DNA of 64,000 bases from positions 9,786-73,785 of the forward strand of contig JAWXAZ010000010.1 in assembly GCA_034439755.1 (NCBI GenBank). Reading direction: 5' to 3'. Within the stretch, counting starts at the first letter, position 1; every line of letters begins with the position of its first letter. Origin of the DNA: a bacterium (GTDB taxonomy: Bacteria; Bacteroidota; Bacteroidia; UKL13-3). Under the pieces are notes generated by a model that was given only the letters and a program-made list of their open reading frames with translations, searched no databases and was not told the DNA's origin. The position numbers were made by a program, and so were the translations under genes. Shown one piece after another: positions 1 to 64,000 of this stretch.

Positions 1-872
1 ACTAGACGCTCAATAATTTCCATCACGTCAAAAGGCTTGGTAAAATTAGCCACAGCCTCATACACATCAGCCATCGATTTCTTGGGCGCAATTGGTTCAG
101 CCCTATTAAAACCAGCCTTTTCGTAATCGCCAATTTTATCCAATATCCGTTTGATCCGATCCAAACATGCAGCATCATTTTCAAACTTATAATCGGTTAC
201 CCCGCTTATTTCGCAATGCGTGGAAGCACCACCTAAGGTTTCATTGTCTACATCTTCGCCAATGGCTGCCTTAACAAGGTAGGAGCCCGCTAAGAAGATT
301 GAGCCCGTTTTATCTACAATCATGGCCTCATCGCTCATAATTGGCAGGTAAGCACCACCCGCCACGCAAGAGCCCATAACGGCAGCTATTTGGGTAATTC
401 CCATGCTGCTCATAATGGCGTTGTTTCTAAAAATTCTACCAAAATGTTCCTTATCTGGGAAGATTTCATCTTGCATAGGCAAGTAAACGCCTGCACTGTC
501 TACCAAATAAATGATGGGCAATTTATTTTCCATGGCAATTTCTTGGGCACGTAAATTCTTTTTGCCGGTAATAGGAAACCAAGCACCCGCTTTTACGGTG
601 GCATCATTGGCCACTACTATGCACTGCCTGCCGCTCACATAACCCATTACCACCACCACACCCGCGCTTGGACAGCCACCATGTTCTGCATACATTTCGT
701 AGCCTGCAATGGCACCAATTTCTATTTGCGGTTTGTCTTTATCCAATAGGTATTCCACACGTTCGCGCGCCAACATTTTACCTTTATCCTTTTGTTTCGC
801 GGCTGCTTTTGCGCCTCCACCTTGGGCTATTTTTTCTAATCGTTGGTTAAGTTCGGTAACTAGCTTATTCAT
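1..872 (-). CDS. Acyl-CoA carboxylase beta (carboxyltransferase) subunit, methylcrotonyl-CoA carboxylase-like; 3' end lies outside the window
   Basis: Reverse-strand translation from ATG at 872: MNKLVTELNQRLEKIAQGGG...ARERVEYLLD..., with ANDATVKAGAW, YLVDSAGVYLPMQDEIFPDKEHFGRIF and GSCVAGGAYLP motifs typical of carboxyltransferases. Not in the ORF track because it is truncated. Confidence 0.9.
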   Translation of the reverse strand, partial: MNKLVTELNQRLEKIAQGGGAKAAAKQKDKGKMLARERVEYLLDKDKPQIEIGAIAGYEMYAEHGGCPSAGVVVVMGYVSGRQCIVVANDATVKAGAWFPITGKKNLRAQEIAMENKLPIIYLVDSAGVYLPMQDEIFPDKEHFGRIFRNNAIMSSMGITQIAAVMGSCVAGGAYLPIMSDEAMIVDKTGSIFLAGSYLVKAAIGEDVDNETLGGASTHCEISGVTDYKFENDAACLDRIKRILDKIGDYEKAGFNRAEPIAPKKSMADVYEAVANFTKPFDVMEIIERL

Positions 873-878
873 AATTTT

Positions 879-920
879 TGCTGTTGGCTATTCACTATTG
901 GCTGTTTGCCATTAGCAAGT
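879..920. repeat. Degenerate heptamer tandem repeat (about 6 units)
   Basis: tgctgtt ggctatt cactatt ggctgtt tgccatt agcaagt, immediately upstream of the carboxylase start codon. Confidence 0.5.
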
Positions 921-1022
921 TGTAGTCAACTAATTTTATTATTGCAATGATACAGAATCGAACAAGAATAGCAAATAGGGTTTATCGATAGAACGTCAAT
1001 TGTTCGTATTTTTATAGTAAAC

Positions 1023-2069
1023 CTAAAACACAAAGTTAAAAGATGCTTGATATAAAATTCCACGTAGGTTTCGGTTCATTTCATTTAGAGGTAAGAAATA
1101 ACTTACTTTATTGTCTATTAAGATGTTTTTGGTCTTAAGAAATTCAATCCCAATACTCAGGTTGACATTGGGAACAAATACACTGTTTTTGTTGTTGTTT
1201 TGGTTGGTTATAAATCCACCAACCTGATAACCGGTATAAAGGTTTAAGTACTTCCGTTTGCCTCTGCCAAAGTTTCGAGGGTAGAAATCTTGACCAAAGT
1301 TTATTAAGAACAGCTCATTAATAAGGGATGTGTCACTTAAGTTATTTTCTAAGACTTTGTAAACCCCAAGGTTAAAATAGCTTTTACCTCGTGTAAACAT
1401 GTACTTTACACTTAGTCCTTGGTATAGAGATGAACTAATACCTGTAGTTGGGTTTTCAATTTTTAACAGGCCATATTCAATACCGGGCATATTTACAAAG
1501 GACACGCGCGAATTGTTTGGTGTACTTAATTCGTCATTTATGGTAAATTTTACGGAACACAAACTGTCGTATACATTTTTATTATATTGGTTAACCTCTA
1601 CCTCTAAATTGGCTATGGTTGAAAGGTTATGGGAGATTTTATTGTATATGCTTTCTGTGTTTCTATTCGAATTTGGCAGCAGGGTGTCTTTAAGTTGATT
1701 GGTATAAATTTTATTCTCGAATTTGAGTTTTTCAATTTTGTTTTCTCGCTCCTTAACTTTTTGTTGAATGTTCTCTGTGTTAAACGTGTTTTGGGTAATA
1801 TATCCCAATTTATTGGCTAATGAATCAACACTCGATAAAAGGTTTAGGTCTATAAAAAACTCGCAATAATAGCGGGTAGTGCTATAATCTGTGTTCGATA
1901 TTAGGGCTTTATTTCGTTTAATAAAGAGGTTCAATTTGGAACTACTTTCATCAAGTTTGCTCACATAAACCTGAATGGTTTTGTTACTTGGAGCTTCTTG
2001 TGCCTTTGCAGTAAAAATGATACCCACAAGAAAAATTAGTGCCAAAGATTTAGTTATAGGTGAGCTCAT
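1023..2069 (-). CDS. Exported hypothetical protein: DUF4349-like/coiled-coil N-terminal half plus probable outer-membrane beta-barrel C-terminal half
   Basis: 348-aa ORF with signal peptide (AKA-Q), heptad-rich middle, alternating beta-strand pattern and C-terminal ...YQASFNFVF. Confidence 0.6.
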   Translation of the reverse strand: MSSPITKSLALIFLVGIIFTAKAQEAPSNKTIQVYVSKLDESSSKLNLFIKRNKALISNTDYSTTRYYCEFFIDLNLLSSVDSLANKLGYITQNTFNTENIQQKVKERENKIEKLKFENKIYTNQLKDTLLPNSNRNTESIYNKISHNLSTIANLEVEVNQYNKNVYDSLCSVKFTINDELSTPNNSRVSFVNMPGIEYGLLKIENPTTGISSSLYQGLSVKYMFTRGKSYFNLGVYKVLENNLSDTSLINELFLINFGQDFYPRNFGRGKRKYLNLYTGYQVGGFITNQNNNKNSVFVPNVNLSIGIEFLKTKNILIDNKVSYFLPLNEMNRNLRGILYQASFNFVF

Positions 2070-2421
2070 ATAAATTTTTTATTAGGTTCAAAGATAAAGG
2101 ATTTTATAGTATTTATCTTTTTATTGGCTAATTGGATTTATTTGGTCTACTAATTTATCCTAATTATAATTTTTGACCTGTTATGTGCCCAAAAGCATGC
2201 CTTGGTTAACTGCCAGATAACAAAAAACCACCTAAAGGTCTCCAATAAATACAATCTTCCCTTTAAGGATTCTTGTTTATGCATTTGCATATTTATTCAT
2301 AGCGAATGAGGTATCTATGCCCTTTTGAGTGTTTACTTATTTATTCTATCCTTGCTTAAAAGCAATATTGCTTTACTAAAGTCACAGATAATCAATTGTT
2401 TTTGAATTATTGTAAGATATT

Positions 2422-2453
2422 TTTGCTTGGTTACCTTCAAAACCATACTTTTG
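2422..2453 (+). promoter_or_regulatory. Bacteroidota housekeeping promoter (-33 TTTG / -7 TAnnTTTG) for the SRP RNA
   Basis: TTTG at 2422-2425, 20-nt spacer, TACTTTTG at 2446-2453, 5 nt before the RNA 5' end. Confidence 0.75.
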
Positions 2454-2458
2454 CGCTT

Positions 2459-2554
2459 GGGTGAGCCCTGTACGATCAGCTCCCTCTAATCCCCCCAGGA
2501 CAGGAATGAAGCAAGGGCGTGAGGTTGTAGCGATGCGATGCAGTAAGCTTGCCC
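2459..2554 (+). ncRNA. ffs: Signal recognition particle RNA (small bacterial 4.5S type)
   Basis: About 96-nt GC-rich hairpin: 5' GGGTGAGC pairs with 3' GCTTGCCC; apical domain IV motif CAGG-ACA-GGAA-TGA-AGCA; followed by a T run and preceded by a consensus promoter. Confidence 0.9.
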
Positions 2555-2706
2555 TTTTTTTATTCTCTACCGCAATCTTGGAAAAGGTGGATTGCCCAAA
2601 TCAGCACAATTCTTCCCAATCCCCAATTTTATTAAACCTAAAAAATGCACAGCCTACAAGCCCAAACAGCTTGCATAAAGCTTAGCTCTTCTGCTTCAGT
2701 TTTTCA

Positions 2707-3020
2707 TTTTCTTTTTGCCTTACATAACCTATTTTCATTTAGCCTTGCATAACCTGTTTTCTTTTTGCCTTACATAACCTATTTTCATTTAGCCTTACAT
2801 AACCTGTTTTCTTTTAGCCTTGCATAACCTGTTTTCTTTTAGCCTTACATAACCTGTTTTCATTTAGCCTTACATAACCTATTTTCATTTAGCCTTGCAT
2901 AACCTGTTTTCTTTTTGCCTTACATAACCTGTTTTCTTTTTGCCTTACATAACCTATTTTCATTTAGCCTTACATAACCTGTTTTCATTTAGCCTTGCAT
3001 AACCTATTTTCATTTAGCCT
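2707..3020. repeat. 25-bp tandem repeat array, 12 full copies plus partial flanks, consensus GCCTTRCATAACCTRTTTTCWTTTW
   Basis: Units start exactly every 25 bp from 2717 to 2992 (partial at 3017); variation only at unit positions 6, 15, 21 and 25. Confidence 0.97.
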
Positions 3021-3058
3021 GTTGCTTTAAATCTAAAAAAAAGCCAAAATTTTATTAC

Positions 3059-3106
3059 TATAAGTTGCTAAATCATTTAATTTTTTACTAGATTTAGCGA
3101 GTTATA
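3059..3106. repeat. 48-bp inverted-repeat site A (15-bp arm, 18-bp spacer, 15-bp arm)
   Basis: TATAAGTTGCTAAAT-N18-ATTTAGCGAGTTATA; arms 13/15 complementary. Confidence 0.85.
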
Positions 3107-3110
3107 AATA

Positions 3111-3158
3111 TGTAAATTGCTAAATATGGTATAATTTGTATATTTGGAGCGAGTTATA
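3111..3158. repeat. 48-bp inverted-repeat site B, overlapping the probable promoter of the ATPase gene
   Basis: TGTAAATTGCTAAAT-N18-TTGGAGCGAGTTATA, 52 bp after site A; overlaps the -7 element TATATTTG (3139-3146). Confidence 0.75.
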
Positions 3159-3166
3159 AATTAGCT

Positions 3167-4603
3167 ATGGGAACAAATATTATTGGTCGGCATAAAGAAT
3201 TGACGCAGTTTACAGCCCTAATGAAATCAAAGCAGTCTGAATTTGTGGCGGTTTATGGAAGAAGGCGAGTAGGAAAAACTTTTTTGATTAGAGAGACATT
3301 TTCTAATACATTTAGTTTTCAATTAACAGGTTTGGCCAATGCTAATTTGGCCCAGCAGTTAGTTAACTTTAGTGCTGCAATAAATAACTATTATCCAACC
3401 AATAAAATATGGCCAATTCCTAAAACTTGGTTTGAGGCCTTTCAACAATTAATAGGGTTATTAGAGAAGACGAAGCAATCAAAAAAAATAATATTTTTAG
3501 ACGAATTGCCTTGGTTAGATACTCCAAGGTCTAATTTTATTCAAGCCCTAGAGCATTTTTGGAATAGCTGGGCTTCTGCCCGCAAAGATATTTTATTAAT
3601 TGTTTGTGGTTCTGCGGCATCATGGATGCTCAATGTGCTCATTAATAACAAAGGTGGTTTACACAACAGAATTACCTGCAAAATGAAAATTGTTCCATTT
3701 ACATTAGCAGAATCAGAGTTGTACTTTCAATCGAAAGGAATAAAATGGAACCGATACCAAATTCTAGAAAATTATATGGTTATGGGCGGCATTCCCTTCT
3801 ACATGAATGCAGTTAAAAAAGGAAAGAGCGCAACGCAGGCAATAAATGAATTGTGTTTTGATGAGGATGGCTTATTAACAAGTGAGTTTGAAAACTTATA
3901 TGCTTCACTTTTTAGGCAATCTGCAAATCATATTTTGGTGGTTAAGGCATTAAGCAAAAAAGCGAAAGGTCTTAGCAGGGAAGAAATTATTAGCTATGCT
4001 AAAATACCTAATGGTGGAGGTACCAGCAAGGTGTTAATGGAGCTTGAATTAAGTGGTTTTATTAGAACCTATGTTCCATTTGGAAAACAAACCAAGGACA
4101 CTTTATACCAATTGATTGATTTTTATACCCTTTTTTATTTTAAATTCTTACATGATAGAAAATATAATGATTCTCGCTTATGGTTGAATTTACAAGATAC
4201 TCCCTTACATCGCAATTGGGCAGGCTATGCTTTTGAAATGGTTGCCATGCAACATGTATCTCAACTTAAATTGGCATTGGGTATTAGTGGTGTTCAAAGC
4301 AATATTGCTTCTTGGCGATACCACGATAGTGATGCAGGCGCGCAAATTGATTTATTAATCGATAGAAGAGATCAAGTAATTACCATTTGTGAAATGAAGT
4401 TTTCAATTAATGAATTTGTTATTGATAAATCGTATGCTGCAAAACTTAGAAATAAAATTGGCTCCTTTAAAAGAGTAAGTAAAACTAAAAGTGCCATTCA
4501 ACTTTGTATGCTTACTACCTATGGTGTTTCCGCTAATAATTATTCTTTAGATTTGGTTCAAAATGATTTATCAATGGATTGTCTTTTTTCTATAACTCGC
4601 TAA
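3167..4603 (+). CDS. P-loop ATPase (archaeal ATPase_2 / STAND-like) with winged HTH and C-terminal PD-(D/E)XK-like domain
   Basis: Walker A GRRRVGKT, Walker B IIFLDELPW, wHTH-like LSREEIISYAKIPNGGGTSKVLMELELSGFI, and nuclease-like QIDLLIDRRDQVITICEMKF. Confidence 0.9.
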   Translation: MGTNIIGRHKELTQFTALMKSKQSEFVAVYGRRRVGKTFLIRETFSNTFSFQLTGLANANLAQQLVNFSAAINNYYPTNKIWPIPKTWFEAFQQLIGLLEKTKQSKKIIFLDELPWLDTPRSNFIQALEHFWNSWASARKDILLIVCGSAASWMLNVLINNKGGLHNRITCKMKIVPFTLAESELYFQSKGIKWNRYQILENYMVMGGIPFYMNAVKKGKSATQAINELCFDEDGLLTSEFENLYASLFRQSANHILVVKALSKKAKGLSREEIISYAKIPNGGGTSKVLMELELSGFIRTYVPFGKQTKDTLYQLIDFYTLFYFKFLHDRKYNDSRLWLNLQDTPLHRNWAGYAFEMVAMQHVSQLKLALGISGVQSNIASWRYHDSDAGAQIDLLIDRRDQVITICEMKFSINEFVIDKSYAAKLRNKIGSFKRVSKTKSAIQLCMLTTYGVSANNYSLDLVQNDLSMDCLFSITR

Positions 4604-4638
4604 ATGTGGCATTTTAAACATAGATATAGCGAGTTATA
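4591..4638. repeat. 48-bp inverted-repeat site C, overlapping the ATPase stop codon (may also act as a terminator)
   Basis: TATAACTCGCTAAAT-N18-ATATAGCGAGTTATA; the left arm is the exact reverse complement of 3092-3106. Confidence 0.85.
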
Positions 4639-4648
4639 AAAATCTATG

Positions 4649-4978
4649 TTATAACTTTTTATTGTTTTTGTGCCTATCCACATCTCTTTTCGTTTTCTTT
4701 TCCATATTGCGTTCAAAGGCTTCCGTTAAGTTAATACCAGTTTGATTAGCCAAACAAATCAATACCCACATTACATCGGCCATTTCATCTGCTAAATCAA
4801 CCGACTCATCAGATTTTTTAAATGATTGTTCTCCGTATTTTCTGGCCATAATGCGGGCAACTTCACCTACCTCTTCCATTAAAATGGCGGTATTGGTAAG
4901 TTCATTAAAATAGCGCACTCCTGTGGTGTTTATCCATTCGTCTACGCGTTTTTGTGCGTCTTCAATTGTGATGCTCAT
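4649..4978 (-). CDS. MazG-like nucleotide pyrophosphohydrolase (YpjD family)
   Basis: LMEEVGEVAR and LADEMADV acidic metal-binding motifs; 109 aa. Confidence 0.9.
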   Translation of the reverse strand: MSITIEDAQKRVDEWINTTGVRYFNELTNTAILMEEVGEVARIMARKYGEQSFKKSDESVDLADEMADVMWVLICLANQTGINLTEAFERNMEKKTKRDVDRHKNNKKL

Positions 4979-5019
4979 AATTAATTTTTTTTCGATTTTA
5001 CACTACTTTAATTTGCAAA

Positions 5020-5472
5020 TTATGATTTATTTTTTGTGTCGATCCAAATTGTAACCGGACCATCATTAATTAAACTAACTTTCATATCTGCCCCAAATTC
5101 GCCACTGACAATTGTTTTCTCGAGGTCGTTGCTTAATTGCAATTTGAGCTTTTCGTAAAGGGGAATGGCAATGTTTGGAGGAGCTGCTTTAATATACGAT
5201 GGCCTATTGCCTTTTTTGGTATCGGCATGTAAAGTAAACTGACTCACCACCAAAATTTCGCCATGAATGTCTTTTAGGCTTTTGTTCATTACTGCATTTT
5301 CATCTTCAAAGATGCGTAGGTTTACAATTTTGTTCGAAAGCCAAACAAGGTCTTCATCACCGTCTGCATGCTCTATTCCCACCAATATCAGTAAGCCTCG
5401 TTGGATTGAACCGATGCTTATACCATTTACTTTTACCGATGCTTCTGTTACTCGTTGTATAAGTGCTCTCAT
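5020..5472 (-). CDS. dtd: D-aminoacyl-tRNA deacylase
   Basis: MRALIQRV, SQFTL and NDGPVT signature motifs. Confidence 0.97.
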   Translation of the reverse strand: MRALIQRVTEASVKVNGISIGSIQRGLLILVGIEHADGDEDLVWLSNKIVNLRIFEDENAVMNKSLKDIHGEILVVSQFTLHADTKKGNRPSYIKAAPPNIAIPLYEKLKLQLSNDLEKTIVSGEFGADMKVSLINDGPVTIWIDTKNKS

Positions 5473-6389
5473 TCGTAAATGTCTTCATTGCTCATCATAC
5501 TGAGGTAGCTTGTGAAACGCTCCTCGCTAATTTGTCCGGTTCTTACCGCCTCTTGTATAGCACAATCTGGTTCGTTTATGTGCTTACAATTATTGAACCT
5601 ACACTGACCAATGATGGGCTGCATTTCTTTAAAATAATGACTCACCTCGGCATCTAAAAAATCCACTAATCCAAATTCTCTTATACCTGGTGTGTCTACA
5701 ATATAACCACCAAAATTGAGGGGATGCATTTCGGCAAATGTGGTTGTATGTTGGCCTTTTTGTGAGTAATTTGAAATGGCTGTTGTCTTCAAATGTAAGT
5801 TAGGTTCTATGTGGTTTAACAAGGTCGATTTTCCAACCCCTGAATGTCCGCTAAGCAAGGATATTTTGTTACTTAATAAGCTCTTTAATTCGTCCATACC
5901 CTCGCCCGTTACAGTTGACGTTTTGAGGCATTGGTAGCCAATACGTTCGTATAATTCGATGGTGTAATCTAATACTACTTCAAAACCATTTATCATCAAA
6001 TCGCATTTGTTAAAAACCAATATTGCTGGTATGTGGTATGCTTCAGATGTAATTAAAAATCTGTCTATAAATCCCAGCGATGTCTTAGGAAAAACTAAGG
6101 TGATAATTAGCAAACTTTGATCGAGGTTACTGGCAATAATATGTGTTTGTTTGCTTAAATTATTAGCCTTTCTTATAATGTGATTTTTGCGTTCTTCAAT
6201 TTTAAAAATTATCCCATTATTCGAATCGGGTTCCATTTCAAATTCAACCACATCGCCAACAGTTATTGGATTGGTGTGCTTAATGCCACTGAGCCTAAAT
6301 TTACCTTTTAACCTGCAGCTGTGCAATACGTTTTTTTCGGTTCTAACCAAATACCAACTGCCTGTTGATTTAATAACAATGCCTTTCAT
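5469..6389 (-). CDS. rsgA: Ribosome small subunit-dependent GTPase A
   Basis: Circularly permuted GTPase (NKCD, GHSGVGKST, DTPG) and CxFxxCxHxxEPxC zinc site. Confidence 0.97.
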   Translation of the reverse strand: MKGIVIKSTGSWYLVRTEKNVLHSCRLKGKFRLSGIKHTNPITVGDVVEFEMEPDSNNGIIFKIEERKNHIIRKANNLSKQTHIIASNLDQSLLIITLVFPKTSLGFIDRFLITSEAYHIPAILVFNKCDLMINGFEVVLDYTIELYERIGYQCLKTSTVTGEGMDELKSLLSNKISLLSGHSGVGKSTLLNHIEPNLHLKTTAISNYSQKGQHTTTFAEMHPLNFGGYIVDTPGIREFGLVDFLDAEVSHYFKEMQPIIGQCRFNNCKHINEPDCAIQEAVRTGQISEERFTSYLSMMSNEDIYE

Positions 6390-6757
6390 GCGCTAAACCA
6401 TTTTAACCCTAAAAATGCTGCGGCAAATCCAAGTAAATTGCTCAGAAAAAAATAAGTCAAAGCCTTTATGCTTTCTTGATTTTTAACCAAATGAACTAAT
6501 TCCATTGAATAGGTAGAAAAGGTGGTAAATCCGCCTAAAATTCCTATAATAAAAAATGGACGAATGCTTTCTTGAAATTGTGGAGTGCCGCTGTATGACG
6601 CAAATATTGCTCCTAAAATAAAGCAGCCTAGAATGTTTACCATTAAGGTTCCAAACGGAAACTCATAAGGAATCAACTGTGCAATTCCACTTATGGTAAG
6701 ATAGCGAAGCACCGCGCCCAAAGCGCCACCAAGGGCTATCCAGATGATTTGATTCAT
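6386..6757 (-). CDS. crcB: Fluoride efflux channel Fluc/CrcB
   Basis: GGALGAVLRY, PFGTLMVN and GGFTTFST motifs; four TM segments. Confidence 0.96.
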   Translation of the reverse strand: MNQIIWIALGGALGAVLRYLTISGIAQLIPYEFPFGTLMVNILGCFILGAIFASYSGTPQFQESIRPFFIIGILGGFTTFSTYSMELVHLVKNQESIKALTYFFLSNLLGFAAAFLGLKWFSA

Positions 6758-6809
6758 GCCAGCAAGTTACTGTTTTAGGCTCATTTATCCCAAATTTTTC
6801 ATTTTGTTT

Positions 6810-6823
6810 TCGGTCTGAACCAA
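6810..6823 (-). repeat. Dispersed motif TTGGTTCARACCGA, exact copy (intergenic)
   Basis: tcggtctgaaccaa on the + strand. Confidence 0.8.
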
Positions 6824-7028
6824 TGGATGGGTTGAAAGTTTTTTACGCTCGATAATTTTGTTGAACCTTCGGCTATAAGAATTTTCATGATCCATCTTTT
6901 GATTTTCCCTTTGGTTTTGTGGCAATGTAGGCACTCAAACAAAAGAGAATTGATCCTATATTGTATAAAGGCCAATGCATTTTAAACCTATCAATAACTC
7001 TCTATCAATTGAATTGTAATCAAATAAT

Positions 7029-7057
7029 TTAAACAAATGATTAATATATTTGATTAA
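7029..7057 (+). promoter_or_regulatory. Probable TetR operator and -7 promoter element
   Basis: Imperfect palindrome TTAAACAAATGATTAA (7029-7044) next to TATATTTG (7045-7052), upstream of the tetR-family gene. Confidence 0.5.
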
Positions 7058-7099
7058 ATTATTTTTTTATGTTTTACTTCCCAGCGGAAATGTATTTTC

Positions 7100-7720
7100 A
7101 TGGCAAAAAAAATTGTACATAGCAAGGAAGATGTTCTTAATACCGAAGCCAAAATTAAACAAGCAGCCCAGGCAGTATTTATGCGCAAAGGCTATGCGGC
7201 TACGCGTACTAGAGTCATTGCCGAGGAAAGCGGAATTAACCTCGCCTTAATTAATTATTATTTTAGAAGCAAAGAGAATTTGTTTAACTTGGTTATGCTC
7301 GATTGTATGAAGGGTTTTATAGGAGGACTCAAGCAAATTCTTAACAGAGAGGATCTGAGTTTGGAAGAAAAATTAGGTGAAATAGTTGCGCATTACCTTA
7401 GCATGTTTAAAAGTCAGCCAGATTTGCCCTTGTTTATCTTGCACGAAATTAGGCATAATCCTAATGGAATAGTTAATACCTTAGGCATGAAACAAACCCT
7501 CACAAAATCGCATTTTTATCAACAGTTAAAGGCCGAAGGTCCACCAAAAATTGACCCCATGCATTTTTTGATGAATATCATTGCCCTCACCGTTTTTCCA
7601 TTTATAGCCTCGCCTTTGTTTAAAATTGTGGGCGATTTGGATGATGCCAATTATATGAAAATGATGAACGATAGAAAAAAATTAATTCCCATTTGGATGA
7701 AACAAATGCTTCAGAAATAG
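7100..7720 (+). CDS. TetR/AcrR family transcriptional regulator
   Basis: N-terminal HTH: KGYAATRTRVIAEESGINLALINYYFRSKENLF. Confidence 0.95.
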   Translation: MAKKIVHSKEDVLNTEAKIKQAAQAVFMRKGYAATRTRVIAEESGINLALINYYFRSKENLFNLVMLDCMKGFIGGLKQILNREDLSLEEKLGEIVAHYLSMFKSQPDLPLFILHEIRHNPNGIVNTLGMKQTLTKSHFYQQLKAEGPPKIDPMHFLMNIIALTVFPFIASPLFKIVGDLDDANYMKMMNDRKKLIPIWMKQMLQK

Positions 7721-7734
7721 TAAAGGTAATTAAC

Positions 7735-8494
7735 ATGAGATACTTAGAAAAATTAGCTTTGAAATTAAAGCTGGCCATGATTGCCATAGTTGTCTCTGCG
7801 GGCATTACTAAGGCACAAGATATAAGGATTACTTTACTTGAGTGCCAGAATAATGCACTAGAGAATTATCCGCAGGTGAAGCAACGTGCGTTTATATGGC
7901 AATTAAAGGATTACTTCATTTCAAAAGCCAACAAAGGTTACTTGCTCCAATTATAATTGATTGGTTAGGCTACTTATCAATCGGAGGTAACGCAATCTCC
8001 TATGCCCATTCCGGGTGTAAAAGTGGCAAGCAAAAATCAATATAAGTTTTATGGTGAGCTGAACCAAACGCTTTATGATGGTGGAAATATTCGCAATCAA
8101 AAGGGGATTCAAACTGCTGTTTCTGCCATAGATGAAAATAAATTGAATGTAGATTTGTTTGCCATGAAAGATAGGGTAATTCAGTTGTTTTTTGGCCTCT
8201 TAATCCTAGATGAACAACTTAAGCAAAATTCTTTGTTGCAAAGTGATATTACTGCAGCTTTAAACGAAACATCTGCTTCGGTTAAATAGGAAGCTAGCCT
8301 TAAAAGTAATGAAGAGTTGTTTTAAGCAGAATTTTTAAAAGCCAAACAACGTAGCATCAATCTTAGCGGAACCCGCAAGGCTTACCTTGATATGCTTAGT
8401 CTTTTTACGAACCAAAAATTGAGCGAAGATACCCAACTTGAAAGACCTGCCTTCCCAGGTTTAAGCAACAAAATAAAGCGGCCAGAATTGAACT
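7735..8494 (+). pseudogene. TolC family outer-membrane efflux protein, N-terminal part, disrupted
   Basis: One continuous frame reads as TolC (signal peptide, ALENYPQVKQ, ATYQSEVT, QTLYDGG, KRPEL) but has in-frame stops at 7954, 7966, 8287 and 8323 and ends abruptly near 8495. Confidence 0.85.
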
Positions 8495-8875
8495 TATCTG
8501 CCTGCGGTTTTGGGATTTAGATTATTGGTCTCAATCTTCTGCGAAACGCAGCAACAAGCCATGTTTATCATGTTTTTCTTTATGATGATTTTTATGTTGG
8601 TGGGAGGCCTATTTACTTCATTTGAGAGCATGCCTCCTTGGGCGCAAATAGTATCTAGGTTCAACCCCGTTTCTTATCTTATTAAGGGAATGAGGATGGT
8701 GGTTTTAAAGAGCAGTACCTTGCCATATGTATTGCCGCAATTGGGTATCATTGCTATTTTTGGGGTGGTGCTAAATTCGCTTGCCGTTTGGAATTACCGC
8801 AAAACATCTTATTTTTTTTGGCATAATTTCATGCGCTCATGCAACTTAACCCATGTTGCAGCTATTATAGTGTAG
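8495..8875 (+). pseudogene. ABC-2 type transporter permease, C-terminal fragment
   Basis: Only the C-terminal part is present (ETQQQAMF, GGLFTSFESMPPWAQ, NPVSYLI, WNYRKTS); joined out of frame to the TolC remnant. Confidence 0.85.
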
Positions 8876-8903
8876 ATAGACCGTAAACAAGGATTTCCTT
8901 TAT

Positions 8904-9806
8904 TTAATGCTTGCTCCTTGGGTGAAATTGTATCACAACGTCTCTTAAATATTCTCTGTCTAAGTGGGTGTAAATTTCGGTAGTGGTGATGCTTTCGTGT
9001 CCAAGCATTTGTTGTACTGCCCTCAAATCTGCGCCTGCTTCCACCAAACTGGTGGCAAATGAATGTCGCAGCGTATGCGGACTAATATCTTTTTGTATGC
9101 CTGCCAAATGGGCTAAGTCTTTCAGAATATAAAAGATCATTTGTCGGCTTAATTTGCCCGCCCTTCGGTTCAGAAATAAGATATCGTTGTTGCCTGGTTT
9201 GGGTATTTGATGCACGCGCACCTCTTTCAAATATAAGTCGATAATATTTAGAGCAGAAAGGCTAATGGGTACCAATCTTTCCTTGTTCCCTTTACCTGTT
9301 ACTTTAATATATTGTTCTTCAAACGAAATATTGGAGATACGCAAATCGGTAGCTTCACTTACCCTTAGTCCGCAACTAAACATGGTTTCTACAATGGCTT
9401 TGTTGCGAACGCCCTCAGGTTTATTGAGGTCTATTTGCGCCACCATTTTATCTATTTCGTAAACTTCTAATACTTGTGGCAATTTCCTGCTTAAGCGCGG
9501 CGCTTCTAATAGCTCTGCCGGACTTTGTTTTATTTCATCCTCCATGAGCAGGTATTTAAAAAAGGCTTTTAGTCCAGATATGATGCGTGCTTGGCTATTT
9601 GCCTCCAAACCTAATTGGTTGAGATAGGCAATAAAGTCTCTGAGGTTTTTAAGTTTAACTTGTGTTGGGGCAAGCTGCAGCGATTCTATCTCCTGAAATT
9701 GAATGTACTTTTCTACATCGTGCAGGTAAGCAGAAATCGAGTTTTTGGAAAGCGATTTTTCTAATTGCAGATATAATTTGAACCCATTAAGATAAGCTTG
9801 CCACAT
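8904..9806 (-). CDS. xerD: Site-specific tyrosine recombinase XerD
   Basis: GLRVSE, GKGNKER, HTLRHSFAT, LGHESITTTEIY catalytic motifs and C-terminal FHPR. Confidence 0.93.
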   Translation of the reverse strand: MWQAYLNGFKLYLQLEKSLSKNSISAYLHDVEKYIQFQEIESLQLAPTQVKLKNLRDFIAYLNQLGLEANSQARIISGLKAFFKYLLMEDEIKQSPAELLEAPRLSRKLPQVLEVYEIDKMVAQIDLNKPEGVRNKAIVETMFSCGLRVSEATDLRISNISFEEQYIKVTGKGNKERLVPISLSALNIIDLYLKEVRVHQIPKPGNNDILFLNRRAGKLSRQMIFYILKDLAHLAGIQKDISPHTLRHSFATSLVEAGADLRAVQQMLGHESITTTEIYTHLDREYLRDVVIQFHPRSKH

Positions 9807-10067
9807 ATATTACTAATTGGATTATTATTTTAAATCATAACTTTCAAATAGATTACCTAGGAAATAGCAATTTAGGCTAGTTATACCAATTGTGCTAATT
9901 AAATAACCCAAAGTTATTTGATAATTTTACTAGGATAAATGCCGATATAACAAAATAATAGTACAAGGTGATATTTGTCGAATTTGGGCTATATATTTTA
10001 TGTTTTTGGTAGTAGCCTAGCTACTTTTTTAACTATGGCAGATATACTTTAGGTAAAGTACAAACAT

Positions 10068-10098
10068 AAAAAAAGACCGACTCAATGAGCCGGTCTTT
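10068..10098 (-). terminator. Intrinsic terminator after the Omp28-like gene
   Basis: Minus-strand stem AAAGACCGGCTC / GAGTCGGTCTTT followed by a U tract. Confidence 0.8.
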
Positions 10099-10118
10099 CC
10101 TTTTTTAATAAAATAAGT

Positions 10119-10943
10119 TTAGTTAAGGTGAATATTAGCAGAGTTGCTAATAGTTAAATCATTAGCTCCTTTTTTCCAAATAACAACTACAACTGAAAGA
10201 TTTTCTTTCACAAATGTTGGTTGAATAAAGAAAGTAACTGTTTTTTGGAAAGTTTCGTCCTTTTTAGGAGCAGCTTTAATTAACTCGCCAGTAGCAGCAG
10301 TTCCAAATTTAGCACGCATTACATTGTAATGAATGTTTTTTTCTACGCTGTTATCGCTCACTTGAGCATAATTCAATTTGTCTTCTAACAAATAACCAGA
10401 AATATAATACTCATCTGTTAAATCTTGGAAGAATTTACCATCAATAGTTACGTTTACTAATCCGTCTGCAGTAGTAGATGCTTTTAGTACGCAATTTACT
10501 TTAGCAATTTTTGCAGATTGAGTATTTATATGACCAATTGCAGTTGTACCAGTAGCTGTGCTACCACCAATCATAGCAGTTATAACATCATCGTTTGAAC
10601 CAATATACATTGCAGGAACTCCAGATGGTTTAAACATTCCGTTTAATTCATTACCAGCAGCACATGCCATAGGATCATTTCCTACTTGGCAAGAAATAAT
10701 TGAACATTTTTCTTTTACAGAAGCCTTAATTTGCTCTTTTGCTGGTTTGCCATAAGCGCCACATGGAGGGCACCATGTTCCACCAAAATAAACGACGGTT
10801 GCTTTTTGTGTTTGTGGAATTGTAACGCCACCGTTGTTGTTGTTGTTTGTGTCTTCCTTTTTAGTCTCTTCCTTTTTACAGCTTACCACTGTTAAAGAAA
10901 GACCTATTAAAATTGCCAATGAACTTTTGAATAAATTTTTCAT
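10119..10943 (-). CDS. Omp28-related outer-membrane lipoprotein with thioredoxin fold
   Basis: Start MKNLFKSS; lipobox VVSC followed by KKEE; WCPPC motif; C-terminal YLLED...HYNVMR Omp28-like region. Confidence 0.8.
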   Translation of the reverse strand: MKNLFKSSLAILIGLSLTVVSCKKEETKKEDTNNNNNGGVTIPQTQKATVVYFGGTWCPPCGAYGKPAKEQIKASVKEKCSIISCQVGNDPMACAAGNELNGMFKPSGVPAMYIGSNDDVITAMIGGSTATGTTAIGHINTQSAKIAKVNCVLKASTTADGLVNVTIDGKFFQDLTDEYYISGYLLEDKLNYAQVSDNSVEKNIHYNVMRAKFGTAATGELIKAAPKKDETFQKTVTFFIQPTFVKENLSVVVVIWKKGANDLTISNSANIHLN

Positions 10944-11038
10944 TTTTGTTTGTTTTGTGTGTTTAGAAAACAAATATTGTCTAAATATTTAGAAAATAAA
11001 AGTATTTTTTTAAGAAATTATTGCAAAATTTGCAACAA

Positions 11039-11890
11039 TTAGGAAACTCTTAAGCTTAAATCTATGCTTTTGGAGGAATGTGTAAGCGCCCCAACCGAAA
11101 TAAAATCTACCTCACAGGCCGCATACAATTCAATATTATCAATGGTAATGCCGCCACTGGCCTCCGTCTCAAATCGCTTACCTATTAATTCCACTGCCTC
11201 TTTTAACAACTCCGGCTTAAAGTTGTCTAACATAATTCTATTTACCCCACCTACTTCCAAAACTTGCCTTACTTCTTCCAAATTTCTGGTTTCAATCTCA
11301 ATAGGTAAGTTCAGACCTTTAAATAAAAGATATTGTTTTGTCTTGTCAATGGCCTGTTTAATGCCACCCGCAAAGTCAATGTGGTTGTCTTTTATCATAA
11401 TCATGTCGTACAAACCAATGCGGTGATTTTTACAACCACCTAATTTTACAGCCCATTTTTCTAACAAACGCATACCTGGGGTGGTTTTGCGCGTATCTAA
11501 AATAGTGGTATGATAATCTTTAAGCAAATCAGAAATTTTCTTGCTCTGCGTGGCAATACCGCTTAATCGCTGCATAAAATTTAACACCAAGCGCTCGGCT
11601 GTTAATATGCTTATGTCTGAACCAATAATTTCAAAAATATGGTCTCCTTTAACAATGGCATCACCATCTTTTTTTAAAGGATTATAGATCAGCCCTGAAT
11701 CGATTCTTTTAAAAATATAGGCCGCTAATTCAATACCAGCAATTATACCGTCTTCTTTTGCTATGCAATAAGCTTTGCCCATTTTATCGGCAGGAATACA
11801 AGCCAATGAGCTATGATCTCCGCTGCCTACATCTTCTTTTATGGCAATTTCTATGAGTTCTTTTATGCCGGGATGTTGAAGTAATTCCAT
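11039..11890 (-). CDS. nadC: Nicotinate-nucleotide pyrophosphorylase (carboxylating)
   Basis: DTRKTTPGMR, HRIGLYD, KDNH, MLDNF and EASGG motifs. Confidence 0.97.
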   Translation of the reverse strand: MELLQHPGIKELIEIAIKEDVGSGDHSSLACIPADKMGKAYCIAKEDGIIAGIELAAYIFKRIDSGLIYNPLKKDGDAIVKGDHIFEIIGSDISILTAERLVLNFMQRLSGIATQSKKISDLLKDYHTTILDTRKTTPGMRLLEKWAVKLGGCKNHRIGLYDMIMIKDNHIDFAGGIKQAIDKTKQYLLFKGLNLPIEIETRNLEEVRQVLEVGGVNRIMLDNFKPELLKEAVELIGKRFETEASGGITIDNIELYAACEVDFISVGALTHSSKSIDLSLRVS

Positions 11891-11892
11891 CG

Positions 11893-13419
11893 TTATTGTG
11901 TTATGTTAATTTCAATTGTATGACTCTTCATAAACTCAATGGTATTTTGAATGTCATCATATAAATATCGGTCGTTTTCTAAGCGAGGTACTAGGCTTCT
12001 GTATTTGCTTAATTCTTCTTCTACTAAAATAGCACTTTTTAGGGGTCTTCTAAATTCAATTGCCTGCGCTGCATTCATATATTCTATAGCCAAAATAGTT
12101 TCCAAATTTTTGCAAATCTTTAACAGTTTTGTGGCGGCATTGGCGCCCATACTCACATGGTCTTCTTGCCCATTGCTACTAACAATGCTGTCTACACTGG
12201 CTGGCGTGCACAATTGCTTGTTCTGACTAACAATGCTAGCTGCCGTGTATTGCGGAATCATAAACCCAGAATTTAAGCCAGGTGTGGTAATTAAAAATGG
12301 CGGCAAATGTCTTAAACCAGATACTAATTGAAAGGTCCTTCTCTCAGAAATATTGCCAAGTTCTGCCAAAGCAATTGCCCAAAAATCAAAGGCCAAAGCC
12401 AAAGGTTGACCATGGAAATTACCGCCCGAAATAATGGTATCCAAATCTGGAAAAATGTTTGGATTATCGGTAACCGAATTCATCTCGGTTAAAACCACTT
12501 TTTCAAAATAAGCAAACGCATCAAAACTGGCTCCATGAACCTGCGGTATGCACCTAAAAGAATAGGGGTCTTGAACCTGTTTCTTGGGCGCTTGTGTCAT
12601 CTCACTGTTGTGCAGAATTTCCATGATCGTTTTAGCCGTTTCTGTCTGACCCAAATGCGGACGCACTTGATGCAATGCCGCGTGAAAGGGCTCTATGCGT
12701 GCATCAAAGGCGTCTATGGATGTAGCTGCAATGAAATTTGCCCAGCCAAAAATTCTTTTCGATTGAAGCAAAACATACAAGCCATAAGCACACATAAATT
12801 GCGTGCCATTTATCAAGGCCAAGCCTTCTTTAGATTGCAATTTTATAGGCTGCCATCCCAGTTCGTTTAATACTAATTGCGACTCAGCCATCACAAATTC
12901 ATCGTCGTTTTCGTCTGACTGAACCCAAACCATTCCTTCGCCAATTAAAGGCAAAGCTAAATGTGCTAAAGGCGCTAAATCTCCGCTGGCACCAAGCGAA
13001 CCTTGATCGTAAATTACTGGGTAAATATCATTGTTAAAGAATTCTATTAAGCGGTCAACAGTTGCCAAACTAACCCCACTATTTCCATAGGAAAGGGATT
13101 GTATTTTGAGCAACAACATAATTTTGATGATGTCTAAATCAACCATCTCCCCCGCGCCACAAGCGTGCGAGCGAAGCAGGTTTTCCTGCAAAGTTTGCAA
13201 GTCGTTATTAGATATTACTGTATCGCAAAGAGATCCAAATCCTGTGTTCACACCATAGATTGGATCACCTCCTTTGGCCATTTTTTCGTCTAGGTAATTT
13301 CTACACGATTCAATAAGTGATTTTGATTCGGCAGAAAGCTTAATTCTTTTTTTATTGTAAAGAATGTCTTGAACATCTGCAATGCTCAATTCGCCTTTTA
13401 TTTCGTATAGCTTATTCAT
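11893..13419 (-). CDS. hutH: Histidine ammonia-lyase
   Basis: YGVNTGFG, MIO-forming GASGDL, QDPYSFRCIPQVHGA and GGNFHGQP; likely start at 13419 overlapping the hisS end. Confidence 0.96.
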   Translation of the reverse strand: MNKLYEIKGELSIADVQDILYNKKRIKLSAESKSLIESCRNYLDEKMAKGGDPIYGVNTGFGSLCDTVISNNDLQTLQENLLRSHACGAGEMVDLDIIKIMLLLKIQSLSYGNSGVSLATVDRLIEFFNNDIYPVIYDQGSLGASGDLAPLAHLALPLIGEGMVWVQSDENDDEFVMAESQLVLNELGWQPIKLQSKEGLALINGTQFMCAYGLYVLLQSKRIFGWANFIAATSIDAFDARIEPFHAALHQVRPHLGQTETAKTIMEILHNSEMTQAPKKQVQDPYSFRCIPQVHGASFDAFAYFEKVVLTEMNSVTDNPNIFPDLDTIISGGNFHGQPLALAFDFWAIALAELGNISERRTFQLVSGLRHLPPFLITTPGLNSGFMIPQYTAASIVSQNKQLCTPASVDSIVSSNGQEDHVSMGANAATKLLKICKNLETILAIEYMNAAQAIEFRRPLKSAILVEEELSKYRSLVPRLENDRYLYDDIQNTIEFMKSHTIEINITQ

Positions 13420-14845
13420 GGTTGAGTAGTTGTATAATTTCTGCAATGCTTAATTCACTTTGTTCACCACTTTGCAAGTTCTTAATCACATATTTTTCTT
13501 TTTCCAATTCGTCTGATCCAACAATGCAGGCATAATCAATTGTTAGTTTATTGGCATACTCCAATTGCTTGCCAATTTTCTTGGTAATATCTGGATAAGC
13601 TTCTGCCGCAATTTGATGGTTTCTTAGCTGGGCACACAAGGATATTGCACGTGCTTGCGTAACTTCATCAAAATAGCAAAATAGAATTTTCGTTTCGTTG
13701 GCTTTAAGGTTGCTTGGAAACAATTGCAATTCTTCCATTACGTCATACATGCGGTCGAGGCCAAAAGAAATACCCACACCCGATATGCCTGGAAGTCCAA
13801 ATATTCCCGTAAGGTTATCATATCTACCCCCGCCACCAATGCTCGATTTAAGGCTTCCCCTTAATGCTTGTACTTCTACAATGGCACCTGTATAGTAGCT
13901 TAAACCTCTTGCGAGGGTTACATCTATTTTAATTGAATTGTGAGGGGTTAAAATGCTTAAATAGTTAAAGACTTCTTTTAACTCGGTGCAACCTAATTTG
14001 CCTTCGTCTAAATGACCTAACATCAACTCCAATTCTTGCAAGGGATTCTCTGCATCAACCAAGGATAAAAATTGAAGAATTTGCTCCACTTGCGGTTGGT
14101 TCAGACCGATATTTTCTAGTGCTGTTTTTACACCGCTTGTGCCAATTTTATCTAACTTGTCTATGGCAACGGTAATGCCCACAAATTTGTTGGCCGCAGC
14201 AATATGAGTGGCTAGGGCACTCAATAATTTTCTGTTGTTAATTTTAATTACAACTGGTATTTGAAGCGCGGTAAATACTTCGTCGTACATTTTTAAAAGT
14301 TCTGCTTCATTAAGCAAACCATTGCTGCCAATTACATCTGCATCGCATTGCCAAAACTCTCGGTAGCGACCTTTTTGCGGCTTGTCTGCGCGCCATACCG
14401 GTTGCATTTGGTAACGCTTAAACGGCAAGGTAATGTCGTTCCTATTCATTACAACATACCTAGCAAAGGGAACAGTTAAGTCGTAACGCAGGCCTTTTTC
14501 TGCAATGAAGGGCAAAGAGATTTTTGAATCTAATTGTGAGATGGTATTGTTAAAAGAGGGAAGATAGGTTTTATCAATTTCTTCGTGGCCTATGCCTTTT
14601 TCTTGATGTTCAATGAGCTTCTTAAGGTAATCGCCCGAGTTCAAAATCTTGAAAAGCAATTGATCTCCCTCATCGCCATACTTGCCTGTAAGCGTTGATA
14701 ATTGCTCCATGGAGGGCGTTTCAAGGGGCATAAATCCATATTTTTTAAAAACAGATTCGATTGTTTGCAGCAGGTATTTTCTGCGTTGCACCGTAAGCGG
14801 ACCAAAATCGCGGGTGCCTTGTGGGAGACTAGGTTTTTGAGCCAT
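13412..14845 (-). CDS. hisS: Histidine--tRNA ligase
   Basis: GTRDF, LRYDLTVP, GRYREFWQCDAD, RGLSYYTG and GGGRYD motifs. Confidence 0.97.
   Translation of the reverse strand: MAQKPSLPQGTRDFGPLTVQRRKYLLQTIESVFKKYGFMPLETPSMEQLSTLTGKYGDEGDQLLFKILNSGDYLKKLIEHQEKGIGHEEIDKTYLPSFNNTISQLDSKISLPFIAEKGLRYDLTVPFARYVVMNRNDITLPFKRYQMQPVWRADKPQKGRYREFWQCDADVIGSNGLLNEAELLKMYDEVFTALQIPVVIKINNRKLLSALATHIAAANKFVGITVAIDKLDKIGTSGVKTALENIGLNQPQVEQILQFLSLVDAENPLQELELMLGHLDEGKLGCTELKEVFNYLSILTPHNSIKIDVTLARGLSYYTGAIVEVQALRGSLKSSIGGGGRYDNLTGIFGLPGISGVGISFGLDRMYDVMEELQLFPSNLKANETKILFCYFDEVTQARAISLCAQLRNHQIAAEAYPDITKKIGKQLEYANKLTIDYACIVGSDELEKEKYVIKNLQSGEQSELSIAEIIQLLNHE
14096..14109 (+). repeat. Dispersed motif TTGGTTCARACCGA, exact copy (inside hisS, antisense)
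   Basis: ttggttcagaccga; reads IGLNQ in HisS. Confidence 0.75.
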
Positions 14846-14881
14846 AATTGGCTGCGAATATACGCATTGAAAAGATAGAAA

Positions 14882-15367
14882 TCAGCGAATTCTATCTGCA
14901 CTTCGTACTAATTCTTCATCTTTTTTGATAAGCAGGTAGACACGAATATTTAGGTAAACGATAAAGAGAAAAATGGCAATGCCAAAAATGGAAGAAAGCA
15001 TCATTTTTTCTGATTTAAAATCTGGAATAAATAGGTATGCTTTTACAATAAAGGCAACAATTAAACTTATGATGGCCAATAGGTTAATTTGGGTAAAACT
15101 CATTTGCCTCAGTCTGTTTTTATAATTCATCAACACATAAGTGCTTAATCCTATAACGAGCGAGGCAATTAGGATTAAACCGATTTGTAAATTGCTTTCT
15201 ATTAAAACACCATTTTGAAGTTTATTGAAATAGAATAAATTCAATACATATTCTGTGGTGTTAGCCTCTGGCTCTACATAAACCAAGTGCAAAATGCTAA
15301 TGCCACAAAGGGTTGCTACCAATAAAATGATGAGCAATAAAAATACGGATTGAATGCGTTGTATCAT
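14882..15367 (-). CDS. DUF4293 family membrane protein
   Basis: MIQRIQSVFLL start and IKKDEELVRSADRIR end; four TM segments. Confidence 0.9.
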   Translation of the reverse strand: MIQRIQSVFLLLIILLVATLCGISILHLVYVEPEANTTEYVLNLFYFNKLQNGVLIESNLQIGLILIASLVIGLSTYVLMNYKNRLRQMSFTQINLLAIISLIVAFIVKAYLFIPDFKSEKMMLSSIFGIAIFLFIVYLNIRVYLLIKKDEELVRSADRIR

Positions 15368-15447
15368 GGTGCAAAGGAATTTTAATTTGTTCAATATTCA
15401 AAGAAATAAACCATGTTGGCCAAACAAATTGTTGTAGCCTTTTTCCT

Positions 15448-16122
15448 TTACAATTTCTTTTTCAACTTCTCTGTGTGTAATTCCTGCCCTTTTTGTAACG
15501 CATTTAAATTAGCTTTGGCATAGGGCAGTTCTCCAATTTTTTCGGCCTTATAATAGGTTTCTAGGCCATGAACCAAGATGGTGTGGGCCTTGCTCAAATT
15601 AATAGCCCCTGTTTCTGAAAGAAAACTTGGATCAAGCAATATTTCTTGAATCTTTCCCACAATAAACAAGGTATTATTGGCTTTAATTGTAATTACTTCC
15701 TCTAAACTTAAGCCAATTTTGATGGGACTTTCTGCCGCATAAGGTGCCTTTATCATTTCCGAAAATTGAGGCGTAAATCCACACAATTCAAACTCACTTT
15801 GGTTCCTTGCAAATCGCGCCGAAGTTTGATGTGCATTTCTATAATATTCTAAGGGCACATGGTTAATGGTAAAATAACCCGTTTCCAATATGTTTTCATA
15901 TGTATGTCGCTCCACACTGGCAGGCCTTTGTATAAATCCCATCAAAGCTGGGTTAGCGCCTACATGAACTACCGAAGAAAAGATGGCTAAGTTTTGCTGG
16001 CCATTCTTGTTTTGTGTACCAACCAAGTGTGCAGATTTATAGCCAGAAAGGCCATTTACCAAATTGGTGCGGTCTTGCTTTTCAAAGCCTTCTAAATCTT
16101 TTGCACTAATCTTAATCTCCAT
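15448..16122 (-). CDS. Flavin reductase family protein (DIM6/NTAB-like)
   Basis: NLAIFSSVVHVGANPAL, HTYENI, FTINHV and SEFELCG motifs. Confidence 0.85.
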   Translation of the reverse strand: MEIKISAKDLEGFEKQDRTNLVNGLSGYKSAHLVGTQNKNGQQNLAIFSSVVHVGANPALMGFIQRPASVERHTYENILETGYFTINHVPLEYYRNAHQTSARFARNQSEFELCGFTPQFSEMIKAPYAAESPIKIGLSLEEVITIKANNTLFIVGKIQEILLDPSFLSETGAINLSKAHTILVHGLETYYKAEKIGELPYAKANLNALQKGQELHTEKLKKKL

Positions 16123-16129
16123 GTTATGA

Positions 16130-16816
16130 TCATAGTTTTTTCATGCCACCATCTACTGGTAAAATATGTCCACTCACCCAAGTGGCATCCAACAAATAGC
16201 AAATGGCATCCACCATATCTTTCACTTCGCCAATTCGCTTTAATGGATGTCGCTCTGCTGCCCCTTGTAATTTTGTTTCCGAATTTAGTAATTTTTCTGA
16301 TAAAGGCGTTTGTGTTAAAGATGGAGCTATGGCATTTACCCTAATTTTTGGGGCAAACTCAGCTGCCAAAGCTACTGTTAAGCCTTCAATGGCTCCCTTA
16401 GCCCCAGCAATACTCGCATGAAAGGGCATTCCTTTTTGAACTGCCACAGTGCTAAATAATACAATGCTTGGCGTTATGCCTTGTTGTAAATTGGGTAAAT
16501 ATTTTTGGATCGACCTAACTGCTCCTAAATAATTTACCTGAATATCTGCTAAGAAATCGGCTGGTTTTAATCCCCTAAAAGGTTTTAATAGAATGGTACC
16601 CGGACAATAAATTAAACCATCAATGGGCTCAATTATCTCAGGAAAATTTGGCGTTTCCTCGCTTATATCGCATGCATGCCATGATAAAAATTCGGTCTCA
16701 ACCAATTCCTTGCTGCTTCTGCTTAGTACAGTAACTTTATTGTTTAAAGAAATTAAATGGTCGCAAAGGGACTTTCCTATGCCGCTGCTTCCGCCGATGA
16801 TTAAATAATGCTTCAT
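16130..16816 (-). CDS. SDR family oxidoreductase
   Basis: GGSSGIG Rossmann motif, RVNAIAP and VDGG; the catalytic YxxxK appears as IAGAK. Confidence 0.92.
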   Translation of the reverse strand: MKHYLIIGGSSGIGKSLCDHLISLNNKVTVLSRSSKELVETEFLSWHACDISEETPNFPEIIEPIDGLIYCPGTILLKPFRGLKPADFLADIQVNYLGAVRSIQKYLPNLQQGITPSIVLFSTVAVQKGMPFHASIAGAKGAIEGLTVALAAEFAPKIRVNAIAPSLTQTPLSEKLLNSETKLQGAAERHPLKRIGEVKDMVDAICYLLDATWVSGHILPVDGGMKKL

Positions 16817-16850
16817 GTAAATTAAACACGCAAATGAACCTTTTGTTTCC

Positions 16851-17855
16851 TTATTTCTTTTTAAGCGATAAAATACTAAAATCAGTATCTACGCGTCTAA
16901 TGGTATTGCTCAAATGTCCCAATCCTTCAATGGCCATTTCAACCACATCGCCATCCTGCAGCCATTGTGGTTTAAAGGTAGAATCATTTAATAAACCTGT
17001 ACCATTCAATTCTAGGAAACAACCCGTGCCCACCGTGCCTGAGCCAATTACATCGCCAGGTAAAATATCCACGCCATAAGCACAGCGCTCCAAAATTTCT
17101 GCAAAGGTCCAATCCATATCGCCCACACTTCCTTCACTCACCAAAATGCCATTTACCCAGCATTTCATGTTTAGGTTATAGCTGTTGCCTACATGCCCTG
17201 GCTTAGCCTTAATCTTATAAGATTCCAATTCATCTGGTGTTACAAAATAGGGTCCAATTACCGTAGAAAAATCTTTGCCTTTTGCCGGACCAAGGTTCAA
17301 CAACATCTCTTCCATTTGCAAGGTACGCGCGCTTATATCATTCATAATCATATAGCCTGCGATATATGCATCTGCTTCCGATGCTTTGATGTTTCTGCCT
17401 TTTTTTCCAACTACGATGGCAGCCTCTAATTCAAAATCTAATTTGTTAAAATGATCGGGCATACAATCAATTTCTCCAGGACCTTGAATGGCGTTGTGGT
17501 TGGTGAAATAAAAAATTGGATATTGGTCAAATTCCTCAATCATAGGAACGCCTCTATTCCTTCTGGCAGCCGCAACATGTTGTCTAAAGGCATATCCATC
17601 TCTACAACTTGTAGGACTTGGTACTGGAGCCTCTAATTTAACTGATGCCTCCTCATGAGAGACCATTAAATTTGTATTCTCGGCAAGCTTGGCATCCCAA
17701 CTTTTGGCAGCAAGCATCATGTTTTCACCACCCTTTAAAAAGTCGGCCATGTTATTTGGTAAATTGGCATCCAATTGGTTCAAAGACCAAATTTTACCAC
17801 CTTGATAAATACCCAATTGGGTATTTTTATTTAAAGTATAAGTAACTAATTTCAT
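16851..17855 (-). CDS. Fumarylacetoacetate hydrolase family protein
   Basis: LDFELE, MNDISAR, KGKDF and GDVIGSGT motifs. Confidence 0.93.
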   Translation of the reverse strand: MKLVTYTLNKNTQLGIYQGGKIWSLNQLDANLPNNMADFLKGGENMMLAAKSWDAKLAENTNLMVSHEEASVKLEAPVPSPTSCRDGYAFRQHVAAARRNRGVPMIEEFDQYPIFYFTNHNAIQGPGEIDCMPDHFNKLDFELEAAIVVGKKGRNIKASEADAYIAGYMIMNDISARTLQMEEMLLNLGPAKGKDFSTVIGPYFVTPDELESYKIKAKPGHVGNSYNLNMKCWVNGILVSEGSVGDMDWTFAEILERCAYGVDILPGDVIGSGTVGTGCFLELNGTGLLNDSTFKPQWLQDGDVVEMAIEGLGHLSNTIRRVDTDFSILSLKKK

Positions 17856-17864
17856 GTAGGTAAA

Positions 17865-18254
17865 TTATAATTTAGGTAAATTAATTTTATCAGGCACGAT
17901 CAATAATTGCTCGTACGATTTCTGTAATTTGATATACATTTCTTGCGCCTCAATGAGGTTTCTAAAATCTCCAACTCTCAATTTAAAATAAGGCTGCTGG
18001 TAAATAAGATAAACTTCTACATTTGGAAATTCGACTTTAAATCTACCCCGCAAAGCATGGGCATTGTTGCGTTCAGAACCAGAGAAAAGTTGAATGCGAT
18101 AGCCGTCAATGGTTTGCTGACTTTTATTTATTTCAATATTTCGCTCTATCAACGAATCCAATTTTGGGTCAGAAATAACCTTAACCCTATTTTGAGCATA
18201 CAATTGAATAAAAGGAAACAAGGCAATAAAAAAAGCTAATCGCAACACAAACAT
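17865..18254 (-). CDS. SPOR domain-containing protein
   Basis: Signal peptide; GYRIQLFSG and PYFKLRVGDF. Confidence 0.88.
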   Translation of the reverse strand: MFVLRLAFFIALFPFIQLYAQNRVKVISDPKLDSLIERNIEINKSQQTIDGYRIQLFSGSERNNAHALRGRFKVEFPNVEVYLIYQQPYFKLRVGDFRNLIEAQEMYIKLQKSYEQLLIVPDKINLPKL

Positions 18255-18256
18255 AG

Positions 18257-18916
18257 TTAGTCCTCCATTTTGGTTTGAACCAATTCAACCCCAGCCGAAG
18301 TGCCAATTCTATTGGCCCCCGCAGCAACAAGCTCCTCGGCAAACTCTTTTGTTCTGATGCCGCCGGCAGCTTTAATTTGGATTTTAGCCGGTAAGTTTTT
18401 TCTAATCAATTTTACAGCTTCTACTGTTGCTCCCTCAGGGCCATATCCGGTTGAAGTCTTTACAAAATCTGCCTCACAATCAGCACAAATTTTGCAAATT
18501 ATCTTAATTTCATCCTCACTTAAATAACAGGTTTCAATAATTACCTTGGCCAATTTATTTTGCAAATGACAGGCTGTAATCACAGACTGCATGTCGTTCT
18601 GAACCGATGCAATATCGCCACTTTTAAATGCAGCTATATTAATTACCATATCAATTTCATGTGCACCACTCGTAATGGCTTTTTTGGTTTCCTCAACCTT
18701 GCTCGAAACGGTATTATAACCAAAAGGAAATCCAACCACGGTGATGATTTTAACCTCACTTTTCTTAATGGTTTTCTTGGCCAATTGAACATAATAAGGA
18801 GGCACACAAACGCCGTATAAATTATTTTCTACTGCCTCATTGCATAGTTTAATGATATCATCGGCCACGGCAGTGGGCTTTAAATTTGTATGTTCAATGT
18901 GATTTGCTAAGCTCAT
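18257..18916 (-). CDS. deoC: Deoxyribose-phosphate aldolase
   Basis: VVGFPFG, EIDMVIN, KVIIET, FVKTSTG and KAAGGIR motifs. Confidence 0.97.
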   Translation of the reverse strand: MSLANHIEHTNLKPTAVADDIIKLCNEAVENNLYGVCVPPYYVQLAKKTIKKSEVKIITVVGFPFGYNTVSSKVEETKKAITSGAHEIDMVINIAAFKSGDIASVQNDMQSVITACHLQNKLAKVIIETCYLSEDEIKIICKICADCEADFVKTSTGYGPEGATVEAVKLIRKNLPAKIQIKAAGGIRTKEFAEELVAAGANRIGTSAGVELVQTKMED

Positions 18917-18937
18917 GATTCAATTGTGTTTTTCTAA

Positions 18938-21900
18938 TTAATTTATTTCATCCTTGCCATGGCAAGATTTATATTTCTTTCCGCTACCACAAGGACAAGC
19001 ATCATTTCTTCCAATCTTAACCACGCCTTTTATTTGAGCAGGTTTTTGAGGCTCTTGTGTGCCTTGCGCAGCAGCTTGGTTATTCCTTTGTGCCTCTGCC
19101 AAATCATCTGTACGCGATGTTTTTAGTCGACTAGTATCAACTCTTTTAGGTTCAACCGCTTGCTTTACTTCTGAAGCATTATCAATTGGAATAAAACCTT
19201 TAAACAACATGCCCAATACTTGCTTGTTAATGCGAGAAAGCATGCTCTTGAATAAATTAAACGATTCTAACTTATAAATTAACAAAGGATCTTTTTGCTC
19301 AAATACTGCATTTTGCGAGCTTTGTTTCAAATCATCCATCTCGCGTAAATGCTCTTTCCAATCATTGTCTATCACAAATAGACTCGCAAATTTTTCATAC
19401 GTTTTGGCAATTTCACGTGCTTCTGTTTCATAGGCTTTCTTTAAATTAACCGGAATCTGCATGTTGTGGATACCATCGCTTATTGGAACAGAAATAGACT
19501 CAAATTGATTGCCCTTATTGTTAAAAACGTCCATTATTACTGGCCAAGCTACCTGGGCCATATCTTGCGTTTTCTTATGGTAATGTGCCAACAATTCTTG
19601 GAACAATTGATCTCCTAAAATCTCCGTTTTTCCGCCTAAAAAATCATCCTCTTTTACACTTGGCTCATGCGCAAAAATTCGCATTACCTCAAATTTAAAC
19701 TCAGCAAAATTTTTCATGTCTTGGTATGTTTCAACCAATTCTTCTGCCGTATCGGCAAGCATGTTGCTTATATCAAGCGCCAACTTATCGCCATACAAAG
19801 CATTGCGGCGTTTGCTATAAATCACCTCTCTTTGAGAGTTCATTACATCGTCATATTCCAACAATCGTTTACGAATGCCAAAGTTGTTTTGTTCAACGCG
19901 TTTTTGCGCACGTTCAATGTTTTTGGTGATCATAGAATGCTCTATATTTTCGCCTTCTTTCATCCCCAATTTATCCATAATGCCTGCAATTCGTTCTGAA
20001 CCAAATAAGCGCATCAAATCATCTTCCAATGAAACATAAAACTTAGATGAACCTGGATCGCCCTGCCTACCTGCTCTACCTCGCAACTGCCTATCAACTC
20101 GCCTGCTCTCATGACGCTCGGTACCAATAATGGCCAAACCTCCTACTTCTTTAACTCCTTCACCTAGCTTAATATCCGTTCCCCTACCAGCCATATTAGT
20201 GGCAATGGTAACGGCACTTTTCTGACCTGCTTCTGCAACAATGTCTGCCTCGCGCTGATGCTGTTTGGCATTCAAAACATTGTGCTTAATTTTTCGCATG
20301 GTAAGCATTCTTCCCAATAACTCACTCACCTCAACCGAGGTAGTACCCACCAATATTGGTCTTCCAGCCTCAGTTAACTTTACAATTTCTTCAATAACCG
20401 CATTGTATTTTTCACGCTTGGTTTTGTAAATTACATCCTCCTCATCCCTTCTCGTAATATTTCTATTGGTTGGAATTTCAACCACGTCTAACTTGTAGAT
20501 TTCCCAGAATTCGCCGGCTTCCGTAGTTGCTGTACCCGTCATTCCACACAACTTATGATACATCCTAAAAAAGTTCTGTAAAGTTACCGTAGCATAAGTT
20601 TGTGTGGCCGCTTCAACCTTCACATTTTCTTTTGCCTCAATGGCCTGATGCAAGCCATCGCTATAACGCCTGCCATCCAATACACGGCCCGTTTGCTCAT
20701 CTACAATCTTAACCTTGCTATCTTGAATAATATACTCCACATCACGGTCGAACATACAATACGCCTTCAACAATTGGTTGATAGTATGAATACGCTCCGA
20801 TTTTATCGTAAAATCAAGCATCAATTGATCTTTGTGCTTAATTTTTTCATCTTCGGGCATATCCGATTTTTCAATTTCGGCAATCTCAGAACCTACATCT
20901 GGAATAATAAAGAAATGTTCATCTTCACCAGAAGCAGTAATTAACTCAACTCCCTTTTCGGTTAAATCTACCGAGTTAATTTTCTCATCAATTACAAAAT
21001 ATAAATCGGCATCAATTTTATGCATTTCCTTTTGTTGGTCTTGCATGTAATAGTTCTCCGTTTTATTTAAAACCTGCCTAACGCCACCCTCTCCTAAGAA
21101 TTTAATCACAGAAGAATGCTTGGGTAATCCACGGTATGCTTGCAATAACTTAAAGCCACCTTCTTTATCATTGTTGGCCGTAAGCATTCTCTTGGCATCA
21201 GCCAATGCAGTGCTTATGTATGATTTTTGTGCCGATACCAATTTCTCAATGCGAGATTTTAAGGCATAAAATTGTTGGTCGTCACCACGCGGAACCGGAC
21301 CAGAAATAATCAATGGCGTTCTAGCATCATCAATCAAAACCGAATCCACCTCATCCACCATAGCATAATGGTGTTTGCGCTGAACCAATTCATCCAAACT
21401 ATTGGCCATATTATCCCTTAGGTAATCAAAACCAAATTCATTGTTGGTACCATAAGTAATATCGGCTTGGTATGCTTTCCTTCTTTCGGCAGAATTTGGC
21501 TGATGGTAATCGATACAATCTACACGCAAACCATGAAATTCAAACAAGGGTCCGTTCCATTCACAGTCACGACGAGCCAAATAATCATTCACCGTTACAA
21601 TATGAACGCCTAGGCCTGCCAATGCATTTAAATAGGAAGGTAGGGTAGAAACCAAGGTTTTTCCCTCACCTGTTGCCATCTCTGCAATTCTACCTTTATG
21701 CAATACCATACCACCAATTAACTGAACATCGTAATGAACCATATTCCAGGTAATTGCTTGTCCGGCTGCCTCCCAAGTATTAGCCCAAATGGCATTATCT
21801 CCTTCAATGGTAACAGGCTTTTTAAACCTAGTCATCGCACTCAATTCTTTATCGTAATCAGTTGCCTTCACCACCAATTGCTTGTTCTCGCTTAACCTTC

Positions 21901-22267
21901 TGGCAGTTTCTTTAATTACCGCAAAAGCCTCAGGCAATATTTCAAGCAATATGAGTTCTAAATCTTGATCTCGCTTTTTCTTAAGCACATCAATGCGCTT
22001 AAACAAGTCGTCCTTTGCCACTAAGTCAATTTCCTCAACTTGTGTTTCAATCTTTATCTCTTCAACTTCATCATCAATTGGCTTTAAGCCAGCAAATATT
22101 TTATCTTTAAAATAGGCTGTTTTCGCCCTTAATTCTTCATCGCTTAAACTGCTTAATATTACATACGCATCATTTACTTGCGCAACTATGGGATTAAGTT
22201 CTTTTAAATCGCGATCCGATTTGCTTCCAAAAATCTTGGTAATTCCTTTAAAAATGCTTCCAATCAT
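18938..22267 (-). CDS. secA: Preprotein translocase subunit SecA
   Basis: MATGEGKT, DEVDS, TNMAGRGTDI, QLRGRAGRQGDPG and C-terminal CPCGSGKKYKSCH; likely start MIGSIFKG at 22267. Confidence 0.98.
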   Translation of the reverse strand: MIGSIFKGITKIFGSKSDRDLKELNPIVAQVNDAYVILSSLSDEELRAKTAYFKDKIFAGLKPIDDEVEEIKIETQVEEIDLVAKDDLFKRIDVLKKKRDQDLELILLEILPEAFAVIKETARRLSENKQLVVKATDYDKELSAMTRFKKPVTIEGDNAIWANTWEAAGQAITWNMVHYDVQLIGGMVLHKGRIAEMATGEGKTLVSTLPSYLNALAGLGVHIVTVNDYLARRDCEWNGPLFEFHGLRVDCIDYHQPNSAERRKAYQADITYGTNNEFGFDYLRDNMANSLDELVQRKHHYAMVDEVDSVLIDDARTPLIISGPVPRGDDQQFYALKSRIEKLVSAQKSYISTALADAKRMLTANNDKEGGFKLLQAYRGLPKHSSVIKFLGEGGVRQVLNKTENYYMQDQQKEMHKIDADLYFVIDEKINSVDLTEKGVELITASGEDEHFFIIPDVGSEIAEIEKSDMPEDEKIKHKDQLMLDFTIKSERIHTINQLLKAYCMFDRDVEYIIQDSKVKIVDEQTGRVLDGRRYSDGLHQAIEAKENVKVEAATQTYATVTLQNFFRMYHKLCGMTGTATTEAGEFWEIYKLDVVEIPTNRNITRRDEEDVIYKTKREKYNAVIEEIVKLTEAGRPILVGTTSVEVSELLGRMLTMRKIKHNVLNAKQHQREADIVAEAGQKSAVTIATNMAGRGTDIKLGEGVKEVGGLAIIGTERHESRRVDRQLRGRAGRQGDPGSSKFYVSLEDDLMRLFGSERIAGIMDKLGMKEGENIEHSMITKNIERAQKRVEQNNFGIRKRLLEYDDVMNSQREVIYSKRRNALYGDKLALDISNMLADTAEELVETYQDMKNFAEFKFEVMRIFAHEPSVKEDDFLGGKTEILGDQLFQELLAHYHKKTQDMAQVAWPVIMDVFNNKGNQFESISVPISDGIHNMQIPVNLKKAYETEAREIAKTYEKFASLFVIDNDWKEHLREMDDLKQSSQNAVFEQKDPLLIYKLESFNLFKSMLSRINKQVLGMLFKGFIPIDNASEVKQAVEPKRVDTSRLKTSRTDDLAEAQRNNQAAAQGTQEPQKPAQIKGVVKIGRNDACPCGSGKKYKSCHGKDEIN

Positions 22268-22601
22268 ATGTGTGGGTTCTCTCTCTATTCCTAAGCAAAC
22301 AAATGCATAGGGCGGTAAATTTATGTTATTTTTCCTTATTGGCATAAATTAATCCAATCTCCTTTTTTGCCATTATGACATGCTATTTTAGGTAGCTTCC
22401 CTGTTTTTCTCGCCATTGATTGGCACAGACAGCTTTTACCTCCTGTTTTTTGGCAGAAAATTGCGCTATTTCTTTTTGTTTTAAATCGTAATTTCTGGAA
22501 AAATCACCTAATAAAGCCATCAATTTGGGCTGAACCAAACGCTTTTTCGCCGAGTTGAATTTAGCAGTAGTTAAACCCTTCTAATCATAGAAAAATTGCA
22601 A

Positions 22602-22616
22602 TTGGTTCAAACCGAA
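22602..22616 (+). repeat. Dispersed motif TTGGTTCARACCGAA, exact copy (intergenic, 2 nt beyond a minus-strand stop codon)
   Basis: ttggttcaaaccgaa. Confidence 0.8.
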
Positions 22617-22618
22617 AA

Positions 22619-23305
22619 CTAATTGCCTATTCCATTATCTGTTTGGTTTAAAAAACCCAGCATTTTCCCTGTTGGCATGCCGCTGCTAAAACTCATCATG
22701 TTTTTTTGCTCCAATGTAATATAGCTCATGGCTTCAAATGGCGGTATAATTAAATCGAAATTGATGCAATATAATATGGACTCGGTAAGGATGTCGGCCG
22801 TAATTTTTTCGCTCGATTCATTTGCGCCAATTTCGGAATACCTGAGAGACAAAGGGCGTTTGCCATCTACCATGAGGTGGTTTTCTTTGTTAACAAAAAT
22901 GCGTCCCACCAAATAGCCTAAATCCCCCTCACGGTTATATTTTATGCTATCTGCCAAGAAATTATAAACCTGAATCATGCCGCAATAGCCCCGCATTTTA
23001 TCCTCCCTCACATACGCAGATTGATGGATATAGTGATTGGGTTCAAATTCAAAGATATTGGTATGCATCATTAAAACGAGGGTGTCGCCACTAAATTTTA
23101 AGTGCATTTCGTACTCGCTTTTTTCGAAATATTTCACCTCAACATGAGAGTCCTTTTCAGATATTTCTTGATACAGTTCATTCGCAATCTTCTTAGCAGA
23201 AACCTTAAACAAATCGAAAACTTCTTTGGTTGATCTAAACGCCTTTTGCTTAGCAGAGGACTTTAGTAAAAGTAGGTCCTTTATTTCACGCATTTTATTT
23301 TCCAT
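22619..23305 (-). CDS. Hypothetical protein (resembles a conserved Bacteroidota family)
   Basis: 228-aa ORF with ATG start; MHTNIFEF and YNFLADSIKYNR segments; no function recognised. Confidence 0.8.
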   Translation of the reverse strand: MENKMREIKDLLLLKSSAKQKAFRSTKEVFDLFKVSAKKIANELYQEISEKDSHVEVKYFEKSEYEMHLKFSGDTLVLMMHTNIFEFEPNHYIHQSAYVREDKMRGYCGMIQVYNFLADSIKYNREGDLGYLVGRIFVNKENHLMVDGKRPLSLRYSEIGANESSEKITADILTESILYCINFDLIIPPFEAMSYITLEQKNMMSFSSGMPTGKMLGFLNQTDNGIGN

Positions 23306-23433
23306 AGACGCAAATTACAATTATCTACTGAAACTATTGTGCTTACATTATCCTCTATTGCCGAAGCATTAGCTGTTTAGTCCAATTTTTGGTCTAATTC
23401 AGTCATGCTTTTGGCATAGGTTGATTCCTGAAA

Positions 23434-24909
23434 TTAGTAGGCTCTTGCAAACAACACTCTTTCTTTGGAAGCATTGCCAGTTAAAACACATTTGCCTTCT
23501 TCTTGCGCATTGTTTAATGGAATACAACGGATGGTTGCTTTAGATAGCTCTTTAATTTTATCTTCTGTTTCTGAACTGCCATCCCAATGTGCACTTGCAA
23601 ATCCGGTTTTATTCTCCAAAGCATCCATAAACTCATCCCAAGAATCCACAACGTGAATATGCTCACTGCGATAGTCTAATGCCTTTTGATAAATGTTCTG
23701 TTGGATGTTCTCCAATAGGTGCGGAATTTTATGTTCCAAATCTGCTGCACTCATCACCTGCTTTTCTTTGGTATCTCTCCTGGCAATTTCTACAGTGCTA
23801 TTTTCAATATCCCTTGGACCAATGGCTATGCGAACTGGCACGCCTTTCAATTCATAATCCGCAAATTTATAACCTGGCGTTACATTGTCTCGGTCGTCTA
23901 GCTTCACCAAAATGCCTTGTTTTTTCAACAGTTGAAAATATTCATTGGCCTTTTCCATTACGGCAACTTTTTCTTCGGGCTTTCTAAAAATAGGCACAAT
24001 CACCACCTGAATTGGCGCTAAGCGAGGTGGTAACACCAGGCCTTCATCGTCGCTATGACTCATAATTAAAGCACCCATTAAACGGGTAGATACACCCCAA
24101 GAAGTAGCCCAAACATATTCCGATTTGTTCTCCTTGGTAACATATTTTACTTCGAAAGCTTTGGCAAAGTTTTGTCCTAAGAAGTGCGAAGTTCCCATTT
24201 GTAATGCCTTGCCATCTTGCATCAGTCCTTCTATGCAATAGGTATCTATGGCACCCGCAAAACGTTCATTGGCAGACTTTACACCTTTAATGACAGGTAC
24301 TGCCAAAATATTTTCGGCAAAATCTGCATATATTTCTAGCATTTGTTTTGTTTCTGCAATGGCTTCCTCTGCGGTGGCATGAGCGGTATGCCCTTCCTGC
24401 CATAAAAACTCGGTAGTTCTTAAAAATAGCCTGGTACGCATTTCCCAACGAACCACATTTGCCCACTGGTTTAATAGGATAGGTAAATCTCTATAGCTTT
24501 GAATCCAAGACCTGTAAGTGTTCCAGATAATGGTTTCGCTAGTTGGTCTTACAATAAGTTCTTCCTCTAATTTGGCATCTGGATCAACCACTATCTCTTT
24601 TGTAATTGGGTCGACCTTTAACCTATAATGGGTAACTACGGCACATTCTTTGGCAAAGCCATCCACGTGACTGGCCTCTTTGGTGAAGAATGATTTTGGG
24701 ATAAATAAAGGGAAATAAGCATTTTGGTGTCCTGTTTCTTTGAATCGCCTGTCCAATTCTGCTTGCATCTTTTCCCAAATGGCATAGCCATAAGGTTTTA
24801 TTATCATACAGCCCTTTACCTCTGAATGCTCCGCCAAATCTGCATTTTTTACCAGATTATTGTACCAAGCGCTATAATCTTCGTCTCTTTTTATTTTTTT
24901 AATTGCCAT
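23434..24909 (-). CDS. proS: Proline--tRNA ligase (archaeal/eukaryote-like type)
   Basis: [34 protein letters not shown] and C-terminal FARAY; start MAIKK at 24909. Confidence 0.97.
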
Positions 24910-25006
24910 ATTCGTCTTTTTGGAATAGTATTTGAATTTTACATAAATGGATGCACAAAAATACTTTTTAGTTGTTACTTTGTATAAGGAATAAAAATCT
25001 TGGGTT

Positions 25007-26515
25007 ATGAAAAATAAAAATATCATATTTTACTCGCTGTTAATGTTGCTATTAGGCGCGTGTAGTTCTAGTACTTTTAATGGTGTTAATAAGGTAGACG
25101 ACGATGTATATTGGTCTGCAAAGGATGAACCCAAAACGGGTAAAAGCTATAAGGACATTGAGCCTTGGAATAAAAACAAGGGTCCAAACGCAAGTTCTTA
25201 TTATAATAGTAATGAGTCTGGCTCCCAATCTTTATCGGCTTCTTCTGCGCAAAGTTATTCTAATCAAGAAGATGAGCGTGGCTTAATTGCCTATCAAACT
25301 TGGCTAAGTAAGTATACCCAAAATGCAGCTTTGCCTGCAGAGGATACCATAAAACAAAATAATTTATTGTTAGCCGATAGAGAAAATGAAAGAAATTCGC
25401 GGCGCTTTGGTTCAGACCGAAACTATTATTATGATGACCCTTACTACAATGCTTTGAGTAATAATTGGGGCTGGACAAGTTTTTACGCACCGATTGTTCG
25501 TCCTGGTTTTTATAATTGGGCGCCAGGTTGGAATGTGGGTTTAAGCTGGAATAATTTCAATGGATTTGGCATAAATACTGGCTATAATATGGGCTGGGGT
25601 GGCATGGGTTATGGTTACAATTCATACTCTCCTTGGGCTTACGACCCTTGGTACGGCGGATACGGTGGTTTTGGTGGCTTTAATAATCCTTATTATGGCG
25701 GTTTTTATGGACATCCTTATGGCGGTTTTGGTGGTTTTAATAATCCTTACTATGGTGGATTTTATGGCAATCGTTTTGGATGGGGTGGTGGCTATTGCCA
25801 TAACAACGGTTACGGAAATTATTATGGAAACAATGATGTGGTAACCAATAGGCCAATAATGCGTCCTAGAAATTCAATGGGCTCGTCAACTGTTGCCCCT
25901 GGTAGCAGGCCTGCAGGTAATGCAGTGGCAGGGGAGCAACGTGTAAAGAATGATCGCCCAAATTATAACGAGTCTCGTCCCGCTATTGAGAATACAAATT
26001 CGGTTCGAACCAATAGACCAGGTGGCGATTTGTATATGGATAAATCGGGTAGGCCCGTGTATGTTTCTCCTAATAGCAGGCCGGAGGTTTCTACTGGTGA
26101 ACCAACAAATAATAGATACTCAAATAGGCCAGGTGGCGATTTGCGCACAGGCTCTGATGGCAGAACAGAATATGTTCCTGCCCGGCCAAGAGATGCTGTT
26201 GATAATTCTTCACGGTCAAATTCAAATGGTTTTGAAGGTAATTATAGACCAGGTAGAAATGGGGCTTCAGACAACGGTACTCCAAGCAGACCGGGTAATT
26301 CAACGCCTAATTACAGTTCTCCGCAAAATGATGGCGGTTCTGATGCAAGGCCAGCTTATTCGTCGCCAGGTAATACCAGGCCTTCCAATAACCCAACACC
26401 GAGTTACTCTGCTCCTCCTAGTCGCCCAAGTTATTCCTCGCCAAGCATGAGTAGACCGTCTAGTGGTTCTGCCCCTAGGGGTGGTTCTCCTGGAGGAAGT
26501 GTTCGTCCTCGCTAA
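25007..26515 (+). CDS. Lipoprotein with Gly/Tyr/Trp-rich and Ser/Pro/Arg/Asn-rich low-complexity regions
   Basis: Lipobox LLGAC; DDDVY motif; YGGF repeats; disordered C-terminal tail. Confidence 0.85.
25407..25421 (+). repeat. Dispersed motif TTGGTTCARACCGAA, exact copy (coding)
   Basis: ttggttcagaccgaa; reads FGSDRN. Confidence 0.75.
25661..25768 (+). repeat. 57-bp intragenic duplication encoding [17 protein letters not shown] twice
   Basis: Units start at 25661 and 25718 and differ only at synonymous positions over the 17 repeated codons. Confidence 0.85.
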
Positions 26516-26531
26516 TTTAATAATTTCAAAT

Positions 26532-28031
26532 ATGAAGAAGATAATAGCTATTTGCCTGAGTGTGGTATGCCTAAATGTGAGCGCCCAAAATCAGGATGAT
26601 ATTTTTAGATATAGCCAGCAAGGGATTGTTGGTTCGGCCCGAAGCTTAGGACTTTCTGGTGCTTGGGGTGCTTTGGGTGCCGACCTTGGTGCAGCCTCTA
26701 TAAATCCTGCAGGTTTAGGGTTGTATAGGCGCAATGAAATGATGGGAGCCATGTCTATTACCAGCAGCATTAACCGCAGCGATTTTAATGGCAATTTAAT
26801 GAGCGATTCGCGCACACGTTTTAATATTCCAAATTTTGGGGTGGTGTATAATTTTACCGACCAATACATGGGCAGTCAGAAAAAGGATGGCATTGTTGGG
26901 GGGTCTTTTGCCTTTGGCTTAAATAGGCTAAATGATTATACCAGCAGGGTACAATATGGCGGCAATGTTGCTAATTCAACTGTGGGAGATTATTTGGCCA
27001 AGCAGGCAAATGGGAGCGATAGTTCTAATTTTTTCTCGAGTGGTTTAGACAATGAGTTGTATGCGCAAGCATGGCGCGTGAGGTTAATTGATAACAACAA
27101 CGGCAGTGCCAAATATGCTTCGATACAAAGTTTGCGAAATGATACCAATTATTCGATGAGGCAAGCGCAATATACCCAAACAAGAGGGCGCACCAATGAG
27201 TGGTATGCGGGTGGTGGAATGAATGTGGCCAATGTTTTATATTTAGGTGGAAGCATGGTAATTCAGGATGTAAGGTATTATAGCGAGAGTCAATATAGGG
27301 AAACTATGTTAACCTCTAGTGTTGCAAATAATCCATATAGGTCGAGCTATATTACGCAAAATTTTGAAACGCGTGGAGTGGGTTTGGGTGCCAAATTTGG
27401 TTTTATTTTGAGACCTATAGATTTAATTAGAATTGGGGCTTCTTACCATACGCCTGTTCGATTAAATTTAACCGATAATTATGAGAACCAATTGAGTATG
27501 ACTTACACAGATGGTAAGGTTTATACCGAACCCAATCAAAAGGTAAATGGAATGTATAAATATCAAATTGTTACCCCGCAAAGATTGCAGGCAAATGCTG
27601 CTATAATTGTGGGCAAATTGATGGTGATTGCAGTAGATTATGAAATGGTAGATTATAGCAAGGGTAGGTTACAAGCGAAAGATGGCCTAGCCGATTTTTC
27701 GGGAGCTAATAATGCCAATAGAAATATTTATGGTGTGGCTCAAAATGTAAAATTGGGTATGGAGATTAGTGCGGGTTATACCCGTTTAAGAGCAGGTTAC
27801 GCTTTAATTGGCAATCCATACGCTGATAAGAGTTTGAACAATGCCGATTACCAAAAGCATGTTATTAGTGCTGGATTTGGATGGATATACGACAATGCTT
27901 ATTTCTTTGATATTGCAGTGAGCGACCGCATTGGAAAAGATTATTTATTGCCTTATGAGGGTAGTTCTATAGTAACAGAAAATACAACGCACAAACTCAA
28001 CTTTGTGTTAGCAGCAGGTTACCGGTTTTAG
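26532..28031 (+). CDS. OmpP1/FadL family outer-membrane beta-barrel transporter
   Basis: Signal peptide MKKIIAICL; GSARSLGLSGAWGALGAD...NPAGLG hatch motif; ends GYRF. Confidence 0.88.
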   Translation: MKKIIAICLSVVCLNVSAQNQDDIFRYSQQGIVGSARSLGLSGAWGALGADLGAASINPAGLGLYRRNEMMGAMSITSSINRSDFNGNLMSDSRTRFNIPNFGVVYNFTDQYMGSQKKDGIVGGSFAFGLNRLNDYTSRVQYGGNVANSTVGDYLAKQANGSDSSNFFSSGLDNELYAQAWRVRLIDNNNGSAKYASIQSLRNDTNYSMRQAQYTQTRGRTNEWYAGGGMNVANVLYLGGSMVIQDVRYYSESQYRETMLTSSVANNPYRSSYITQNFETRGVGLGAKFGFILRPIDLIRIGASYHTPVRLNLTDNYENQLSMTYTDGKVYTEPNQKVNGMYKYQIVTPQRLQANAAIIVGKLMVIAVDYEMVDYSKGRLQAKDGLADFSGANNANRNIYGVAQNVKLGMEISAGYTRLRAGYALIGNPYADKSLNNADYQKHVISAGFGWIYDNAYFFDIAVSDRIGKDYLLPYEGSSIVTENTTHKLNFVLAAGYRF

Positions 28032-28044
28032 GCTAATAACGGTT

Positions 28045-28089
28045 CATAAAAAAAGAGGCTGTCCTTGTGGGACAGCCTCTTTTTTTATG
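28045..28089. terminator. Bidirectional intrinsic terminator
   Basis: A7-GAGGCTGTCC / GGACAGCCTC-T7 between convergent genes. Confidence 0.92.
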
Positions 28090-28103
28090 CGATTATTTTC
28101 GAC

Positions 28104-28781
28104 TTATTCTGATTTAGAAAAAGGCTTAGAGATAGTTTGAGAACCATCCTTGAAACGAATAAAATACAAGCCTTTTTGAAGGTCGCTGATATTGATTTCA
28201 GTTTCGATGCCATTGTGGTTAAACGATTTTACTTTAGAACCTAAAACATTGTAAATGTCAACATTGATATTATCACGAGATTGGTATTTAATAACCAATT
28301 TGTCTTTAGCTGGATTTGGGTAAAAGGTAAACTCACGGTTGTTGCTAACTTCTTTTACAGAGGTTATCCAAGCATTTAACTGAAATTCAACAGTGTCAAC
28401 AATTGCAGGGTTGTTCTTTAAATAGCAAGCAACTTTTGCTATGCCATTTCCGCTTTTAGAATTGATTACAAAATCACCTTTAAATTCGCCAGTTTTTCCT
28501 GCGCCCAAAATAAAGTCGCCCTTGCTACCAACTATTAAATCTGTTAAGCAATTACCTGGATCACACATGCCAAATTCCCAACCACTAGTTGAATTTACTT
28601 CAATAACCATCCACTCAAAAATACTATCTGCAGTGTTATTAGTAAAGTTGGAGTTTGCTACCAACTGAAAACTTGTGCTTGCTCCTTGGCCTTTAGAGGT
28701 TTTGGGGCTAAATGATATGCTTTGAGCAACTGCTGTTTGCAGTATGAATAAAGCAGAAATATAAAGTATTAGTTTTTTCAT
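28104..28781 (-). CDS. T9SS type A sorting domain-containing secreted protein
   Basis: Signal peptide; C-terminal FYPNPAK...IYNVLG...KGLYFIR. Confidence 0.88.
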   Translation of the reverse strand: MKKLILYISALFILQTAVAQSISFSPKTSKGQGASTSFQLVANSNFTNNTADSIFEWMVIEVNSTSGWEFGMCDPGNCLTDLIVGSKGDFILGAGKTGEFKGDFVINSKSGNGIAKVACYLKNNPAIVDTVEFQLNAWITSVKEVSNNREFTFYPNPAKDKLVIKYQSRDNINVDIYNVLGSKVKSFNHNGIETEINISDLQKGLYFIRFKDGSQTISKPFSKSE

Positions 28782-28879
28782 ATCGTTTATTTTTGGGTTC
28801 AATTCAGTAAGTTTGTCAATGATTTGCCCTACATAGCTGCAAATTTATAGAAAAAATAGTTAAAAAAAACATAAATCGT

Positions 28880-29296
28880 ATGAAAATCATTGTCATAAAT
28901 GGCCCAAATCTAAATTTGCAGGGCATAAGAGAACCCAAGAAATATGGAACAGATACTTTCACGCAATTAGTGGCTGATCTTAAAATTGATTTTCCGGGAA
29001 TTGATGTTTTATATTTTCAAAGCAATGTTGAGGGTGAAATTATTAACTGTTTGCATGAGAGAGGATTCAATTGCGATGGCATTATTTTGAACGCAGGAGC
29101 CTATACGCATACTTCAATTGGAATTGGTGATGCTGTTGCGGCTATTAAAACCCCAGTTGTTGAAGTTCATATTAGTAACTTGGCCGCTAGAGAAGATTTT
29201 AGGCAGCGCTCGTATATTGCGCCACACGCTATAGGCGTGGTTTTTGGCTTTGGATTAAAGGGATATAAATTGGCCCTACAATCTTTTTTAAATTAA
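28880..29296 (+). CDS. aroQ: Type II 3-dehydroquinate dehydratase
   Basis: NGPNLN, QSNVEG, AYTHTS and EVHISN motifs. Confidence 0.97.
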   Translation: MKIIVINGPNLNLQGIREPKKYGTDTFTQLVADLKIDFPGIDVLYFQSNVEGEIINCLHERGFNCDGIILNAGAYTHTSIGIGDAVAAIKTPVVEVHISNLAAREDFRQRSYIAPHAIGVVFGFGLKGYKLALQSFLN

Positions 29297-30328
29297 CTTA
29301 TCTATCGCTTTCAAATCTAAAAAGAATTGCTTCTTTTTTAGAAAATGCTCAACGATAACGGCCTCTTTATATACTCCTTTTAAGATTGGATTTGGCAAGG
29401 TCTTGATCACTTTTTTTCTTTGTTTCCACCATTTCCCAAACTTAAAAAAGAAATGGGCATGGGCTTTATGAACCGCAGCGCTATCTGCAGTATTGGCATT
29501 CATCAAGAAATAAATAGAGCTTAATAAATCCAAGGTTGTTCTCAATGGAATAAGCCATAACAAGGTTTTAATCTCGCTGTTTTTCAACAGCATTTGCAGT
29601 GAGTTTCTAAAATTAAGGTAGGTCTTTTTTGGGTTACCTTGTTGCAAAGTGCTACCTCCTAAATGATACACTTGGCTTGAACCGAAATACCATATTTGAT
29701 AGCCTGCTAATTGTAATCGCCAACACAAATCAACCTCTTCCATGTGGGCAAAAAAGTGTTCATCAAATCCGCCTACCGAATGAAAAGCCTCAGCTTTCAA
29801 AAACAAACAAGCCCCACTTGCCCAAAAAACCGGAAGGTCGTTGTTATACTGACCATTGTCTTTTTCCATGGTTTCAAAAAGGCGGCCTCTACAAAAAACA
29901 TAGCCCAAATGGTCAATAAATCCGCCAGCACCGCCAGCATACTCAAAATGATCTTTCTGTTTATACTGTAATATTTTAGGCTGAGCAGCGGCAATGCCAT
30001 CATCTTTTTGCATGCCTTCAATAACGGGTTCTATCCAAGATGGAATAACCTCCACATCGTTGTTGAGCAGCACATAATAATGGGCCTTAATTTCTTTGAG
30101 GGCATGGTTATAGCCACCTGCGTATCCATAATTTTGATCCAAAACCAAGGTCTCAACCGAGGGGAAATTTGCTTTTACAAATTCTATTGAATCATCTGTT
30201 GAAGCATTGTCTGCTATCACAATTTTTAAATTTGGATAGGTGCTTGCCACTACACTGGGGAGAAACTGCTCCAATAAAGCTCTTTTGTTCCAATGAATAA
30301 TAACAACGGCAACGGATGGGTAATTCAT
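29288..30328 (-). CDS. Glycosyltransferase family 2 protein
   Basis: ADNASTDDS, LLNNDVEV, ASGAC and EEVDLCWR; start MNYPSV at 30328. Confidence 0.93.
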   Translation of the reverse strand: MNYPSVAVVIIHWNKRALLEQFLPSVVASTYPNLKIVIADNASTDDSIEFVKANFPSVETLVLDQNYGYAGGYNHALKEIKAHYYVLLNNDVEVIPSWIEPVIEGMQKDDGIAAAQPKILQYKQKDHFEYAGGAGGFIDHLGYVFCRGRLFETMEKDNGQYNNDLPVFWASGACLFLKAEAFHSVGGFDEHFFAHMEEVDLCWRLQLAGYQIWYFGSSQVYHLGGSTLQQGNPKKTYLNFRNSLQMLLKNSEIKTLLWLIPLRTTLDLLSSIYFLMNANTADSAAVHKAHAHFFFKFGKWWKQRKKVIKTLPNPILKGVYKEAVIVEHFLKKKQFFLDLKAIDKLI

Positions 30329-30705
30329 TAATCTACTTTCTTTTTTTGTTTGTAGGGAACATACACAAATCTTGCGTCGCCGGGGGTGATGAGCAATATG
30401 CACATCGTTTCCTTGGGGTTCTTATAATTGGCAATAAAGTCTTGTTCTCTTTCTGGTAACACCAATTTTTTTTCTACCAATTCTTCCAGGGTACTCGCAT
30501 GAATGGTGAAATCGCGGGCATAATCTCCTGCCAACAAAATTGGTTCACCCAATTTTACCTCGTGCTGATGTGCTACAAAAATGGGATACTTGGTAAAACC
30601 CTCTTTAAGCAAATCTTGCGAAACCTCTTTAATCATTGGACTATAGAACTGAAGATCGTCGGCCAAAATATCCAATAGTTTTTTTAAAATTTCTTCTTTA
30701 TCCAT
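30328..30705 (-). CDS. Hypothetical protein
   Basis: 125-aa ORF coupled by TAATG overlaps to rlmD and the GT2 gene; YPIFVAH segment. Confidence 0.8.
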   Translation of the reverse strand: MDKEEILKKLLDILADDLQFYSPMIKEVSQDLLKEGFTKYPIFVAHQHEVKLGEPILLAGDYARDFTIHASTLEELVEKKLVLPEREQDFIANYKNPKETMCILLITPGDARFVYVPYKQKKKVD

Positions 30706-32120
30706 TATTTTAATTCAAGTAAAGCGATGTTTTCTACATGGTGTGTATGTGGAAACATATCAACTGGTTGAACTTTAATTACCTGGTATACGTCTGTCAT
30801 TAAAGCAATGTCTCTTGCTTGTGTAGCAGGATTGCAACTCACATAAACTATTCTTTTGGGACGAACTTGCAACAGTTGGTTAATTACATCTTCGTGCATG
30901 CCTGCTCTCGGGGGATCTGTAATCACAACATCTGGTTTGCCATTTTTTTCAATGAAGCTACTCGTAAGTAAATCTTTCATATCGCCAGCAAAGAAATCGG
31001 CATGTTCAATATTGTTTAAGGCAGCATTTTTCTTGGCATCTTCAATGGCTTGTTCTACACTTTCTATGCCCACTACTTTCTTGGCCATTTTGGAAACAAA
31101 CAAAGCAATGGTTCCAACGCCGGTATACAAATCGTACACCAATTCTTCGCCAGTTAAACCGGCAAATTCGAGGGTTTTTTTGTATAATTCGATGGTTTGG
31201 TAAGCATTTGTTTGAAAGAAAGATTTTGGTCCGATCTTGAATTTTAAATCTTCCAATTCTTCAATTAAAAACGCGTTTCCTGCAAACACTTTTATGTCTA
31301 AATCGAAAATGGTATCGTTTCTTTTTTCATTGATTACATACAACAAAGAGCTTATCTCTGGAACCGTTTGGTGAATGTGGTTTAACAAGGCTTCTCTTTT
31401 TTCTTTATCCTCATATCCTAAACTCACAATGAGCATCCATTCGCCTTTCATGTTATTGCGGAGTGTAAGGTTTCTTAAGAATCCAGTTTGCCCATAAAGG
31501 TTAAAGAAATCGTAATCGTTTTCCTTGCAAAAGTCTCTCACGCAATTGCGAATAACATCGTTAATTGGTGGCATGAGGTGACAAGTAAACACGTCGAACA
31601 CCTTATCGAATCTACCCGGAATGTGATACCCTAAACCTACATTTTCTGCTTTACTTAGGGTGCCAATGTCCACTTTGTCGGTTAGCCATTTTCTATCTGT
31701 ACTCGAAAATTCCACTTTGTTTCTATACTGTGTGGTTTTGGCTGAACCAAGGATAGGTTCTATGGGCGGGAAGGGGAATTTACCTATTCTCTCAAAAGCA
31801 TCCTGCACTTGTTGTTGCTTGTATCGCAATTGCGATTCATAGCTCATTTGTTGCCATTTGCAACCGCCACAAGTGCCAAAATGTTCGCAGAATGTTTCTA
31901 CCCTATCTGGCGACGGACTAATTATTTCGGTGATGGTGGCTAATTCGAAACGCCTTTTGTCTTGAATAACCCGGGCATTTACTATATCTCCTGGCACGGC
32001 ATATTCAACCATTACCACTTTTCCATCTTCTGGTCTTGCTATACTTTTTCCCTCGCTTCCTGCCGAAACAATGCTAAGGTTTTCATAAAACTTAGGTTCT
32101 TTACTTTTCTTTTTACCCAT
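30705..32120 (-). CDS. rlmD: 23S rRNA (uracil(1939)-C5)-methyltransferase
   Basis: TRAM domain, CEHFGTCGGC, SFFQTN, DPPRAG, YVSCNP and DMFPHTHHVE. Confidence 0.95.
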   Translation of the reverse strand: MGKKKSKEPKFYENLSIVSAGSEGKSIARPEDGKVVMVEYAVPGDIVNARVIQDKRRFELATITEIISPSPDRVETFCEHFGTCGGCKWQQMSYESQLRYKQQQVQDAFERIGKFPFPPIEPILGSAKTTQYRNKVEFSSTDRKWLTDKVDIGTLSKAENVGLGYHIPGRFDKVFDVFTCHLMPPINDVIRNCVRDFCKENDYDFFNLYGQTGFLRNLTLRNNMKGEWMLIVSLGYEDKEKREALLNHIHQTVPEISSLLYVINEKRNDTIFDLDIKVFAGNAFLIEELEDLKFKIGPKSFFQTNAYQTIELYKKTLEFAGLTGEELVYDLYTGVGTIALFVSKMAKKVVGIESVEQAIEDAKKNAALNNIEHADFFAGDMKDLLTSSFIEKNGKPDVVITDPPRAGMHEDVINQLLQVRPKRIVYVSCNPATQARDIALMTDVYQVIKVQPVDMFPHTHHVENIALLELK

Positions 32121-32204
32121 GAGGGCCGCAAGATAATAAAAAAAAGACGGAGCTTCTAGCAATCTTGATGCGGGTTATTGCTAAGTACTTATCAAAAAAA
32201 TGTG

Positions 32205-32219
32205 TTGGTTCAAACCGAA
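32205..32219 (+). repeat. Dispersed motif TTGGTTCARACCGAA, exact copy (intergenic, 2 nt beyond the murB stop codon)
   Basis: ttggttcaaaccgaa. Confidence 0.8.
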
Positions 32220-32221
32220 TC

Positions 32222-33241
32222 TTAAGAAACAATATTTACTTCTGGGTTAATATCGATGCCAAAGGTTTCCTTTACACTGGCTTTTATTTGCAAGGCTGCG
32301 GCATAAATTTCATTGCCTGTTGCACCGCCATAATTTACCAAAACCAGGGCTTGGTCTTTGTGGGCACCTGTATTTCCGATTCGTTTGCCTTTAAACCCGC
32401 ATTGCTCAATGAGCCAACCCGCAGGCACTTTCACAAGGCCGTTTTCTAATTTATAGCCGGGCATTTGTGGATGTTTAAGGAGCAAATCCTTGTACATGGA
32501 TTCTTCAATTTCGGGATTTTTAAAAAAGCTACCAGAGTTGCCTAATACTTTTGGATCGGGCAATTTAATGCTTCTAATTTGAATCACTGCTTCACTTACA
32601 TCCTTCATATTAGGTTGAGTGATGCCTTTTAATTGAAGCGTTTCTTGAATAGCGCCATACTTGGTATTAAGCTCTGCTTTTTTATTCAGTTTAAAGGTTA
32701 CCGCAACAATGATATATTGGTCTTTGGCCTCGTTTTTAAAAATACTTTCTCGGTAGCCAAATTTACATTCTGCATTACTGAATTTTACCAATTTTCCCGA
32801 TTCAATTTCAATTGCAAACAACTCCTCAAAAGTGTCTTTAATTTCTGCCCCATAAGCCCCAATATTTTGCATTGGAGCAGCGCCTACACAGCCTGGTATT
32901 AAAGAAAGATTTTCTACACCGCCTAAATTTTTGTTGACGCAATATAGAACAAAATCGTGCCAGAGCTCGCCACTCATGGCTTTTACCCAAACATAATCTT
33001 CATTTTCTTTAATGATATCTAGGCCTGTTAAATTCATGCGAATAACCATCCCCTCATAATTTTGTGTGAGCAAAATATTGCTGCCACCGCCCAAAATGAG
33101 TTTTTTTCTTTCATGTAAATTGAAAGTAGTACACAAAACTTGCACCTCTTCCACGGTTTTAACTTCCACAAATTGTTCGGCTAAAACATCAATTCCAAAG
33201 GTGTTATAGGGTTTTAACGATATGTTTTGATAAATCACCAT
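32222..33241 (-). CDS. murB: UDP-N-acetylmuramate dehydrogenase
   Basis: LGGGSN, IPGCVGAAPMQNIGAYG, FGYRESIFK, GSFFKNP and LVNYG; start MVIYQN at 33241. Confidence 0.97.
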   Translation of the reverse strand: MVIYQNISLKPYNTFGIDVLAEQFVEVKTVEEVQVLCTTFNLHERKKLILGGGSNILLTQNYEGMVIRMNLTGLDIIKENEDYVWVKAMSGELWHDFVLYCVNKNLGGVENLSLIPGCVGAAPMQNIGAYGAEIKDTFEELFAIEIESGKLVKFSNAECKFGYRESIFKNEAKDQYIIVAVTFKLNKKAELNTKYGAIQETLQLKGITQPNMKDVSEAVIQIRSIKLPDPKVLGNSGSFFKNPEIEESMYKDLLLKHPQMPGYKLENGLVKVPAGWLIEQCGFKGKRIGNTGAHKDQALVLVNYGGATGNEIYAAALQIKASVKETFGIDINPEVNIVS

Positions 33242-33310
33242 ATTTGTATGGCAAATAAAGAAATTCGAATGAAAAAAGCGATATAAAAAAAATATTCTAT
33301 TTTGCACCAA

Positions 33311-35200
33311 ATGTTGCACGCTTTTAAACTTCTACTCACTAGATTGGCAATAGCCATGTTATTTGCCTCTTTGTGCAGGTTGCTTTTCTTGATATTTAAT
33401 CCTGTTTTTTTTCAATACTCGGTTGCAGATTTGGCTCAAGGGTTTTATTATGGCTTGCTGTACGATTTGTCTGTAACCATTTATGTGCATGGATTATTCT
33501 TGGCTTTGCATTTATTGCCTGCTAAATTGTTTTACAAAAAACCTTTGCAACAATTTTTGTTTTTCCTTTTTCTTTTTGGGCAATTGTTGATCTTGTTTTT
33601 TAACATGGTAGACATTGGTTATTTTCCGATTTCGGGCAAGCGAAGTGGCATGGAAATATTTTCTATGGCTTCTGAGACTAATGGTTTGGTGCTGCAATAT
33701 TTAAGTGATTATTGGTATTTGTTATTGGCACTATTGGGCATGCTTTGGCTCAATTATAAGTTGTATTTGCCCAGCTATAAACAAGCAATTTCGATTGGGT
33801 TTGGTGCAAAATATAACCAACTTTCAACAGAAGTTTTATTGCGAATTTTTGTGCTTGCCTTTGCCTTTGTGGGTGCAAGGGGCGGTTTGAACCTATTGCC
33901 GTTAAATACTTTTGATGCTGCCAGGCAAACCCGCGCAGAATTGATTCCATTGGTGGTTAATACGCCATTTAATATGATCATAAGCACCCAACAATCTGGA
34001 TTAAAGGAGTTGAATTATATGTCGGTTCAAACCGAAGAAAAATGGTTTAACCCCATGCAAAAAATTGTTGGCGACAGCGTTTTAGTATCTAAACGAAATT
34101 TGGTGGTCATTGTAGTAGAAAGTTTAGGGAAAGAATATGTGGGATTTTATAACAATCAACATGGTTATACGCCCTTTTTAGATTCTTTAATGCAGTATTC
34201 GGAGGTTTATATGCATGCTTATGCCAATGGAAAGAAGTCTATTGAGGGCATTCCTGCTATTTTAGCTTCAATTCCTTCTTGGATGGAAACCCCTTATTTA
34301 AGCAGCTATTACCAAGGAAATGATTTGCATGGAGCGGCTTATTATTTGCAAAAGTTGGGCTATGATGCAAGCTTTTATCATGGTGGGAAAAATGGCACCA
34401 TGAGTTTCGATAATTTTATAGCTTTGAGTGGTGGCGGAAAATATTTTGGCAAGAATGAATATCCAACTAAAGCCGATTTTGATGGCTTTTGGGGTATATC
34501 GGATCAACCATATTTGCGTTATTTTGGAGCTGAGTTGGGTGAAAAAAAGGAGCCGTTTTTTTCTACAGTTTTTACCCTCACCTCTCATCATCCCTATGAG
34601 TTGCCTGCGGGTGAAAAGGGTAAATTTCCCATGGGAACTTTGCCTATTCATCAAACAATTGGCTATGCCGACGATGCCTTGCGGGCCTTTTTTACTTATG
34701 CAAAAACACAGTCTTGGTATGCCCATACGAGTTTTATTTTAACGGCCGATCACAGTGCAGAAAATGTAAGGCCCTATTATCAAAGTGCACAGGGGAAATA
34801 TGAGGTGCCATTATTTGTGTTTAGGCCAGGTTATACAACGCTTAAATTGAATAATAGAACATTATCGCATCTAGATATAATGCCCTTGATATTGCAGGAG
34901 GCAAATTATGCTGATTCATTTTTTAGTTTCGGAATTAATCCTAAATCGGAGTCTAAAAATGGGGCTGCTATTCAATATCAAGATGGGTATTATCGCATAA
35001 TTCAATGGCCTTATGTTTATCATTTTGATGGGCAAAACACTTTGGCTTTGTTTAATGTGAGTGAAGACTCTTTGTTAAAGAAAAATTTAATGAATGAGCA
35101 AATTCTTAAGCCAAAATTGGATAGCATGGATATGCTGCTAAAAAGTACTTTGCAAAGCTATCACCGCAAGTTGATAAGCAACAAAGCATTTTTACCTTAG
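33311..35200 (+). CDS. LTA synthase family / sulfatase-like membrane protein
   Basis: About five N-terminal TM segments; VIVVES, TPFLDSL, TSHHPY and TADH motifs. Confidence 0.9.
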   Translation: MLHAFKLLLTRLAIAMLFASLCRLLFLIFNPVFFQYSVADLAQGFYYGLLYDLSVTIYVHGLFLALHLLPAKLFYKKPLQQFLFFLFLFGQLLILFFNMVDIGYFPISGKRSGMEIFSMASETNGLVLQYLSDYWYLLLALLGMLWLNYKLYLPSYKQAISIGFGAKYNQLSTEVLLRIFVLAFAFVGARGGLNLLPLNTFDAARQTRAELIPLVVNTPFNMIISTQQSGLKELNYMSVQTEEKWFNPMQKIVGDSVLVSKRNLVVIVVESLGKEYVGFYNNQHGYTPFLDSLMQYSEVYMHAYANGKKSIEGIPAILASIPSWMETPYLSSYYQGNDLHGAAYYLQKLGYDASFYHGGKNGTMSFDNFIALSGGGKYFGKNEYPTKADFDGFWGISDQPYLRYFGAELGEKKEPFFSTVFTLTSHHPYELPAGEKGKFPMGTLPIHQTIGYADDALRAFFTYAKTQSWYAHTSFILTADHSAENVRPYYQSAQGKYEVPLFVFRPGYTTLKLNNRTLSHLDIMPLILQEANYADSFFSFGINPKSESKNGAAIQYQDGYYRIIQWPYVYHFDGQNTLALFNVSEDSLLKKNLMNEQILKPKLDSMDMLLKSTLQSYHRKLISNKAFLP

Positions 35201-35279
35201 CCTATTTAGTTGGGCTATTTGTTTGATATATTTTCTTTCCCTCGTTGCTATTTTTAACACTGTTTAGAAATAAATGTTA

Positions 35280-35993
35280 TTACGCTAACCTATTAGCCTG
35301 TATAAGCTTTTGAAGGTTTTCTTTATACACCGCCCCAACAGAAATGGTTTGGTTGTTTATGATAAGACTATTGCTATCTGATTGGCTAATAAAATTGATG
35401 TTTACAATATACGATTTATGAACTCGGGCAAATTGTGGATAGGGTTTTAATTGGTCCTCAAAATTTTTCATGGTGCTATGAATGATAATGCGTTCATCGT
35501 TTACACATACTTTAATATAATCGCCTAAACCTTCAACCAACCAGATATTGTTAACATCAATACGCAGCCATTTGCTATCCGATCTTACAAATAGAACTTT
35601 TTGCGGGGCGGTATTTGGCGCTTGCAGTGTGTTTTGTTTTAAATGATATGCCTTTTCTATGGCCTTATTTAATCGCTCAAGGGAAATGGGTTTAAGTAAG
35701 TAATCAACAGCATTTAACTCATAGCTTTCTAGGGCATAATTTGGATAGGCCGTTGTATAGATAACCATAGGCGGCTCTTTTAACGAGCGCAAAAATTCAA
35801 TGCCATTTATCTCTGGCATGTTTATGTCTAATAGCAATAAATCAATTGGGTTTTTAATGATAAATGAATAGGCTTCAATGGCGTCTTTACAAGTGCCCAC
35901 AAGCTCTATGTTAGCATGGCCTTTTAAATGGCTTTGCAAAACCTCTATGGCTAGAGGCTCATCGTCTGTAATTAATGTGCGCAATGTGATCAT
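35280..35993 (-). CDS. LytTR family response regulator
   Basis: Receiver (DDEPLA, LLDINMP, YLLKP) plus LytTR domain (FARVHKSYIVN). Confidence 0.95.
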   Translation of the reverse strand: MITLRTLITDDEPLAIEVLQSHLKGHANIELVGTCKDAIEAYSFIIKNPIDLLLLDINMPEINGIEFLRSLKEPPMVIYTTAYPNYALESYELNAVDYLLKPISLERLNKAIEKAYHLKQNTLQAPNTAPQKVLFVRSDSKWLRIDVNNIWLVEGLGDYIKVCVNDERIIIHSTMKNFEDQLKPYPQFARVHKSYIVNINFISQSDSNSLIINNQTISVGAVYKENLQKLIQANRLA

Positions 35994-37072
35994 GCTTCGA
36001 GATTTATTTTAATTAGTATGTCGTAAATATCCACCTCTTCTTTTATTTCCATTTTAAAATTATCTGGATATAGCAATGCTAAACGTTTTTTTAGGTTTGC
36101 CAATCCTATACCTCCTATGTTTTCATTTAAGCTTTTGGCCGATTTTATAAAGGTGTTACGGCATTTTATGGCTAAAATACCTTTGTGAATATTAAACTCA
36201 AAATGGATGCTTGGTTGTTTCACATTTCTAGTATATTTAAATACATTTTCTAATACAGGTAGCCACAGCAAGGGTGCAATTTTATATTCGTTATCGGTAT
36301 GGATGGTAAATTGCATTTTATCTGTTTCGGGTATGCGCAAGAGTTCGATATCAATAAACGAAAGCATGATTTCCTTTTCGGCTTCAGCACTTACTAAATT
36401 GCCTTCCGATTCGTATAACATATAACGAAGCACTGCAGCAAGTTTTAGGATTAAATCTGGTGTTTGCGCATCTTTTTTTAAGGACAAGGCGTAAATGTTA
36501 TTTAACGTATTAAACAAAAAGTGTGGGTTAATTTGATTTTTTAAAAAGATGAGTTCAGCTTCTCTATGTTCATTGATGGCATTTTGTAGCGCGCTTAACT
36601 TGCTTTTTGAATGGTGATATAGTCCGAGTAAACCAAACACCACCAACCAAACGAGCATGGTAAAGAAATATGTTTCTATGTCTGCTAATACCTCTGTAAA
36701 GCTTACTCCATCGCCAATTTGCGACATAACCATACTTGTTTGTAAGGTATCAAGAAGGGGAAACCAACTATGGAGCAATTTTAGCATAACTACATACCCA
36801 TAACTAATGGATACTAGCAGTAGAAATGAGGAAGAATAATAGGCGATTTTTTTTCCTTTAAATAGAAATTTTGTTTGTAGATAAAAGTTATGGATATATG
36901 CGAGTGCTGCAAAAAAACTCATGTTTAAGAGAATTAATCCATAAAAAATGAGTCTACTATTCTCTGGCTGATCATCTGCATCTGGAAACTTAATGACAAT
37001 AAGGAGTATCCATAAATATATATTTAAAGCAGGCCTTGATCCAATTGTATATATCCACTGTTGTTTGTTCAT
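35990..37072 (-). CDS. LytS/YehU-type sensor histidine kinase
   Basis: N-terminal TM segments; LKNQINPHFLFNTLNNIY H-box; GGIGLANLKKRL. Confidence 0.93.
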   Translation of the reverse strand: MNKQQWIYTIGSRPALNIYLWILLIVIKFPDADDQPENSRLIFYGLILLNMSFFAALAYIHNFYLQTKFLFKGKKIAYYSSSFLLLVSISYGYVVMLKLLHSWFPLLDTLQTSMVMSQIGDGVSFTEVLADIETYFFTMLVWLVVFGLLGLYHHSKSKLSALQNAINEHREAELIFLKNQINPHFLFNTLNNIYALSLKKDAQTPDLILKLAAVLRYMLYESEGNLVSAEAEKEIMLSFIDIELLRIPETDKMQFTIHTDNEYKIAPLLWLPVLENVFKYTRNVKQPSIHFEFNIHKGILAIKCRNTFIKSAKSLNENIGGIGLANLKKRLALLYPDNFKMEIKEEVDIYDILIKINLEA

Positions 37073-37114
37073 TGGCGCCAAAGGTTTACTTTATTCATTA
37101 TAGGGCAATTTGTT

Positions 37115-37144
37115 TTCGACAAACCTATCATTTAATTCGACAAA
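37115..37144 (+). promoter_or_regulatory. Probable LytTR binding site: 9-bp direct repeats with 12-bp spacer
   Basis: TTCGACAAA at 37115-37123 and 37136-37144 (21-bp period), between the LytTR two-component genes and the divergent hydrolase gene. Confidence 0.7.
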
Positions 37145-37238
37145 ATTTCATGGTCGAATTGCAGGCATAGTTTATCTAAAAATACCATTTGCTAATAATT
37201 TTAATCGGTGTTTTGTGTTCGAATTTAAACCTAAAAAC

Positions 37239-38612
37239 ATGAAAAAACTTATTTACATCACTGCAATTATTGCGCTCTTTTTTATTGACAGGGCAAGCGC
37301 TCAAATTAGTCCAGAAGTGGACCAAGAATTACAAAGCACCTTGGATAGTGTTTGTAGCCTGTATAAAATTAAGGGGGTATCGGCAGCCGTTCTTCTGCCA
37401 GGAATTGGATTATGGAAGGGCGTTTATGGAGATTCTCATCAAGGGGTGAAAATGAGAAGTGATATGCTTTTAGGCATGGGAAGTAATACCAAAACACATA
37501 TTGCCGCTGCATTATTAATCATGCAACAAAATGGCCAATTGAGCTTAGATGATAGCATTGGAAAATGGATTATTGGCTACCCTAATATTCCTGCCAATAT
37601 TACCATTAGGCAATGTCTGAACCATAGCAGTGGATTACACGATTATTTACAAAATGATGCTATTAATGACAGTATTTTTGATAGACCAAATAGAATCTGG
37701 ACTAAATTGGAAATATTGAAAATGGCCAGTACGCCCAATTTTGCCCCCGGAAAGGGCTGGAGTTACTCAAATACAAATTATATTGTTGCAGGAATAATCA
37801 TTGAAATGGTTGCGAAAAAGGCGCCATTTGAAGTTATTCAGGAGCTAATTTTAAACCCGCACCAACTTAACAATACTTTTTATTACGGCGCACAAGGTGC
37901 TAAAGTAATTGCGCATCCCTGGAGTATGAATATGACAGGAACTGAATTAACAGACATGACCACCACCCCCTTGATGAACAATTTATTTAGTTTGGCAAAT
38001 ACAGCAGGTTGGCTCATCACTACAGCCGAAGACAATGTAAATTTTTGGTATAAACTATGCACGCAGCAAGTATTATCAAATCAATCTTGGCTCCAAATGA
38101 CGAGCATGAAGTCTATTGGTAGTAATACGTTCTATGGATTAGGAATTTTTAGATACAATAAGAAATTAAATGGCCGTACTTTTTATTCGCACGGAGGCAC
38201 CTTTTTTGGATACATTAACGAAAATGTTTTCGATACTACCTCAAAGGTTGCCATATCTGCCTTAACCAATCAAGATAGTTTAAATAATAATGGATTATTG
38301 GCCACAGTTATAAATGCTTTGCATAAATTAAGTTTAAAGCTGCCAACAAATGGTTTAAATACACTGTCTTCGGTTCAGTTCAGCGTTTTTCCAAATCCTG
38401 CAAATACAGAACTAAACCTACAATTGGATGAACCAAATTTTAATGGGGTAGTAGAACTTATCGACTATAATGGAAAGGTGATTTCCCAAGAGGAATTAAC
38501 CAAATCTAATATGCAGGTAAATACTTCTTACCTGCCAAATGGATTGTACTTATTGCGTGTGAGTACTTTTGGTAAAGTTTCCACTAAGCGAGTTTTGATA
38601 ATGCATAATTAA
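37239..38612 (+). CDS. Serine hydrolase (beta-lactamase/D-Ala-D-Ala peptidase family) with T9SS C-terminal domain
   Basis: SxxK (SNTK), YSN and HGG motifs; C-terminal VFPNPAN...NGLYLLRV; start MKKLIY at 37239. Confidence 0.9.
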   Translation: MKKLIYITAIIALFFIDRASAQISPEVDQELQSTLDSVCSLYKIKGVSAAVLLPGIGLWKGVYGDSHQGVKMRSDMLLGMGSNTKTHIAAALLIMQQNGQLSLDDSIGKWIIGYPNIPANITIRQCLNHSSGLHDYLQNDAINDSIFDRPNRIWTKLEILKMASTPNFAPGKGWSYSNTNYIVAGIIIEMVAKKAPFEVIQELILNPHQLNNTFYYGAQGAKVIAHPWSMNMTGTELTDMTTTPLMNNLFSLANTAGWLITTAEDNVNFWYKLCTQQVLSNQSWLQMTSMKSIGSNTFYGLGIFRYNKKLNGRTFYSHGGTFFGYINENVFDTTSKVAISALTNQDSLNNNGLLATVINALHKLSLKLPTNGLNTLSSVQFSVFPNPANTELNLQLDEPNFNGVVELIDYNGKVISQEELTKSNMQVNTSYLPNGLYLLRVSTFGKVSTKRVLIMHN

Positions 38613-38615
38613 TGT

Positions 38616-38661
38616 CAATAAATGAGCGTTGTTTGTTAGTAAAAACAACGCTCATTTATTG
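38616..38661. terminator. Perfect 19-bp inverted repeat, probable terminator
   Basis: CAATAAATGAGCGTTGTTT-N8-AAACAACGCTCATTTATTG, 3 nt after the stop codon. Confidence 0.8.
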
Positions 38662-38868
38662 TATAAAAGAATAATTTATACCGAAACCACAAAATATATA
38701 GTCCAATTTCGAAAAATATCTCCTTGTACTATTATTTTGTTATATTGGCATTAACCCTAGTAAAATTATCAAATGGCTTTGGGCTATTTAATAATTACAA
38801 TTGGTATTATTGGGATTAGAAAGATGCTTTAATTGAAAACTCAAAGCAAGATTCCTTGGATATCAAGT

Positions 38869-39222
38869 TTATAAAATGGCCAATTCATTCCTAATTTTTT
38901 TCGGAAGTTTGTCTACGATAAGTTGATAGGAATGGTCAATTAATTGCAGAATTAATTCGTCGCCTAAGTCCTGATTAAAATGAATCGTATTCCAATGTTG
39001 TTTATTCATGTGGAAGCCCGGAATAACTGCCGAATAGCGTTGCCTTAACTCTATGGCCTTTTCTGGCTCACATTTTAAATTGCACTTACTTGCCGCATCT
39101 AAACCAATTAGGCAAAACATTTTCGCGGCAACCTTAAATACAAGGGTTTCTTCACCAAATGGAAATGTTTCTACTACACCATTTTTGGCTAAACAATAAT
39201 CTCGCAACATTTCAATATGCAT
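38869..39222 (-). CDS. MmcQ/YjbR family DNA-binding protein
   Basis: FPFGEETLVFKV, NLKCEP and PGFHMNKQHWNT. Confidence 0.93.
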   Translation of the reverse strand: MHIEMLRDYCLAKNGVVETFPFGEETLVFKVAAKMFCLIGLDAASKCNLKCEPEKAIELRQRYSAVIPGFHMNKQHWNTIHFNQDLGDELILQLIDHSYQLIVDKLPKKIRNELAIL

Positions 39223-39235
39223 GAGAATAATATAC

Positions 39236-39856
39236 TTATAAAATGCCAAACAATTTTATGCCAACTTGGAGGGTAATCATGCCGTTTTTGAGGGTAGGAG
39301 CAATGCCATTATATTCAAATGCTGAGCCCATACTATTGTTATTGAAATCATATTTAGCGTCTACCCTAAACTTCATTAAATCTAATCCAGCACCCAATTG
39401 AATACCAGTGGTATTTTTGGTTAAATCCATTTTTTTAAACGCGGCAACATTATTAGGAATATCGGTGTTTTGGCCAACTAAAAACTGAAAATTTGGTCCG
39501 CCATAAATGCGAAATGTTTTAAACATTTTGAATCCAAATAAAACGGGTACATCCATATAACTTGCAGAATGGCTAAAGGTGTATTTTTGCCCTGCATCTG
39601 TAATGGTAAAATTACTTGCGCGTTTATTATAAATCAATTCGGGTTGAATAAAAAAACCTATCACAACAATTTTGAATCTACTATACACTCCAAAATTATA
39701 AGTTGTATTGGCTTCAACCTTAGCATCCAATGTGCCTTTATCATGGAGGGTAATATTGTCTGAACTAAATCCGGCCTTTAATCCAAACTCTAGTTCTTGG
39801 CTAAAGGCCCAAGGTGCTGCAGCCATTAACAATAGGCTTATTATTATTTTTTTCAT
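39236..39856 (-). CDS. Outer-membrane beta-barrel (porin family) protein
   Basis: Signal peptide; FGLKAG, FIQPELIY, YMDVPVLFG and GGP motifs. Confidence 0.85.
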   Translation of the reverse strand: MKKIIISLLLMAAAPWAFSQELEFGLKAGFSSDNITLHDKGTLDAKVEANTTYNFGVYSRFKIVVIGFFIQPELIYNKRASNFTITDAGQKYTFSHSASYMDVPVLFGFKMFKTFRIYGGPNFQFLVGQNTDIPNNVAAFKKMDLTKNTTGIQLGAGLDLMKFRVDAKYDFNNNSMGSAFEYNGIAPTLKNGMITLQVGIKLFGIL

Positions 39857-39896
39857 CGCAAAAATTTAATTCTCAAAGCTAAAAATTTAGAAGGAT

Positions 39897-39924
39897 AAAA
39901 AAAACCGGGTCTAAACCCGGTTTT
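39897..39924 (-). terminator. Intrinsic terminator after the DPP III gene
   Basis: AAAACCGGGT / ACCCGGTTTT stem with a U8 tail on the minus strand. Confidence 0.85.
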
Positions 39925-39931
39925 AAAAAAC

Positions 39932-41995
39932 TTAATTTTTTACAGGAAGGAATCCGTAATTTTTTCCTCTTTCCAGCTGGTCATTTAACCAATTGTCTGG
40001 ATAACTCACTTTTACATCAATGATTTTATCATTCTCCATTACCGCTGTGAGTTTTGGCTGAATGAATCCTTTGTAGGGAGCCACATTTAATTTGGCAAAT
40101 CTTTCCTTTACCTCTTTTAACAAGGTTTGATCCACTTTTACACCGTAGTTTTCTACTAAAGCCTGACCAGCAGCAAAATCGCCTTCAGATTTAATGCGTT
40201 GAATTTCCTTTAACAAAGCACCAAATAATGCCCTCAATTTTTCGTAATCATTTATTTTAACATAGGTTTTGCCATCCTTTTTCACCATTTCAACCACATT
40301 TTCTGCCTTGCCTTTTTCAAATACCCAAGCAGCATTTAACTGGCGGTTACGCATATGCGCTTCTTCCAAATTTTCACCCAAGTTTAAACGGGTTAATTGT
40401 GTAATTAAGCCGTTTCTCATATAACCATCAAACTCAGTTTTTCCAACCTCAAGGCTAGGCATAATACCCATGTCAACGAGTTTTTGATCATAAACATAAT
40501 ATAATGCAACTAAATCTGCACGCGCCTCTTCCAAAGTAGATGCATAGTTCTTCAATGTTTGATCTGGATCGCCTATACCTGGATTTATTTTGCCAGAAGC
40601 ATGCCCAATTACTTCATGCATATCGGTATGTAAATCTCCTGCCAATGCACCAAATTCAGCATTTCTTTTGATCTCATCTTCGGTTAAAGCAAACTCTTTC
40701 ATCATAGGACTTTTTGCGCCAACAATGTTATACGAATACACAATATTACCCAACGAAACAGATTTAGAGCCATGTTCCTGTCTGATCCAATTTGCATTTG
40801 GTAAGTTAATTCCGATAGGTGTTGAAGGAGCTCCTGCGCCCGCTTCCTGAATCACCGTAATTACTTTTGCGGTAATACCCTTAACCGTTGCTTTTTTATG
40901 GTTATCAGCAATTGGTGAATGATCTTCGAACCATTGTGCTTCGGTAGCAATGGCAGCAATACGCTTGGTAGCTTCCATGTCTTTTATGCTTACTACAGAT
41001 TCGTATGATGCCCTTTTGCCAATGGCATCGTCGTAAACTTCAATAAATCCATTTACCACATCCAACCTGCTTTCGGTATCATTTACCCAAGCAATGTTAT
41101 ACTCATCCCATTTTTTTAAATCGCCTGTTTTGTAATATTCAACCAATAATTGCAAAGCTTTTTTCTGTTTATCATTTTCTGCAACATTAACCGCTTTTTC
41201 TAACCAGTAAACAATTTTCTCTATAGCCGCACCATACATGCCGCCTACTTTCCAAACACGCTCTTTTACTACACCGTTTTCTTTTACCATTTTAGAGTTT
41301 AAACCCCAAGAAATTGGCCTCATATCACTGGTATCAATTTTACTCGTATAATAAGCTTCAACTTCTTTTTGTGTAACTCCTTCGTAAAAATTATTAGAAG
41401 ATTTGGCAACATTGTCGATGCCTGAAGCCAAATTCACAATTTTATTTTCAAAATTTGGATCAAACATAACGGTCTTCATTTCTCCTAAAAATGCATCCAC
41501 TGTTTTTCCCTCCAAAGGCAAAGTATTTGCATCCAAAGATTTGATTACTCTGCTAAAATATTCGAAGCTGCATTTAGGAACAAACTTTAAATTTGAATAA
41601 TGGTGGTGAATGCCATTAGAAAAGAAAACACGCTTAGCATAGCTTTCTAAACTCTTCCAATCTTCGGTGGTTTTATCTCCAGCATAAGTGGTTAAAATAG
41701 CTTCTAAGGTGTGTCTAATACCTAGGCTATGCTTGTATTTTTGATCATAGAAGATATCTCTTCCACTATTGGCAGCTTCGTAAAGATAGTAGGCCAATTC
41801 TTTTTGTTGAGGGGTTAATTCTTCAAATCCTGGGATTTGATAACGCAACACTTGTATGTCTGCAAACTCATCGCAAGTAACTTCAAAATTGCTGCTAGTC
41901 TCAGAAGACTTTGCTGTTTTGTTGTCGCTGTTGCAGGCCGAGAAGCTCAAGGCTGCGCCCATAGCGCCATAAATCATCATCTTTTTTATTTTCAT
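39932..41995 (-). CDS. Dipeptidyl-peptidase III (peptidase M49), lipoprotein
   Basis: Lipobox FSAC; HEVIGH and EEARAD zinc motifs; GINLPN; EAHMRNR. Confidence 0.92.
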   Translation of the reverse strand: MKIKKMMIYGAMGAALSFSACNSDNKTAKSSETSSNFEVTCDEFADIQVLRYQIPGFEELTPQQKELAYYLYEAANSGRDIFYDQKYKHSLGIRHTLEAILTTYAGDKTTEDWKSLESYAKRVFFSNGIHHHYSNLKFVPKCSFEYFSRVIKSLDANTLPLEGKTVDAFLGEMKTVMFDPNFENKIVNLASGIDNVAKSSNNFYEGVTQKEVEAYYTSKIDTSDMRPISWGLNSKMVKENGVVKERVWKVGGMYGAAIEKIVYWLEKAVNVAENDKQKKALQLLVEYYKTGDLKKWDEYNIAWVNDTESRLDVVNGFIEVYDDAIGKRASYESVVSIKDMEATKRIAAIATEAQWFEDHSPIADNHKKATVKGITAKVITVIQEAGAGAPSTPIGINLPNANWIRQEHGSKSVSLGNIVYSYNIVGAKSPMMKEFALTEDEIKRNAEFGALAGDLHTDMHEVIGHASGKINPGIGDPDQTLKNYASTLEEARADLVALYYVYDQKLVDMGIMPSLEVGKTEFDGYMRNGLITQLTRLNLGENLEEAHMRNRQLNAAWVFEKGKAENVVEMVKKDGKTYVKINDYEKLRALFGALLKEIQRIKSEGDFAAGQALVENYGVKVDQTLLKEVKERFAKLNVAPYKGFIQPKLTAVMENDKIIDVKVSYPDNWLNDQLERGKNYGFLPVKN

Positions 41996-42087
41996 TGTTA
42001 TCGAGTTAATAAAGCAAATATATAGGTAGTAAATATGAATGAGATACCTTTTGTTAAAATTTAGTTTTTTTTAAAAGTGTATTTAAG

Positions 42088-42852
42088 CTAGAAATTTTCG
42101 AAAATTCCCAAGCCAAATAACGCAAAATCATATTTTACTGGGTCATTGGGGTCAAGTATTCTTAAGGTCTGATCCAATTCTGCACATGCTTTCGAATCAT
42201 TTTGGTTGCGGGATAATAAGCCTAATTTTCTGGCAATATTACCAGAGTGAACATCCAATGGGCAAGAAAGCTGGGCGGGGCTTATGCTATGCCAAATGCC
42301 AAAGTCTACGCCTTGTTTGTCTTTTCTCACAAACCAGCGTAGCATCATGTTTATTCTTTTTGCAGAGGAACCTTTCTGGGGGTCTGATACGTGTTTGGTG
42401 GTTCTTAAAGGATGTGGAATTTCAAAAAACACTTTTTTGAATTCGCTGATGGCCACTTGCAAATTGTCTGGTTTGGCGTATTTGTTAAACACACCTTCTA
42501 AGCCTCTGTGATTCTTATAAACATGCCTAAGACCTTTTATAAAATATTGGTAATCTTGGCCGCAAAAGGTTCTGTGAACAAAATGGTCTAATTTATTCAA
42601 ATGATTTTGTTTAGCAGATAGCACAAAATCGTGCGGACTTTCACCCAATAAATCGAGCATTTTATGTGCGTTTTTGACAATGGTTTTTCTGTTTCCCCAA
42701 GATATGGTGGCTGCTAGAAACCCCGATATTTCAATGTCCTCTTTGCGTGAATACCTGTGAGGAATGCTAATGGGGTCTGTTTCAATAAAGTTTAACTGAT
42801 TGTATTGCTCAACCTTTTGGTTCAAAAATGCTCTTATTTCTGAATCTACCAT
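42088..42852 (-). CDS. TIGR02757 / DUF2400 family protein
   Basis: DPISIPH, KRINMMLRWFVR, PLDVH and DPVKYDFALFG. Confidence 0.92.
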   Translation of the reverse strand: MVDSEIRAFLNQKVEQYNQLNFIETDPISIPHRYSRKEDIEISGFLAATISWGNRKTIVKNAHKMLDLLGESPHDFVLSAKQNHLNKLDHFVHRTFCGQDYQYFIKGLRHVYKNHRGLEGVFNKYAKPDNLQVAISEFKKVFFEIPHPLRTTKHVSDPQKGSSAKRINMMLRWFVRKDKQGVDFGIWHSISPAQLSCPLDVHSGNIARKLGLLSRNQNDSKACAELDQTLRILDPNDPVKYDFALFGLGIFENF

Positions 42853-42962
42853 AAAATTTCTTTTGGTATTGAATCCATAAAATTATAAGTAAGATTACTC
42901 ATGTTTTTGCAAAGTAGGGTTACCCGAAAATCAAAGCCTGTAGCCACTTTTTTTTAAAGGGT

Positions 42963-43211
42963 TTATGGGAGGAATTTGTATAATTCGCGTACCTTATTTA
43001 TTACATGAATGAACAGCAATGCTGGCCAGATGAGGGCGCTTTGGGATGTATAGTTTACTAAAATGATGCTCACCAAAACGCCTATGTTAAAACTTGCCAC
43101 CACAATGTATAAGAGTTGAAATCGTGGGTTATTGGTATTGGTAAAGGAAAGCGCCGCAAAGACCAATAGCAGTAAAACAGAAATGATGGAAATGATATAA
43201 GCTATGTTCAT
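42963..43211 (-). CDS. Small hypothetical membrane protein
   Basis: 82-aa ATG ORF with three hydrophobic segments filling an intergenic gap. Confidence 0.6.
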   Translation of the reverse strand: MNIAYIISIISVLLLLVFAALSFTNTNNPRFQLLYIVVASFNIGVLVSIILVNYTSQSALIWPALLFIHVINKVRELYKFLP

Positions 43212-43309
43212 AAATTTGGCTGTTTTGCTTTTTTTACTGATGGGTCAAAGGTAGATTTTTTCTATAATTCATTTATACTTGCCAAAGATAGTTTTAAAAC
43301 TTACAAACG

Positions 43310-44791
43310 ATGAGATATTCAATTTCAATTGCTGAACCAAAAGAGCATTTTGTGGGAATGTTTGCGGAAATAGGTAATCCGAGCAAAGAAGCCTTTCAAC
43401 TTCAACTACCTTCTTGGCGTCCGGGTAGGTATGAGTTAGGGAACTTTGCCAAGAATATTCGAAAATTGAGCATCACAAATGAGCTAGGAGTTCCTGTTTA
43501 TTATGGCAAAATTTCGAAGGATTGTTGGCAGGTTGATGCAGAAGGTTTAAGCAAGGTAATTTTACAATATGAATATTATGCCAACCAGCCTGATGCGGGT
43601 GCTAGCTTTGTGGATGCAGAATTAATTTACCTAAACCCAGTAAATTGTTTTATGTATGTGGTGGGTAGAATGTTTGAGGGGTTTGAGCTACAATTGAATA
43701 TTCCAGATACCTGGCAAATTGCTTGTCAGCTTCCATCTAGCAACAAGTGTATTTTTGCAAAGGATTTTGATGAATTGGCCGATAGCCCGTTTTTTGCTTC
43801 GCCAAATATGGTTCACCATCAATTTGCATTAGGCGAATCGAACATTCATTTTTGGTTTCAAGGGGGTGCGGGTCCAGACTTGGTTAAACTCGAGGAGGAT
43901 ACCCGCAAATATGCTTTGGTTCAGACCGAAATTTTTGGAGAATTACCCGTAAAAAATTACCACTTTCTGTATTTGTTGCTGGCCGATAAATTTAGGCATG
44001 GCGTTGAGCATAAGGATTCAACGGTGATTGCCATGGGTCCATCGACCGGTTTTGCAGAGAAGACTTTTTACAATGATTTTTTGGCGATAAGTTCGCACGA
44101 ATTATTTCATTTGTGGAATGTGAAAAGGATGCGGCCGCAGGAAATGTTGCCTTATGATTTTACCCAGGAAAATTATTCTCGTTTGGGGTATATTTATGAG
44201 GGAATTACTACTTATTATGGTGATTTAATGTTATGGCGTTGTGGTGTTTGGAGTTTTGAGGAGTATGCGAGCAGTTTGGCAGGTGATATTGAGAGGCATT
44301 TAAACAACAGCGGCCGGTTTAATTATTCCTTGGCTGAGTCTAGTTTTGATACTTGGTTAGATGGGTACGTTCCTGGGGTAAAGGGCAGAAAGGTTTCGAT
44401 TTATATGGAGGGATTATTGGCTGCTTTGGTGGCTGATGTGGAAATAATGGTTGCCACAGATTGTAAGGCAAATTTGAATACCGTTTTAACTAAATTATAC
44501 CAAGAATCGTTTAAGAAGGGCAGGGGATATTCGCAGGAAATGTACCAAGCAATTTTGGAGGAAATTTCGGGTATTTCGTTCAAAAGCTATTTTTCTGACT
44601 TGATTGATGGATGTGGGCGTTGGGAATTTTACCTAGAAAAAATATATGACAAACTTGGTTTAGAGGTATTGATTGTTGATAATGAGGGGTCTGCGATAAC
44701 CTGCAGTGTTAAAAGGTGTGAGAATACAACGGAAATGCAAGATAAAATCTTTGAATATTGGTTTAATTGCACTTATTTTGAGGGTACTTAG
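43310..44791 (+). CDS. M61 family metallopeptidase
   Basis: PSWRPGRY, GVEH, HELFHLWNVKR zinc motif and EGITTYY. Confidence 0.93.
   Translation: MRYSISIAEPKEHFVGMFAEIGNPSKEAFQLQLPSWRPGRYELGNFAKNIRKLSITNELGVPVYYGKISKDCWQVDAEGLSKVILQYEYYANQPDAGASFVDAELIYLNPVNCFMYVVGRMFEGFELQLNIPDTWQIACQLPSSNKCIFAKDFDELADSPFFASPNMVHHQFALGESNIHFWFQGGAGPDLVKLEEDTRKYALVQTEIFGELPVKNYHFLYLLLADKFRHGVEHKDSTVIAMGPSTGFAEKTFYNDFLAISSHELFHLWNVKRMRPQEMLPYDFTQENYSRLGYIYEGITTYYGDLMLWRCGVWSFEEYASSLAGDIERHLNNSGRFNYSLAESSFDTWLDGYVPGVKGRKVSIYMEGLLAALVADVEIMVATDCKANLNTVLTKLYQESFKKGRGYSQEMYQAILEEISGISFKSYFSDLIDGCGRWEFYLEKIYDKLGLEVLIVDNEGSAITCSVKRCENTTEMQDKIFEYWFNCTYFEGT
43916..43930 (+). repeat. Dispersed motif TTGGTTCARACCGAA, exact copy (coding)
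   Basis: ttggttcagaccgaa; reads LVQTE. Confidence 0.75.
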
Positions 44792-44811
44792 TTCACTCAA
44801 AAAATTTCCTC

Positions 44812-45522
44812 ATGCAAAAAATTCACCTTGATTGTAAAAATTGCGATGCAAAGTCCATTTCGTTTTTATCCTATTGCAATGAAGTGGAGTTTGATTTGGT
44901 TTCGAGTGCCAAATCATGTAGCCATTACAAAAAGGGTCAATCTATATTTTACGAAGACAATATTCCTATGGGAATTTATTGTCTAAGTAAAGGTTCCATT
45001 AAATTAACGCGGTCTAATAAGGATGGCAAAGAGCAAATAATTCGTTTTGCCAGGGAAGGTGAGTTTTTGGGTTATCGTGCCCTTATAGCAGATGAGCCTC
45101 TTGTGGCAACCGCCACTTGTATTGAGGATACTGTTTGTTGCTTTATACCAAAAACAGTTTTTTTAGATTTGGTAGAGAAAAATACCCAAATCAACAAACA
45201 CATGTTAAAATCATTGTGCCATGATTTGGGTATTGCCGATGAGCGCATACAAAGCTTGGCTCAGAAAAGTGTGCGTGAGCGTTTGGCAGAAACTTTGTTG
45301 TTTTTGCAAAAAACTTTTCAACACGAATCAATAACCGACGAGAATTTAATTTCGGTTAGTTTACCTAGAGAGGATATTGCCAATATTGTTGGAACAGCTA
45401 CCGAAACAGTAATTCGTTTGCTATCTGAATTTAGAACAGACAAACTAATTGACATGGAAGGTAAGAAGATTCGCATATTGAATCGTGCTGCCTTAGAGCG
45501 CATTTCTCATGCCTCTGTATAA
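44812..45522 (+). CDS. Crp/Fnr family transcriptional regulator with N-terminal cysteine cluster
   Basis: CxxC...C N-terminus, cNMP-binding fold and HTH REDIANIVGTATETVIRLL. Confidence 0.93.
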   Translation: MQKIHLDCKNCDAKSISFLSYCNEVEFDLVSSAKSCSHYKKGQSIFYEDNIPMGIYCLSKGSIKLTRSNKDGKEQIIRFAREGEFLGYRALIADEPLVATATCIEDTVCCFIPKTVFLDLVEKNTQINKHMLKSLCHDLGIADERIQSLAQKSVRERLAETLLFLQKTFQHESITDENLISVSLPREDIANIVGTATETVIRLLSEFRTDKLIDMEGKKIRILNRAALERISHASV

Positions 45523-45611
45523 GACCAATCTCTGCATTTTTAGAGTTTTTTTGGGTTGTAGTGCAAATATTTCTTTTTAGTAAAATCAATGTATTTCTTG
45601 TGAATTTTAAT

Positions 45612-45677
45612 ATGACTAATATCATGATGATGTTTGAATTAGGTCATGTTTTTTCGGTTTTGAACTGGGTATTTTTG
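45612..45677 (+). promoter_or_regulatory. Tandem Crp/Fnr-type boxes plus -7 element upstream of the usp-ccoI genes
   Basis: TGA-N6-TCA at 45613-45624 and 45635-45646; TATTTTTG at 45670-45677. Confidence 0.65.
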
Positions 45678-45697
45678 ATACTGAAAAATTTGCACCC

Positions 45698-46534
45698 GTG
45701 GTAAGAAATATGTTAATATTAATGGATGGAACAGCCGATGCTGAACGTCTATTGGATTGTTCGATGAAAATCTTTCACAATCAACAAGATCATTTTAATG
45801 GAGCGTTTGTGGAGGGTATAAGTACAGGTAACTTGGATAAGGTTTTTGAAGGGAAAGATCATTTAAACTCTCAATACACCCGCACCGAAATTATTGAGAG
45901 AATATTACATACTGATTTAAATAACAGCAATGAATTTATTGCTCGTTTTGTTAAAAAATGCGAAGAATTGTGCTTACGAACTAAGGTGTTTATTGGTGCT
46001 GAAGAAACCAATGAGGATTTAGCAAAAGAAAGTATGTTTAACGATTTGTTTTTAATTGGAAAAGATATTTTTAGGAAGCCCAATGTAACAAAACATTCAT
46101 TTGATATAGTTGAGTCTTTGATGCGCAATACCAAATGCCCCATTGTATTATTGTCTTGCGAACAAACATCTTTTAAAAATGTGGTTTTGATTTATGATGG
46201 CAGTAAGCGCTCCTTCGATGCCATGAAATTATTTATGTATTTAATGGGCGACATGTTGGTAGATAATAAGTTGATTTTAAATGTAGTGGTAAATGAAAAT
46301 AGTTCTGAAAATGAAAAGGGTGTAATTGAATATTTAAAAAATTACAAACTCAATTTTGCCATAAACAGGGTATATCCAGAGAATTATTATACCGAATTAT
46401 TAGATTTGTTGGTGGGATTAGATTCGTTTCTTTTGGTAACAGGTGTAAATAGGAATGACATTGTGGAAGATATGATTTTTAACAAAGATCATTCGTTTTT
46501 TATGCATGGCCAGCGTTCAGTTTTTTTAGGATAG
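45698..46534 (+). CDS. Universal stress protein-like protein (tandem UspA-like domains)
   Basis: ILMDG N-terminus, LMRNTKCPIVLL, VVLIYDGSKRS; position within the cco locus. Confidence 0.7.
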   Translation: MVRNMLILMDGTADAERLLDCSMKIFHNQQDHFNGAFVEGISTGNLDKVFEGKDHLNSQYTRTEIIERILHTDLNNSNEFIARFVKKCEELCLRTKVFIGAEETNEDLAKESMFNDLFLIGKDIFRKPNVTKHSFDIVESLMRNTKCPIVLLSCEQTSFKNVVLIYDGSKRSFDAMKLFMYLMGDMLVDNKLILNVVVNENSSENEKGVIEYLKNYKLNFAINRVYPENYYTELLDLLVGLDSFLLVTGVNRNDIVEDMIFNKDHSFFMHGQRSVFLG

Positions 46535-46535
46535 A

Positions 46536-48953
46536 ATGGGGAAGGTAGAAACAATCCAAAAATTAACTTGCTTCCATTGCGGAGACCCCATTGTGGGGGT
46601 AAATTTGGCTTATGACAACAAAGATTTTTGTTGTGTGGGGTGTAAAGGTGTTTACACCCTTTTGTCTGAAAATAACCTTTGTGATTATTATCAAATAGAC
46701 AGCAATCCCGGGTTGAGCCTAAAGAATCCGGTATCGAAAGTAAAATTTAATTATTTAGAAGATGATCAAATACAAAAGCAACTCATTCAGTACAGAGATG
46801 AGAAAATATCCAAGATTACTTTTTATATGCCAACTATGCATTGTAGCAGTTGCATTTGGCTTTTGGAAAGTCTTTTCAAGCTTGAAAGGGGCGTAAAAAA
46901 TTCTCGAGTAGATTTTCTTAAAAAACAGTTGAGCGTAACGTTCGATCACCATATTTGTAGCTTAAAGAAGTTGGTGGAGTTGCTTAGTGCCTTGGGTTAC
47001 GAACCTGCCCTAAGCATGAATGATTTGACCGGGAAAAAGAAGCAGCAAAATAACAGCCGTTTGCTTTATCAGGTTGGGGTAGCAGGTTTTGGTTTTGGAA
47101 ATATTATGCTTATCTCATTTCCAGAGTATTTTGGATTAGATAGTTTTTCACATGCTGCTTTCTCTAAACTTTTTGGTTACTTGAATTTATTCTTGGCATT
47201 GCCTATTTTTTTCTATGCTGCTCAAGATTATTTTATATCTGCCTATAAAAGTATTAGAAAGGGAATCATTAATATTGATTTTCCGCTGGCCTTGGGTATA
47301 TTGGTGATGTTTTTGCGCAGCAGTTATGAAGTGGTTTCTGGCACGGGCCTCGGTTTTTTTGATACTTTGGCCGGATTGGTTTTCTTTTTACTCATTGGAA
47401 AATGGGTTCAGCAAAGGACTATTGATACGCTGTCTTTTGAACGTGATTATAAATCGTATTTTCCTGTGGCTGTTTCTCTCATTAACGAAAAAGTTGAAAC
47501 CACAATTCCAGTTACTAATTTGAAAATTGGAGATAGAATTTTAATTCGAAACAATGAAATTATTCCTGCCGATGCCATTTTATTAAATGGAGATGCACAC
47601 ATTGATTTTAGTTTTGTTACAGGCGAAAACGATCCTATAAAGAAGGTATTAGGTGAAGTAATTTATGCAGGTGGGAGGCAAATGGGTGGTACCTTAGAAC
47701 TGGAAGTATCAAAAACCGTTTCGCAAAGTTACTTAACTCAATTATGGAATAGCGAACATTTTGCAAAAGGTGATCACAGCACTATAGAATCTTTTCAATC
47801 GGTGGTAAGTAAATATTTTACCATAGCTTTATTGCTTGTGGCGTTTGGTTCAGCCATATTTTGGCTTTTGTTTGACCAAAGTAGAAGCATGAATGCATTT
47901 ACTGCAGTGTTAATTATTGCTTGTCCGTGTGCGCTGGCATTATCCTCACCCTTTGCATTGGGCAATAGCTTGCGTATGATGGGGCGTAGTAAATTTTACC
48001 TAAAATCGCCAGGTGTAATTGAAAAAATGGCCAAGGTTGATCATTTGGTTTTTGATAAAACTGGTACCATCACACTACCTGCCGAATCCACCATTTATTT
48101 TGATGGGTTTCCTTTAAATAAGCGTGATTTGATTATGGTAAAAACCTTATGTCAAAACTCCATTCATCCCCTTAGTAAACGCATTTTGAGTTATTTGTCG
48201 TTGCCAAGTAACCTGTCTTTTTCGATGGAACAATTTGCAGAAATTTCTGGAAAGGGAATTAGGGCTGATATAGAAGGCAAGGAGGTAAAATTGGGGTCTG
48301 CATCTTTTGTTAAATTGAGCGAACAAGAGCAAGAAAATCAATTGTCGTCGGTGGTTTATGTGAGTATTGGCGACATGATTAAGGGTAAATTTGTAATTGA
48401 GCATGCTTACAGAGAGAATTTGGGCGAAGTTTTAACTCAACTTTCCTTCAAAAGAAAATTGAGTTTACTGAGTGGTGATAACGATTCTGAACGCAATAGG
48501 TTGAAGCCATATTTCCCTTCAAATTCGCAAATGTTGTTTTCTATGAGTCCGGCAGAAAAAATGCTGTACATTCACCAATTGAAAGAAGATGGTGCAAAGG
48601 TAGCGATGATTGGAGATGGCTTAAATGATGCAGGTGCTTTAAAGGTTGCAGATTTAGGGATTTCGGTTAGCGAGAATACTTCTAGCTTTTCGCCAAGCAG
48701 CGATGTTATTATGGATGCAAGTGTATTTGGTAATTTGAGCAATTTTTTTGCCTATTCAAAAGATACGGTAAAAGTAATTCACATGAGTTTTGTGATTTCC
48801 TTGCTGTATAATATAATAGGTTTAAGTTTTGCGGTTCAAGGGATTCTTTCACCAGTGGTTGCTGCTATATTGATGCCTATAAGTAGCATTAGTGTGATTA
48901 TTTTTACCACAACAGCCACGTATATATTTGCTAAGAAGAATAAAATAGTTTAA
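46536..48953 (+). CDS. ccoI: Cu-translocating P1B-type ATPase for cbb3 oxidase assembly
   Basis: CFHC...FCCVGC, HCSSC, TGE, CPC, DKTGT and GDGLND motifs. Confidence 0.93.
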   Translation: MGKVETIQKLTCFHCGDPIVGVNLAYDNKDFCCVGCKGVYTLLSENNLCDYYQIDSNPGLSLKNPVSKVKFNYLEDDQIQKQLIQYRDEKISKITFYMPTMHCSSCIWLLESLFKLERGVKNSRVDFLKKQLSVTFDHHICSLKKLVELLSALGYEPALSMNDLTGKKKQQNNSRLLYQVGVAGFGFGNIMLISFPEYFGLDSFSHAAFSKLFGYLNLFLALPIFFYAAQDYFISAYKSIRKGIINIDFPLALGILVMFLRSSYEVVSGTGLGFFDTLAGLVFFLLIGKWVQQRTIDTLSFERDYKSYFPVAVSLINEKVETTIPVTNLKIGDRILIRNNEIIPADAILLNGDAHIDFSFVTGENDPIKKVLGEVIYAGGRQMGGTLELEVSKTVSQSYLTQLWNSEHFAKGDHSTIESFQSVVSKYFTIALLLVAFGSAIFWLLFDQSRSMNAFTAVLIIACPCALALSSPFALGNSLRMMGRSKFYLKSPGVIEKMAKVDHLVFDKTGTITLPAESTIYFDGFPLNKRDLIMVKTLCQNSIHPLSKRILSYLSLPSNLSFSMEQFAEISGKGIRADIEGKEVKLGSASFVKLSEQEQENQLSSVVYVSIGDMIKGKFVIEHAYRENLGEVLTQLSFKRKLSLLSGDNDSERNRLKPYFPSNSQMLFSMSPAEKMLYIHQLKEDGAKVAMIGDGLNDAGALKVADLGISVSENTSSFSPSSDVIMDASVFGNLSNFFAYSKDTVKVIHMSFVISLLYNIIGLSFAVQGILSPVVAAILMPISSISVIIFTTTATYIFAKKNKIV

Positions 48954-48965
48954 TGGGAACAAGGT

Positions 48966-49175
48966 ATGAATATAATTTTTATGTTGATTGGAGTGAGTCT
49001 CTTTATGGCCTTGGGTTTTCTGGTTGCTTTTGTGTGGAGTGTAAAAAGTGGACAAATGGAAGACGATTATACCCCATCGGTAAGAATTTTATTTGATGAC
49101 AAACCAATAGCACCCAATGATAACGTATCTAGCAGTCAAGCTGAACCAATGAAAAGTGACTTAAATCAGTTTTAG
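48966..49175 (+). CDS. ccoS: cbb3-type cytochrome oxidase assembly protein
   Basis: One TM segment followed by WSVKSGQMEDDYTPSVRILFDD. Confidence 0.95.
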   Translation: MNIIFMLIGVSLFMALGFLVAFVWSVKSGQMEDDYTPSVRILFDDKPIAPNDNVSSSQAEPMKSDLNQF

Positions 49176-49221
49176 TGGTAAGAATTGTCATTTTTCTGTC
49201 TGAGAAATAAAAATAAATTTG
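49156..49221 (+). promoter_or_regulatory. Tandem Crp/Fnr-type boxes plus -7 element upstream of ccoNO
   Basis: TGA-CTTAAA-TCA (49157-49168), TAA-GAATTG-TCA (49179-49190) and TAAATTTG (49214-49221). Confidence 0.65.
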
Positions 49222-49249
49222 ACCCAATCTAATAATTAAACCAGAATCT

Positions 49250-51379
49250 ATGCAAGTGGAAAACTTCAATTACGACAACCGGATTGTCCGTAATTTCATC
49301 ATCGCCTCGGTCATTTTCGGGGTAGTAGGGATGTTGGTGGGATTGATAGCAGCAATCCAGCTTTACTATCCTGCCTTTAACTTTAATTTACCTTATACCT
49401 CTTTTGGTAGAATTAGGCCCTTGCACACCAATGCGGTCATTTTTGCTTTTGTAGGAAATGCAATTTTTGCAGGTATTTATTATTCCTTACAAAGGTTATG
49501 TAAAGCCCGGTTATTTAGTGATTTATTGAGTAATTTTCATTTTTGGGGTTGGCAATTAATTATTTTAGCTGCGGCAATAACATTGCCTTTGGGTATGACT
49601 ACCTCGCATGAATATGCCGAATTAGAGTGGCCTATTGATATTGCTATTGCAATTGTTTGGGTTGCTTTTGGAGTAAACATGATTGGAACCATCATTAAAC
49701 GTAGGGAGCGCCACATGTATGTTGCAATTTGGTTCTACCTCGCCACATTTATAACTGTAGCCGTTTTGCATATTGTAAACTCTTTTGAATTGCCAATTAG
49801 TTTTACAAAAAGTTATATGTTGTATGCAGGTGTTCAAGATGCTTTGGTTCAATGGTGGTATGGTCACAATGCAGTAGCGTTCTTTTTAACAACACCCTAT
49901 TTAGGTATGATGTATTACTACTTACCTAAAGCGGTTAATCGCCCCATATATTCATATAAACTGTCGATTTTACATTTTTGGACATTGATATTCTTGTACA
50001 TTTGGGCAGGCCCGCACCATTTATTATATTCTAGTTTACCAGATTGGGCTCAATCTATAGGGGTTGTTTTCTCTATTATGTTAATTGCACCATCATGGGG
50101 TGGTATGATTAATGGTTTGCTTACCTTACGTGGTGCTTGGGATAAAGTGAGAGATGAACCAGTATTGAAGTTTTTTGCGGTGGGTGTTACCGCTTATGGT
50201 ATGGCTACTTTTGAAGGACCTTTGTTAAGTTTGAAAAATGTGAATGCCATTGCGCATTTTACCGATTGGATTGTTGCACACGTTCACACAGGGGCATTGG
50301 GATGGAATGGTTTAATGACATTTGGTATGTTCTATTGGTTGGTACCAAAAATTTATGGCACCAATTTGTATTCTAAATCTTTAGCAAATACACACTTCTG
50401 GATTTCAACTTTAGGTATTTTGTTTTATGCTATTCCAATGTATTGGAGCGGATTTGCCCAAGGTATGATGTGGAAAGAATTCTTGCCAGAGGGAATGTTA
50501 AAATACCCTAATTTTTTAGAAACAACGCTACAAGTTATTCCAATGCATATTATGCGTTCTATAGGTGGTACCTTATTCTTATCGGGTGTGTTCGTTATGA
50601 TTTACAATTTGATGAAAACAGCCGCAACTGGCAAGTTAATTGCCAACGAGCCTGCATCTGCACCTGCTTTAGAGAAGAACTATATTGCTCAGGGAGCAAA
50701 TACATACTGGCATAAAGTATTCGAACGTAAGCCAGTTACATTTATCATGATAACCATTGTGGCTATTTTAATTGGCGGTATGGTCGAAATTATTCCAATG
50801 CTTACCATTAAGTCTAATATTCAAACAATTAGTAGTGTTAAACCTTATACACCCTTAGAGTTGCAGGGCAGAGATATTTACATTCGCGAAGGCTGTGTAA
50901 ATTGCCATTCCCAAATGATTCGTCCTTTTAGAAGTGAAACCGAAAGATATGGTGAATACTCAAAGGCTGGTGAATATGTTTACGATCATCCTTTCTTATG
51001 GGGATCTAAACGTACTGGTCCAGATTTAATGCGTGTAGGTGGAAAATACCCAGACAGTTGGCATTACAACCACATGATTGAGCCAAACTCTATGTCGCCA
51101 GGTTCTATTATGCCTGCTTATCCTTGGTTGGCCGAAAATGACTTGAACACCAGCAATACTGCCGACAAGATTAATGCGATGCGTACTTTAGGCGTGCCTT
51201 ATGAAGTTGGATTCGATAAAGTTGCAGAAGCAGATTTAATGAAGCAAGCAACGAAAATTGCCGATGGTTTAAGCAAAGATGGGTATCCTATTGAGGCCAA
51301 TAAAGAATTAGTGGCTTTGATTTCGTACCTACAAAGATTAGGAACCGATATTAAATTGAGCAAAACAGCAAGTAAATAA
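49250..51379 (+). CDS. ccoN: Cytochrome c oxidase cbb3-type, fused subunits I and II
   Basis: RPLHTN, QWWYGHN, WAGPHH, HVH, then CcoO part with CVNCHSQ and WGSKRTGPDL. Confidence 0.97.
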   Translation: MQVENFNYDNRIVRNFIIASVIFGVVGMLVGLIAAIQLYYPAFNFNLPYTSFGRIRPLHTNAVIFAFVGNAIFAGIYYSLQRLCKARLFSDLLSNFHFWGWQLIILAAAITLPLGMTTSHEYAELEWPIDIAIAIVWVAFGVNMIGTIIKRRERHMYVAIWFYLATFITVAVLHIVNSFELPISFTKSYMLYAGVQDALVQWWYGHNAVAFFLTTPYLGMMYYYLPKAVNRPIYSYKLSILHFWTLIFLYIWAGPHHLLYSSLPDWAQSIGVVFSIMLIAPSWGGMINGLLTLRGAWDKVRDEPVLKFFAVGVTAYGMATFEGPLLSLKNVNAIAHFTDWIVAHVHTGALGWNGLMTFGMFYWLVPKIYGTNLYSKSLANTHFWISTLGILFYAIPMYWSGFAQGMMWKEFLPEGMLKYPNFLETTLQVIPMHIMRSIGGTLFLSGVFVMIYNLMKTAATGKLIANEPASAPALEKNYIAQGANTYWHKVFERKPVTFIMITIVAILIGGMVEIIPMLTIKSNIQTISSVKPYTPLELQGRDIYIREGCVNCHSQMIRPFRSETERYGEYSKAGEYVYDHPFLWGSKRTGPDLMRVGGKYPDSWHYNHMIEPNSMSPGSIMPAYPWLAENDLNTSNTADKINAMRTLGVPYEVGFDKVAEADLMKQATKIADGLSKDGYPIEANKELVALISYLQRLGTDIKLSKTASK

Positions 51380-51386
51380 TCACACA

Positions 51387-51548
51387 ATGTTTAGACAACA
51401 TATCCAAAATATGGTGGGAATAGAATCGGGTTACCTGATTTTCTCTCTAATAGTATTCATGACTTTTTTTGTAGGAGTATTATGGTGGGTTTTTAAGGCC
51501 GACAAAAACTATATTAAGGATATGGAGCAAAAACCATTTGAAAATTAA
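51387..51548 (+). CDS. ccoQ: cbb3-type cytochrome c oxidase subunit CcoQ (53 aa, below the ORF-track cutoff)
   Basis: Translated by hand: MFRQHIQNMVGIESGYLIFSLIVFMTFFVGVLWWVFKADKNYIKDMEQKPFEN*, between ccoNO and ccoP. Confidence 0.9.
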   Translation: MFRQHIQNMVGIESGYLIFSLIVFMTFFVGVLWWVFKADKNYIKDMEQKPFEN

Positions 51549-51558
51549 AAATAAGATC

Positions 51559-52443
51559 ATGAAGCATAAATTATTTACCGTGTTAGCTTTGATGTTAATT
51601 GCAGGCACACTTTCGGCTCAAAATGCAGATGTTACTAGTTCTAATGTAGGATTAGGTACTTTGTTAGTTGCACTTAACGCCATACTTCTATTATTTGTCA
51701 TCTTCCTATTAGGTTCCTTATCGGCAGCTGTACAAAAGCTTCGTAAAGGTGGAGACCCTGATAAAGTTCAATTAAGTTGGTGGGAAAAGTTTGCCGCCTT
51801 AAAATCTGAAAAGTCGGAAGATGAATTGAGATTGGATGAAGACTATGATGGGATTCATGAATTGGATAATCCAACACCACCTTGGTTCAATTTTATTTTC
51901 CTAACAACTATCATTGTTGCGGTATTATATCTTTTGAATTACCATGTGTTAAAAATTGGTAATCTTCAAGTTGCAGAATATAATGTTGCTGTGGCCGAAT
52001 CAAAAGCAGAGGTAGATGCTTATTTGAAAAAATCGGGCAATTTAATAGATGAAAATAGTGTAACTCAATTAAACGATGCTAAGTCAATTAAAGAGGGTCA
52101 AGTTATTTTTATTGAAAAATGTGCCGTATGCCATTTAGCTGATGGTGGTGGTGTTGTTGGACCAAATCTTGCAGATGCTTATTGGATTCATGGAGGCGAT
52201 GTAAAGTCAATTTTTAAAATAATAAAATATGGTGTTCCTGCAAAAGGTATGATTTCTTGGCAAAATACTTTTAGTGGAAAGCAAATGCAATTGTTGTCTT
52301 CTTTTGTTATGTCTTTAAAAGGAACAACACCTGCTACAGCAAAAGAACCTCAAGGCGATTTACTTGTAGATGCTGGAGTAGCAATAATGGCAGCAGATAG
52401 CACAATAAAAGTTACAGAGCCCGCAGTACCTACTGCCAAATAG
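51559..52443 (+). CDS. ccoP: cbb3-type cytochrome c oxidase subunit III
   Basis: YDGIHELDNPTPPW, heme site CAVCH, GPNLAD.YWIHGG; ATG at 51559. Confidence 0.95.
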   Translation: MKHKLFTVLALMLIAGTLSAQNADVTSSNVGLGTLLVALNAILLLFVIFLLGSLSAAVQKLRKGGDPDKVQLSWWEKFAALKSEKSEDELRLDEDYDGIHELDNPTPPWFNFIFLTTIIVAVLYLLNYHVLKIGNLQVAEYNVAVAESKAEVDAYLKKSGNLIDENSVTQLNDAKSIKEGQVIFIEKCAVCHLADGGGVVGPNLADAYWIHGGDVKSIFKIIKYGVPAKGMISWQNTFSGKQMQLLSSFVMSLKGTTPATAKEPQGDLLVDAGVAIMAADSTIKVTEPAVPTAK

Positions 52444-52474
52444 ATTTACAAGTTTATTTTATTTTTTTTACATA

Positions 52475-52529
52475 AAAAGAAGTTCAATGATTTGTAAATT
52501 TACAAGTTGTTGGACTTCTTTTATTTTTT
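52475..52529 (+). terminator. Long RNA hairpin with U-rich tail between ccoP and ccoG
   Basis: About 22-bp stem whose four non-Watson-Crick positions are all G-U pairs on the + strand. Confidence 0.65.
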
Positions 52530-52537
52530 AGATTATT

Positions 52538-54010
52538 ATGAAAAGTGCAGAGCCATTGGCTGATGAACATTTTAGGGATGAATTATCAAATGTAGATAGG
52601 GATGGAAAAAGATTGTTCATTTTTCCTAAAAAACCAAAAGGGAAGTATTACGATTATAGAACATGGTTTAGTTGGTTTTTAATGGCATTGATGTTCTCTG
52701 GACCATTTTTAAAATTTGAAGGAAAACCGCTGCTTTTATTAAATGTTTTAGAAAGAAAGTTTATCATATTTGGTATGGTATTTTGGCCTCAAGACCTCAA
52801 TTTATTTGCCGTTTTGATGTTATCATTTGTGCTATTCATTGTTTTGTTTACAGTCCTATTCGGGCGTGTTTGGTGCGGTTGGGCTTGCCCGCAAACCATT
52901 TTTATGGAAATGCTCTTTAGAAAGGTTGAATACCTGATTGATGGCGATTACCAGAAGCAAAAAAAATTAAAGGAGCAAAATTGGAATGGTGAGAAAATAT
53001 TTAAACGGGGTTTAAAACATACCACATTTTGGATTTTATCTTTCCTTATAGCCAATACCTTTTTAGGATATATCATTGGCATTGATGAGCTAAAATTACT
53101 CGTAGTGGATGGGCCTATGGCACACATGGGAAAATTTGCTTCGTTATTAATTTTTACAACGGTATTTTATTTTGTATTTGCCCATTTGCGCGAATTGGTT
53201 TGTATTTTTATTTGTCCTTATGGCCGCTTGCAAGGATTGATGCTAGATAAGAATTCAATGGTGGTTGCCTACGATTTTGTGAGGGGCGAACCAAGAGGTA
53301 AAATAAAAAAACATGAGGAAGAAGCACCAAAAGGCGATTGTATCGATTGTAAACTTTGTGTGCATGTTTGTCCTACTGGCATCGACATTAGAAATGGCAC
53401 GCAGTTAGAATGTATAAATTGTACGGCTTGTATTGACGCTTGCGATGAGGTAATGGTTAAGATAGACAAGCCAAAAGGCTTAGTGCGGTTTGCTTCACTT
53501 AATAACATCAATGAAGGCACAAAATTAGGTCTGAACCTAAGAAATGGCGCTTACGGAATTGTTTTAGCATTGTTGTTTGGCGTTTTCCTTTACATGCTAA
53601 TCACTAGAAAGCAAATTGAAACAACCCTGTTGCGTACACCTGGCATGCTATACCAAAAACAAGAAGAGGGTAAAATAAGTAACTTATACAGCATCGAATT
53701 CGTTAACAAAACCTTTAAGGAATTGCCAATAGAACTAAAACTGATTGAACCAAAAGGCGAAATTCGTTTAGTGGATGGACAGTCGATTATGGTTCATAAA
53801 GAGACCGTTGGTAAATCTTCTTTCTTTTTGGTAATCAATGCCAATGAAGTGAAAAGAGTTTCTACACCTGTGGTTGTGGAAGTATGGAGCGATGGAAAAC
53901 TAATTGAAACCATGAATTCGAAGTTTAATGGCCCTATTTTTTCTGCTCATAAAGACTCCGAAGAGGAACACGAAAAGGATAAAGTTGACCATGATAAGGA
54001 TAAGAAATAA
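52538..54010 (+). CDS. ccoG: Cytochrome c oxidase accessory protein
   Basis: GRVWCGWACPQT, CPYGRLQ and two 4Fe-4S motifs (CIDCKLCVHVCP, CINCTACIDAC). Confidence 0.96.
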   Translation: MKSAEPLADEHFRDELSNVDRDGKRLFIFPKKPKGKYYDYRTWFSWFLMALMFSGPFLKFEGKPLLLLNVLERKFIIFGMVFWPQDLNLFAVLMLSFVLFIVLFTVLFGRVWCGWACPQTIFMEMLFRKVEYLIDGDYQKQKKLKEQNWNGEKIFKRGLKHTTFWILSFLIANTFLGYIIGIDELKLLVVDGPMAHMGKFASLLIFTTVFYFVFAHLRELVCIFICPYGRLQGLMLDKNSMVVAYDFVRGEPRGKIKKHEEEAPKGDCIDCKLCVHVCPTGIDIRNGTQLECINCTACIDACDEVMVKIDKPKGLVRFASLNNINEGTKLGLNLRNGAYGIVLALLFGVFLYMLITRKQIETTLLRTPGMLYQKQEEGKISNLYSIEFVNKTFKELPIELKLIEPKGEIRLVDGQSIMVHKETVGKSSFFLVINANEVKRVSTPVVVEVWSDGKLIETMNSKFNGPIFSAHKDSEEEHEKDKVDHDKDKK

Positions 54011-54059
54011 AAGGATTAGTTAGCTATATTTGAAAGGATTTAAATAAACTTAACAGATA

Positions 54060-54515
54060 ATGATTAAAATAAATTGGGGAACCAAATTGGCGTTTTTTGC
54101 TATATTATTCATGATTTTTGTGGTAAGCATGGTGGTGGTGATATCTAGGCAAGATATGCCATTGGTAGAAGACGATTATTACGAAAAGGGCATAAATTAT
54201 CAAACTCAAATAGACAATTTTGCACAAGTAGATAGCCTTATTACCATGGAAATTGGTAACATGCAAAATGGAAGTGAAGATAAAGGCAAAACCTTGTTCA
54301 TAGAAAAGAAATCGGATGGAGATATTGAGAATGCAGAATTGTTTTATTACAGACCCTCGGATTCGAAATTAGACCAGCATCAAAGGCTCCCATTGCCCTC
54401 AAAGAAACTCATTGCTTTGCCATTAAACGATCTTATGCCAGGCAAATGGATTATTAAATTTACTTGGATGCAAGGCGATAAAAAATTCGAATTGCAGAAA
54501 GAGTTCGACCGCTAA
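54060..54515 (+). CDS. ccoH: FixH/CcoH family protein
   Basis: INWGT, one TM segment, LVEDDYYEKG and YRPSD. Confidence 0.88.
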   Translation: MIKINWGTKLAFFAILFMIFVVSMVVVISRQDMPLVEDDYYEKGINYQTQIDNFAQVDSLITMEIGNMQNGSEDKGKTLFIEKKSDGDIENAELFYYRPSDSKLDQHQRLPLPSKKLIALPLNDLMPGKWIIKFTWMQGDKKFELQKEFDR

Positions 54516-55210
54516 TGTTGTTTCTCACAGCCTTTCTCACCGGTTTGTTTGGAAGCTTTCATTGCGCTGGAATGTGCGGCCCAATTGCTTTTGCCCTGCC
54601 AGGTAGCGCAAGTAATGGCGCAAAATTTTACCTAGGAAGGCTATTGTATAATTTTGGAAGAATGTTTAGCTATGCCCTTTTGGGGCTGGTATTTGGCGCA
54701 TTTGGACTCGGTTTAAAATTGGCAGGTTGGCAGCAATCGGTTAGCATTGCCGCAGGCATATTCATACTTTTTATAGTATTATACCAATACTATTTTAAAA
54801 AAGGAAGCTTCTTTAACATACTCTCCCTCTTTTCGAGTAGTGCTGTGAAAAAATTGTTTGGCTCAAAAAATATTTGGGCCTTATTTGGCATTGGAATGGT
54901 GAATGGATTCTTACCATGCGGCTTCGTTTATATAGCCATTTTAGGCGCAAGTACCACCCAAGATTTGTTCTATGGTGCATTGTTTATGCTGTGTTTTGGA
55001 CTAGGCACCCTGCCTATGATGTTTGGGGTTTCCATTATTGGCCAATTTATTTCATCAGGTATTCGACAAAAGTTGAATAAATTAAGTCCGGTTTTTGCCA
55101 TACTCATAGCCATTTTATTCATACTTCGCGGCCTAAATTTAGGCATCCCTTATGTTAGTCCGGTTATTGCTACCGACCAAGAAAAAATAGAAAACTGCGA
55201 TTCGCACTAA
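54515..55210 (+). CDS. DsbD_2 / TauE-SafE-like membrane protein of cco loci
   Basis: HCAGMCGPI, YNFGR, GFLPCGFVY and FGLGTLP. Confidence 0.9.
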   Translation: MLFLTAFLTGLFGSFHCAGMCGPIAFALPGSASNGAKFYLGRLLYNFGRMFSYALLGLVFGAFGLGLKLAGWQQSVSIAAGIFILFIVLYQYYFKKGSFFNILSLFSSSAVKKLFGSKNIWALFGIGMVNGFLPCGFVYIAILGASTTQDLFYGALFMLCFGLGTLPMMFGVSIIGQFISSGIRQKLNKLSPVFAILIAILFILRGLNLGIPYVSPVIATDQEKIENCDSH

Positions 55211-55252
55211 TATTTTGTTATCCTTGTTGCATCAATTAGTTTTGCAAAGTCA

Positions 55253-56410
55253 ATGGGGTTTAAATGGAAGCGCTATTTTAGGTTAAGAAGGTGGGTTAAA
55301 AGTATTTCTTTTTTCCTGTCTGATCCTATTGCGCCTTTGATAACCATTGATTCGGATGGCCGTAAACATTTGCTGCTTATTAAAACCGAAGCCATAGGAG
55401 ATTATATTCTTTTTAGAAATTTTCTTCAAAGTGTGCGAGAAAGTGAAGCCTACAAAGACCACCACATTAGCTTAATTGGCAATGAAATTTGGAAGCCACT
55501 CTTTCAAAAATTAGACCTTAATTATGTGGATACCGCTTATTTTATAAACCGCAATTTGTTTATGACGGTGGCAAGCTATCGCAAAGATTTCTTTAATAAT
55601 TTTAACACCATAAACTTTAATGCCATCGTAAATTGTACCCACTCTCGTGAGTTTCTGTTGGGCGATTTAATGGTGCGTGCTTTGGCCAGCAAAAACAAGA
55701 TTGGCATGGAAGGCGACTCGGTTAGTGAGATACCACCACTTAAACTTTTAGGCAATACCTTTTACACACGCTTAATTGGTTCAAACCGAAATAACTACTT
55801 TGAATTTGCGCGAAACAAACATTTTTTTGAGCAGTTGTTATCTACTAAAATTTCACTTAATTATCCGCAAATTGAACACGAAGAAGTAGCGAAAAAATTT
55901 GTGGTGATGTTACCTGGTGCGCAAGATAAAGTGCGCCAATGGCCTAGTGAAAGGTTTAAAGAATTGGCACAAAAAATACATGATGTGCATGGTTACGAAA
56001 TTATTTTATCTGGCTCAGCGGCAGAAAAGGCAGCAGCAGAATTAATTTTGGATGCAGAAAATGCTGCTTATATTAAGAATTTTTGTGGTGTAACCGCCTT
56101 GGGCGATTTGCCTAAACTCCTTGCTGGTGCGGTGTTGGCGATTTGCAATGATTCTGGAACTTTACACATGGCAGCGGCTTTAAATGTGCCTACTGTGTGT
56201 ATTTCAAATGGCAATCATTATGGTAGATTTTCACCTTATCCAGAGGCAAAAGGGCGTAAATTAGCTTTTTTATATCCACCTTCTTTTTTAGCTGAATATG
56301 AAAGTGAAGATGCCCGCAGAAAAGAGATGGCTTTTGGCTCAAGATATACAATTGCTTCTATTGGAGTGGAGGAAGCGTGGCTTGTTATAGAAAGGATATT
56401 GAATGACTGA
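55253..56410 (+). CDS. Glycosyltransferase family 9 (heptosyltransferase-like)
   Basis: AIGDYIL, PGA...RQWP and NDSGTLHMAAALNVP. Confidence 0.92.
   Translation: MGFKWKRYFRLRRWVKSISFFLSDPIAPLITIDSDGRKHLLLIKTEAIGDYILFRNFLQSVRESEAYKDHHISLIGNEIWKPLFQKLDLNYVDTAYFINRNLFMTVASYRKDFFNNFNTINFNAIVNCTHSREFLLGDLMVRALASKNKIGMEGDSVSEIPPLKLLGNTFYTRLIGSNRNNYFEFARNKHFFEQLLSTKISLNYPQIEHEEVAKKFVVMLPGAQDKVRQWPSERFKELAQKIHDVHGYEIILSGSAAEKAAAELILDAENAAYIKNFCGVTALGDLPKLLAGAVLAICNDSGTLHMAAALNVPTVCISNGNHYGRFSPYPEAKGRKLAFLYPPSFLAEYESEDARRKEMAFGSRYTIASIGVEEAWLVIERILND
55776..55790 (+). repeat. Dispersed motif TTGGTTCARACCGAA, exact copy (coding)
   Basis: ttggttcaaaccgaa; reads IGSNRN. Confidence 0.75.
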
Positions 56411-56987
56411 TACAATTTTATTGATAGATAATTTTGATAGTTTTAGCTATATGTTGGCCGATTATCTAATGCAAACTGGAGTAACTTGTGAGGTGCGTAG
56501 AAATGATGATAGGGCATTGTTGCATTTGGATCCTAAAGCCTATTTGGCCTTAGTTATTTCGCCCGGACCAGGTAGGCCAGAAGAGGCAGGTTTGTTAATG
56601 GAAGTGCTGCCAAATTGGGTTAATTGTAAGCCTATTTTGGGCGTTTGTTTGGGGCACCAAGCTATCGGAATTTACTTTGGCGCCAAGTTGGTAAAGGCAA
56701 AATTACCACGACATGGAAAGGTTGATGGAGTGGCACATAAGGGTGATTTATTGTTTGAGGGCGTGCCAAATGATTTTTTTGCTACCCGTTATCACAGTTT
56801 GATTTTGGAAGAATTTCCATATAAATTGGAGGCTATTTGTGCCTGTGAGAATGAAATAATGGGGCTGGTTCATAAAGAATTACCCGTTTATGGGATTCAA
56901 TTTCATCCCGAGAGTTGTCAAACTCCCGAAGGGATTAAAATGATAAAAAACTTTATAGACTTGGCGAAAAGAATTGCTCAAAACTAA
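56403..56987 (+). CDS. Aminodeoxychorismate/anthranilate synthase component II (PabA/TrpG-type glutamine amidotransferase)
   Basis: IDNFDSF, SPGPG, GVCLGHQ, RYHSL and QFHPES. Confidence 0.95.
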   Translation: MTDTILLIDNFDSFSYMLADYLMQTGVTCEVRRNDDRALLHLDPKAYLALVISPGPGRPEEAGLLMEVLPNWVNCKPILGVCLGHQAIGIYFGAKLVKAKLPRHGKVDGVAHKGDLLFEGVPNDFFATRYHSLILEEFPYKLEAICACENEIMGLVHKELPVYGIQFHPESCQTPEGIKMIKNFIDLAKRIAQN

Positions 56988-57021
56988 ATTTGTCTATATT
57001 TGACTGAGAATAATTATTTGC

Positions 57022-57786
57022 ATGGATTATCATATTCAGAAAGAGGGAAAGTTTAATTACATCGACCAAGGCGAAGGTGAGGTATTGGTATTATTGCATG
57101 GGTTATTTGGTGCCTTAAGTAATTGGAAGGATGTATTAGATCATTTTAGTAAAGATTACAGGGTGGTAATTCCTTTGATGCCCATCTTTGAAATGAATAT
57201 TTTAAAACTAAGTGTGGAAGGCTTGGCCAACTATATTCATGATTTTATAGAGCACAAGGCTTTTTCAAAAGTTCACCTTTTGGGCAATTCTTTGGGCGGG
57301 CACGTGGCTTTGGTTTATATTAAAAAGTATCCTCAAAAGGTGGAGACTTTGCTGCTTACGGGTAGTTCTGGCTTATATGAAAATGCATTTGGCGCATCGT
57401 ATCCTCGCAAAGGAGATAAACAGTATTTAAGAGATAGGATAAGTTTAACTTTTTACGACCCAGCCTCCACAACCGATGAGTTGGTTGAGGAGGTATATGA
57501 GACTATTCAGGATAAAGGTAAATTGTTGCGCATATTAACCATGGCAAAATCTGCCATTAGGCATAATATGCGGAAAGATTTGCCTAATTTTAAAATGCCA
57601 GTTTGCTTAATTTGGGGCAAACAAGATACCATTACACCTCCCGAAGTTTGCGAAGAGTTTAACCAGCTTTTTCCAAATTCTGAAATGCATTATATTGACA
57701 AATGCGGACATGCTCCAATGATGGAGCACCCTAGAGAATTCAACGAATTGGCCTCGCAATTTTACCATAAACACATAAAGATTTAA
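57022..57786 (+). CDS. Alpha/beta fold hydrolase
   Basis: LHGLFG, GNSLGG nucleophile elbow and CGHAPMME. Confidence 0.93.
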   Translation: MDYHIQKEGKFNYIDQGEGEVLVLLHGLFGALSNWKDVLDHFSKDYRVVIPLMPIFEMNILKLSVEGLANYIHDFIEHKAFSKVHLLGNSLGGHVALVYIKKYPQKVETLLLTGSSGLYENAFGASYPRKGDKQYLRDRISLTFYDPASTTDELVEEVYETIQDKGKLLRILTMAKSAIRHNMRKDLPNFKMPVCLIWGKQDTITPPEVCEEFNQLFPNSEMHYIDKCGHAPMMEHPREFNELASQFYHKHIKI

Positions 57787-57787
57787 G

Positions 57788-58450
57788 ATGTTTGCCATAC
57801 AATTTATTTCTGGAGAATTATTTCCTTTAAAAAAATCGGATAGCATTGAGTCGGCCTTGTTATTTATGGACGATTGGAATGTAAATGAACTGCCGGTTGT
57901 TGAGGGCGGGAAAATACTTGGTTTTGTAAGTGAGAAAGCACTGCAAACACAAAATCAAGAACGAATAGACCTTTGCATGGATGTGCATATTGATCCTTAT
58001 ATCATCAATGAAAATACCCATTTATTTGATATTTGGCTTCGCATGCATCAATACCAGTTTGAAACGCTTGCTGTGCTAAATGCCGATGAGCAGTTTTTGG
58101 GCATTGTTTCTTTAAAAGATTTGGGTATTCAGTCGTTTGCACATAGCACTTTAATGCAAGAGGGCTCTACGCTTGTTATAAAAGTTCAGGCTATTCAATA
58201 TTCATTGGCAGAGATTTCGAGAATATGCGAATCCAATGATGCAAAAATCATCTACCTATTTGTGGAACCCATAATGGATAGTGAAAATACCTTATATGTT
58301 TCGCTTAAAATGAACAAGGTTTATTTAAACCATGTGATAGCCAGTTTAGAGCGGTTCGGGTATCAAATCATCCACACAAATTCGCCATTAGATCCAAATC
58401 AATCTTTGGACGATAGATATAATTGGTTGGTAAAATATTTAAATACTTAA
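57788..58450 (+). CDS. CBS domain-containing protein
   Basis: LPVV...LGFVS CBS pair; YSLAEISRICESNDAKI; usual position upstream of nadK. Confidence 0.88.
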   Translation: MFAIQFISGELFPLKKSDSIESALLFMDDWNVNELPVVEGGKILGFVSEKALQTQNQERIDLCMDVHIDPYIINENTHLFDIWLRMHQYQFETLAVLNADEQFLGIVSLKDLGIQSFAHSTLMQEGSTLVIKVQAIQYSLAEISRICESNDAKIIYLFVEPIMDSENTLYVSLKMNKVYLNHVIASLERFGYQIIHTNSPLDPNQSLDDRYNWLVKYLNT

Positions 58451-58451
58451 T

Positions 58452-59345
58452 ATGCAATTAGCAATCTACGGTAAGTATTTTAAGGAAGAAAGATTTGTAG
58501 AGATTCAGCAGTTTTTTGATGCCTTAATTTCCAGTAATGTACCATTTACAATCTATAGGAAATATTACGATGATTGCATGCGAAATGGATTGCATTTGCC
58601 TCACGGCCTAAAAACCTTTAATGGTTACGACGATTTTGACGCTGTTAAAACTGATTTTTTTGTGAGCATTGGCGGAGATGGCACCATCTTGAATAGCTTG
58701 GAAATTGTACGTGAGGTGCCAATACCCGTTGTGGGCATAAACACGGGGCGACTAGGTTTTTTAGCAGGTGTTGCCGCTAAGGATGCTGCGCAATTAATTG
58801 AAGATTTGGATAAGGGGCATTTTTCAATCGACAAAAGAACCTTGTTGGAATTGTCGTCTGATAAGAAAATGTTTGGCGGGGTAAAATATGCTTTAAACGA
58901 TTTTGTTATTCATAAAAAGGATAGTTCTAGCATGATTACCATTCATACCTATATCAATGGTGAGTTCTTAAATTCCTATTGGAGCGATGGTTTAATTATT
59001 TCGACCCCTACAGGCTCTACAGGCTATAATTTGAGTTGTGGCGGTCCTATTCTTTATCCTGCTTCCCAAAGTTTTGTGATTACGCCAATTGCCCCTCATA
59101 ATTTAAATGTGCGTCCCATGATTGTTTCGGATCAGAACGTAATTTCTTTTGAAGTGGAAGGCAGGGGTTCTAGCTTTTTGGCCACCCTCGATTCGAGGTC
59201 GGAAACCATCAATAACAAAACTCAATTGGCCATCAAAAAAGCAGAATTCTGTTTGAACCTAGTGCGCTTGAATGGAGAAAATTACCTACAAACCCTGCGC
59301 GAAAAATTATTGTGGGGTTACGACAATCGGAATTTCCGAATTTAA
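58452..59345 (+). CDS. nadK: NAD kinase
   Basis: GGDGT, GINTGRLGFL, LND and DGLIISTPTGSTGYNLS. Confidence 0.96.
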   Translation: MQLAIYGKYFKEERFVEIQQFFDALISSNVPFTIYRKYYDDCMRNGLHLPHGLKTFNGYDDFDAVKTDFFVSIGGDGTILNSLEIVREVPIPVVGINTGRLGFLAGVAAKDAAQLIEDLDKGHFSIDKRTLLELSSDKKMFGGVKYALNDFVIHKKDSSSMITIHTYINGEFLNSYWSDGLIISTPTGSTGYNLSCGGPILYPASQSFVITPIAPHNLNVRPMIVSDQNVISFEVEGRGSSFLATLDSRSETINNKTQLAIKKAEFCLNLVRLNGENYLQTLREKLLWGYDNRNFRI

Positions 59346-59465
59346 CCTAGCTCTGGCCTTGATTTGCAGCATTTAAGGCAAAATGGCTCATTTTTTTTTC
59401 ATACCAAATTCATATTCCCTTGCGTTAATGTTGCTGGTTTACTATTTTTCAGTATTTTTGCTTTT

Positions 59466-60395
59466 ATGGACAATTTGAAAAGTTATATTTTACTAGTGTT
59501 TTTTCTGGCTACTGGATTGATAACCAGTGCTCAGCGGGTAGAGATAGGCTTAATGTTAGGTGGCTCAAACTATTTGGGTGATTTGAGTAATGAAAAGTTC
59601 TTGATGAAAGAATCTCATTTTTCTGCCTCGGTTTTTGGTAGATATAACTTTTCTCCAAAGTTTGCCATGAAGGGTTATTTTGGTTATGGCCGTGTTTCTG
59701 GCAACGATAAAAACTTCACAGATGTGAAGCGGGATTATGTTGTAAAAAATGTTGGTGTGGTTTCAAATTTTGAATTTAATAAGTTCCGCAACCTAAATTT
59801 CAGCTCAGATATTTATGAATTTTCTGTTCATGCAGAATATAATTTTCTTAAGAACGATTTAAATTCTTATGAAAGTAGACCATTTGTGCCTTATGCATTT
59901 ATTGGAATTGGCATTTTTAATTTTAATCCTAAATCTGATTACGGAAAAAACACCGTTGAATTGCAGCCTTTGGCTACCGAAGGCCAGGGTTCTACCAGTT
60001 ACAACGATATTAAGAAGTATGCACTTACCTCGGTTTGTTTGCCATTGGGTTTGGGATTTAGGCAAAAAATTGGGGACGATTTTTTCCTTGGCGTAGAAGG
60101 AGGCATTAGATTTACCAATACCAATTACTTAGATGATGTGGGCGGTTTGTATGGCGATAGGTCTGTAATTTATGGTGCAACTGGAAGGGCTGGCTTGTTT
60201 ATGTCGGATAGGTCGTGGGAGTTAAATCCGAATGCAGATCCAAATAACAGCAACCCAATGGCCGAAAATTTTGTATTTAGCGAAGGAGATAAAAGAAGCG
60301 ATAGAAGCTTAAACAAAACAGATATGTACTTTATGGCAGGAATAACCCTGTCTTACACCATCCGCTTTAGGGGGCAAGGCTGTCCAACATTCTAA
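59466..60395 (+). CDS. DUF6089 / PorG-like outer-membrane beta-barrel, paralog 1
   Basis: EIGLMLGGSNYLGDL, RNLNF and TNYLDDV; located between nadK and uppS. Confidence 0.8.
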   Translation: MDNLKSYILLVFFLATGLITSAQRVEIGLMLGGSNYLGDLSNEKFLMKESHFSASVFGRYNFSPKFAMKGYFGYGRVSGNDKNFTDVKRDYVVKNVGVVSNFEFNKFRNLNFSSDIYEFSVHAEYNFLKNDLNSYESRPFVPYAFIGIGIFNFNPKSDYGKNTVELQPLATEGQGSTSYNDIKKYALTSVCLPLGLGFRQKIGDDFFLGVEGGIRFTNTNYLDDVGGLYGDRSVIYGATGRAGLFMSDRSWELNPNADPNNSNPMAENFVFSEGDKRSDRSLNKTDMYFMAGITLSYTIRFRGQGCPTF

Positions 60396-60402
60396 AAATT
60401 AC

Positions 60403-61191
60403 ATGAGAAATTGGCTCTTTTTGACACTTATTTTTTGCACTTCCGCTGCATTTGCCCAACGTTTTGAGATAGGCATTCATGGAGGTGTGTGTAATTATTA
60501 TGGAGATTTGGCGCCAAGTGTAAAGTTAAATGAAACGCATGGTACTGGAGGCGTTTTTGCCCGTCTAAACATAAACCATACTTGGGCCCTAAGAACAGAA
60601 TTTAATCGGTTCAGGATTTCTGGTAATGATAAGAATTTTGAGTTTAACAAGGTTCGTAATTTGAGTTTTAGAACCAACATCAATGAGGCGGCTATGCTCA
60701 TGGAATTTAATTTTCTGAAATATGGTCCACATGTTTTGCATAAGAAGTTTACCTCTTTTGTTTATTTTGGAATTGCTGCTTTTAATTTTAATCCGCAGGC
60801 ATTTATGGGCGGAAAATGGTACGATTTAACTGATTATAAAACGGAGAATGTGTCTTATAAGACTTTGGGAATTGCCATTCCGTTTGGCATTGGGTTAAAG
60901 TATATGTTAAATAAGAAGTTTGCCTTTGAATGTCAAATGGGATTTAGAAAAACGTATACCGATTATTTGGATGATGTAAGCACGGTCTATCCCGATGTGC
61001 AAAGTAGGTTTACCGATAGTGGCTTAATAGGTGCTAAGTTAACCGATAGGTCTATTGAAACTTATGGTACACCTCAATATAAATTGGGATACAAGAGAGG
61101 AGATCCTGCGCAAAAGGATTGGTATATGAATTTTACAGTTGGGGTGTCTATGCGATTAAATACACGGAGTAAATGCGCAAGGTTTTTTTAG
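60403..61191 (+). CDS. DUF6089 / PorG-like outer-membrane beta-barrel, paralog 2
   Basis: EIGIHGGVCNYYGDL, RNLSF, TDYLDDV and DWY. Confidence 0.8.
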   Translation: MRNWLFLTLIFCTSAAFAQRFEIGIHGGVCNYYGDLAPSVKLNETHGTGGVFARLNINHTWALRTEFNRFRISGNDKNFEFNKVRNLSFRTNINEAAMLMEFNFLKYGPHVLHKKFTSFVYFGIAAFNFNPQAFMGGKWYDLTDYKTENVSYKTLGIAIPFGIGLKYMLNKKFAFECQMGFRKTYTDYLDDVSTVYPDVQSRFTDSGLIGAKLTDRSIETYGTPQYKLGYKRGDPAQKDWYMNFTVGVSMRLNTRSKCARFF

Positions 61192-61224
61192 GATAGAATG
61201 GTAGAAAAGAGTACAGGAGAAAAA

Positions 61225-61974
61225 ATGAGCTTGAAGGAAAAGTTAGACCCAACAAAAATGCCTAAACATATTGCCATTATTATGGATGGCAATGGAAGGT
61301 GGGCAAAGGGTAAAGGTAAGTTAAGAATTTTTGGTCACCACAACGGTGTTTCAACAGTTAAAACCATCACTGAGGCTTGTGCAGAGATTGGCGTTAAGTT
61401 TTTAACGCTTTATGCCTTTTCTACCGAAAATTGGAGTCGACCAGCATTTGAAGTGCGGGCGCTTATGGAGTTATTGGTAGATACCATGCGCAAGGAACTT
61501 CCTACTTTAATGAAGAATAATATTCGTTTATCCTTTATCGGTAATATGGCAGATTTACCTAGTAAATGCCAAAAGCAATTGCAGCTAACCATGGAAGAGA
61601 CGAAAGACAATAATCGCATGGATTTGGTGTTAGCACTGAGCTATAGCGCAAAATGGGATTTGGTTCAGGCCGTAAAAAAAATAGCCTTAGAAACCGCAGA
61701 AGGCAAGTTGAAAGCGGAGGATATAAATGACAAATTGATTGATGGATATTTGTCTACTCACTGGATGCCACACCCAGAATTAATGATTAGAACAAGTGGC
61801 GAAAAACGGATTAGTAACTTTTTGCTATGGGAAATCGCTTATAGTGAGTTGTATTTTACCGAAAAACTCTGGCCCGATTTTACCAAGGAGGATTTATATG
61901 ATGCCATATTCGACTATCAAAATAGAGAACGCAGATTCGGTAAAACCAGCGAACAAATTATCAGTAAGGCATGA
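61225..61974 (+). CDS. uppS: Undecaprenyl diphosphate synthase (alternative start at 61198)
   Basis: HIAIIMDGNGRWA, YAFSTENW, IRTSGEKRISNFLLW and RERRFG. Confidence 0.97.
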   Translation: MSLKEKLDPTKMPKHIAIIMDGNGRWAKGKGKLRIFGHHNGVSTVKTITEACAEIGVKFLTLYAFSTENWSRPAFEVRALMELLVDTMRKELPTLMKNNIRLSFIGNMADLPSKCQKQLQLTMEETKDNNRMDLVLALSYSAKWDLVQAVKKIALETAEGKLKAEDINDKLIDGYLSTHWMPHPELMIRTSGEKRISNFLLWEIAYSELYFTEKLWPDFTKEDLYDAIFDYQNRERRFGKTSEQIISKA

Positions 61975-64000
61975 GTAAAAGAAGTTTATTAGGGATATTA
62001 TTTATTTGGATTTTGCAAGGCACCTTGGTGTTTGGCCAGGATTCGAATGCGGTAAAACCTGCGTCGCCCTATTTTGAAATGAACTACAACAATCCCAAAC
62101 AATATATCATTGGAGGAATTGAAATTGTAGGCACAGAATATTACGACAAAAGTGTGTTGGCTGTTTTAAGTGGCTTGCAATTGGGACAAAAAATACGGAT
62201 TCCATCCGAAGATATTTCAAAAGCAATTGGGAAATTATGGCGTGAAAAGTTATTTGAAGACGTAAAAATTTCTGTTAAAAAAATTGAAGAGGATAAAGTT
62301 TATTTTGAGATTTATTTAAAGGAGAAGCCTAGGCTGTCTTCCTTTACCATTAAAGGTTTAAAAAAGGGTAAGGCCGAGGAATTAAGGGAAATACTAACTA
62401 TTAAAACGGGGCAAATTATTACCGAAAATGTGTTGAACAGCACCAACAGGGAAATTAAAAACTTCTTTGAGGAAAAGGGGTACCTGGACGCACATGCAAC
62501 TTTTGAACAAATTCCAGATGGTTTAAAGCGCAATATGGTTAAGTTAAGAATTAATGTGGTTAGGGGTGGTAAAATCCCCATTTCTAAACTGGAGTTTACG
62601 GGCAATTCTGCCATGGAATCTAGTAAGCTTAGAAAAGTAATGAAGGATACGAAGCCGAAGCGTTTCTTTTTTACAAAATCTAGGTATATCGAAGAAAAAT
62701 ATGTGGAAGATAAACAGAAAATTATCGACAAATATTTGAGTATGGGTTACCGCGATATTCAAGTGAGTTCTGATTCCGTTTGGCGTGATGCCAAGGGTGT
62801 GCGCATTCGCGTGAATTTATTTGAAGGCAAAAAGTACTTTTTTAGAAACATTTCATTTCTTGGAAACTCGAAATATAAAACAGAGGATTTGAATAAAATT
62901 CTTCGCATTAAAAGAGGCGATATTTATGACCAATCTGTCCTCGATCAGCGGTTAAATATGAGTCAGGATGGCAATGATATTAGCACGCTTTATATGGATG
63001 ATGGGTATTTGTTTTTTCGGGTGGAACCCATTGAAGTGCTCATAGAAAATGATTCCATTGATATTGAAATTAGAATTTCTGAAGGATCCCAGGCCTACAT
63101 TAATTCAGTAACTGTTAAAGGTAATTCTAAAACCAGCGACCATGTTGTTATTCGTGAGTTAAGAACAAAGCCAGGTATGTTGTTTAGTAGGAGTGATGTT
63201 ACCAGGTCTTTAAGGGAGCTATCGCAAATTGGGTATTTTAACCCAGAGGCATTAGGTGTAAACCCTGTGCCTAATCCTGTTACCGGAACAGTTGATATTG
63301 AATACAAAGTAGAAGAAAGACCCAATGATCAAATTGAGTTAAGCGGTGGCTGGGGTGCAGGATTTGTGGTTGGTACGCTGGGTTTAACCTTAAATAATTT
63401 TTCTGCACGTAAAGCTTTAAATGCCAAAAATTGGTCGCCCATTCCTAGTGGCGATGGGCAACGAGTATCCCTTAGAGCGCAAACCAATGGTAGTTTCTTC
63501 CAGTCCTATTCTGCCAGTTTTACAGAACCTTGGTTAGGTGGAAAGCGGCCAAATGCATTAACAGTTTCGGTCTATCATTCAATTCAATCTAATGGCAAGC
63601 AAGGCGAACTTCGCTCTGGATTATATACCACGGGTGCATCGGTAGGCTTAGGAAAGCGCCTCAGGTGGCCAGACGACTTTTTTACGTTGCAATATCAATT
63701 GGGTTACCAATTATACAACAATGATGCAGATCTTGCTGGCAATGTATATTGGACAAGTATTCCAACTGGTAAATCAAATAATTTAAGTTTTAAAATTATT
63801 CTTGGTCGTAATTCAACCAACCAAGTAATTTATCCAAGCGCAGGTTCAAACATTTCCTTGTCCTTGCAATTTACCCCGCCTTATTCTTTGTTCGATGGCG
63901 TAAATTATAAAAGTGCCGATGCCATTCAAAAGACAAAATGGTTAGAATTCTACAAATGGAAATTCGATGCCAGTTGGTTTACCAGAATCGCTGGTAACAA
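61971..64000 (+). CDS. bamA: Outer-membrane protein assembly factor BamA (5' part; runs off the window)
   Basis: ATG overlaps the uppS stop; signal peptide, POTRA repeats (GNSKY, GNSKTSDHVVIREL), barrel start ELSGGWG and SFTEPWLGG. Confidence 0.95.
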   Translation, partial: MSKRSLLGILFIWILQGTLVFGQDSNAVKPASPYFEMNYNNPKQYIIGGIEIVGTEYYDKSVLAVLSGLQLGQKIRIPSEDISKAIGKLWREKLFEDVKISVKKIEEDKVYFEIYLKEKPRLSSFTIKGLKKGKAEELREILTIKTGQIITENVLNSTNREIKNFFEEKGYLDAHATFEQIPDGLKRNMVKLRINVVRGGKIPISKLEFTGNSAMESSKLRKVMKDTKPKRFFFTKSRYIEEKYVEDKQKIIDKYLSMGYRDIQVSSDSVWRDAKGVRIRVNLFEGKKYFFRNISFLGNSKYKTEDLNKILRIKRGDIYDQSVLDQRLNMSQDGNDISTLYMDDGYLFFRVEPIEVLIENDSIDIEIRISEGSQAYINSVTVKGNSKTSDHVVIRELRTKPGMLFSRSDVTRSLRELSQIGYFNPEALGVNPVPNPVTGTVDIEYKVEERPNDQIELSGGWGAGFVVGTLGLTLNNFSARKALNAKNWSPIPSGDGQRVSLRAQTNGSFFQSYSASFTEPWLGGKRPNALTVSVYHSIQSNGKQGELRSGLYTTGASVGLGKRLRWPDDFFTLQYQLGYQLYNNDADLAGNVYWTSIPTGKSNNLSFKIILGRNSTNQVIYPSAGSNISLSLQFTPPYSLFDGVNYKSADAIQKTKWLEFYKWKFDASWFTRIAGN

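Follow-up and report, generated by a model that had tools for sequence, protein, structure and literature searches.

The window (the whole stretch of DNA that was analysed, 64 kb) contains a PDC-S27-type gene accompanied by three 48-bp sites, A, B and C, two of them upstream of the gene and the third over its stop codon (Table 1). The window region is otherwise housekeeping, as judged by a Pfam scan of 52 window ORFs, and the G+C content of the gene (0.33–0.34 vs 0.37 for the window) is not informative. The encoded protein was matched to PADLOC PDLC04984 (E 2.8e-201; residues 4–474 on profile positions 3–473 of 474) and to Pfam ATPase_2 (PF01637; 53.2 bits, cut-off 33.2), and by profile match the gene belongs to the PADLOC candidate defence family PDC-S27. 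PMC12988326, in which the family is described as an ATPase joined to a PD-(D/E)xK domain and most PDCs as still awaiting experimental validation, gives 4562 occurrences in bacteria and 3503 in archaea; PMC13356809 gives 2865 for 6530 rumen genomes.

Residues G31, R32, R33, R34, G36, K37 and T38, together with D112 and E113 (Walker A and B motifs), were invariant in the alignment, as were D395, E409 and K411 on a predicted alpha-beta-beta-beta-alpha-beta C-terminal fold. The AlphaFold model of the 478-aa protein had a pLDDT of 89.9. Its best Foldseek matches were 2qen and 2fna, followed by Orc1/Cdc6 and STAND entries (all at probability 1.00), and alignments to Orc/Cdc6 entries, including 2qby and 2v1u, gave TM-scores of about 0.3 at 9–16% identity. 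No families were returned by Pfam for the C-terminal 167 residues or by NCBIfam for the 478-aa protein, and a sequence search of PDB chains with the family-alignment profile gave no matches; a paralogue at one homologous locus (L029) gave weak DUF234 and DUF4143 matches (E 0.002–0.008). The ATPase_2 match, the fold matches and the invariant D395/E409/K411 bear out the earlier note, in which the product was described as an ATPase-nuclease with a wHTH. With a modelled Orc1/Cdc6-type AAA+ plus winged-helix fold, the protein is plausibly able to bind DNA. In STAND-type ATPases the winged helix can serve a structural role only. Within the winged helix, residues 272–282 (helix 2 and the turn) were tied as the fastest-diverging stretch (0.48 vs a mean of 0.22 over 19 close pairs), which may reflect merely a surface loop.

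Table 1. Features at the locus, in window coordinates unless residues are given; operator roles are proposed readings.
Feature	Position	Strand	Remarks
PDC-S27-type gene, 478 aa	3167–4603	+	ORF, Pfam ATPase_2, PADLOC PDLC04984
AAA+ ATPase domain	about residues 1–235		Walker A GRRRVGKT at 3257–3280
Lid and winged helix	about residues 236–330		helices 253–264, 271–278, 285–295; wing 299–316
PD-(D/E)xK domain	about residues 338–478		D395 4349–4351, E409 4391–4393, K411 4397–4399
Tandem array, 25 bp x 12.6	2707–3020	.	just upstream of A; membership in the system uncertain
Site A, distal upstream palindrome, 15-18-15	3059–3106	.	read as distal operator
Site B, promoter-proximal degenerate copy, 15-18-15	3111–3158	.	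read as proximal operator over core promoter
Upstream promoter element TTGCTA	3117–3122	+	inside left arm of B; TTGCTA-16-TATATT consensus match
TATATTTG, match to Bacteroidota -7 box TAnnTTTG	3139–3146	+	28 nt before ATG; straddles spacer and right arm of B
Site C, palindrome over last four codons and stop, 15-18-15	4591–4638	.	read as auxiliary operator
MazG-like gene, convergent	4649–4978	-	45-bp gap from the PDC-S27-type gene
Xer-like tyrosine recombinase gene, 300 aa	8904–9806		4.3 kb away

The sites were examined by direct reading and by pattern search, which agreed on three matching 48-bp elements with 15-bp arms and an 18-bp spacer, as reported in the earlier note. Relative to the arm consensus TATAACTCGCTAAAT, site A has 2 mismatches in the left arm and none in the right, site B has 3 in each arm, and site C has none in the left arm and 1 in the right. 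Arms are held in common and spacers are not, again as had been described: A and C agree at 27/30 arm positions and 7/18 spacer positions, and A and B at 25/30 and 7/18. The description of the sites as inverted repeats was good for A and C (13/15 and 14/15 self-complementary positions) and less so for B, which is a poor palindrome in the 15-18-15 register (9/15); the right arm of B is shifted by 2 bases, at the position of TATATTTG. The period from A to B is 52 bp, and the spacer of A contains a T6 run. That the upstream pair lies in tandem over the promoter, and that C supplies the last codons and stop of the gene, was also correct: both promoter elements sit inside B, and the ORF has tct ata act cgc TAA (4589–4603) as its last codons. 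The terminal residues SITR come from site C, because the family consensus ends about three residues earlier (...LFx).

A search of the 64 kb for the arm pattern with up to 3 mismatches gave 8 matches, 6 of which are the arms of A, B and C. The remaining two (39556 and 49513) are at chance level, with 3.53 matches expected and 8 reached in 3/100 shuffles. Exact 15-18-15 palindromes with at least 13/15 complementary positions occur three times in the window (A, C and an unrelated one at 38615–38662), compared with a mean of 0.17 and a maximum of 1 in 200 first-order Markov simulations. These results support A, B and C as real, functional-looking elements tied to the ATPase-nuclease gene.

The Bacteroidota promoter consensus comprises a -33 element, TTTG, and a -7 box, TAnnTTTG. 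In the window promoter, ATTG is present at the place expected for the former. Upstream of A, each unit of the 25-bp array holds ATTTAGCC..CATAAC. Half-site iterons were considered as an identity for this array and rejected, the best unit-to-arm match being 9/15 (10/15 for one variant); among shuffled array units (n = 5000), 35% reach 9/15 and about 7% reach 10/15. A comparable 25-bp array was absent from the other homologous loci examined. In Rfam searches, SRP RNA was the sole match above the gathering score in positions 1–10000, and a permissive search of 2560–4760 gave a best E of 1.6. A replication origin or iteron-like element, in which an Orc1/Cdc6-like initiator would act on the phased sites with the array as its iterons, almost certainly does not account for the locus. 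The fold resembles Orc1/Cdc6, the phased repeats have A+T-rich spacers and the 12.6-copy array adjoins the sites, yet the likeness of array to arms is at chance, the array is missing elsewhere, a nuclease domain is present, and the family consists of thousands of chromosomal single genes. An unwinding element, moreover, needs more room than an 18-bp spacer provides.

As the earlier note had suggested, the surroundings of homologous ATPase genes were searched for similar sites, and they were found. The comparison set comprised 80 homologous loci at 44–58% amino acid identity, 77 of them with 200 bp of upstream flank, and a palindrome was termed strong when at least 13/15 positions were self-complementary. 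Strong palindromes were present within 200 bp upstream in 50/77 loci, at 0.97 per locus; the background was 50 in 516,087 bp (0.019 per 200 bp), an upstream enrichment of about 50x. At the 13/15 threshold, 27/77 loci had no strong upstream palindrome. Tandem Repeats Finder reported periods of 51–55 bp in 13 loci, with up to 5.9 copies, and a period of 64 bp in locus L021. Neighbouring palindrome centres were 26 bp apart in 30/77 cases and 52 bp apart in 7/77.

TAnnTTTG was found within 70 nt of the ATG in 57/78 loci, vs 5.1 expected from shuffles. Among the 56 related loci with a box, the box lies inside a palindrome in 21, follows the end of one by 4–15 nt in 19 more, and is over 15 nt from any palindrome in 16. 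Arm sequences differ widely between loci and are repeated within one locus. Outside the gene flanks, arms were matched 7 times in 352,972 bp (50 loci); three of these matches extend the L021 array and three are in L024. The spacer has a run of at least 5 A or T in 60/116 strong sites.

Changes of both arms together were scored between close relatives in four pairs of loci (L019/L023, L009/L011 at the distal site, L058/L060 and L012/L026), and rows that were out of register were dropped. L019 and L023 differ by a G-C to C-G change, and three such pairs were seen in L009/L011. Compensated changes in both arms are equally expected from selection for a hairpin. The ATPase gene is the sole gene common to all of the otherwise unrelated contexts, and in non-syntenic pairs (71–81% nucleotide identity) the homologous stretch begins at about -50 to -150, taking in the sites, and ends at the stop codon. 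Palindromes or repeats also immediately precede the genes of more distant homologues (33–43% identity), which are carried on Butyrivibrio plasmids, on an Emticicia plasmid and in Wolbachia phage WO. On sequence comparison, the palindrome layout is a trait of the gene family. The literature searched gave no description of repeats around PDC-S27-type or related ATPase genes and, for PDC-S27, none of regulation; a term search of the preprint 10.1101/2024.01.29.577857 gave no match for S27, inverted repeat, palindrom or autoregulat.

We consider it probable that A, B and C are operators read by the protein of their own gene, with A and B serving autorepression and C acting as an auxiliary. Autoregulation through the protein's own DNA-binding domain had been raised in the earlier note, and it appears to be the best fit to sites that are promoter-linked, specific to each locus and placed upstream of homologues. 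The sequences show the sites, their geometry, their conservation and covariation around homologues and their place on the promoter motif; the binder, the repression and the role of C are inferred. Since 52 bp corresponds to five helical turns, A and B would present the same face of the DNA. Bound there as dimers or as a larger AAA+ assembly, the protein could keep expression of its own gene, a potentially toxic one, low, because B covers the core promoter.

It is very unlikely that the sites act instead through DNA structure (a cruciform or bending) or through a host palindrome-recognising protein. Arm sequence varies almost freely while complementarity, length and spacing are kept, and the A/T runs in about half of the strong-site spacers suggest bending. 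The presumed recognition-helix core (..L.ELE..GFI) is, in addition, nearly invariant, whereas the arms vary greatly between loci, which also weighs against the encoded protein as the binder. Yet copies within a locus keep the arm sequence itself, beyond what complementarity would require, so the arms are presumably read in a sequence-specific manner by a factor that is not the same at every locus, and no further gene is common to the loci. It is, besides, unfavourable for a cruciform to extrude with a loop of 18 nt.

Site C extends from the end of the gene into the 45 bp that separate it from the convergent MazG-like gene. If the sites are operators of the gene's own product, C would have arisen later, as a copy of the operator that came to lie over the stop codon, with the arms and the 18-bp spacing kept and the spacer drifted. 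Its most likely role would be that of an auxiliary operator, which could close a repression loop of roughly 1.5 kb with A and B; the earlier note's operators for looping are a live reading of C. Alternatively, C may serve as a protein roadblock between the gene and the convergent mazG-dtd-rsgA.

Downstream counterparts of C were sought in the homologous loci. The 170 bp upstream and the 170 bp downstream of the gene had an identical 14-mer in common in 13/70 loci, vs 21/4830 cross pairs, and the same arm (up to 2 mismatches) recurs after the stop in 14/50 loci. Strong palindromes, whatever their arm sequence, were absent downstream of the stop in 50/71 homologous loci. A same-arm downstream copy was present in 17/41 rows of the window's clade vs 2/34 of the other clade (Fisher p = 4e-4), these 19 'downstream site' labels having been assigned on the tree by eye. 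Across 7 diverged upstream/downstream pairs, the spacing had not changed, and identity fell from 0.91 for the arms to 0.60 for the spacer and 0.46 for the flanks; the contrast of arms with spacer is inflated, because the pairs were chosen for matching arms (at least 22/30).

These data bear on a second explanation, that C is a passive leftover, either of a duplication of operator plus gene or of a neighbouring cassette, and at most a hairpin terminator, so that A and B would be the only operators. We regard this as unlikely, with a real outside chance. Some upstream/downstream copies look recent (L051, 99% over 103 bp; L030, 92%; L075, 91%), and in L022 and L055 the upstream copy includes the end of the ORF (14 or 43 bp). 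After the stop of locus L058 comes the start of a second, L046-type gene, with its operator, its promoter and its first five codons. At least 17 changes on the tree are needed for the 19 labelled rows, which indicates that a downstream site is easily gained or lost. The older pairs speak otherwise, their arms and spacing having been held while spacers and flanks decayed, and the downstream copy is concentrated in one clade, at 41%. As for a hairpin, C does stand between two genes that converge, and folding of its RNA is possible (-22.5 kcal/mol for 4570–4690, z -2.66), but a hairpin needs arms that complement each other and not arms that match those upstream. The stem of 12 bp is A+U-rich, with an 18–24-nt loop, and is followed by AAAAAUC with no adjacent U-run; a consensus scan of 2560–5000 gave no terminator-like sites. 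An intrinsic terminator was rejected as the identity of C on these features.

The bracket of like sites around one gene could also mark a one-gene mobile cassette, as its termini or its recombination sites; the cassette would be moved or duplicated by its own ATPase-nuclease or by a host recombinase such as Xer, with operator duty secondary. This appears quite unlikely. Like sites do bracket the gene in about a quarter of loci, and at L077 a 270-bp direct repeat (94.8% identity), made up of 5'-terminal sequence from a host MBL-hydrolase gene, flanks the run of sites, gene and site; L003 has a flanking repeat of 170 bp at 87%. Such flanking repeats vary in length and position, however, and are also expected from local duplications, and no consistent short target duplication was found. 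Relics of the gene's 3' end stand upstream in L022 and L055, the gene occurs in unrelated contexts, plasmids and a phage among them, and homology between relatives stops at the outermost upstream site; but the blocks common to non-syntenic relatives end at the stop codon, and in most loci (50/71) no strong palindrome follows the stop, a same-arm copy being seen by eye in about 19.

Also in favour, the protein carries a predicted nuclease domain and an Xer-like gene lies 4.3 kb away. Conservative recombinases need matching crossover regions, and the spacers of A and C match at just 7/18. The dif site is 28 bp long (11-6-11), against the 15-18-15 geometry here. No extra arm copies, and by tblastn no extra gene copies, were found in the 64 kb, the sole second copies among the 80 loci were one partial (L029) and one distant relative (L066), and the rest of the window region is housekeeping. 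A narrower form, in which the phased palindromes would be, besides operators, the ends of a new kind of selfish one-gene cassette, with its own Orc-like ATPase-nuclease assembling on them and cutting or duplicating the unit without an integrase or transposase, is decidedly improbable. If true, it would account for the way the gene is bracketed, for the remnants of 3' ends and of second cassettes beside the sites, and for the long duplications of host DNA at L077 and L003.

Three named classes of mobile element were also compared. Xer/dif-type sites (dif modules, IMEX) were rejected, all three sites being 15-18-15. A transposon or MITE with terminal inverted repeats was rejected as well: arms occur only at the gene, there is no second copy in 64 kb of genome, homology between non-syntenic relatives ends at the stop, and such flanking repeats as were found are long and variable. 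The earlier note had heard an echo of integron cassettes. In integron cassettes, too, a single gene is followed by an imperfect palindrome, and words like GTTATAA stand at both ends here. The attC core-site consensus is RYYYAAC ... GTTRRRY, and GTTATAA departs from it with a T at the second R. attC sites are also longer (57–141 bp vs 48 bp), two of the three sites here precede the gene, which has a promoter of its own, neither an array nor an IntI is present, and the sites co-vary with the gene, not with an integrase. The echo thus fell away, whereas the remark that the window holds no integron integrase was right, the only recombinase in the 64 kb being the Xer-like one (Pfam scan, 52 ORFs).

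As operators of the gene's own product, the sites may be set beside several known systems. The C-boxes of restriction-modification systems are paired palindromic operators bound by small HTH controller (C) proteins. Like A and B, they comprise two adjacent palindromic operators over the regulator's own promoter in a potentially toxic nuclease system, and their sequences are particular to each system, which prevents cross-talk between paralogous ones. They differ in that the binder is a small separate HTH protein, where here it would be the ATPase-nuclease itself; in size and phasing, the present sites being far larger, at 48 bp with a half-site distance of 33 bp, and following a 52-bp phase; and in the third copy after the stop codon found here.

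The lac, gal and deo systems use auxiliary operators and repression loops. They resemble the locus in having a main operator at the promoter and a further copy hundreds of bp away, within the gene or past it, with its sequence kept. The span of the putative loop here is about 1.5 kb and would enclose the regulator's whole gene, and the distal copy is found in part of the family only. Archaeal Orc1/Cdc6 proteins with their origin recognition boxes likewise place an AAA+ plus winged-helix protein beside inverted repeats with A+T-rich DNA between, but the protein here has an added PD-(D/E)xK domain and the sites overlap a promoter.

With its full-length PDLC04984 match, the gene is a candidate defence gene of the PDC-S27 kind, and PDC-S27 is among the commonest candidate defence genes. 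If A, B and C are its own operators, they would supply a defined DNA ligand for the biochemistry and structures of an Orc-like ATPase-nuclease, and the family would offer dozens of natural protein-operator pairs of differing specificity from which a recognition code could be read, as well as a testable model for how a toxic defence nuclease is held low and then released. A gene enclosed by its own putative operators is an unusual form of bracket, which raises the question of looping, insulation or self-mobilisation. At L024 the same putative operator also precedes a neighbouring YhcG-type nuclease gene, so the putative binder need not act only on its own gene.

The 64-kb window was searched by pattern for the arm TATAACTCGCTAAAT, and six copies (≤3 mismatches) were recovered, forming three inverted pairs. 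Direct reading and this search bore out the earlier note on the positions and arm-18-arm geometry of all three, designated sites A, B and C (Table). Arm matches numbered 8 against 3.53 expected, the two outside the sites being at chance level, and palindromes of A/C quality in exact 15-18-15 geometry arose at a mean of 0.17 in 200 Markov simulations of the window. A and C were identical at 27/30 arm positions and 7/18 spacer positions; the arms of B and A agreed at 25/30. The ORF at 3167-4603 terminated within the left arm of C, which does, as had been proposed, supply the last codons and stop: relatives' proteins stop ~3 residues sooner (alignment of 38 relatives), so the tail SITR and the stop codon come from C. 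A separate 14/15 palindrome of 15-18-15 geometry with unrelated arms (38615-38662) was found directly 3' of ORF 37239-38612 (beta-lactamase-fold protein with secretion tail) and is probably the terminator of that ORF.

Table. Coordinates of features in the window and in related loci (locus coordinates where a locus is named)
Feature	Position	Strand	Description
SRP RNA	2452-2558		upstream of site A
Tandem array	2707-3020		25 bp x 12.6; between SRP RNA and site A
Site A	3059-3106		18-bp spacer; self-complementarity 13/15
Site B	3111-3158		18-bp spacer; self-complementarity only 9/15
-7 box TATATTTG	3139-3146		at spacer/right-arm boundary of B
Predicted winged helix			residues 253-264, 271-278 and 285-295 (helices), 299-316 (wing); AlphaFold model
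Residues 272-282	3980-4012		helix 2 and turn of winged helix
Residues 468-478	4568-4600		C-terminal end of protein, abutting downstream site
Site C	4591-4638		18-bp spacer; self-complementarity 14/15
MazG-like, Dtd, RsgA genes	downstream of site C		convergent; domain search
Tyrosine recombinase, 300 aa	8904-9806	minus	Phage_integrase and SAM-like N domain; Xer-like by size
Upstream array, L038	1651-1918		52 bp x 5.2
Upstream array, L044	4641-4953		53 bp x 5.9
Upstream array, L021	585-989		64 bp x 5.8

Related loci (L-numbers) were collected by a profile scan of species-representative genomes with protein alignment A1, yielding 80 loci at 44-58% identity, mostly from Bacteroidota. Gene starts and stops were assigned by script, and a locus lacking a start, a stop or sufficient flank was left out of the count concerned, giving denominators of 77, 71, 70 and the like. 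A palindrome was classed as strong when its 15-nt arms, separated by a spacer of 15-21 nt, were self-complementary at ≥13/15 positions. The arm-spacer-arm pattern recurred in relatives, where the earlier note had suggested looking for it: strong palindromes lay ≤200 bp upstream in 50/77 homologous loci, were also visible in the raw sequences, and averaged 0.97 per locus, against a rate of 0.019 per 200 bp in the remainder of those loci. One third of loci had no strong palindrome at this threshold, which counts against a role as operators. Tandem periods were 51-55 bp in 13 loci (≤5.9 copies) and 64 bp in L021 (Tandem Repeats Finder). Neighbouring palindrome centres were most commonly 26 bp (30/77) or 52 bp (7/77) apart, so that half-sites flip in orientation roughly every 2.5 turns and those of like orientation recur every five turns. 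Three loci (L038, L044, L021) carried long upstream arrays of palindromic sites, far beyond two operators (Table).

Among homologues of 33-43% identity, palindromes or repeats were present just upstream on two Butyrivibrio plasmids, on Emticicia and Malaciobacter plasmids and in Wolbachia phage WO; nothing clear was seen upstream of archaeal homologues (~24% identity), and a same-arm site followed the stop in 0/11 of these distant plasmid, phage WO and archaeal loci. The phage WO homologue (L083, MN180249.1; 39% identity) lay between phage head-tail connector genes and was preceded by two tandem ~37-nt repeats with CCGCGG-type palindromes (~1390-1500 of the locus).

The Bacteroidota -7 promoter box has the consensus TAnnTTTG. 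This motif was found ≤70 nt from the ATG in 57/78 loci (5.1 expected), and its placement was scored in the 56 related loci having a box: it lay within a palindrome in 21, 4-15 nt beyond the end of one in 19, 23-35 nt beyond in 7 and ~85 nt beyond in 3, the remaining 6 having no palindrome at threshold. In the window, the -7 box sits on the spacer/right-arm boundary of B, which accounts for the 2-base displacement of that arm. A sigma-70-type scan placed TTGCTA-16-TATATT at 3117-3144, within B.

Arm sequences differed widely between loci and were repeated within each; when 50 loci were each represented by their best arm, 352,972 bp yielded only 7 matches outside gene flanks. Paired changes, affecting both arms, were counted only in L019/L023 (G-C to C-G), L009/L011 (three pairs), L058/L060 and L012/L026 (one each), other rows being out of register, and would arise equally from selection for a hairpin. 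Non-syntenic pairs of 71-81% nucleotide identity shared a block from about -50 to -150 through the stop codon; this block includes the upstream sites, which are thus inherited with the gene. The ATPase gene was the sole gene common to the loci's contexts, and on these comparisons its product is the only candidate binder differing from locus to locus. On the promoter, phased, locus-specific and travelling with the gene, the sites look like an autoregulatory operator set. We therefore favour, with moderate confidence, a reading in which A and B are putative autorepression operators and C is an additional one, all three read by the encoded protein. The protein would occupy A and B at its own promoter and so repress itself, and C might join A and B in a DNA loop or, lying in the 45-bp gap that separates the convergent genes, act as a roadblock. 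Of what was first proposed, autoregulation is retained on these four properties, possibly with looping, and the integron-like cassette is dropped.

At one locus (L024) the operator of the ATPase gene was also found 5' of the neighbouring YhcG/DUF1016 nuclease gene (3614-4717), which counts against its being read as an autoregulatory site; part of it recurred at 8053. A second, different palindrome occurred there at 3431-3481 and again at 6475-6525, and genes for AAA_14-DUF4143 and Fic proteins lay beside the repeats (3431-3590, 4812-4990, 6475-6540, 8045-8090).

The product scored above the curated Pfam cut-off for ATPase_2, and its entire length aligned with PADLOC's model for the candidate defence system PDC-S27 (E 2.8e-201); no NCBIfam model matched it. 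The passages seen describe PDC-S27 as a fusion of an ATPase with a PD-(D/E)xK domain, validation pending (PMC12988326), and as very common (PMC12988326, PMC13356809). A word-index search returned at least 8000 significant relatives, the closest among the matches listed being 87% identical and most 56-62%. The AlphaFold model (pLDDT 89.9) comprised an AAA+ module, lid, winged helix and C-terminal alpha-beta-beta-beta-alpha-beta domain; the last bore D395, E409 and K411, invariant together with the Walker A and B residues in the alignment of 38 relatives. The top-ranked Foldseek matches were 2qen and 2fna, both archaeal ATPases, followed by STAND and Orc1/Cdc6 proteins, and the modelled body is Orc1/Cdc6-like AAA+ plus winged helix. 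In 11-residue windows over 19 close homologue pairs, divergence was fastest at residues 272-282 and 468-478, which tied (0.48; mean 0.22). The former stretch favours the protein as the sequence-reader weakly, since surface loops diverge fast in any case, and the presumed recognition helix has a nearly invariant core while the arms vary, which counts against it. Autoregulatory palindromic operators are of a known kind, the bracketing form is unusual and the gene is a very common, uncharacterised defence candidate; the main-text passages searched on the gene's families contained no description of bracketing sites.

Downstream copies were scored in three ways. In 13/70 loci, the window included, the 170 bp on either side of the gene had an identical 14-mer in common, compared with 21/4830 cross-locus pairs, and the same arm (≤2 mismatches) lay within ~210 bp 3' of the stop in 14/50. 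By eye, 19 rows were flagged, the window among them; on a tree of 75 proteins these required at least 17 gains or losses, 17 falling in the window's 41-row clade and 2 among the remaining 34 rows (Fisher p = 4e-4). In about half of downstream-copy loci the following gene was convergent, and otherwise it was co-directional at 125-456 bp, so the copy is not simply that gene's operator. Seven diverged upstream/downstream pairs, picked for matching arms so that the contrast is inflated, had identities of 0.91 in arms, 0.60 in spacers and 0.46 in flanks, with spacing unchanged. Because arms and spacing are kept while the spacer drifts, C would be read for sequence and not for hairpin potential alone. 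An RNA-fold check and a terminator scan ruled out C as a standard terminator. Other copies were near-identical and evidently recent (L051 99%, L030 92%). Two loci (L026, L052) had another kind of flanking direct repeat, a terminator-like hairpin that bears no relation to the operator arms and is present in two copies, one upstream (about -260 to -93) and one downstream (+16 to +92).

Likeness to integron cassettes failed on every defining feature checked, and dif-type sites were excluded by the 15-18-15 geometry. Less probably, the unit may be a one-gene cassette moved by its own nuclease, and flanking duplications would suit this. In L077, sites-gene-site was flanked by a 270-bp direct repeat (94.8% identity; 4623-4891 and 6630-6899) comprising the 5' end of a host gene for an MBL-fold hydrolase together with 62 bp; the intact hydrolase gene lay to one side and a 69-codon fragment to the other, followed by an Eco57I-like restriction-modification gene. 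L003 had a 170-bp flanking repeat, and the upstream copies of L022 and L055 took in the ORF's final 14 or 43 bp. Recombination at the sites themselves is opposed by the unmatched spacers of A and C; moreover, 50/71 loci lacked a strong palindrome beyond the stop codon, blocks common to relatives extend only as far as that codon, and arms and gene were single-copy in the DNA examined. In L058, an operator, promoter and first five codons almost identical to the gene start of L046, from another genome, were retained after the ATPase stop (6480-6570) with unrelated DNA beyond, a relic of a second cassette. Like the L077, L003, L022 and L055 cases, it favours a mobile cassette; together these show a unit often duplicated and deleted locally and say nothing of mechanism. 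The Xer-like recombinase, 4.3 kb from C, was the sole recombinase among 56 scanned window ORFs (no transposase or integron integrase by Pfam), and no link between it and the sites was found.

Housekeeping genes were what the Pfam scan of 52 further window ORFs showed, apart from the recombinase. The 25-bp tandem array resembled the arm only at shuffled level and had no counterpart in the related loci examined; its unit contains ATTTAGCC..CATAAC and has four two-state positions (6, 10, 16, 25).

Follow-up and report, generated by a model that had tools for sequence, protein, structure and literature searches.

A hyper-abundant, genus-restricted DNA word in uncultured freshwater Bacteroidia, tentatively read as an uptake-type signal

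TTGGTTCARACCGA(AA) is the top over-represented word family in the 3.59-Mb genome of a member of a genus of uncultured freshwater Bacteroidia. The word recurs hundreds of times per genome, in a DUS-like pattern, and is found on both strands, inside and between genes. TTGGTTCARACCGAA is tentatively read as a 'self' DNA signal of the DUS/USS type, peculiar to the genus and possibly spread by biased uptake and recombination. A literature search gave no report of the motif and no uptake-sequence-type signal reported for the phylum; an earlier, sequence-only reading had likewise failed to recognise the sequence.

Abundance in the window and in the genome

The window (the whole analysed stretch, 64,000 nt) carries seven exact copies of TTGGTTCARACCGA; all 100 dinucleotide shuffles carry none. 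Sites with at most two mismatches number 24, against a shuffle mean of 0.80 (maximum 3) for the entire window. The seven exact copies lie where the sequence-only reading had placed them, on the same strands. Six are followed by A, as it had observed, and the 14096 copy by T. Its one-mismatch copies at 18270, 19991 and 26000 (minus) and 34022 (plus) were all recovered, with a fifth at 16692 (minus) that it had missed; its weaker copies at 6337, 18594, 22525, 26629 and 61660 are true two-mismatch sites.

Exact copies of TTGGTTCARACCGA
6810..6823, minus strand: G variant, then A; intergenic, between the divergent CrcB gene (6386-6757, minus) and a TetR-family gene (7100-7720, plus)
14096..14109, plus strand: G variant, then T; antisense within HisS (13412-14845, minus)
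22602..22615, plus strand: A variant; intergenic, 3 nt past the stop of ORF 22619-23305 (minus) and upstream of SecA (18938-22345, minus)
25407..25420, plus strand: G variant; sense, within ORF 25007-26515 (plus), TTT GGT TCA GAC CGA = FGSDR
32205..32218, plus strand: A variant; intergenic, 3 nt past the stop of MurB (32222-33319, minus) and upstream of an RlmD-like methyltransferase gene (30705-32162, minus)
43916..43929, plus strand: G variant; sense, within an M61 peptidase gene (43310-44791, plus)
55776..55789, plus strand: A variant; sense, within a family-9 glycosyltransferase gene (55253-56410, plus)

One-mismatch copies
16692..16705, minus strand: TTGGTTGAGACCGA; within ORF 16130-16816 (minus)
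18270..18283, minus strand: TTGGTTCAAACCAA; within ORF 18257-18916 (minus)
19991..20004, minus strand: TTGGTTCAGAACGA; within SecA (minus)
26000..26013, minus strand: TTGGTTCGAACCGA, CG 'palindromic' variant; antisense within ORF 25007-26515
34022..34035, plus strand: TCGGTTCAAACCGA; within ORF 33302-35200 (plus)

Two-mismatch copies, from a mismatch scan of the window
92..105, plus strand: TTGGTTCAGCCCTA
4553..4566, plus strand: TTGGTTCAAAATGA
6337..6350, minus strand: TTGGTTAGAACCGA
11612..11625, minus strand: TTGGTTCAGACATA
12641..12654, minus strand: TTGGGTCAGACAGA
18594..18607, minus strand: TCGGTTCAGAACGA
22525..22538, minus strand: TTGGTTCAGCCCAA; inverted relative to the exact 22602 copy, 64 nt away
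26629..26642, plus strand: TTGGTTCGGCCCGA
33882..33895, minus strand: TAGGTTCAAACCGC
53526..53539, minus strand: TAGGTTCAGACCTA
59248..59261, minus strand: TAGGTTCAAACAGA
61660..61673, plus strand: TTGGTTCAGGCCGT

Gene context agrees with the earlier description of copies between genes and inside unrelated genes in differing frames. The copy assigned to HisS by its peptide IGLNQ does lie in that gene (ATC GGT CTG AAC CAA on the HisS strand). ORF 25007-26515 matches no Pfam family. The CG variant at 26000 is common only to the closest relative, G018. Flanks are unlike one another, as had been stated, with no similarity past about 20 nt.

Genome-wide counts are 254 for exact sites, 483 for one mismatch and 802 for two, against 1-2, 9-13 and 131-142 in two order-5 Markov genomes. 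Exact copies occur once per 14 kb and the family with at most two mismatches once per 2.4 kb. Against an order-4 Markov model, every one of the 16 top-scoring 8-mers is a piece of the motif; TGGTTCAG is observed 1113 times (161 expected) and GTTCAGAC 565 times (43 expected). Genes, as delimited by crude gene calls, hold 160 copies, against 6.3 ± 1.7 (maximum 9) in 10 within-gene synonymous-codon shuffles. The force on the motif acts at the DNA level, not the protein level. Genome GC is 37.5%, close to the 36% assumed earlier. The excess survives Markov and codon-preserving controls and the copies belong to no longer element, which removes two doubts that the sequence-only reading had raised about itself.

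Sequence asymmetry, placement and origin of the sites

Inverted-repeat arms TTGGT/ACCGA flank a 4-nt centre. Among the 483 one-mismatch sites, positions 1, 3, 4, 6 and 9 are near-invariant, and positions 12, 13 and 14 are altered in 44, 101 and 80. The left arm is almost invariant and the right arm the most tolerant part. The 3' flank is A-rich, with conservation ending after two A's. Of the quasi-palindrome described earlier, the arms are present, but the one-mismatch position counts make the motif functionally asymmetric. Asymmetric, graded specificity favours the uptake reading.

The arms themselves count against it and suggest a protein that binds as a dimer. Non-coding tandem arrays with one motif per unit, at least five of them and unrelated to one another, recall iteron- or centromere-like binding-site clusters, and inverted pairs within 50 nt are just ~1.5-fold in excess (25, against about 16 calculated from observed pair counts and density). 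The motif might instead mark in-situ sites of an abundant genus-specific DNA-binding protein on the resident chromosome, kept by weak selection and serving nucleoid compaction, self-marking for defence or repair, or a HIP1-like methylation-linked signal. This is rather unlikely. It is favoured by the arms and tandem arrays, by the predominance of perfectly palindromic variants (TTGGTTCGAACCAA) in G016 and G003, by the lack of detected outer-membrane uptake machinery, and by the precedent of HIP1, a hyper-abundant lineage-wide word (PMC5861425, PMC4390886). Opposed to it are the strong conservation asymmetry, unexpected for a symmetric dimer; site turnover between species, with orientation flips within one protein loop; near-Poisson placement; and a 40-fold spread of copy number among congeners. 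The genome has a single ParB and no Noc-like paralogue, and no candidate protein was found.

Placement is close to Poisson, without strand polarity or domain structure. Motif strand agrees with GC skew in 113 cases and disagrees in 107, follows or opposes the majority gene strand in 126 versus 128, and is the same in 71 and different in 84 pairs of neighbouring sites; a runs test on an 895-kb contig of G004 gives z = 0.72. In 10-kb windows (1501 sites) the mean is 4.1, variance/mean 1.12, and 8 of 278 are empty. Across G004:C1, loci number 5-19 in each 100-kb bin. Nearly all long contigs carry sites. The longest site-free stretch, 23 kb, is a BREX/McrBC/methylase defence island and the second-longest covers the ribosomal-protein operon from EF-G to RpoA. 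The motif is extremely unlikely to be a chromosome signal that is strand-polar or confined to a domain (Chi, KOPS/SRS, matS, parS, Noc/SlmA). An over-represented dispersed word and six consecutive exact plus-strand copies in the window speak for such a role; the near-copies in the window lie mostly on the minus strand, genome-wide the sites correlate with neither GC skew nor gene strand nor their neighbours, the longest gap is 23 kb, and the motif is restricted to one genus. Such signals are conserved across families. Chi/KOPS and matS/parS were rejected on lack of polarity and uniform spread. In the scheme of the sequence-only reading, a uniform, non-polar distribution points to the DUS-like branch and disfavours the matS-, SlmA/Noc- and KOPS/Chi-like ones.

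By context, the copies divide into 85 sense, 75 antisense and 90 intergenic, and those within genes occupy every one of the five stop-free frames. Intergenic sites are 35% of the total in 12% of the bases, a threefold enrichment; 160 of 254 exact copies (63%) are inside genes. Threefold intergenic enrichment of a short quasi-palindrome in hundreds of copies, some in close inverted pairs, would suit a REP-like repeat or miniature mobile element moved by, for example, a RAYT transposase. That origin is very improbable. Most exact copies are in genes, in five frames; flank conservation stops at two A's; the genome yields no Y1 (IS200/RAYT) transposase; and three coding sites aligned to orthologues show no indel at any, including 30 orthologues of ORF 25007-26515. 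The orthologue alignments contradict this reading, which was rejected.

In ORF 25007-26515 the peptide RRFG[ST][DEN]R also occurs in the sister genus g19, spelled TTY GGN ACN GAN AGR/CGC in 5 of 6 loci (e.g. TTC GGT ACA GAA AGA); in genus g1 the exact 14-mer is present in 7 of 24 loci and the CG variant in 2 more. In HisS of genus g1 the motif is at one place in 4 of 22 loci and four codons away, in opposite orientation, in 3 of 22; it is in none of 8 HisS loci of other genera. Positions turn over between species and orientation switches even within one HisS protein loop. Point substitution is how the sites arise; neither indels nor common flanks accompany them.

Taxon range and transformation genes

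The exact 14-mer is present in 24 of 24 congeners (5-642 copies each); in other genera 1-2 exact 14-mers occur in 11 of 94 genomes. The pan-dialect core TTGGTTCRRACC has 30-1210 copies in 25 of 25 genus genomes, a 40-fold span, against 0-14 for reversed controls. The 3' halves differ between species as 'dialects'. The rest of the family does not rise above control level, g29 apart, where the density is about tenfold lower. The signal is not Bacteroidota-wide but specific to one genus, with this weaker occurrence in neighbouring g29.

Under the uptake reading, a DNA import route would have a putative sequence-specific receptor that favours motif-bearing fragments, preferring an asymmetric core T-GG-TC-R, with weaker demands on ACCGAA and the A-rich tail. 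Natural transformation via ComEA-like, ComEC, ComF-like and DprA proteins would be the most likely route. Word-bearing fragments would be imported and recombined more often, so that word-creating point mutations would spread through the population and the word would build up where coding constraints permit, in both orientations and all frames.

The genome has ComEC and DprA genes, a ComEA-like protein with two HhH domains, a ComF-like ORF (under the equivalog cut-off) and a DUF1343/NamZ homologue. Presence of inner-membrane and cytoplasmic transformation genes favours uptake, as does the phylum precedent of pilus-less transformation in Riemerella anatipestifer (PMC8459023). Almost every genome, non-competent controls included, has ComEC, DprA and ComEA-like genes, which therefore carry little weight. 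All 25 genus genomes have intact ComEC and ComEA-like genes, whether they carry 30 copies of the motif or 1210; copy number, to the detriment of the uptake reading, does not track these genes. Also against it, no outer-membrane uptake machine of known type was found: the genome (95.9% complete) has no T2SSE/PilB-type (type IV pilus) ATPase above cut-off, no secretin and no counterpart of the DUF5689 surface protein of Riemerella; a receptor, if there is one, would have to be new. No receptor candidate peculiar to the genus came to light, and the HhH protein P0001 spans the whole family. With 1 exact copy per 14 kb, the motif falls short of classical DUS/USS, whose density is about 1 per kb.

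Another molecular drive, independent of transformation, is unlikely: mismatch-repair or gene-conversion bias (VSP-repair-like, nickase-driven), or pac-/oriT-like packaging or mobilisation by a resident transfer element. Sites created by point substitution against codon preference, genus restriction and the lack of a pilus-type uptake machine would fit. One ORF has a Por_Secre_tail (T9SS sorting) match under the Pfam cut-off, which hints at a type IX secretion system, with no link to DNA. The repair biases that are known concern 4-5-base words, not 15-base ones; a nick or transfer origin should be directional, and no polarity is seen. No enzyme or element was found. A viral-contig scan gave 115 stretches; among the 80 listed, 79 are single-copy and one has two adjacent copies, which is chance level, with no phage arrays among the matches listed.

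Comparison with known systems

Chi, KOPS, matS, parS, Noc and SlmA sites are likewise dispersed over-represented words read by proteins on the chromosome. They are strand-polar or domain-confined or -excluded, number tens to about a thousand and cover wide taxa; the motif is non-polar, uniformly spread and genus-restricted. REP/BIME elements with RAYT are also short imperfect palindromes in hundreds of copies, species- or genus-specific and enriched between genes. REPs are essentially extragenic, whereas 63% of motif copies are in genes, without insertions relative to orthologues and without a Y1 transposase.

HIP1 of cyanobacteria is likewise over-represented throughout a lineage, in genes as well as spacers, and kept at the nucleotide level. 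It is a perfect 8-base palindrome, tied to orphan methyltransferases and phylum-wide; the motif is 15 nt, functionally asymmetric and genus-wide only. In the available texts, the role of HIP1 is still debated (PMC5861425, PMC4390886) and it is linked to transformation efficiency and horizontal transfer (bioRxiv 10.1101/2024.09.10.611283, PMC13756078).

Neisseriaceae DUS resemble the motif as a hyper-abundant short word, coding and non-coding, in both orientations, that builds up in resident DNA; here it is missing from the acquired defence island. The motif differs in sequence and phylum, is longer (15-16 nt) and quasi-palindromic, is only weakly paired into terminator-like inverted repeats, and has a lower exact-copy density than that of Neisseria DUS. 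Both are taxon-restricted, with clade dialects around a conserved core (PMC3630211). The ComP minor pilin is the DUS receptor route (PMC3868556); with no type IV pilus ATPase or secretin found, it cannot apply here.

Pasteurellaceae USS share a strict core with a weaker flank and A-rich tail, and most copies within genes in several frames. Haemophilus USS are notably evenly spaced, whereas spacing here is Poisson-like. Sequence and phylum differ, and no pilus machinery was found here. Both have a graded one-off/two-off halo, expected under mutation-drive balance (PMC3458573).

Riemerella, of the same phylum, also lacks type IV pili. Transformation is documented in R. anatipestifer without them (PMC8459023). 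R. columbina prefers its own DNA; the available text identifies no uptake sequence, and its k-mer survey of Riemerella gives A-rich words only, with no discrete motif (PMC7965970). Essential in Riemerella are ComEC, DprA, ComF, an HhH protein and DUF1343/NamZ (PMC8459023), and also a DUF5689 surface protein, which has an outer-membrane barrel as its partner. The DUF5689 protein was not found in the genome here; homologues of ComEC, DprA, the HhH protein and DUF1343/NamZ, and a ComF-like ORF, are present.

Abundance and anatomy of the motif

The dispersed 14-mer of the window would be best explained as a signal like the DNA uptake sequences of Neisseriaceae (DUS) and Pasteurellaceae (USS), driven by biased uptake plus recombination. 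This reading is held with nearly even confidence and is based on eight genome-level properties shared with those sequences.

The sequence-only reading had reported seven exact copies of TTGGTTCARACCGA in the window. All are present at the following positions and strands, and none arises in 100 dinucleotide shuffles.

Exact copies of the motif in the window
6810 (-), exact copy
14096 (+), exact copy, inside the HisS gene (13412-14845, -)
22602 (+), exact copy
25407 (+), exact copy
32205 (+), exact copy
43916 (+), exact copy
55776 (+), exact copy

A trailing A follows six of the seven. Besides HisS, the genes with internal exact copies are those of an M61 peptidase and a GT9 glycosyltransferase and an ORF without Pfam family; the intergenic copies adjoin CrcB/TetR, SecA and MurB. 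Sites with at most two mismatches number 24 (shuffle mean 0.8, maximum 3). They include every near-copy reported earlier and one absent from that list, at 16692 (-). The observation of a dispersed motif in the window is borne out in full.

The assembly of G000, the genome that holds the window, comprises 3.59 Mb in 149 contigs with a GC content of 37.5%. The window spans C10:9786-73785 of this assembly. Genome-wide the exact motif occurs 254 times, 115 of them on (+) and 139 on (-). The top 10-mers and 12-mers by raw count are pieces of the motif, as are all of the best 16 8-mers by z-score against an order-4 Markov model. That model predicts 161 occurrences of TGGTTCAG, 43 of GTTCAGAC and 21 of TCAGACCG, whose observed counts are 1113, 565 and 320. 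Exact, one-mismatch and two-mismatch sites amount to 254, 483 and 802, against 1-2, 9-13 and 131-142 in two order-5 Markov genomes trained on G000 itself. Synonymous codons were also shuffled ten times within each of 2801 crude ORF-based genes, with every protein and the codon usage of each gene preserved. The 14-mer is found 160 times inside genes against 6.3 +/- 1.7 after shuffling (maximum 9), and TGGTTCAG 961 times against 118. The genome-wide enrichment survives the Markov and codon-shuffle controls alike, so that the first test by which the sequence-only reading proposed to refute itself does not refute it.

In the sequence logo, for which 238 exact sites remained after de-duplication, positions -3 and -2 have a weak G and C. 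Its information is otherwise limited to the 14-mer, A at +15 (0.82) and A at +16 (0.68), with a mild A-rich tail out to about +20. Similarity around copies stops within 20 nt, and the single Rfam match in the window is the small SRP RNA. The copies thus do not belong to a longer element, which had been the other ground for doubt. The 483 one-mismatch sites hardly ever deviate at positions 1, 3, 4, 6 and 9 (1, 0, 3, 0 and 5 cases) and do so often at positions 13, 14, 2, 8, 5 and 12 (101, 80, 69, 54, 53 and 44 cases). Under its inverted-repeat look (TTGGT-N4-ACCGA) the signal is thus functionally asymmetric and combines a strict core, T.GG.TC.R, with a weaker 3' part.

The main rival, considered unlikely, is a putative binding site occupied in situ by a genus-specific protein, comparable to the cyanobacterial iterated palindrome HIP1. 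The palindromic look of the motif speaks for such a site, but its asymmetric conservation speaks against it.

Other repeats were noticed in G000. Heptamer arrays (TTATGAA/TTATGAG)n form 44 clusters, many of them at contig ends, where the arrays probably broke the assembly (e.g. C3:18552-18657, C111:12-261, C62:5497-5730); their words are the next most abundant long words of the genome after the motif. Repeats of the window are as follows.

Other repeats in the window
2690-3010, tandem array with 13 or more units of 25 nt, in the spacer that directly follows the small SRP RNA gene (2452-2558, +) and precedes ORF 3167-4603
3061-3108, 3113-3160 and 4593-4640, 48-nt element with inverted ends (TAA.T.GCTAAAT ... 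AGCGAGTTATAAA), flanking ORF 3167-4603
9883-10011 and 38679-38807, 129-nt non-coding sequence present twice, inverted, 88% complementary, in two intergenic spacers separated by 28.7 kb; candidate dispersed repeat

Placement and origin of the sites

Relative to the crude gene set of G000 (88% coding), exact copies are 85 sense, 75 antisense, 90 intergenic and four across a gene end; 35% of them thus lie in the intergenic 12% of bases. Within genes, all five stop-free frames are occupied. The four possible gene arrangements around intergenic copies are evenly represented (22, 20, 23 and 19), and these copies have neither an orientation preference toward flanking genes nor a fixed distance to start codons. 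Such even, unoriented and distance-free placement makes it unlikely that the word is a promoter, operator or RNA element.

The strand of the motif follows neither local GC skew (113 agree, 107 disagree) nor the majority gene strand (126 against 128), and it does not depend on the orientation of the adjacent site (71 same, 84 different). Sites with at most two mismatches, 1501 after collapsing, are placed in near-Poisson fashion in 10-kb windows (mean 4.1, variance/mean 1.12; 8 of 278 windows empty), which argues against a site bound in situ. The longest site-free stretch is 23 kb against about 17.5 kb expected. G004:C1 is, at 895 kb, the longest of the available genus contigs and makes up a third of the G004 genome. 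Every 100-kb bin of it holds 5-19 of its 83 loci; their gap CV is 1.07, and the runs test of orientation gives z = 0.72.

Mapping of density and strand, proposed earlier as the way to tell an uptake-like from a chromosome-organising signal, gave a uniform, DUS-like pattern in these fragmented assemblies without placed ori and ter, and the uniform, non-polar sites rule out ter-restricted, ter-excluded and polar patterns. A Chi- or KOPS-type signal is rejected for want of co-orientation, with GC skew and neighbouring sites in G000 and by the runs test in G004. A matS-, parS-, Noc- or SlmA-type site is rejected because neither confinement to a domain nor exclusion from one is seen, either in the maximum gap of G000 or in the bins of G004:C1, all filled. 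G000 has a single ParB and no second, Noc-like one.

The two largest deserts were annotated.

Two largest motif deserts of G000
C117:55.9-79.2 kb, motif-free defence island; C117:59240-79239 (locus L213) encodes BrxL, an Eco57I/MmeI-like methylase, a McrBC pair, a YhcG PDDEXK nuclease, DUF5655 and a Schlafen/AlbA_2-HATPase protein
C21:29.5-47.9 kb, ribosomal-protein operon from EF-G to RpoA

Both fit a word that slowly accumulates in resident DNA where coding constraint permits.

Codon alignments were made for two genes of the window. That of ORF 25007-26515 comprises 30 orthologue loci, 24 from the genus of G000 (g1) and six from the sister genus g19. The peptide RRFG[ST][DEN]R is found in g19 as well, where five of the six loci encode it as TTY GGN ACN GAN AGR/CGC (e.g. 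TTC GGT ACA GAA AGA). The exact 14-mer (TTT GGT TCA GAC/AAC CGA) is spelled by seven of the 24 g1 loci and a CG variant by two more. A variable stretch holds the one-mismatch site at 26000, which is common only to G000 and its closest relative, G018. The HisS alignment comprises 22 g1, seven g19 and one g27 loci. Here the motif occupies one position in G000, G022, G016 and G017, lies four codons upstream in opposite orientation in G001, G008 and G004, and is missing from the other 15 g1 loci and all eight loci of other genera. No indel is present at the motif site of ORF 25007-26515 in its 30 loci, nor at any of the three coding motif sites among the 30 + 30 orthologue loci. These alignments therefore show repeated origin by point substitution in tolerant protein segments; the word is neither inserted nor conserved in position. 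Such turnover of position between species is a further point against a site bound in situ.

A REP/RAYT or MITE repeat is rejected because 160 of the 254 copies lie inside genes, without indels and without shared flanks; no Y1_Tnp (RAYT/IS200) transposase was found in G000. REP/MITE, polar and domain-restricted readings are all rejected by direct tests. A bias of repair or gene conversion, or of transfer or packaging, is a quite improbable source of the word.

Motif pairs within 50 nt number 25 against about 16 expected from site density by the authors' calculation. Some close inverted pairs could fold as hairpins (e.g. C125:4854, C116:11299, C122:18412). Tandem repetition of non-coding DNA with one motif in each unit is seen in at least five unrelated arrays.

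Tandem arrays of G000 with one motif per unit
C121:63.6-64.2 kb (63600-64250), unit 51 bp; units without the motif core alternate
C130:3.2-3.6 kb (3150-3650), unit 44 bp
C26:42.8-43.1 kb (42780-43100), unit 105 bp
C122:68.4 kb to contig end (68410-68539), unit 57 bp
C147:25.8 kb (25810-25982), unit 68 bp

The arrays count in favour of an in-situ binding site. They would be compatible with either "more signal, more uptake" or clusters of binding sites.

Taxonomic range and dialects

Each of the 24 genomes congeneric with G000 contains 5-642 copies of the exact 14-mer. In the 16 other genera of the family it is found in 11 of 94 genomes, with 1-2 copies each, and in other families in one of 16 genomes, as a single copy; reversed-pattern controls give 0-2. 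The pan-dialect core TTGGTTCRRACC has 30-1210 copies in 25 of 25 genus genomes (controls 0-14) and 0-18 copies, no more than control level, in 93 genomes outside the genus (controls 0-10). The 40-fold variation in copy number is hard to match with a site bound in situ. G103, the sole genome of the neighbouring genus g29, has 46 copies of the core against one of the reversed control, well above other non-g1 genera; the signal may reach into that genus or be decaying in it. Neither core enrichment nor a comparable word of their own was found in 79-118-kb samples of G056 and G054 (g19), G102 (g28) and G127 (g33).

The 3' halves of the motif vary by species within the genus.

Favoured forms of the motif
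G000: ...CAGACCGAA
G005 and G017: ...CAAACCGAA
G004: ...CAG[A/C]CCAAA
G003 and G016: ...CAGC and palindromic ...CGAACC

Replacement words were sought in low-count species. In G012, GATCAGGT is the top over-represented 8-mer of C4:1-50000 (L207-L209), a small 50-kb sample, with 15 occurrences against 3.0 expected; it was rejected since it has no extended context. GGCTTTGG in G021 was rejected on the same ground.

In a scan of the whole collection, the records with many separate matches are uncultured Bacteroidia or Bacteroidetes MAGs. Viral contigs gave 115 matching stretches, which is chance level; among the 80 listed, 79 have a single copy and one has two adjacent copies. Phage pac- or cos-like arrays are rejected, as the viral-contig matches are no more than chance.

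Transformation genes and comparison with known systems

G000 encodes ComEC (C122:55101-57155; L172:7102-9156), a protein of 684 aa with DUF4131 and Competence domains, in which no C-terminal metallo-beta-lactamase domain was found at E <= 1e-5. DprA, a ComEA-like protein (240 aa, two HhH motifs), DUF1343/NamZ and a ComF-like ORF (97.6 bits, under the equivalog cut-off) are present as well. ComEC, DprA, ComEA and ComF are not confined to competent species. All 25 genus genomes have an intact ComEC gene and an intact ComEA-like gene regardless of motif count, and copy number does not track the presence of either. No competence cluster surrounds them. In G000 (95.9% complete), no T2SSE/PilB-type ATPase was found above cut-off and no secretin was found. 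This missing uptake hardware is the third point in favour of a binding site occupied in situ.

Riemerella anatipestifer reportedly transforms without pili and requires for this ComEC, DprA, ComF, RecA, an HhH protein and DUF1343, together with a surface protein (DUF5689) and its outer-membrane barrel partner (PMC8459023). A pilus-independent route is therefore present in the phylum. The surface module of that route is not recognisable in G000, in which no DUF5689 (Riemerella-type surface protein) was found. R. columbina reportedly favours its own DNA, but a k-mer survey yielded only A-rich words (PMC7965970).

An apparent two-gene operon (G000:C140:11114-13957, locus L171) consists of P0003 and, downstream, P0001. 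P0003 has 272 aa and a signal peptide, is without Pfam family and by eye resembles a small barrel. P0001 has 673 aa, a signal peptide, an N-terminal ComEA-like HhH domain and a long beta-rich region; in six or more of the genus genomes examined, its gene and the ComEA-like gene are about 9-10 kb apart. P0001 might conceivably be an outer-membrane DNA-handling protein. It belongs to an uncharacterised, widespread Bacteroidota/Ignavibacteriota family, is found in 113 of 119 family genomes and, not being genus-specific, was dropped as a specific receptor.

Detailed knowledge of sequence-specific DNA uptake is confined to Neisseriaceae and Pasteurellaceae. Uptake in both depends on type IV pili. 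The literature searched describes neither the motif nor an uptake sequence of any kind in Bacteroidota, and motif strings were met in unrelated papers only. It is tentatively proposed, with some doubt, that this could be the first uptake-sequence system outside Proteobacteria: an uncultured freshwater genus of Bacteroidia that would mark its own DNA with TTGGTTCARACCGAA, import it independently of pili and possess a receptor of a new family co-evolving with the dialects.

A true uptake signal in a phylum that transforms without pili would suggest that self-preferring DNA exchange evolved independently with different hardware. The 15-mer is a concrete bait for the DNA receptor of pilus-less Bacteroidota. 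It is usable as a lineage marker in freshwater metagenomes and to separate resident from acquired DNA. If the motif were an in-situ binding site instead, a second phylum would present a puzzle like that of HIP1. In both cases no other sequence signal in these genomes is as strong, and no prior report was found.

HIP1 is a perfect palindrome with cognate orphan methyltransferases. The palindrome of G000 is imperfect and functionally asymmetric, and perfect palindromic variants occur in G016 and G003. DUS and USS differ from the motif in hardware: the receptor in Neisseria is ComP, and no type IV pilus or pseudopilus machine was found in G000. Like DUS and USS, the motif is hyper-abundant, originates at the nucleotide level, is indifferent to strand and to position, is restricted to a clade with dialects, has a graded halo of mismatched sites and is missing from an acquired island.
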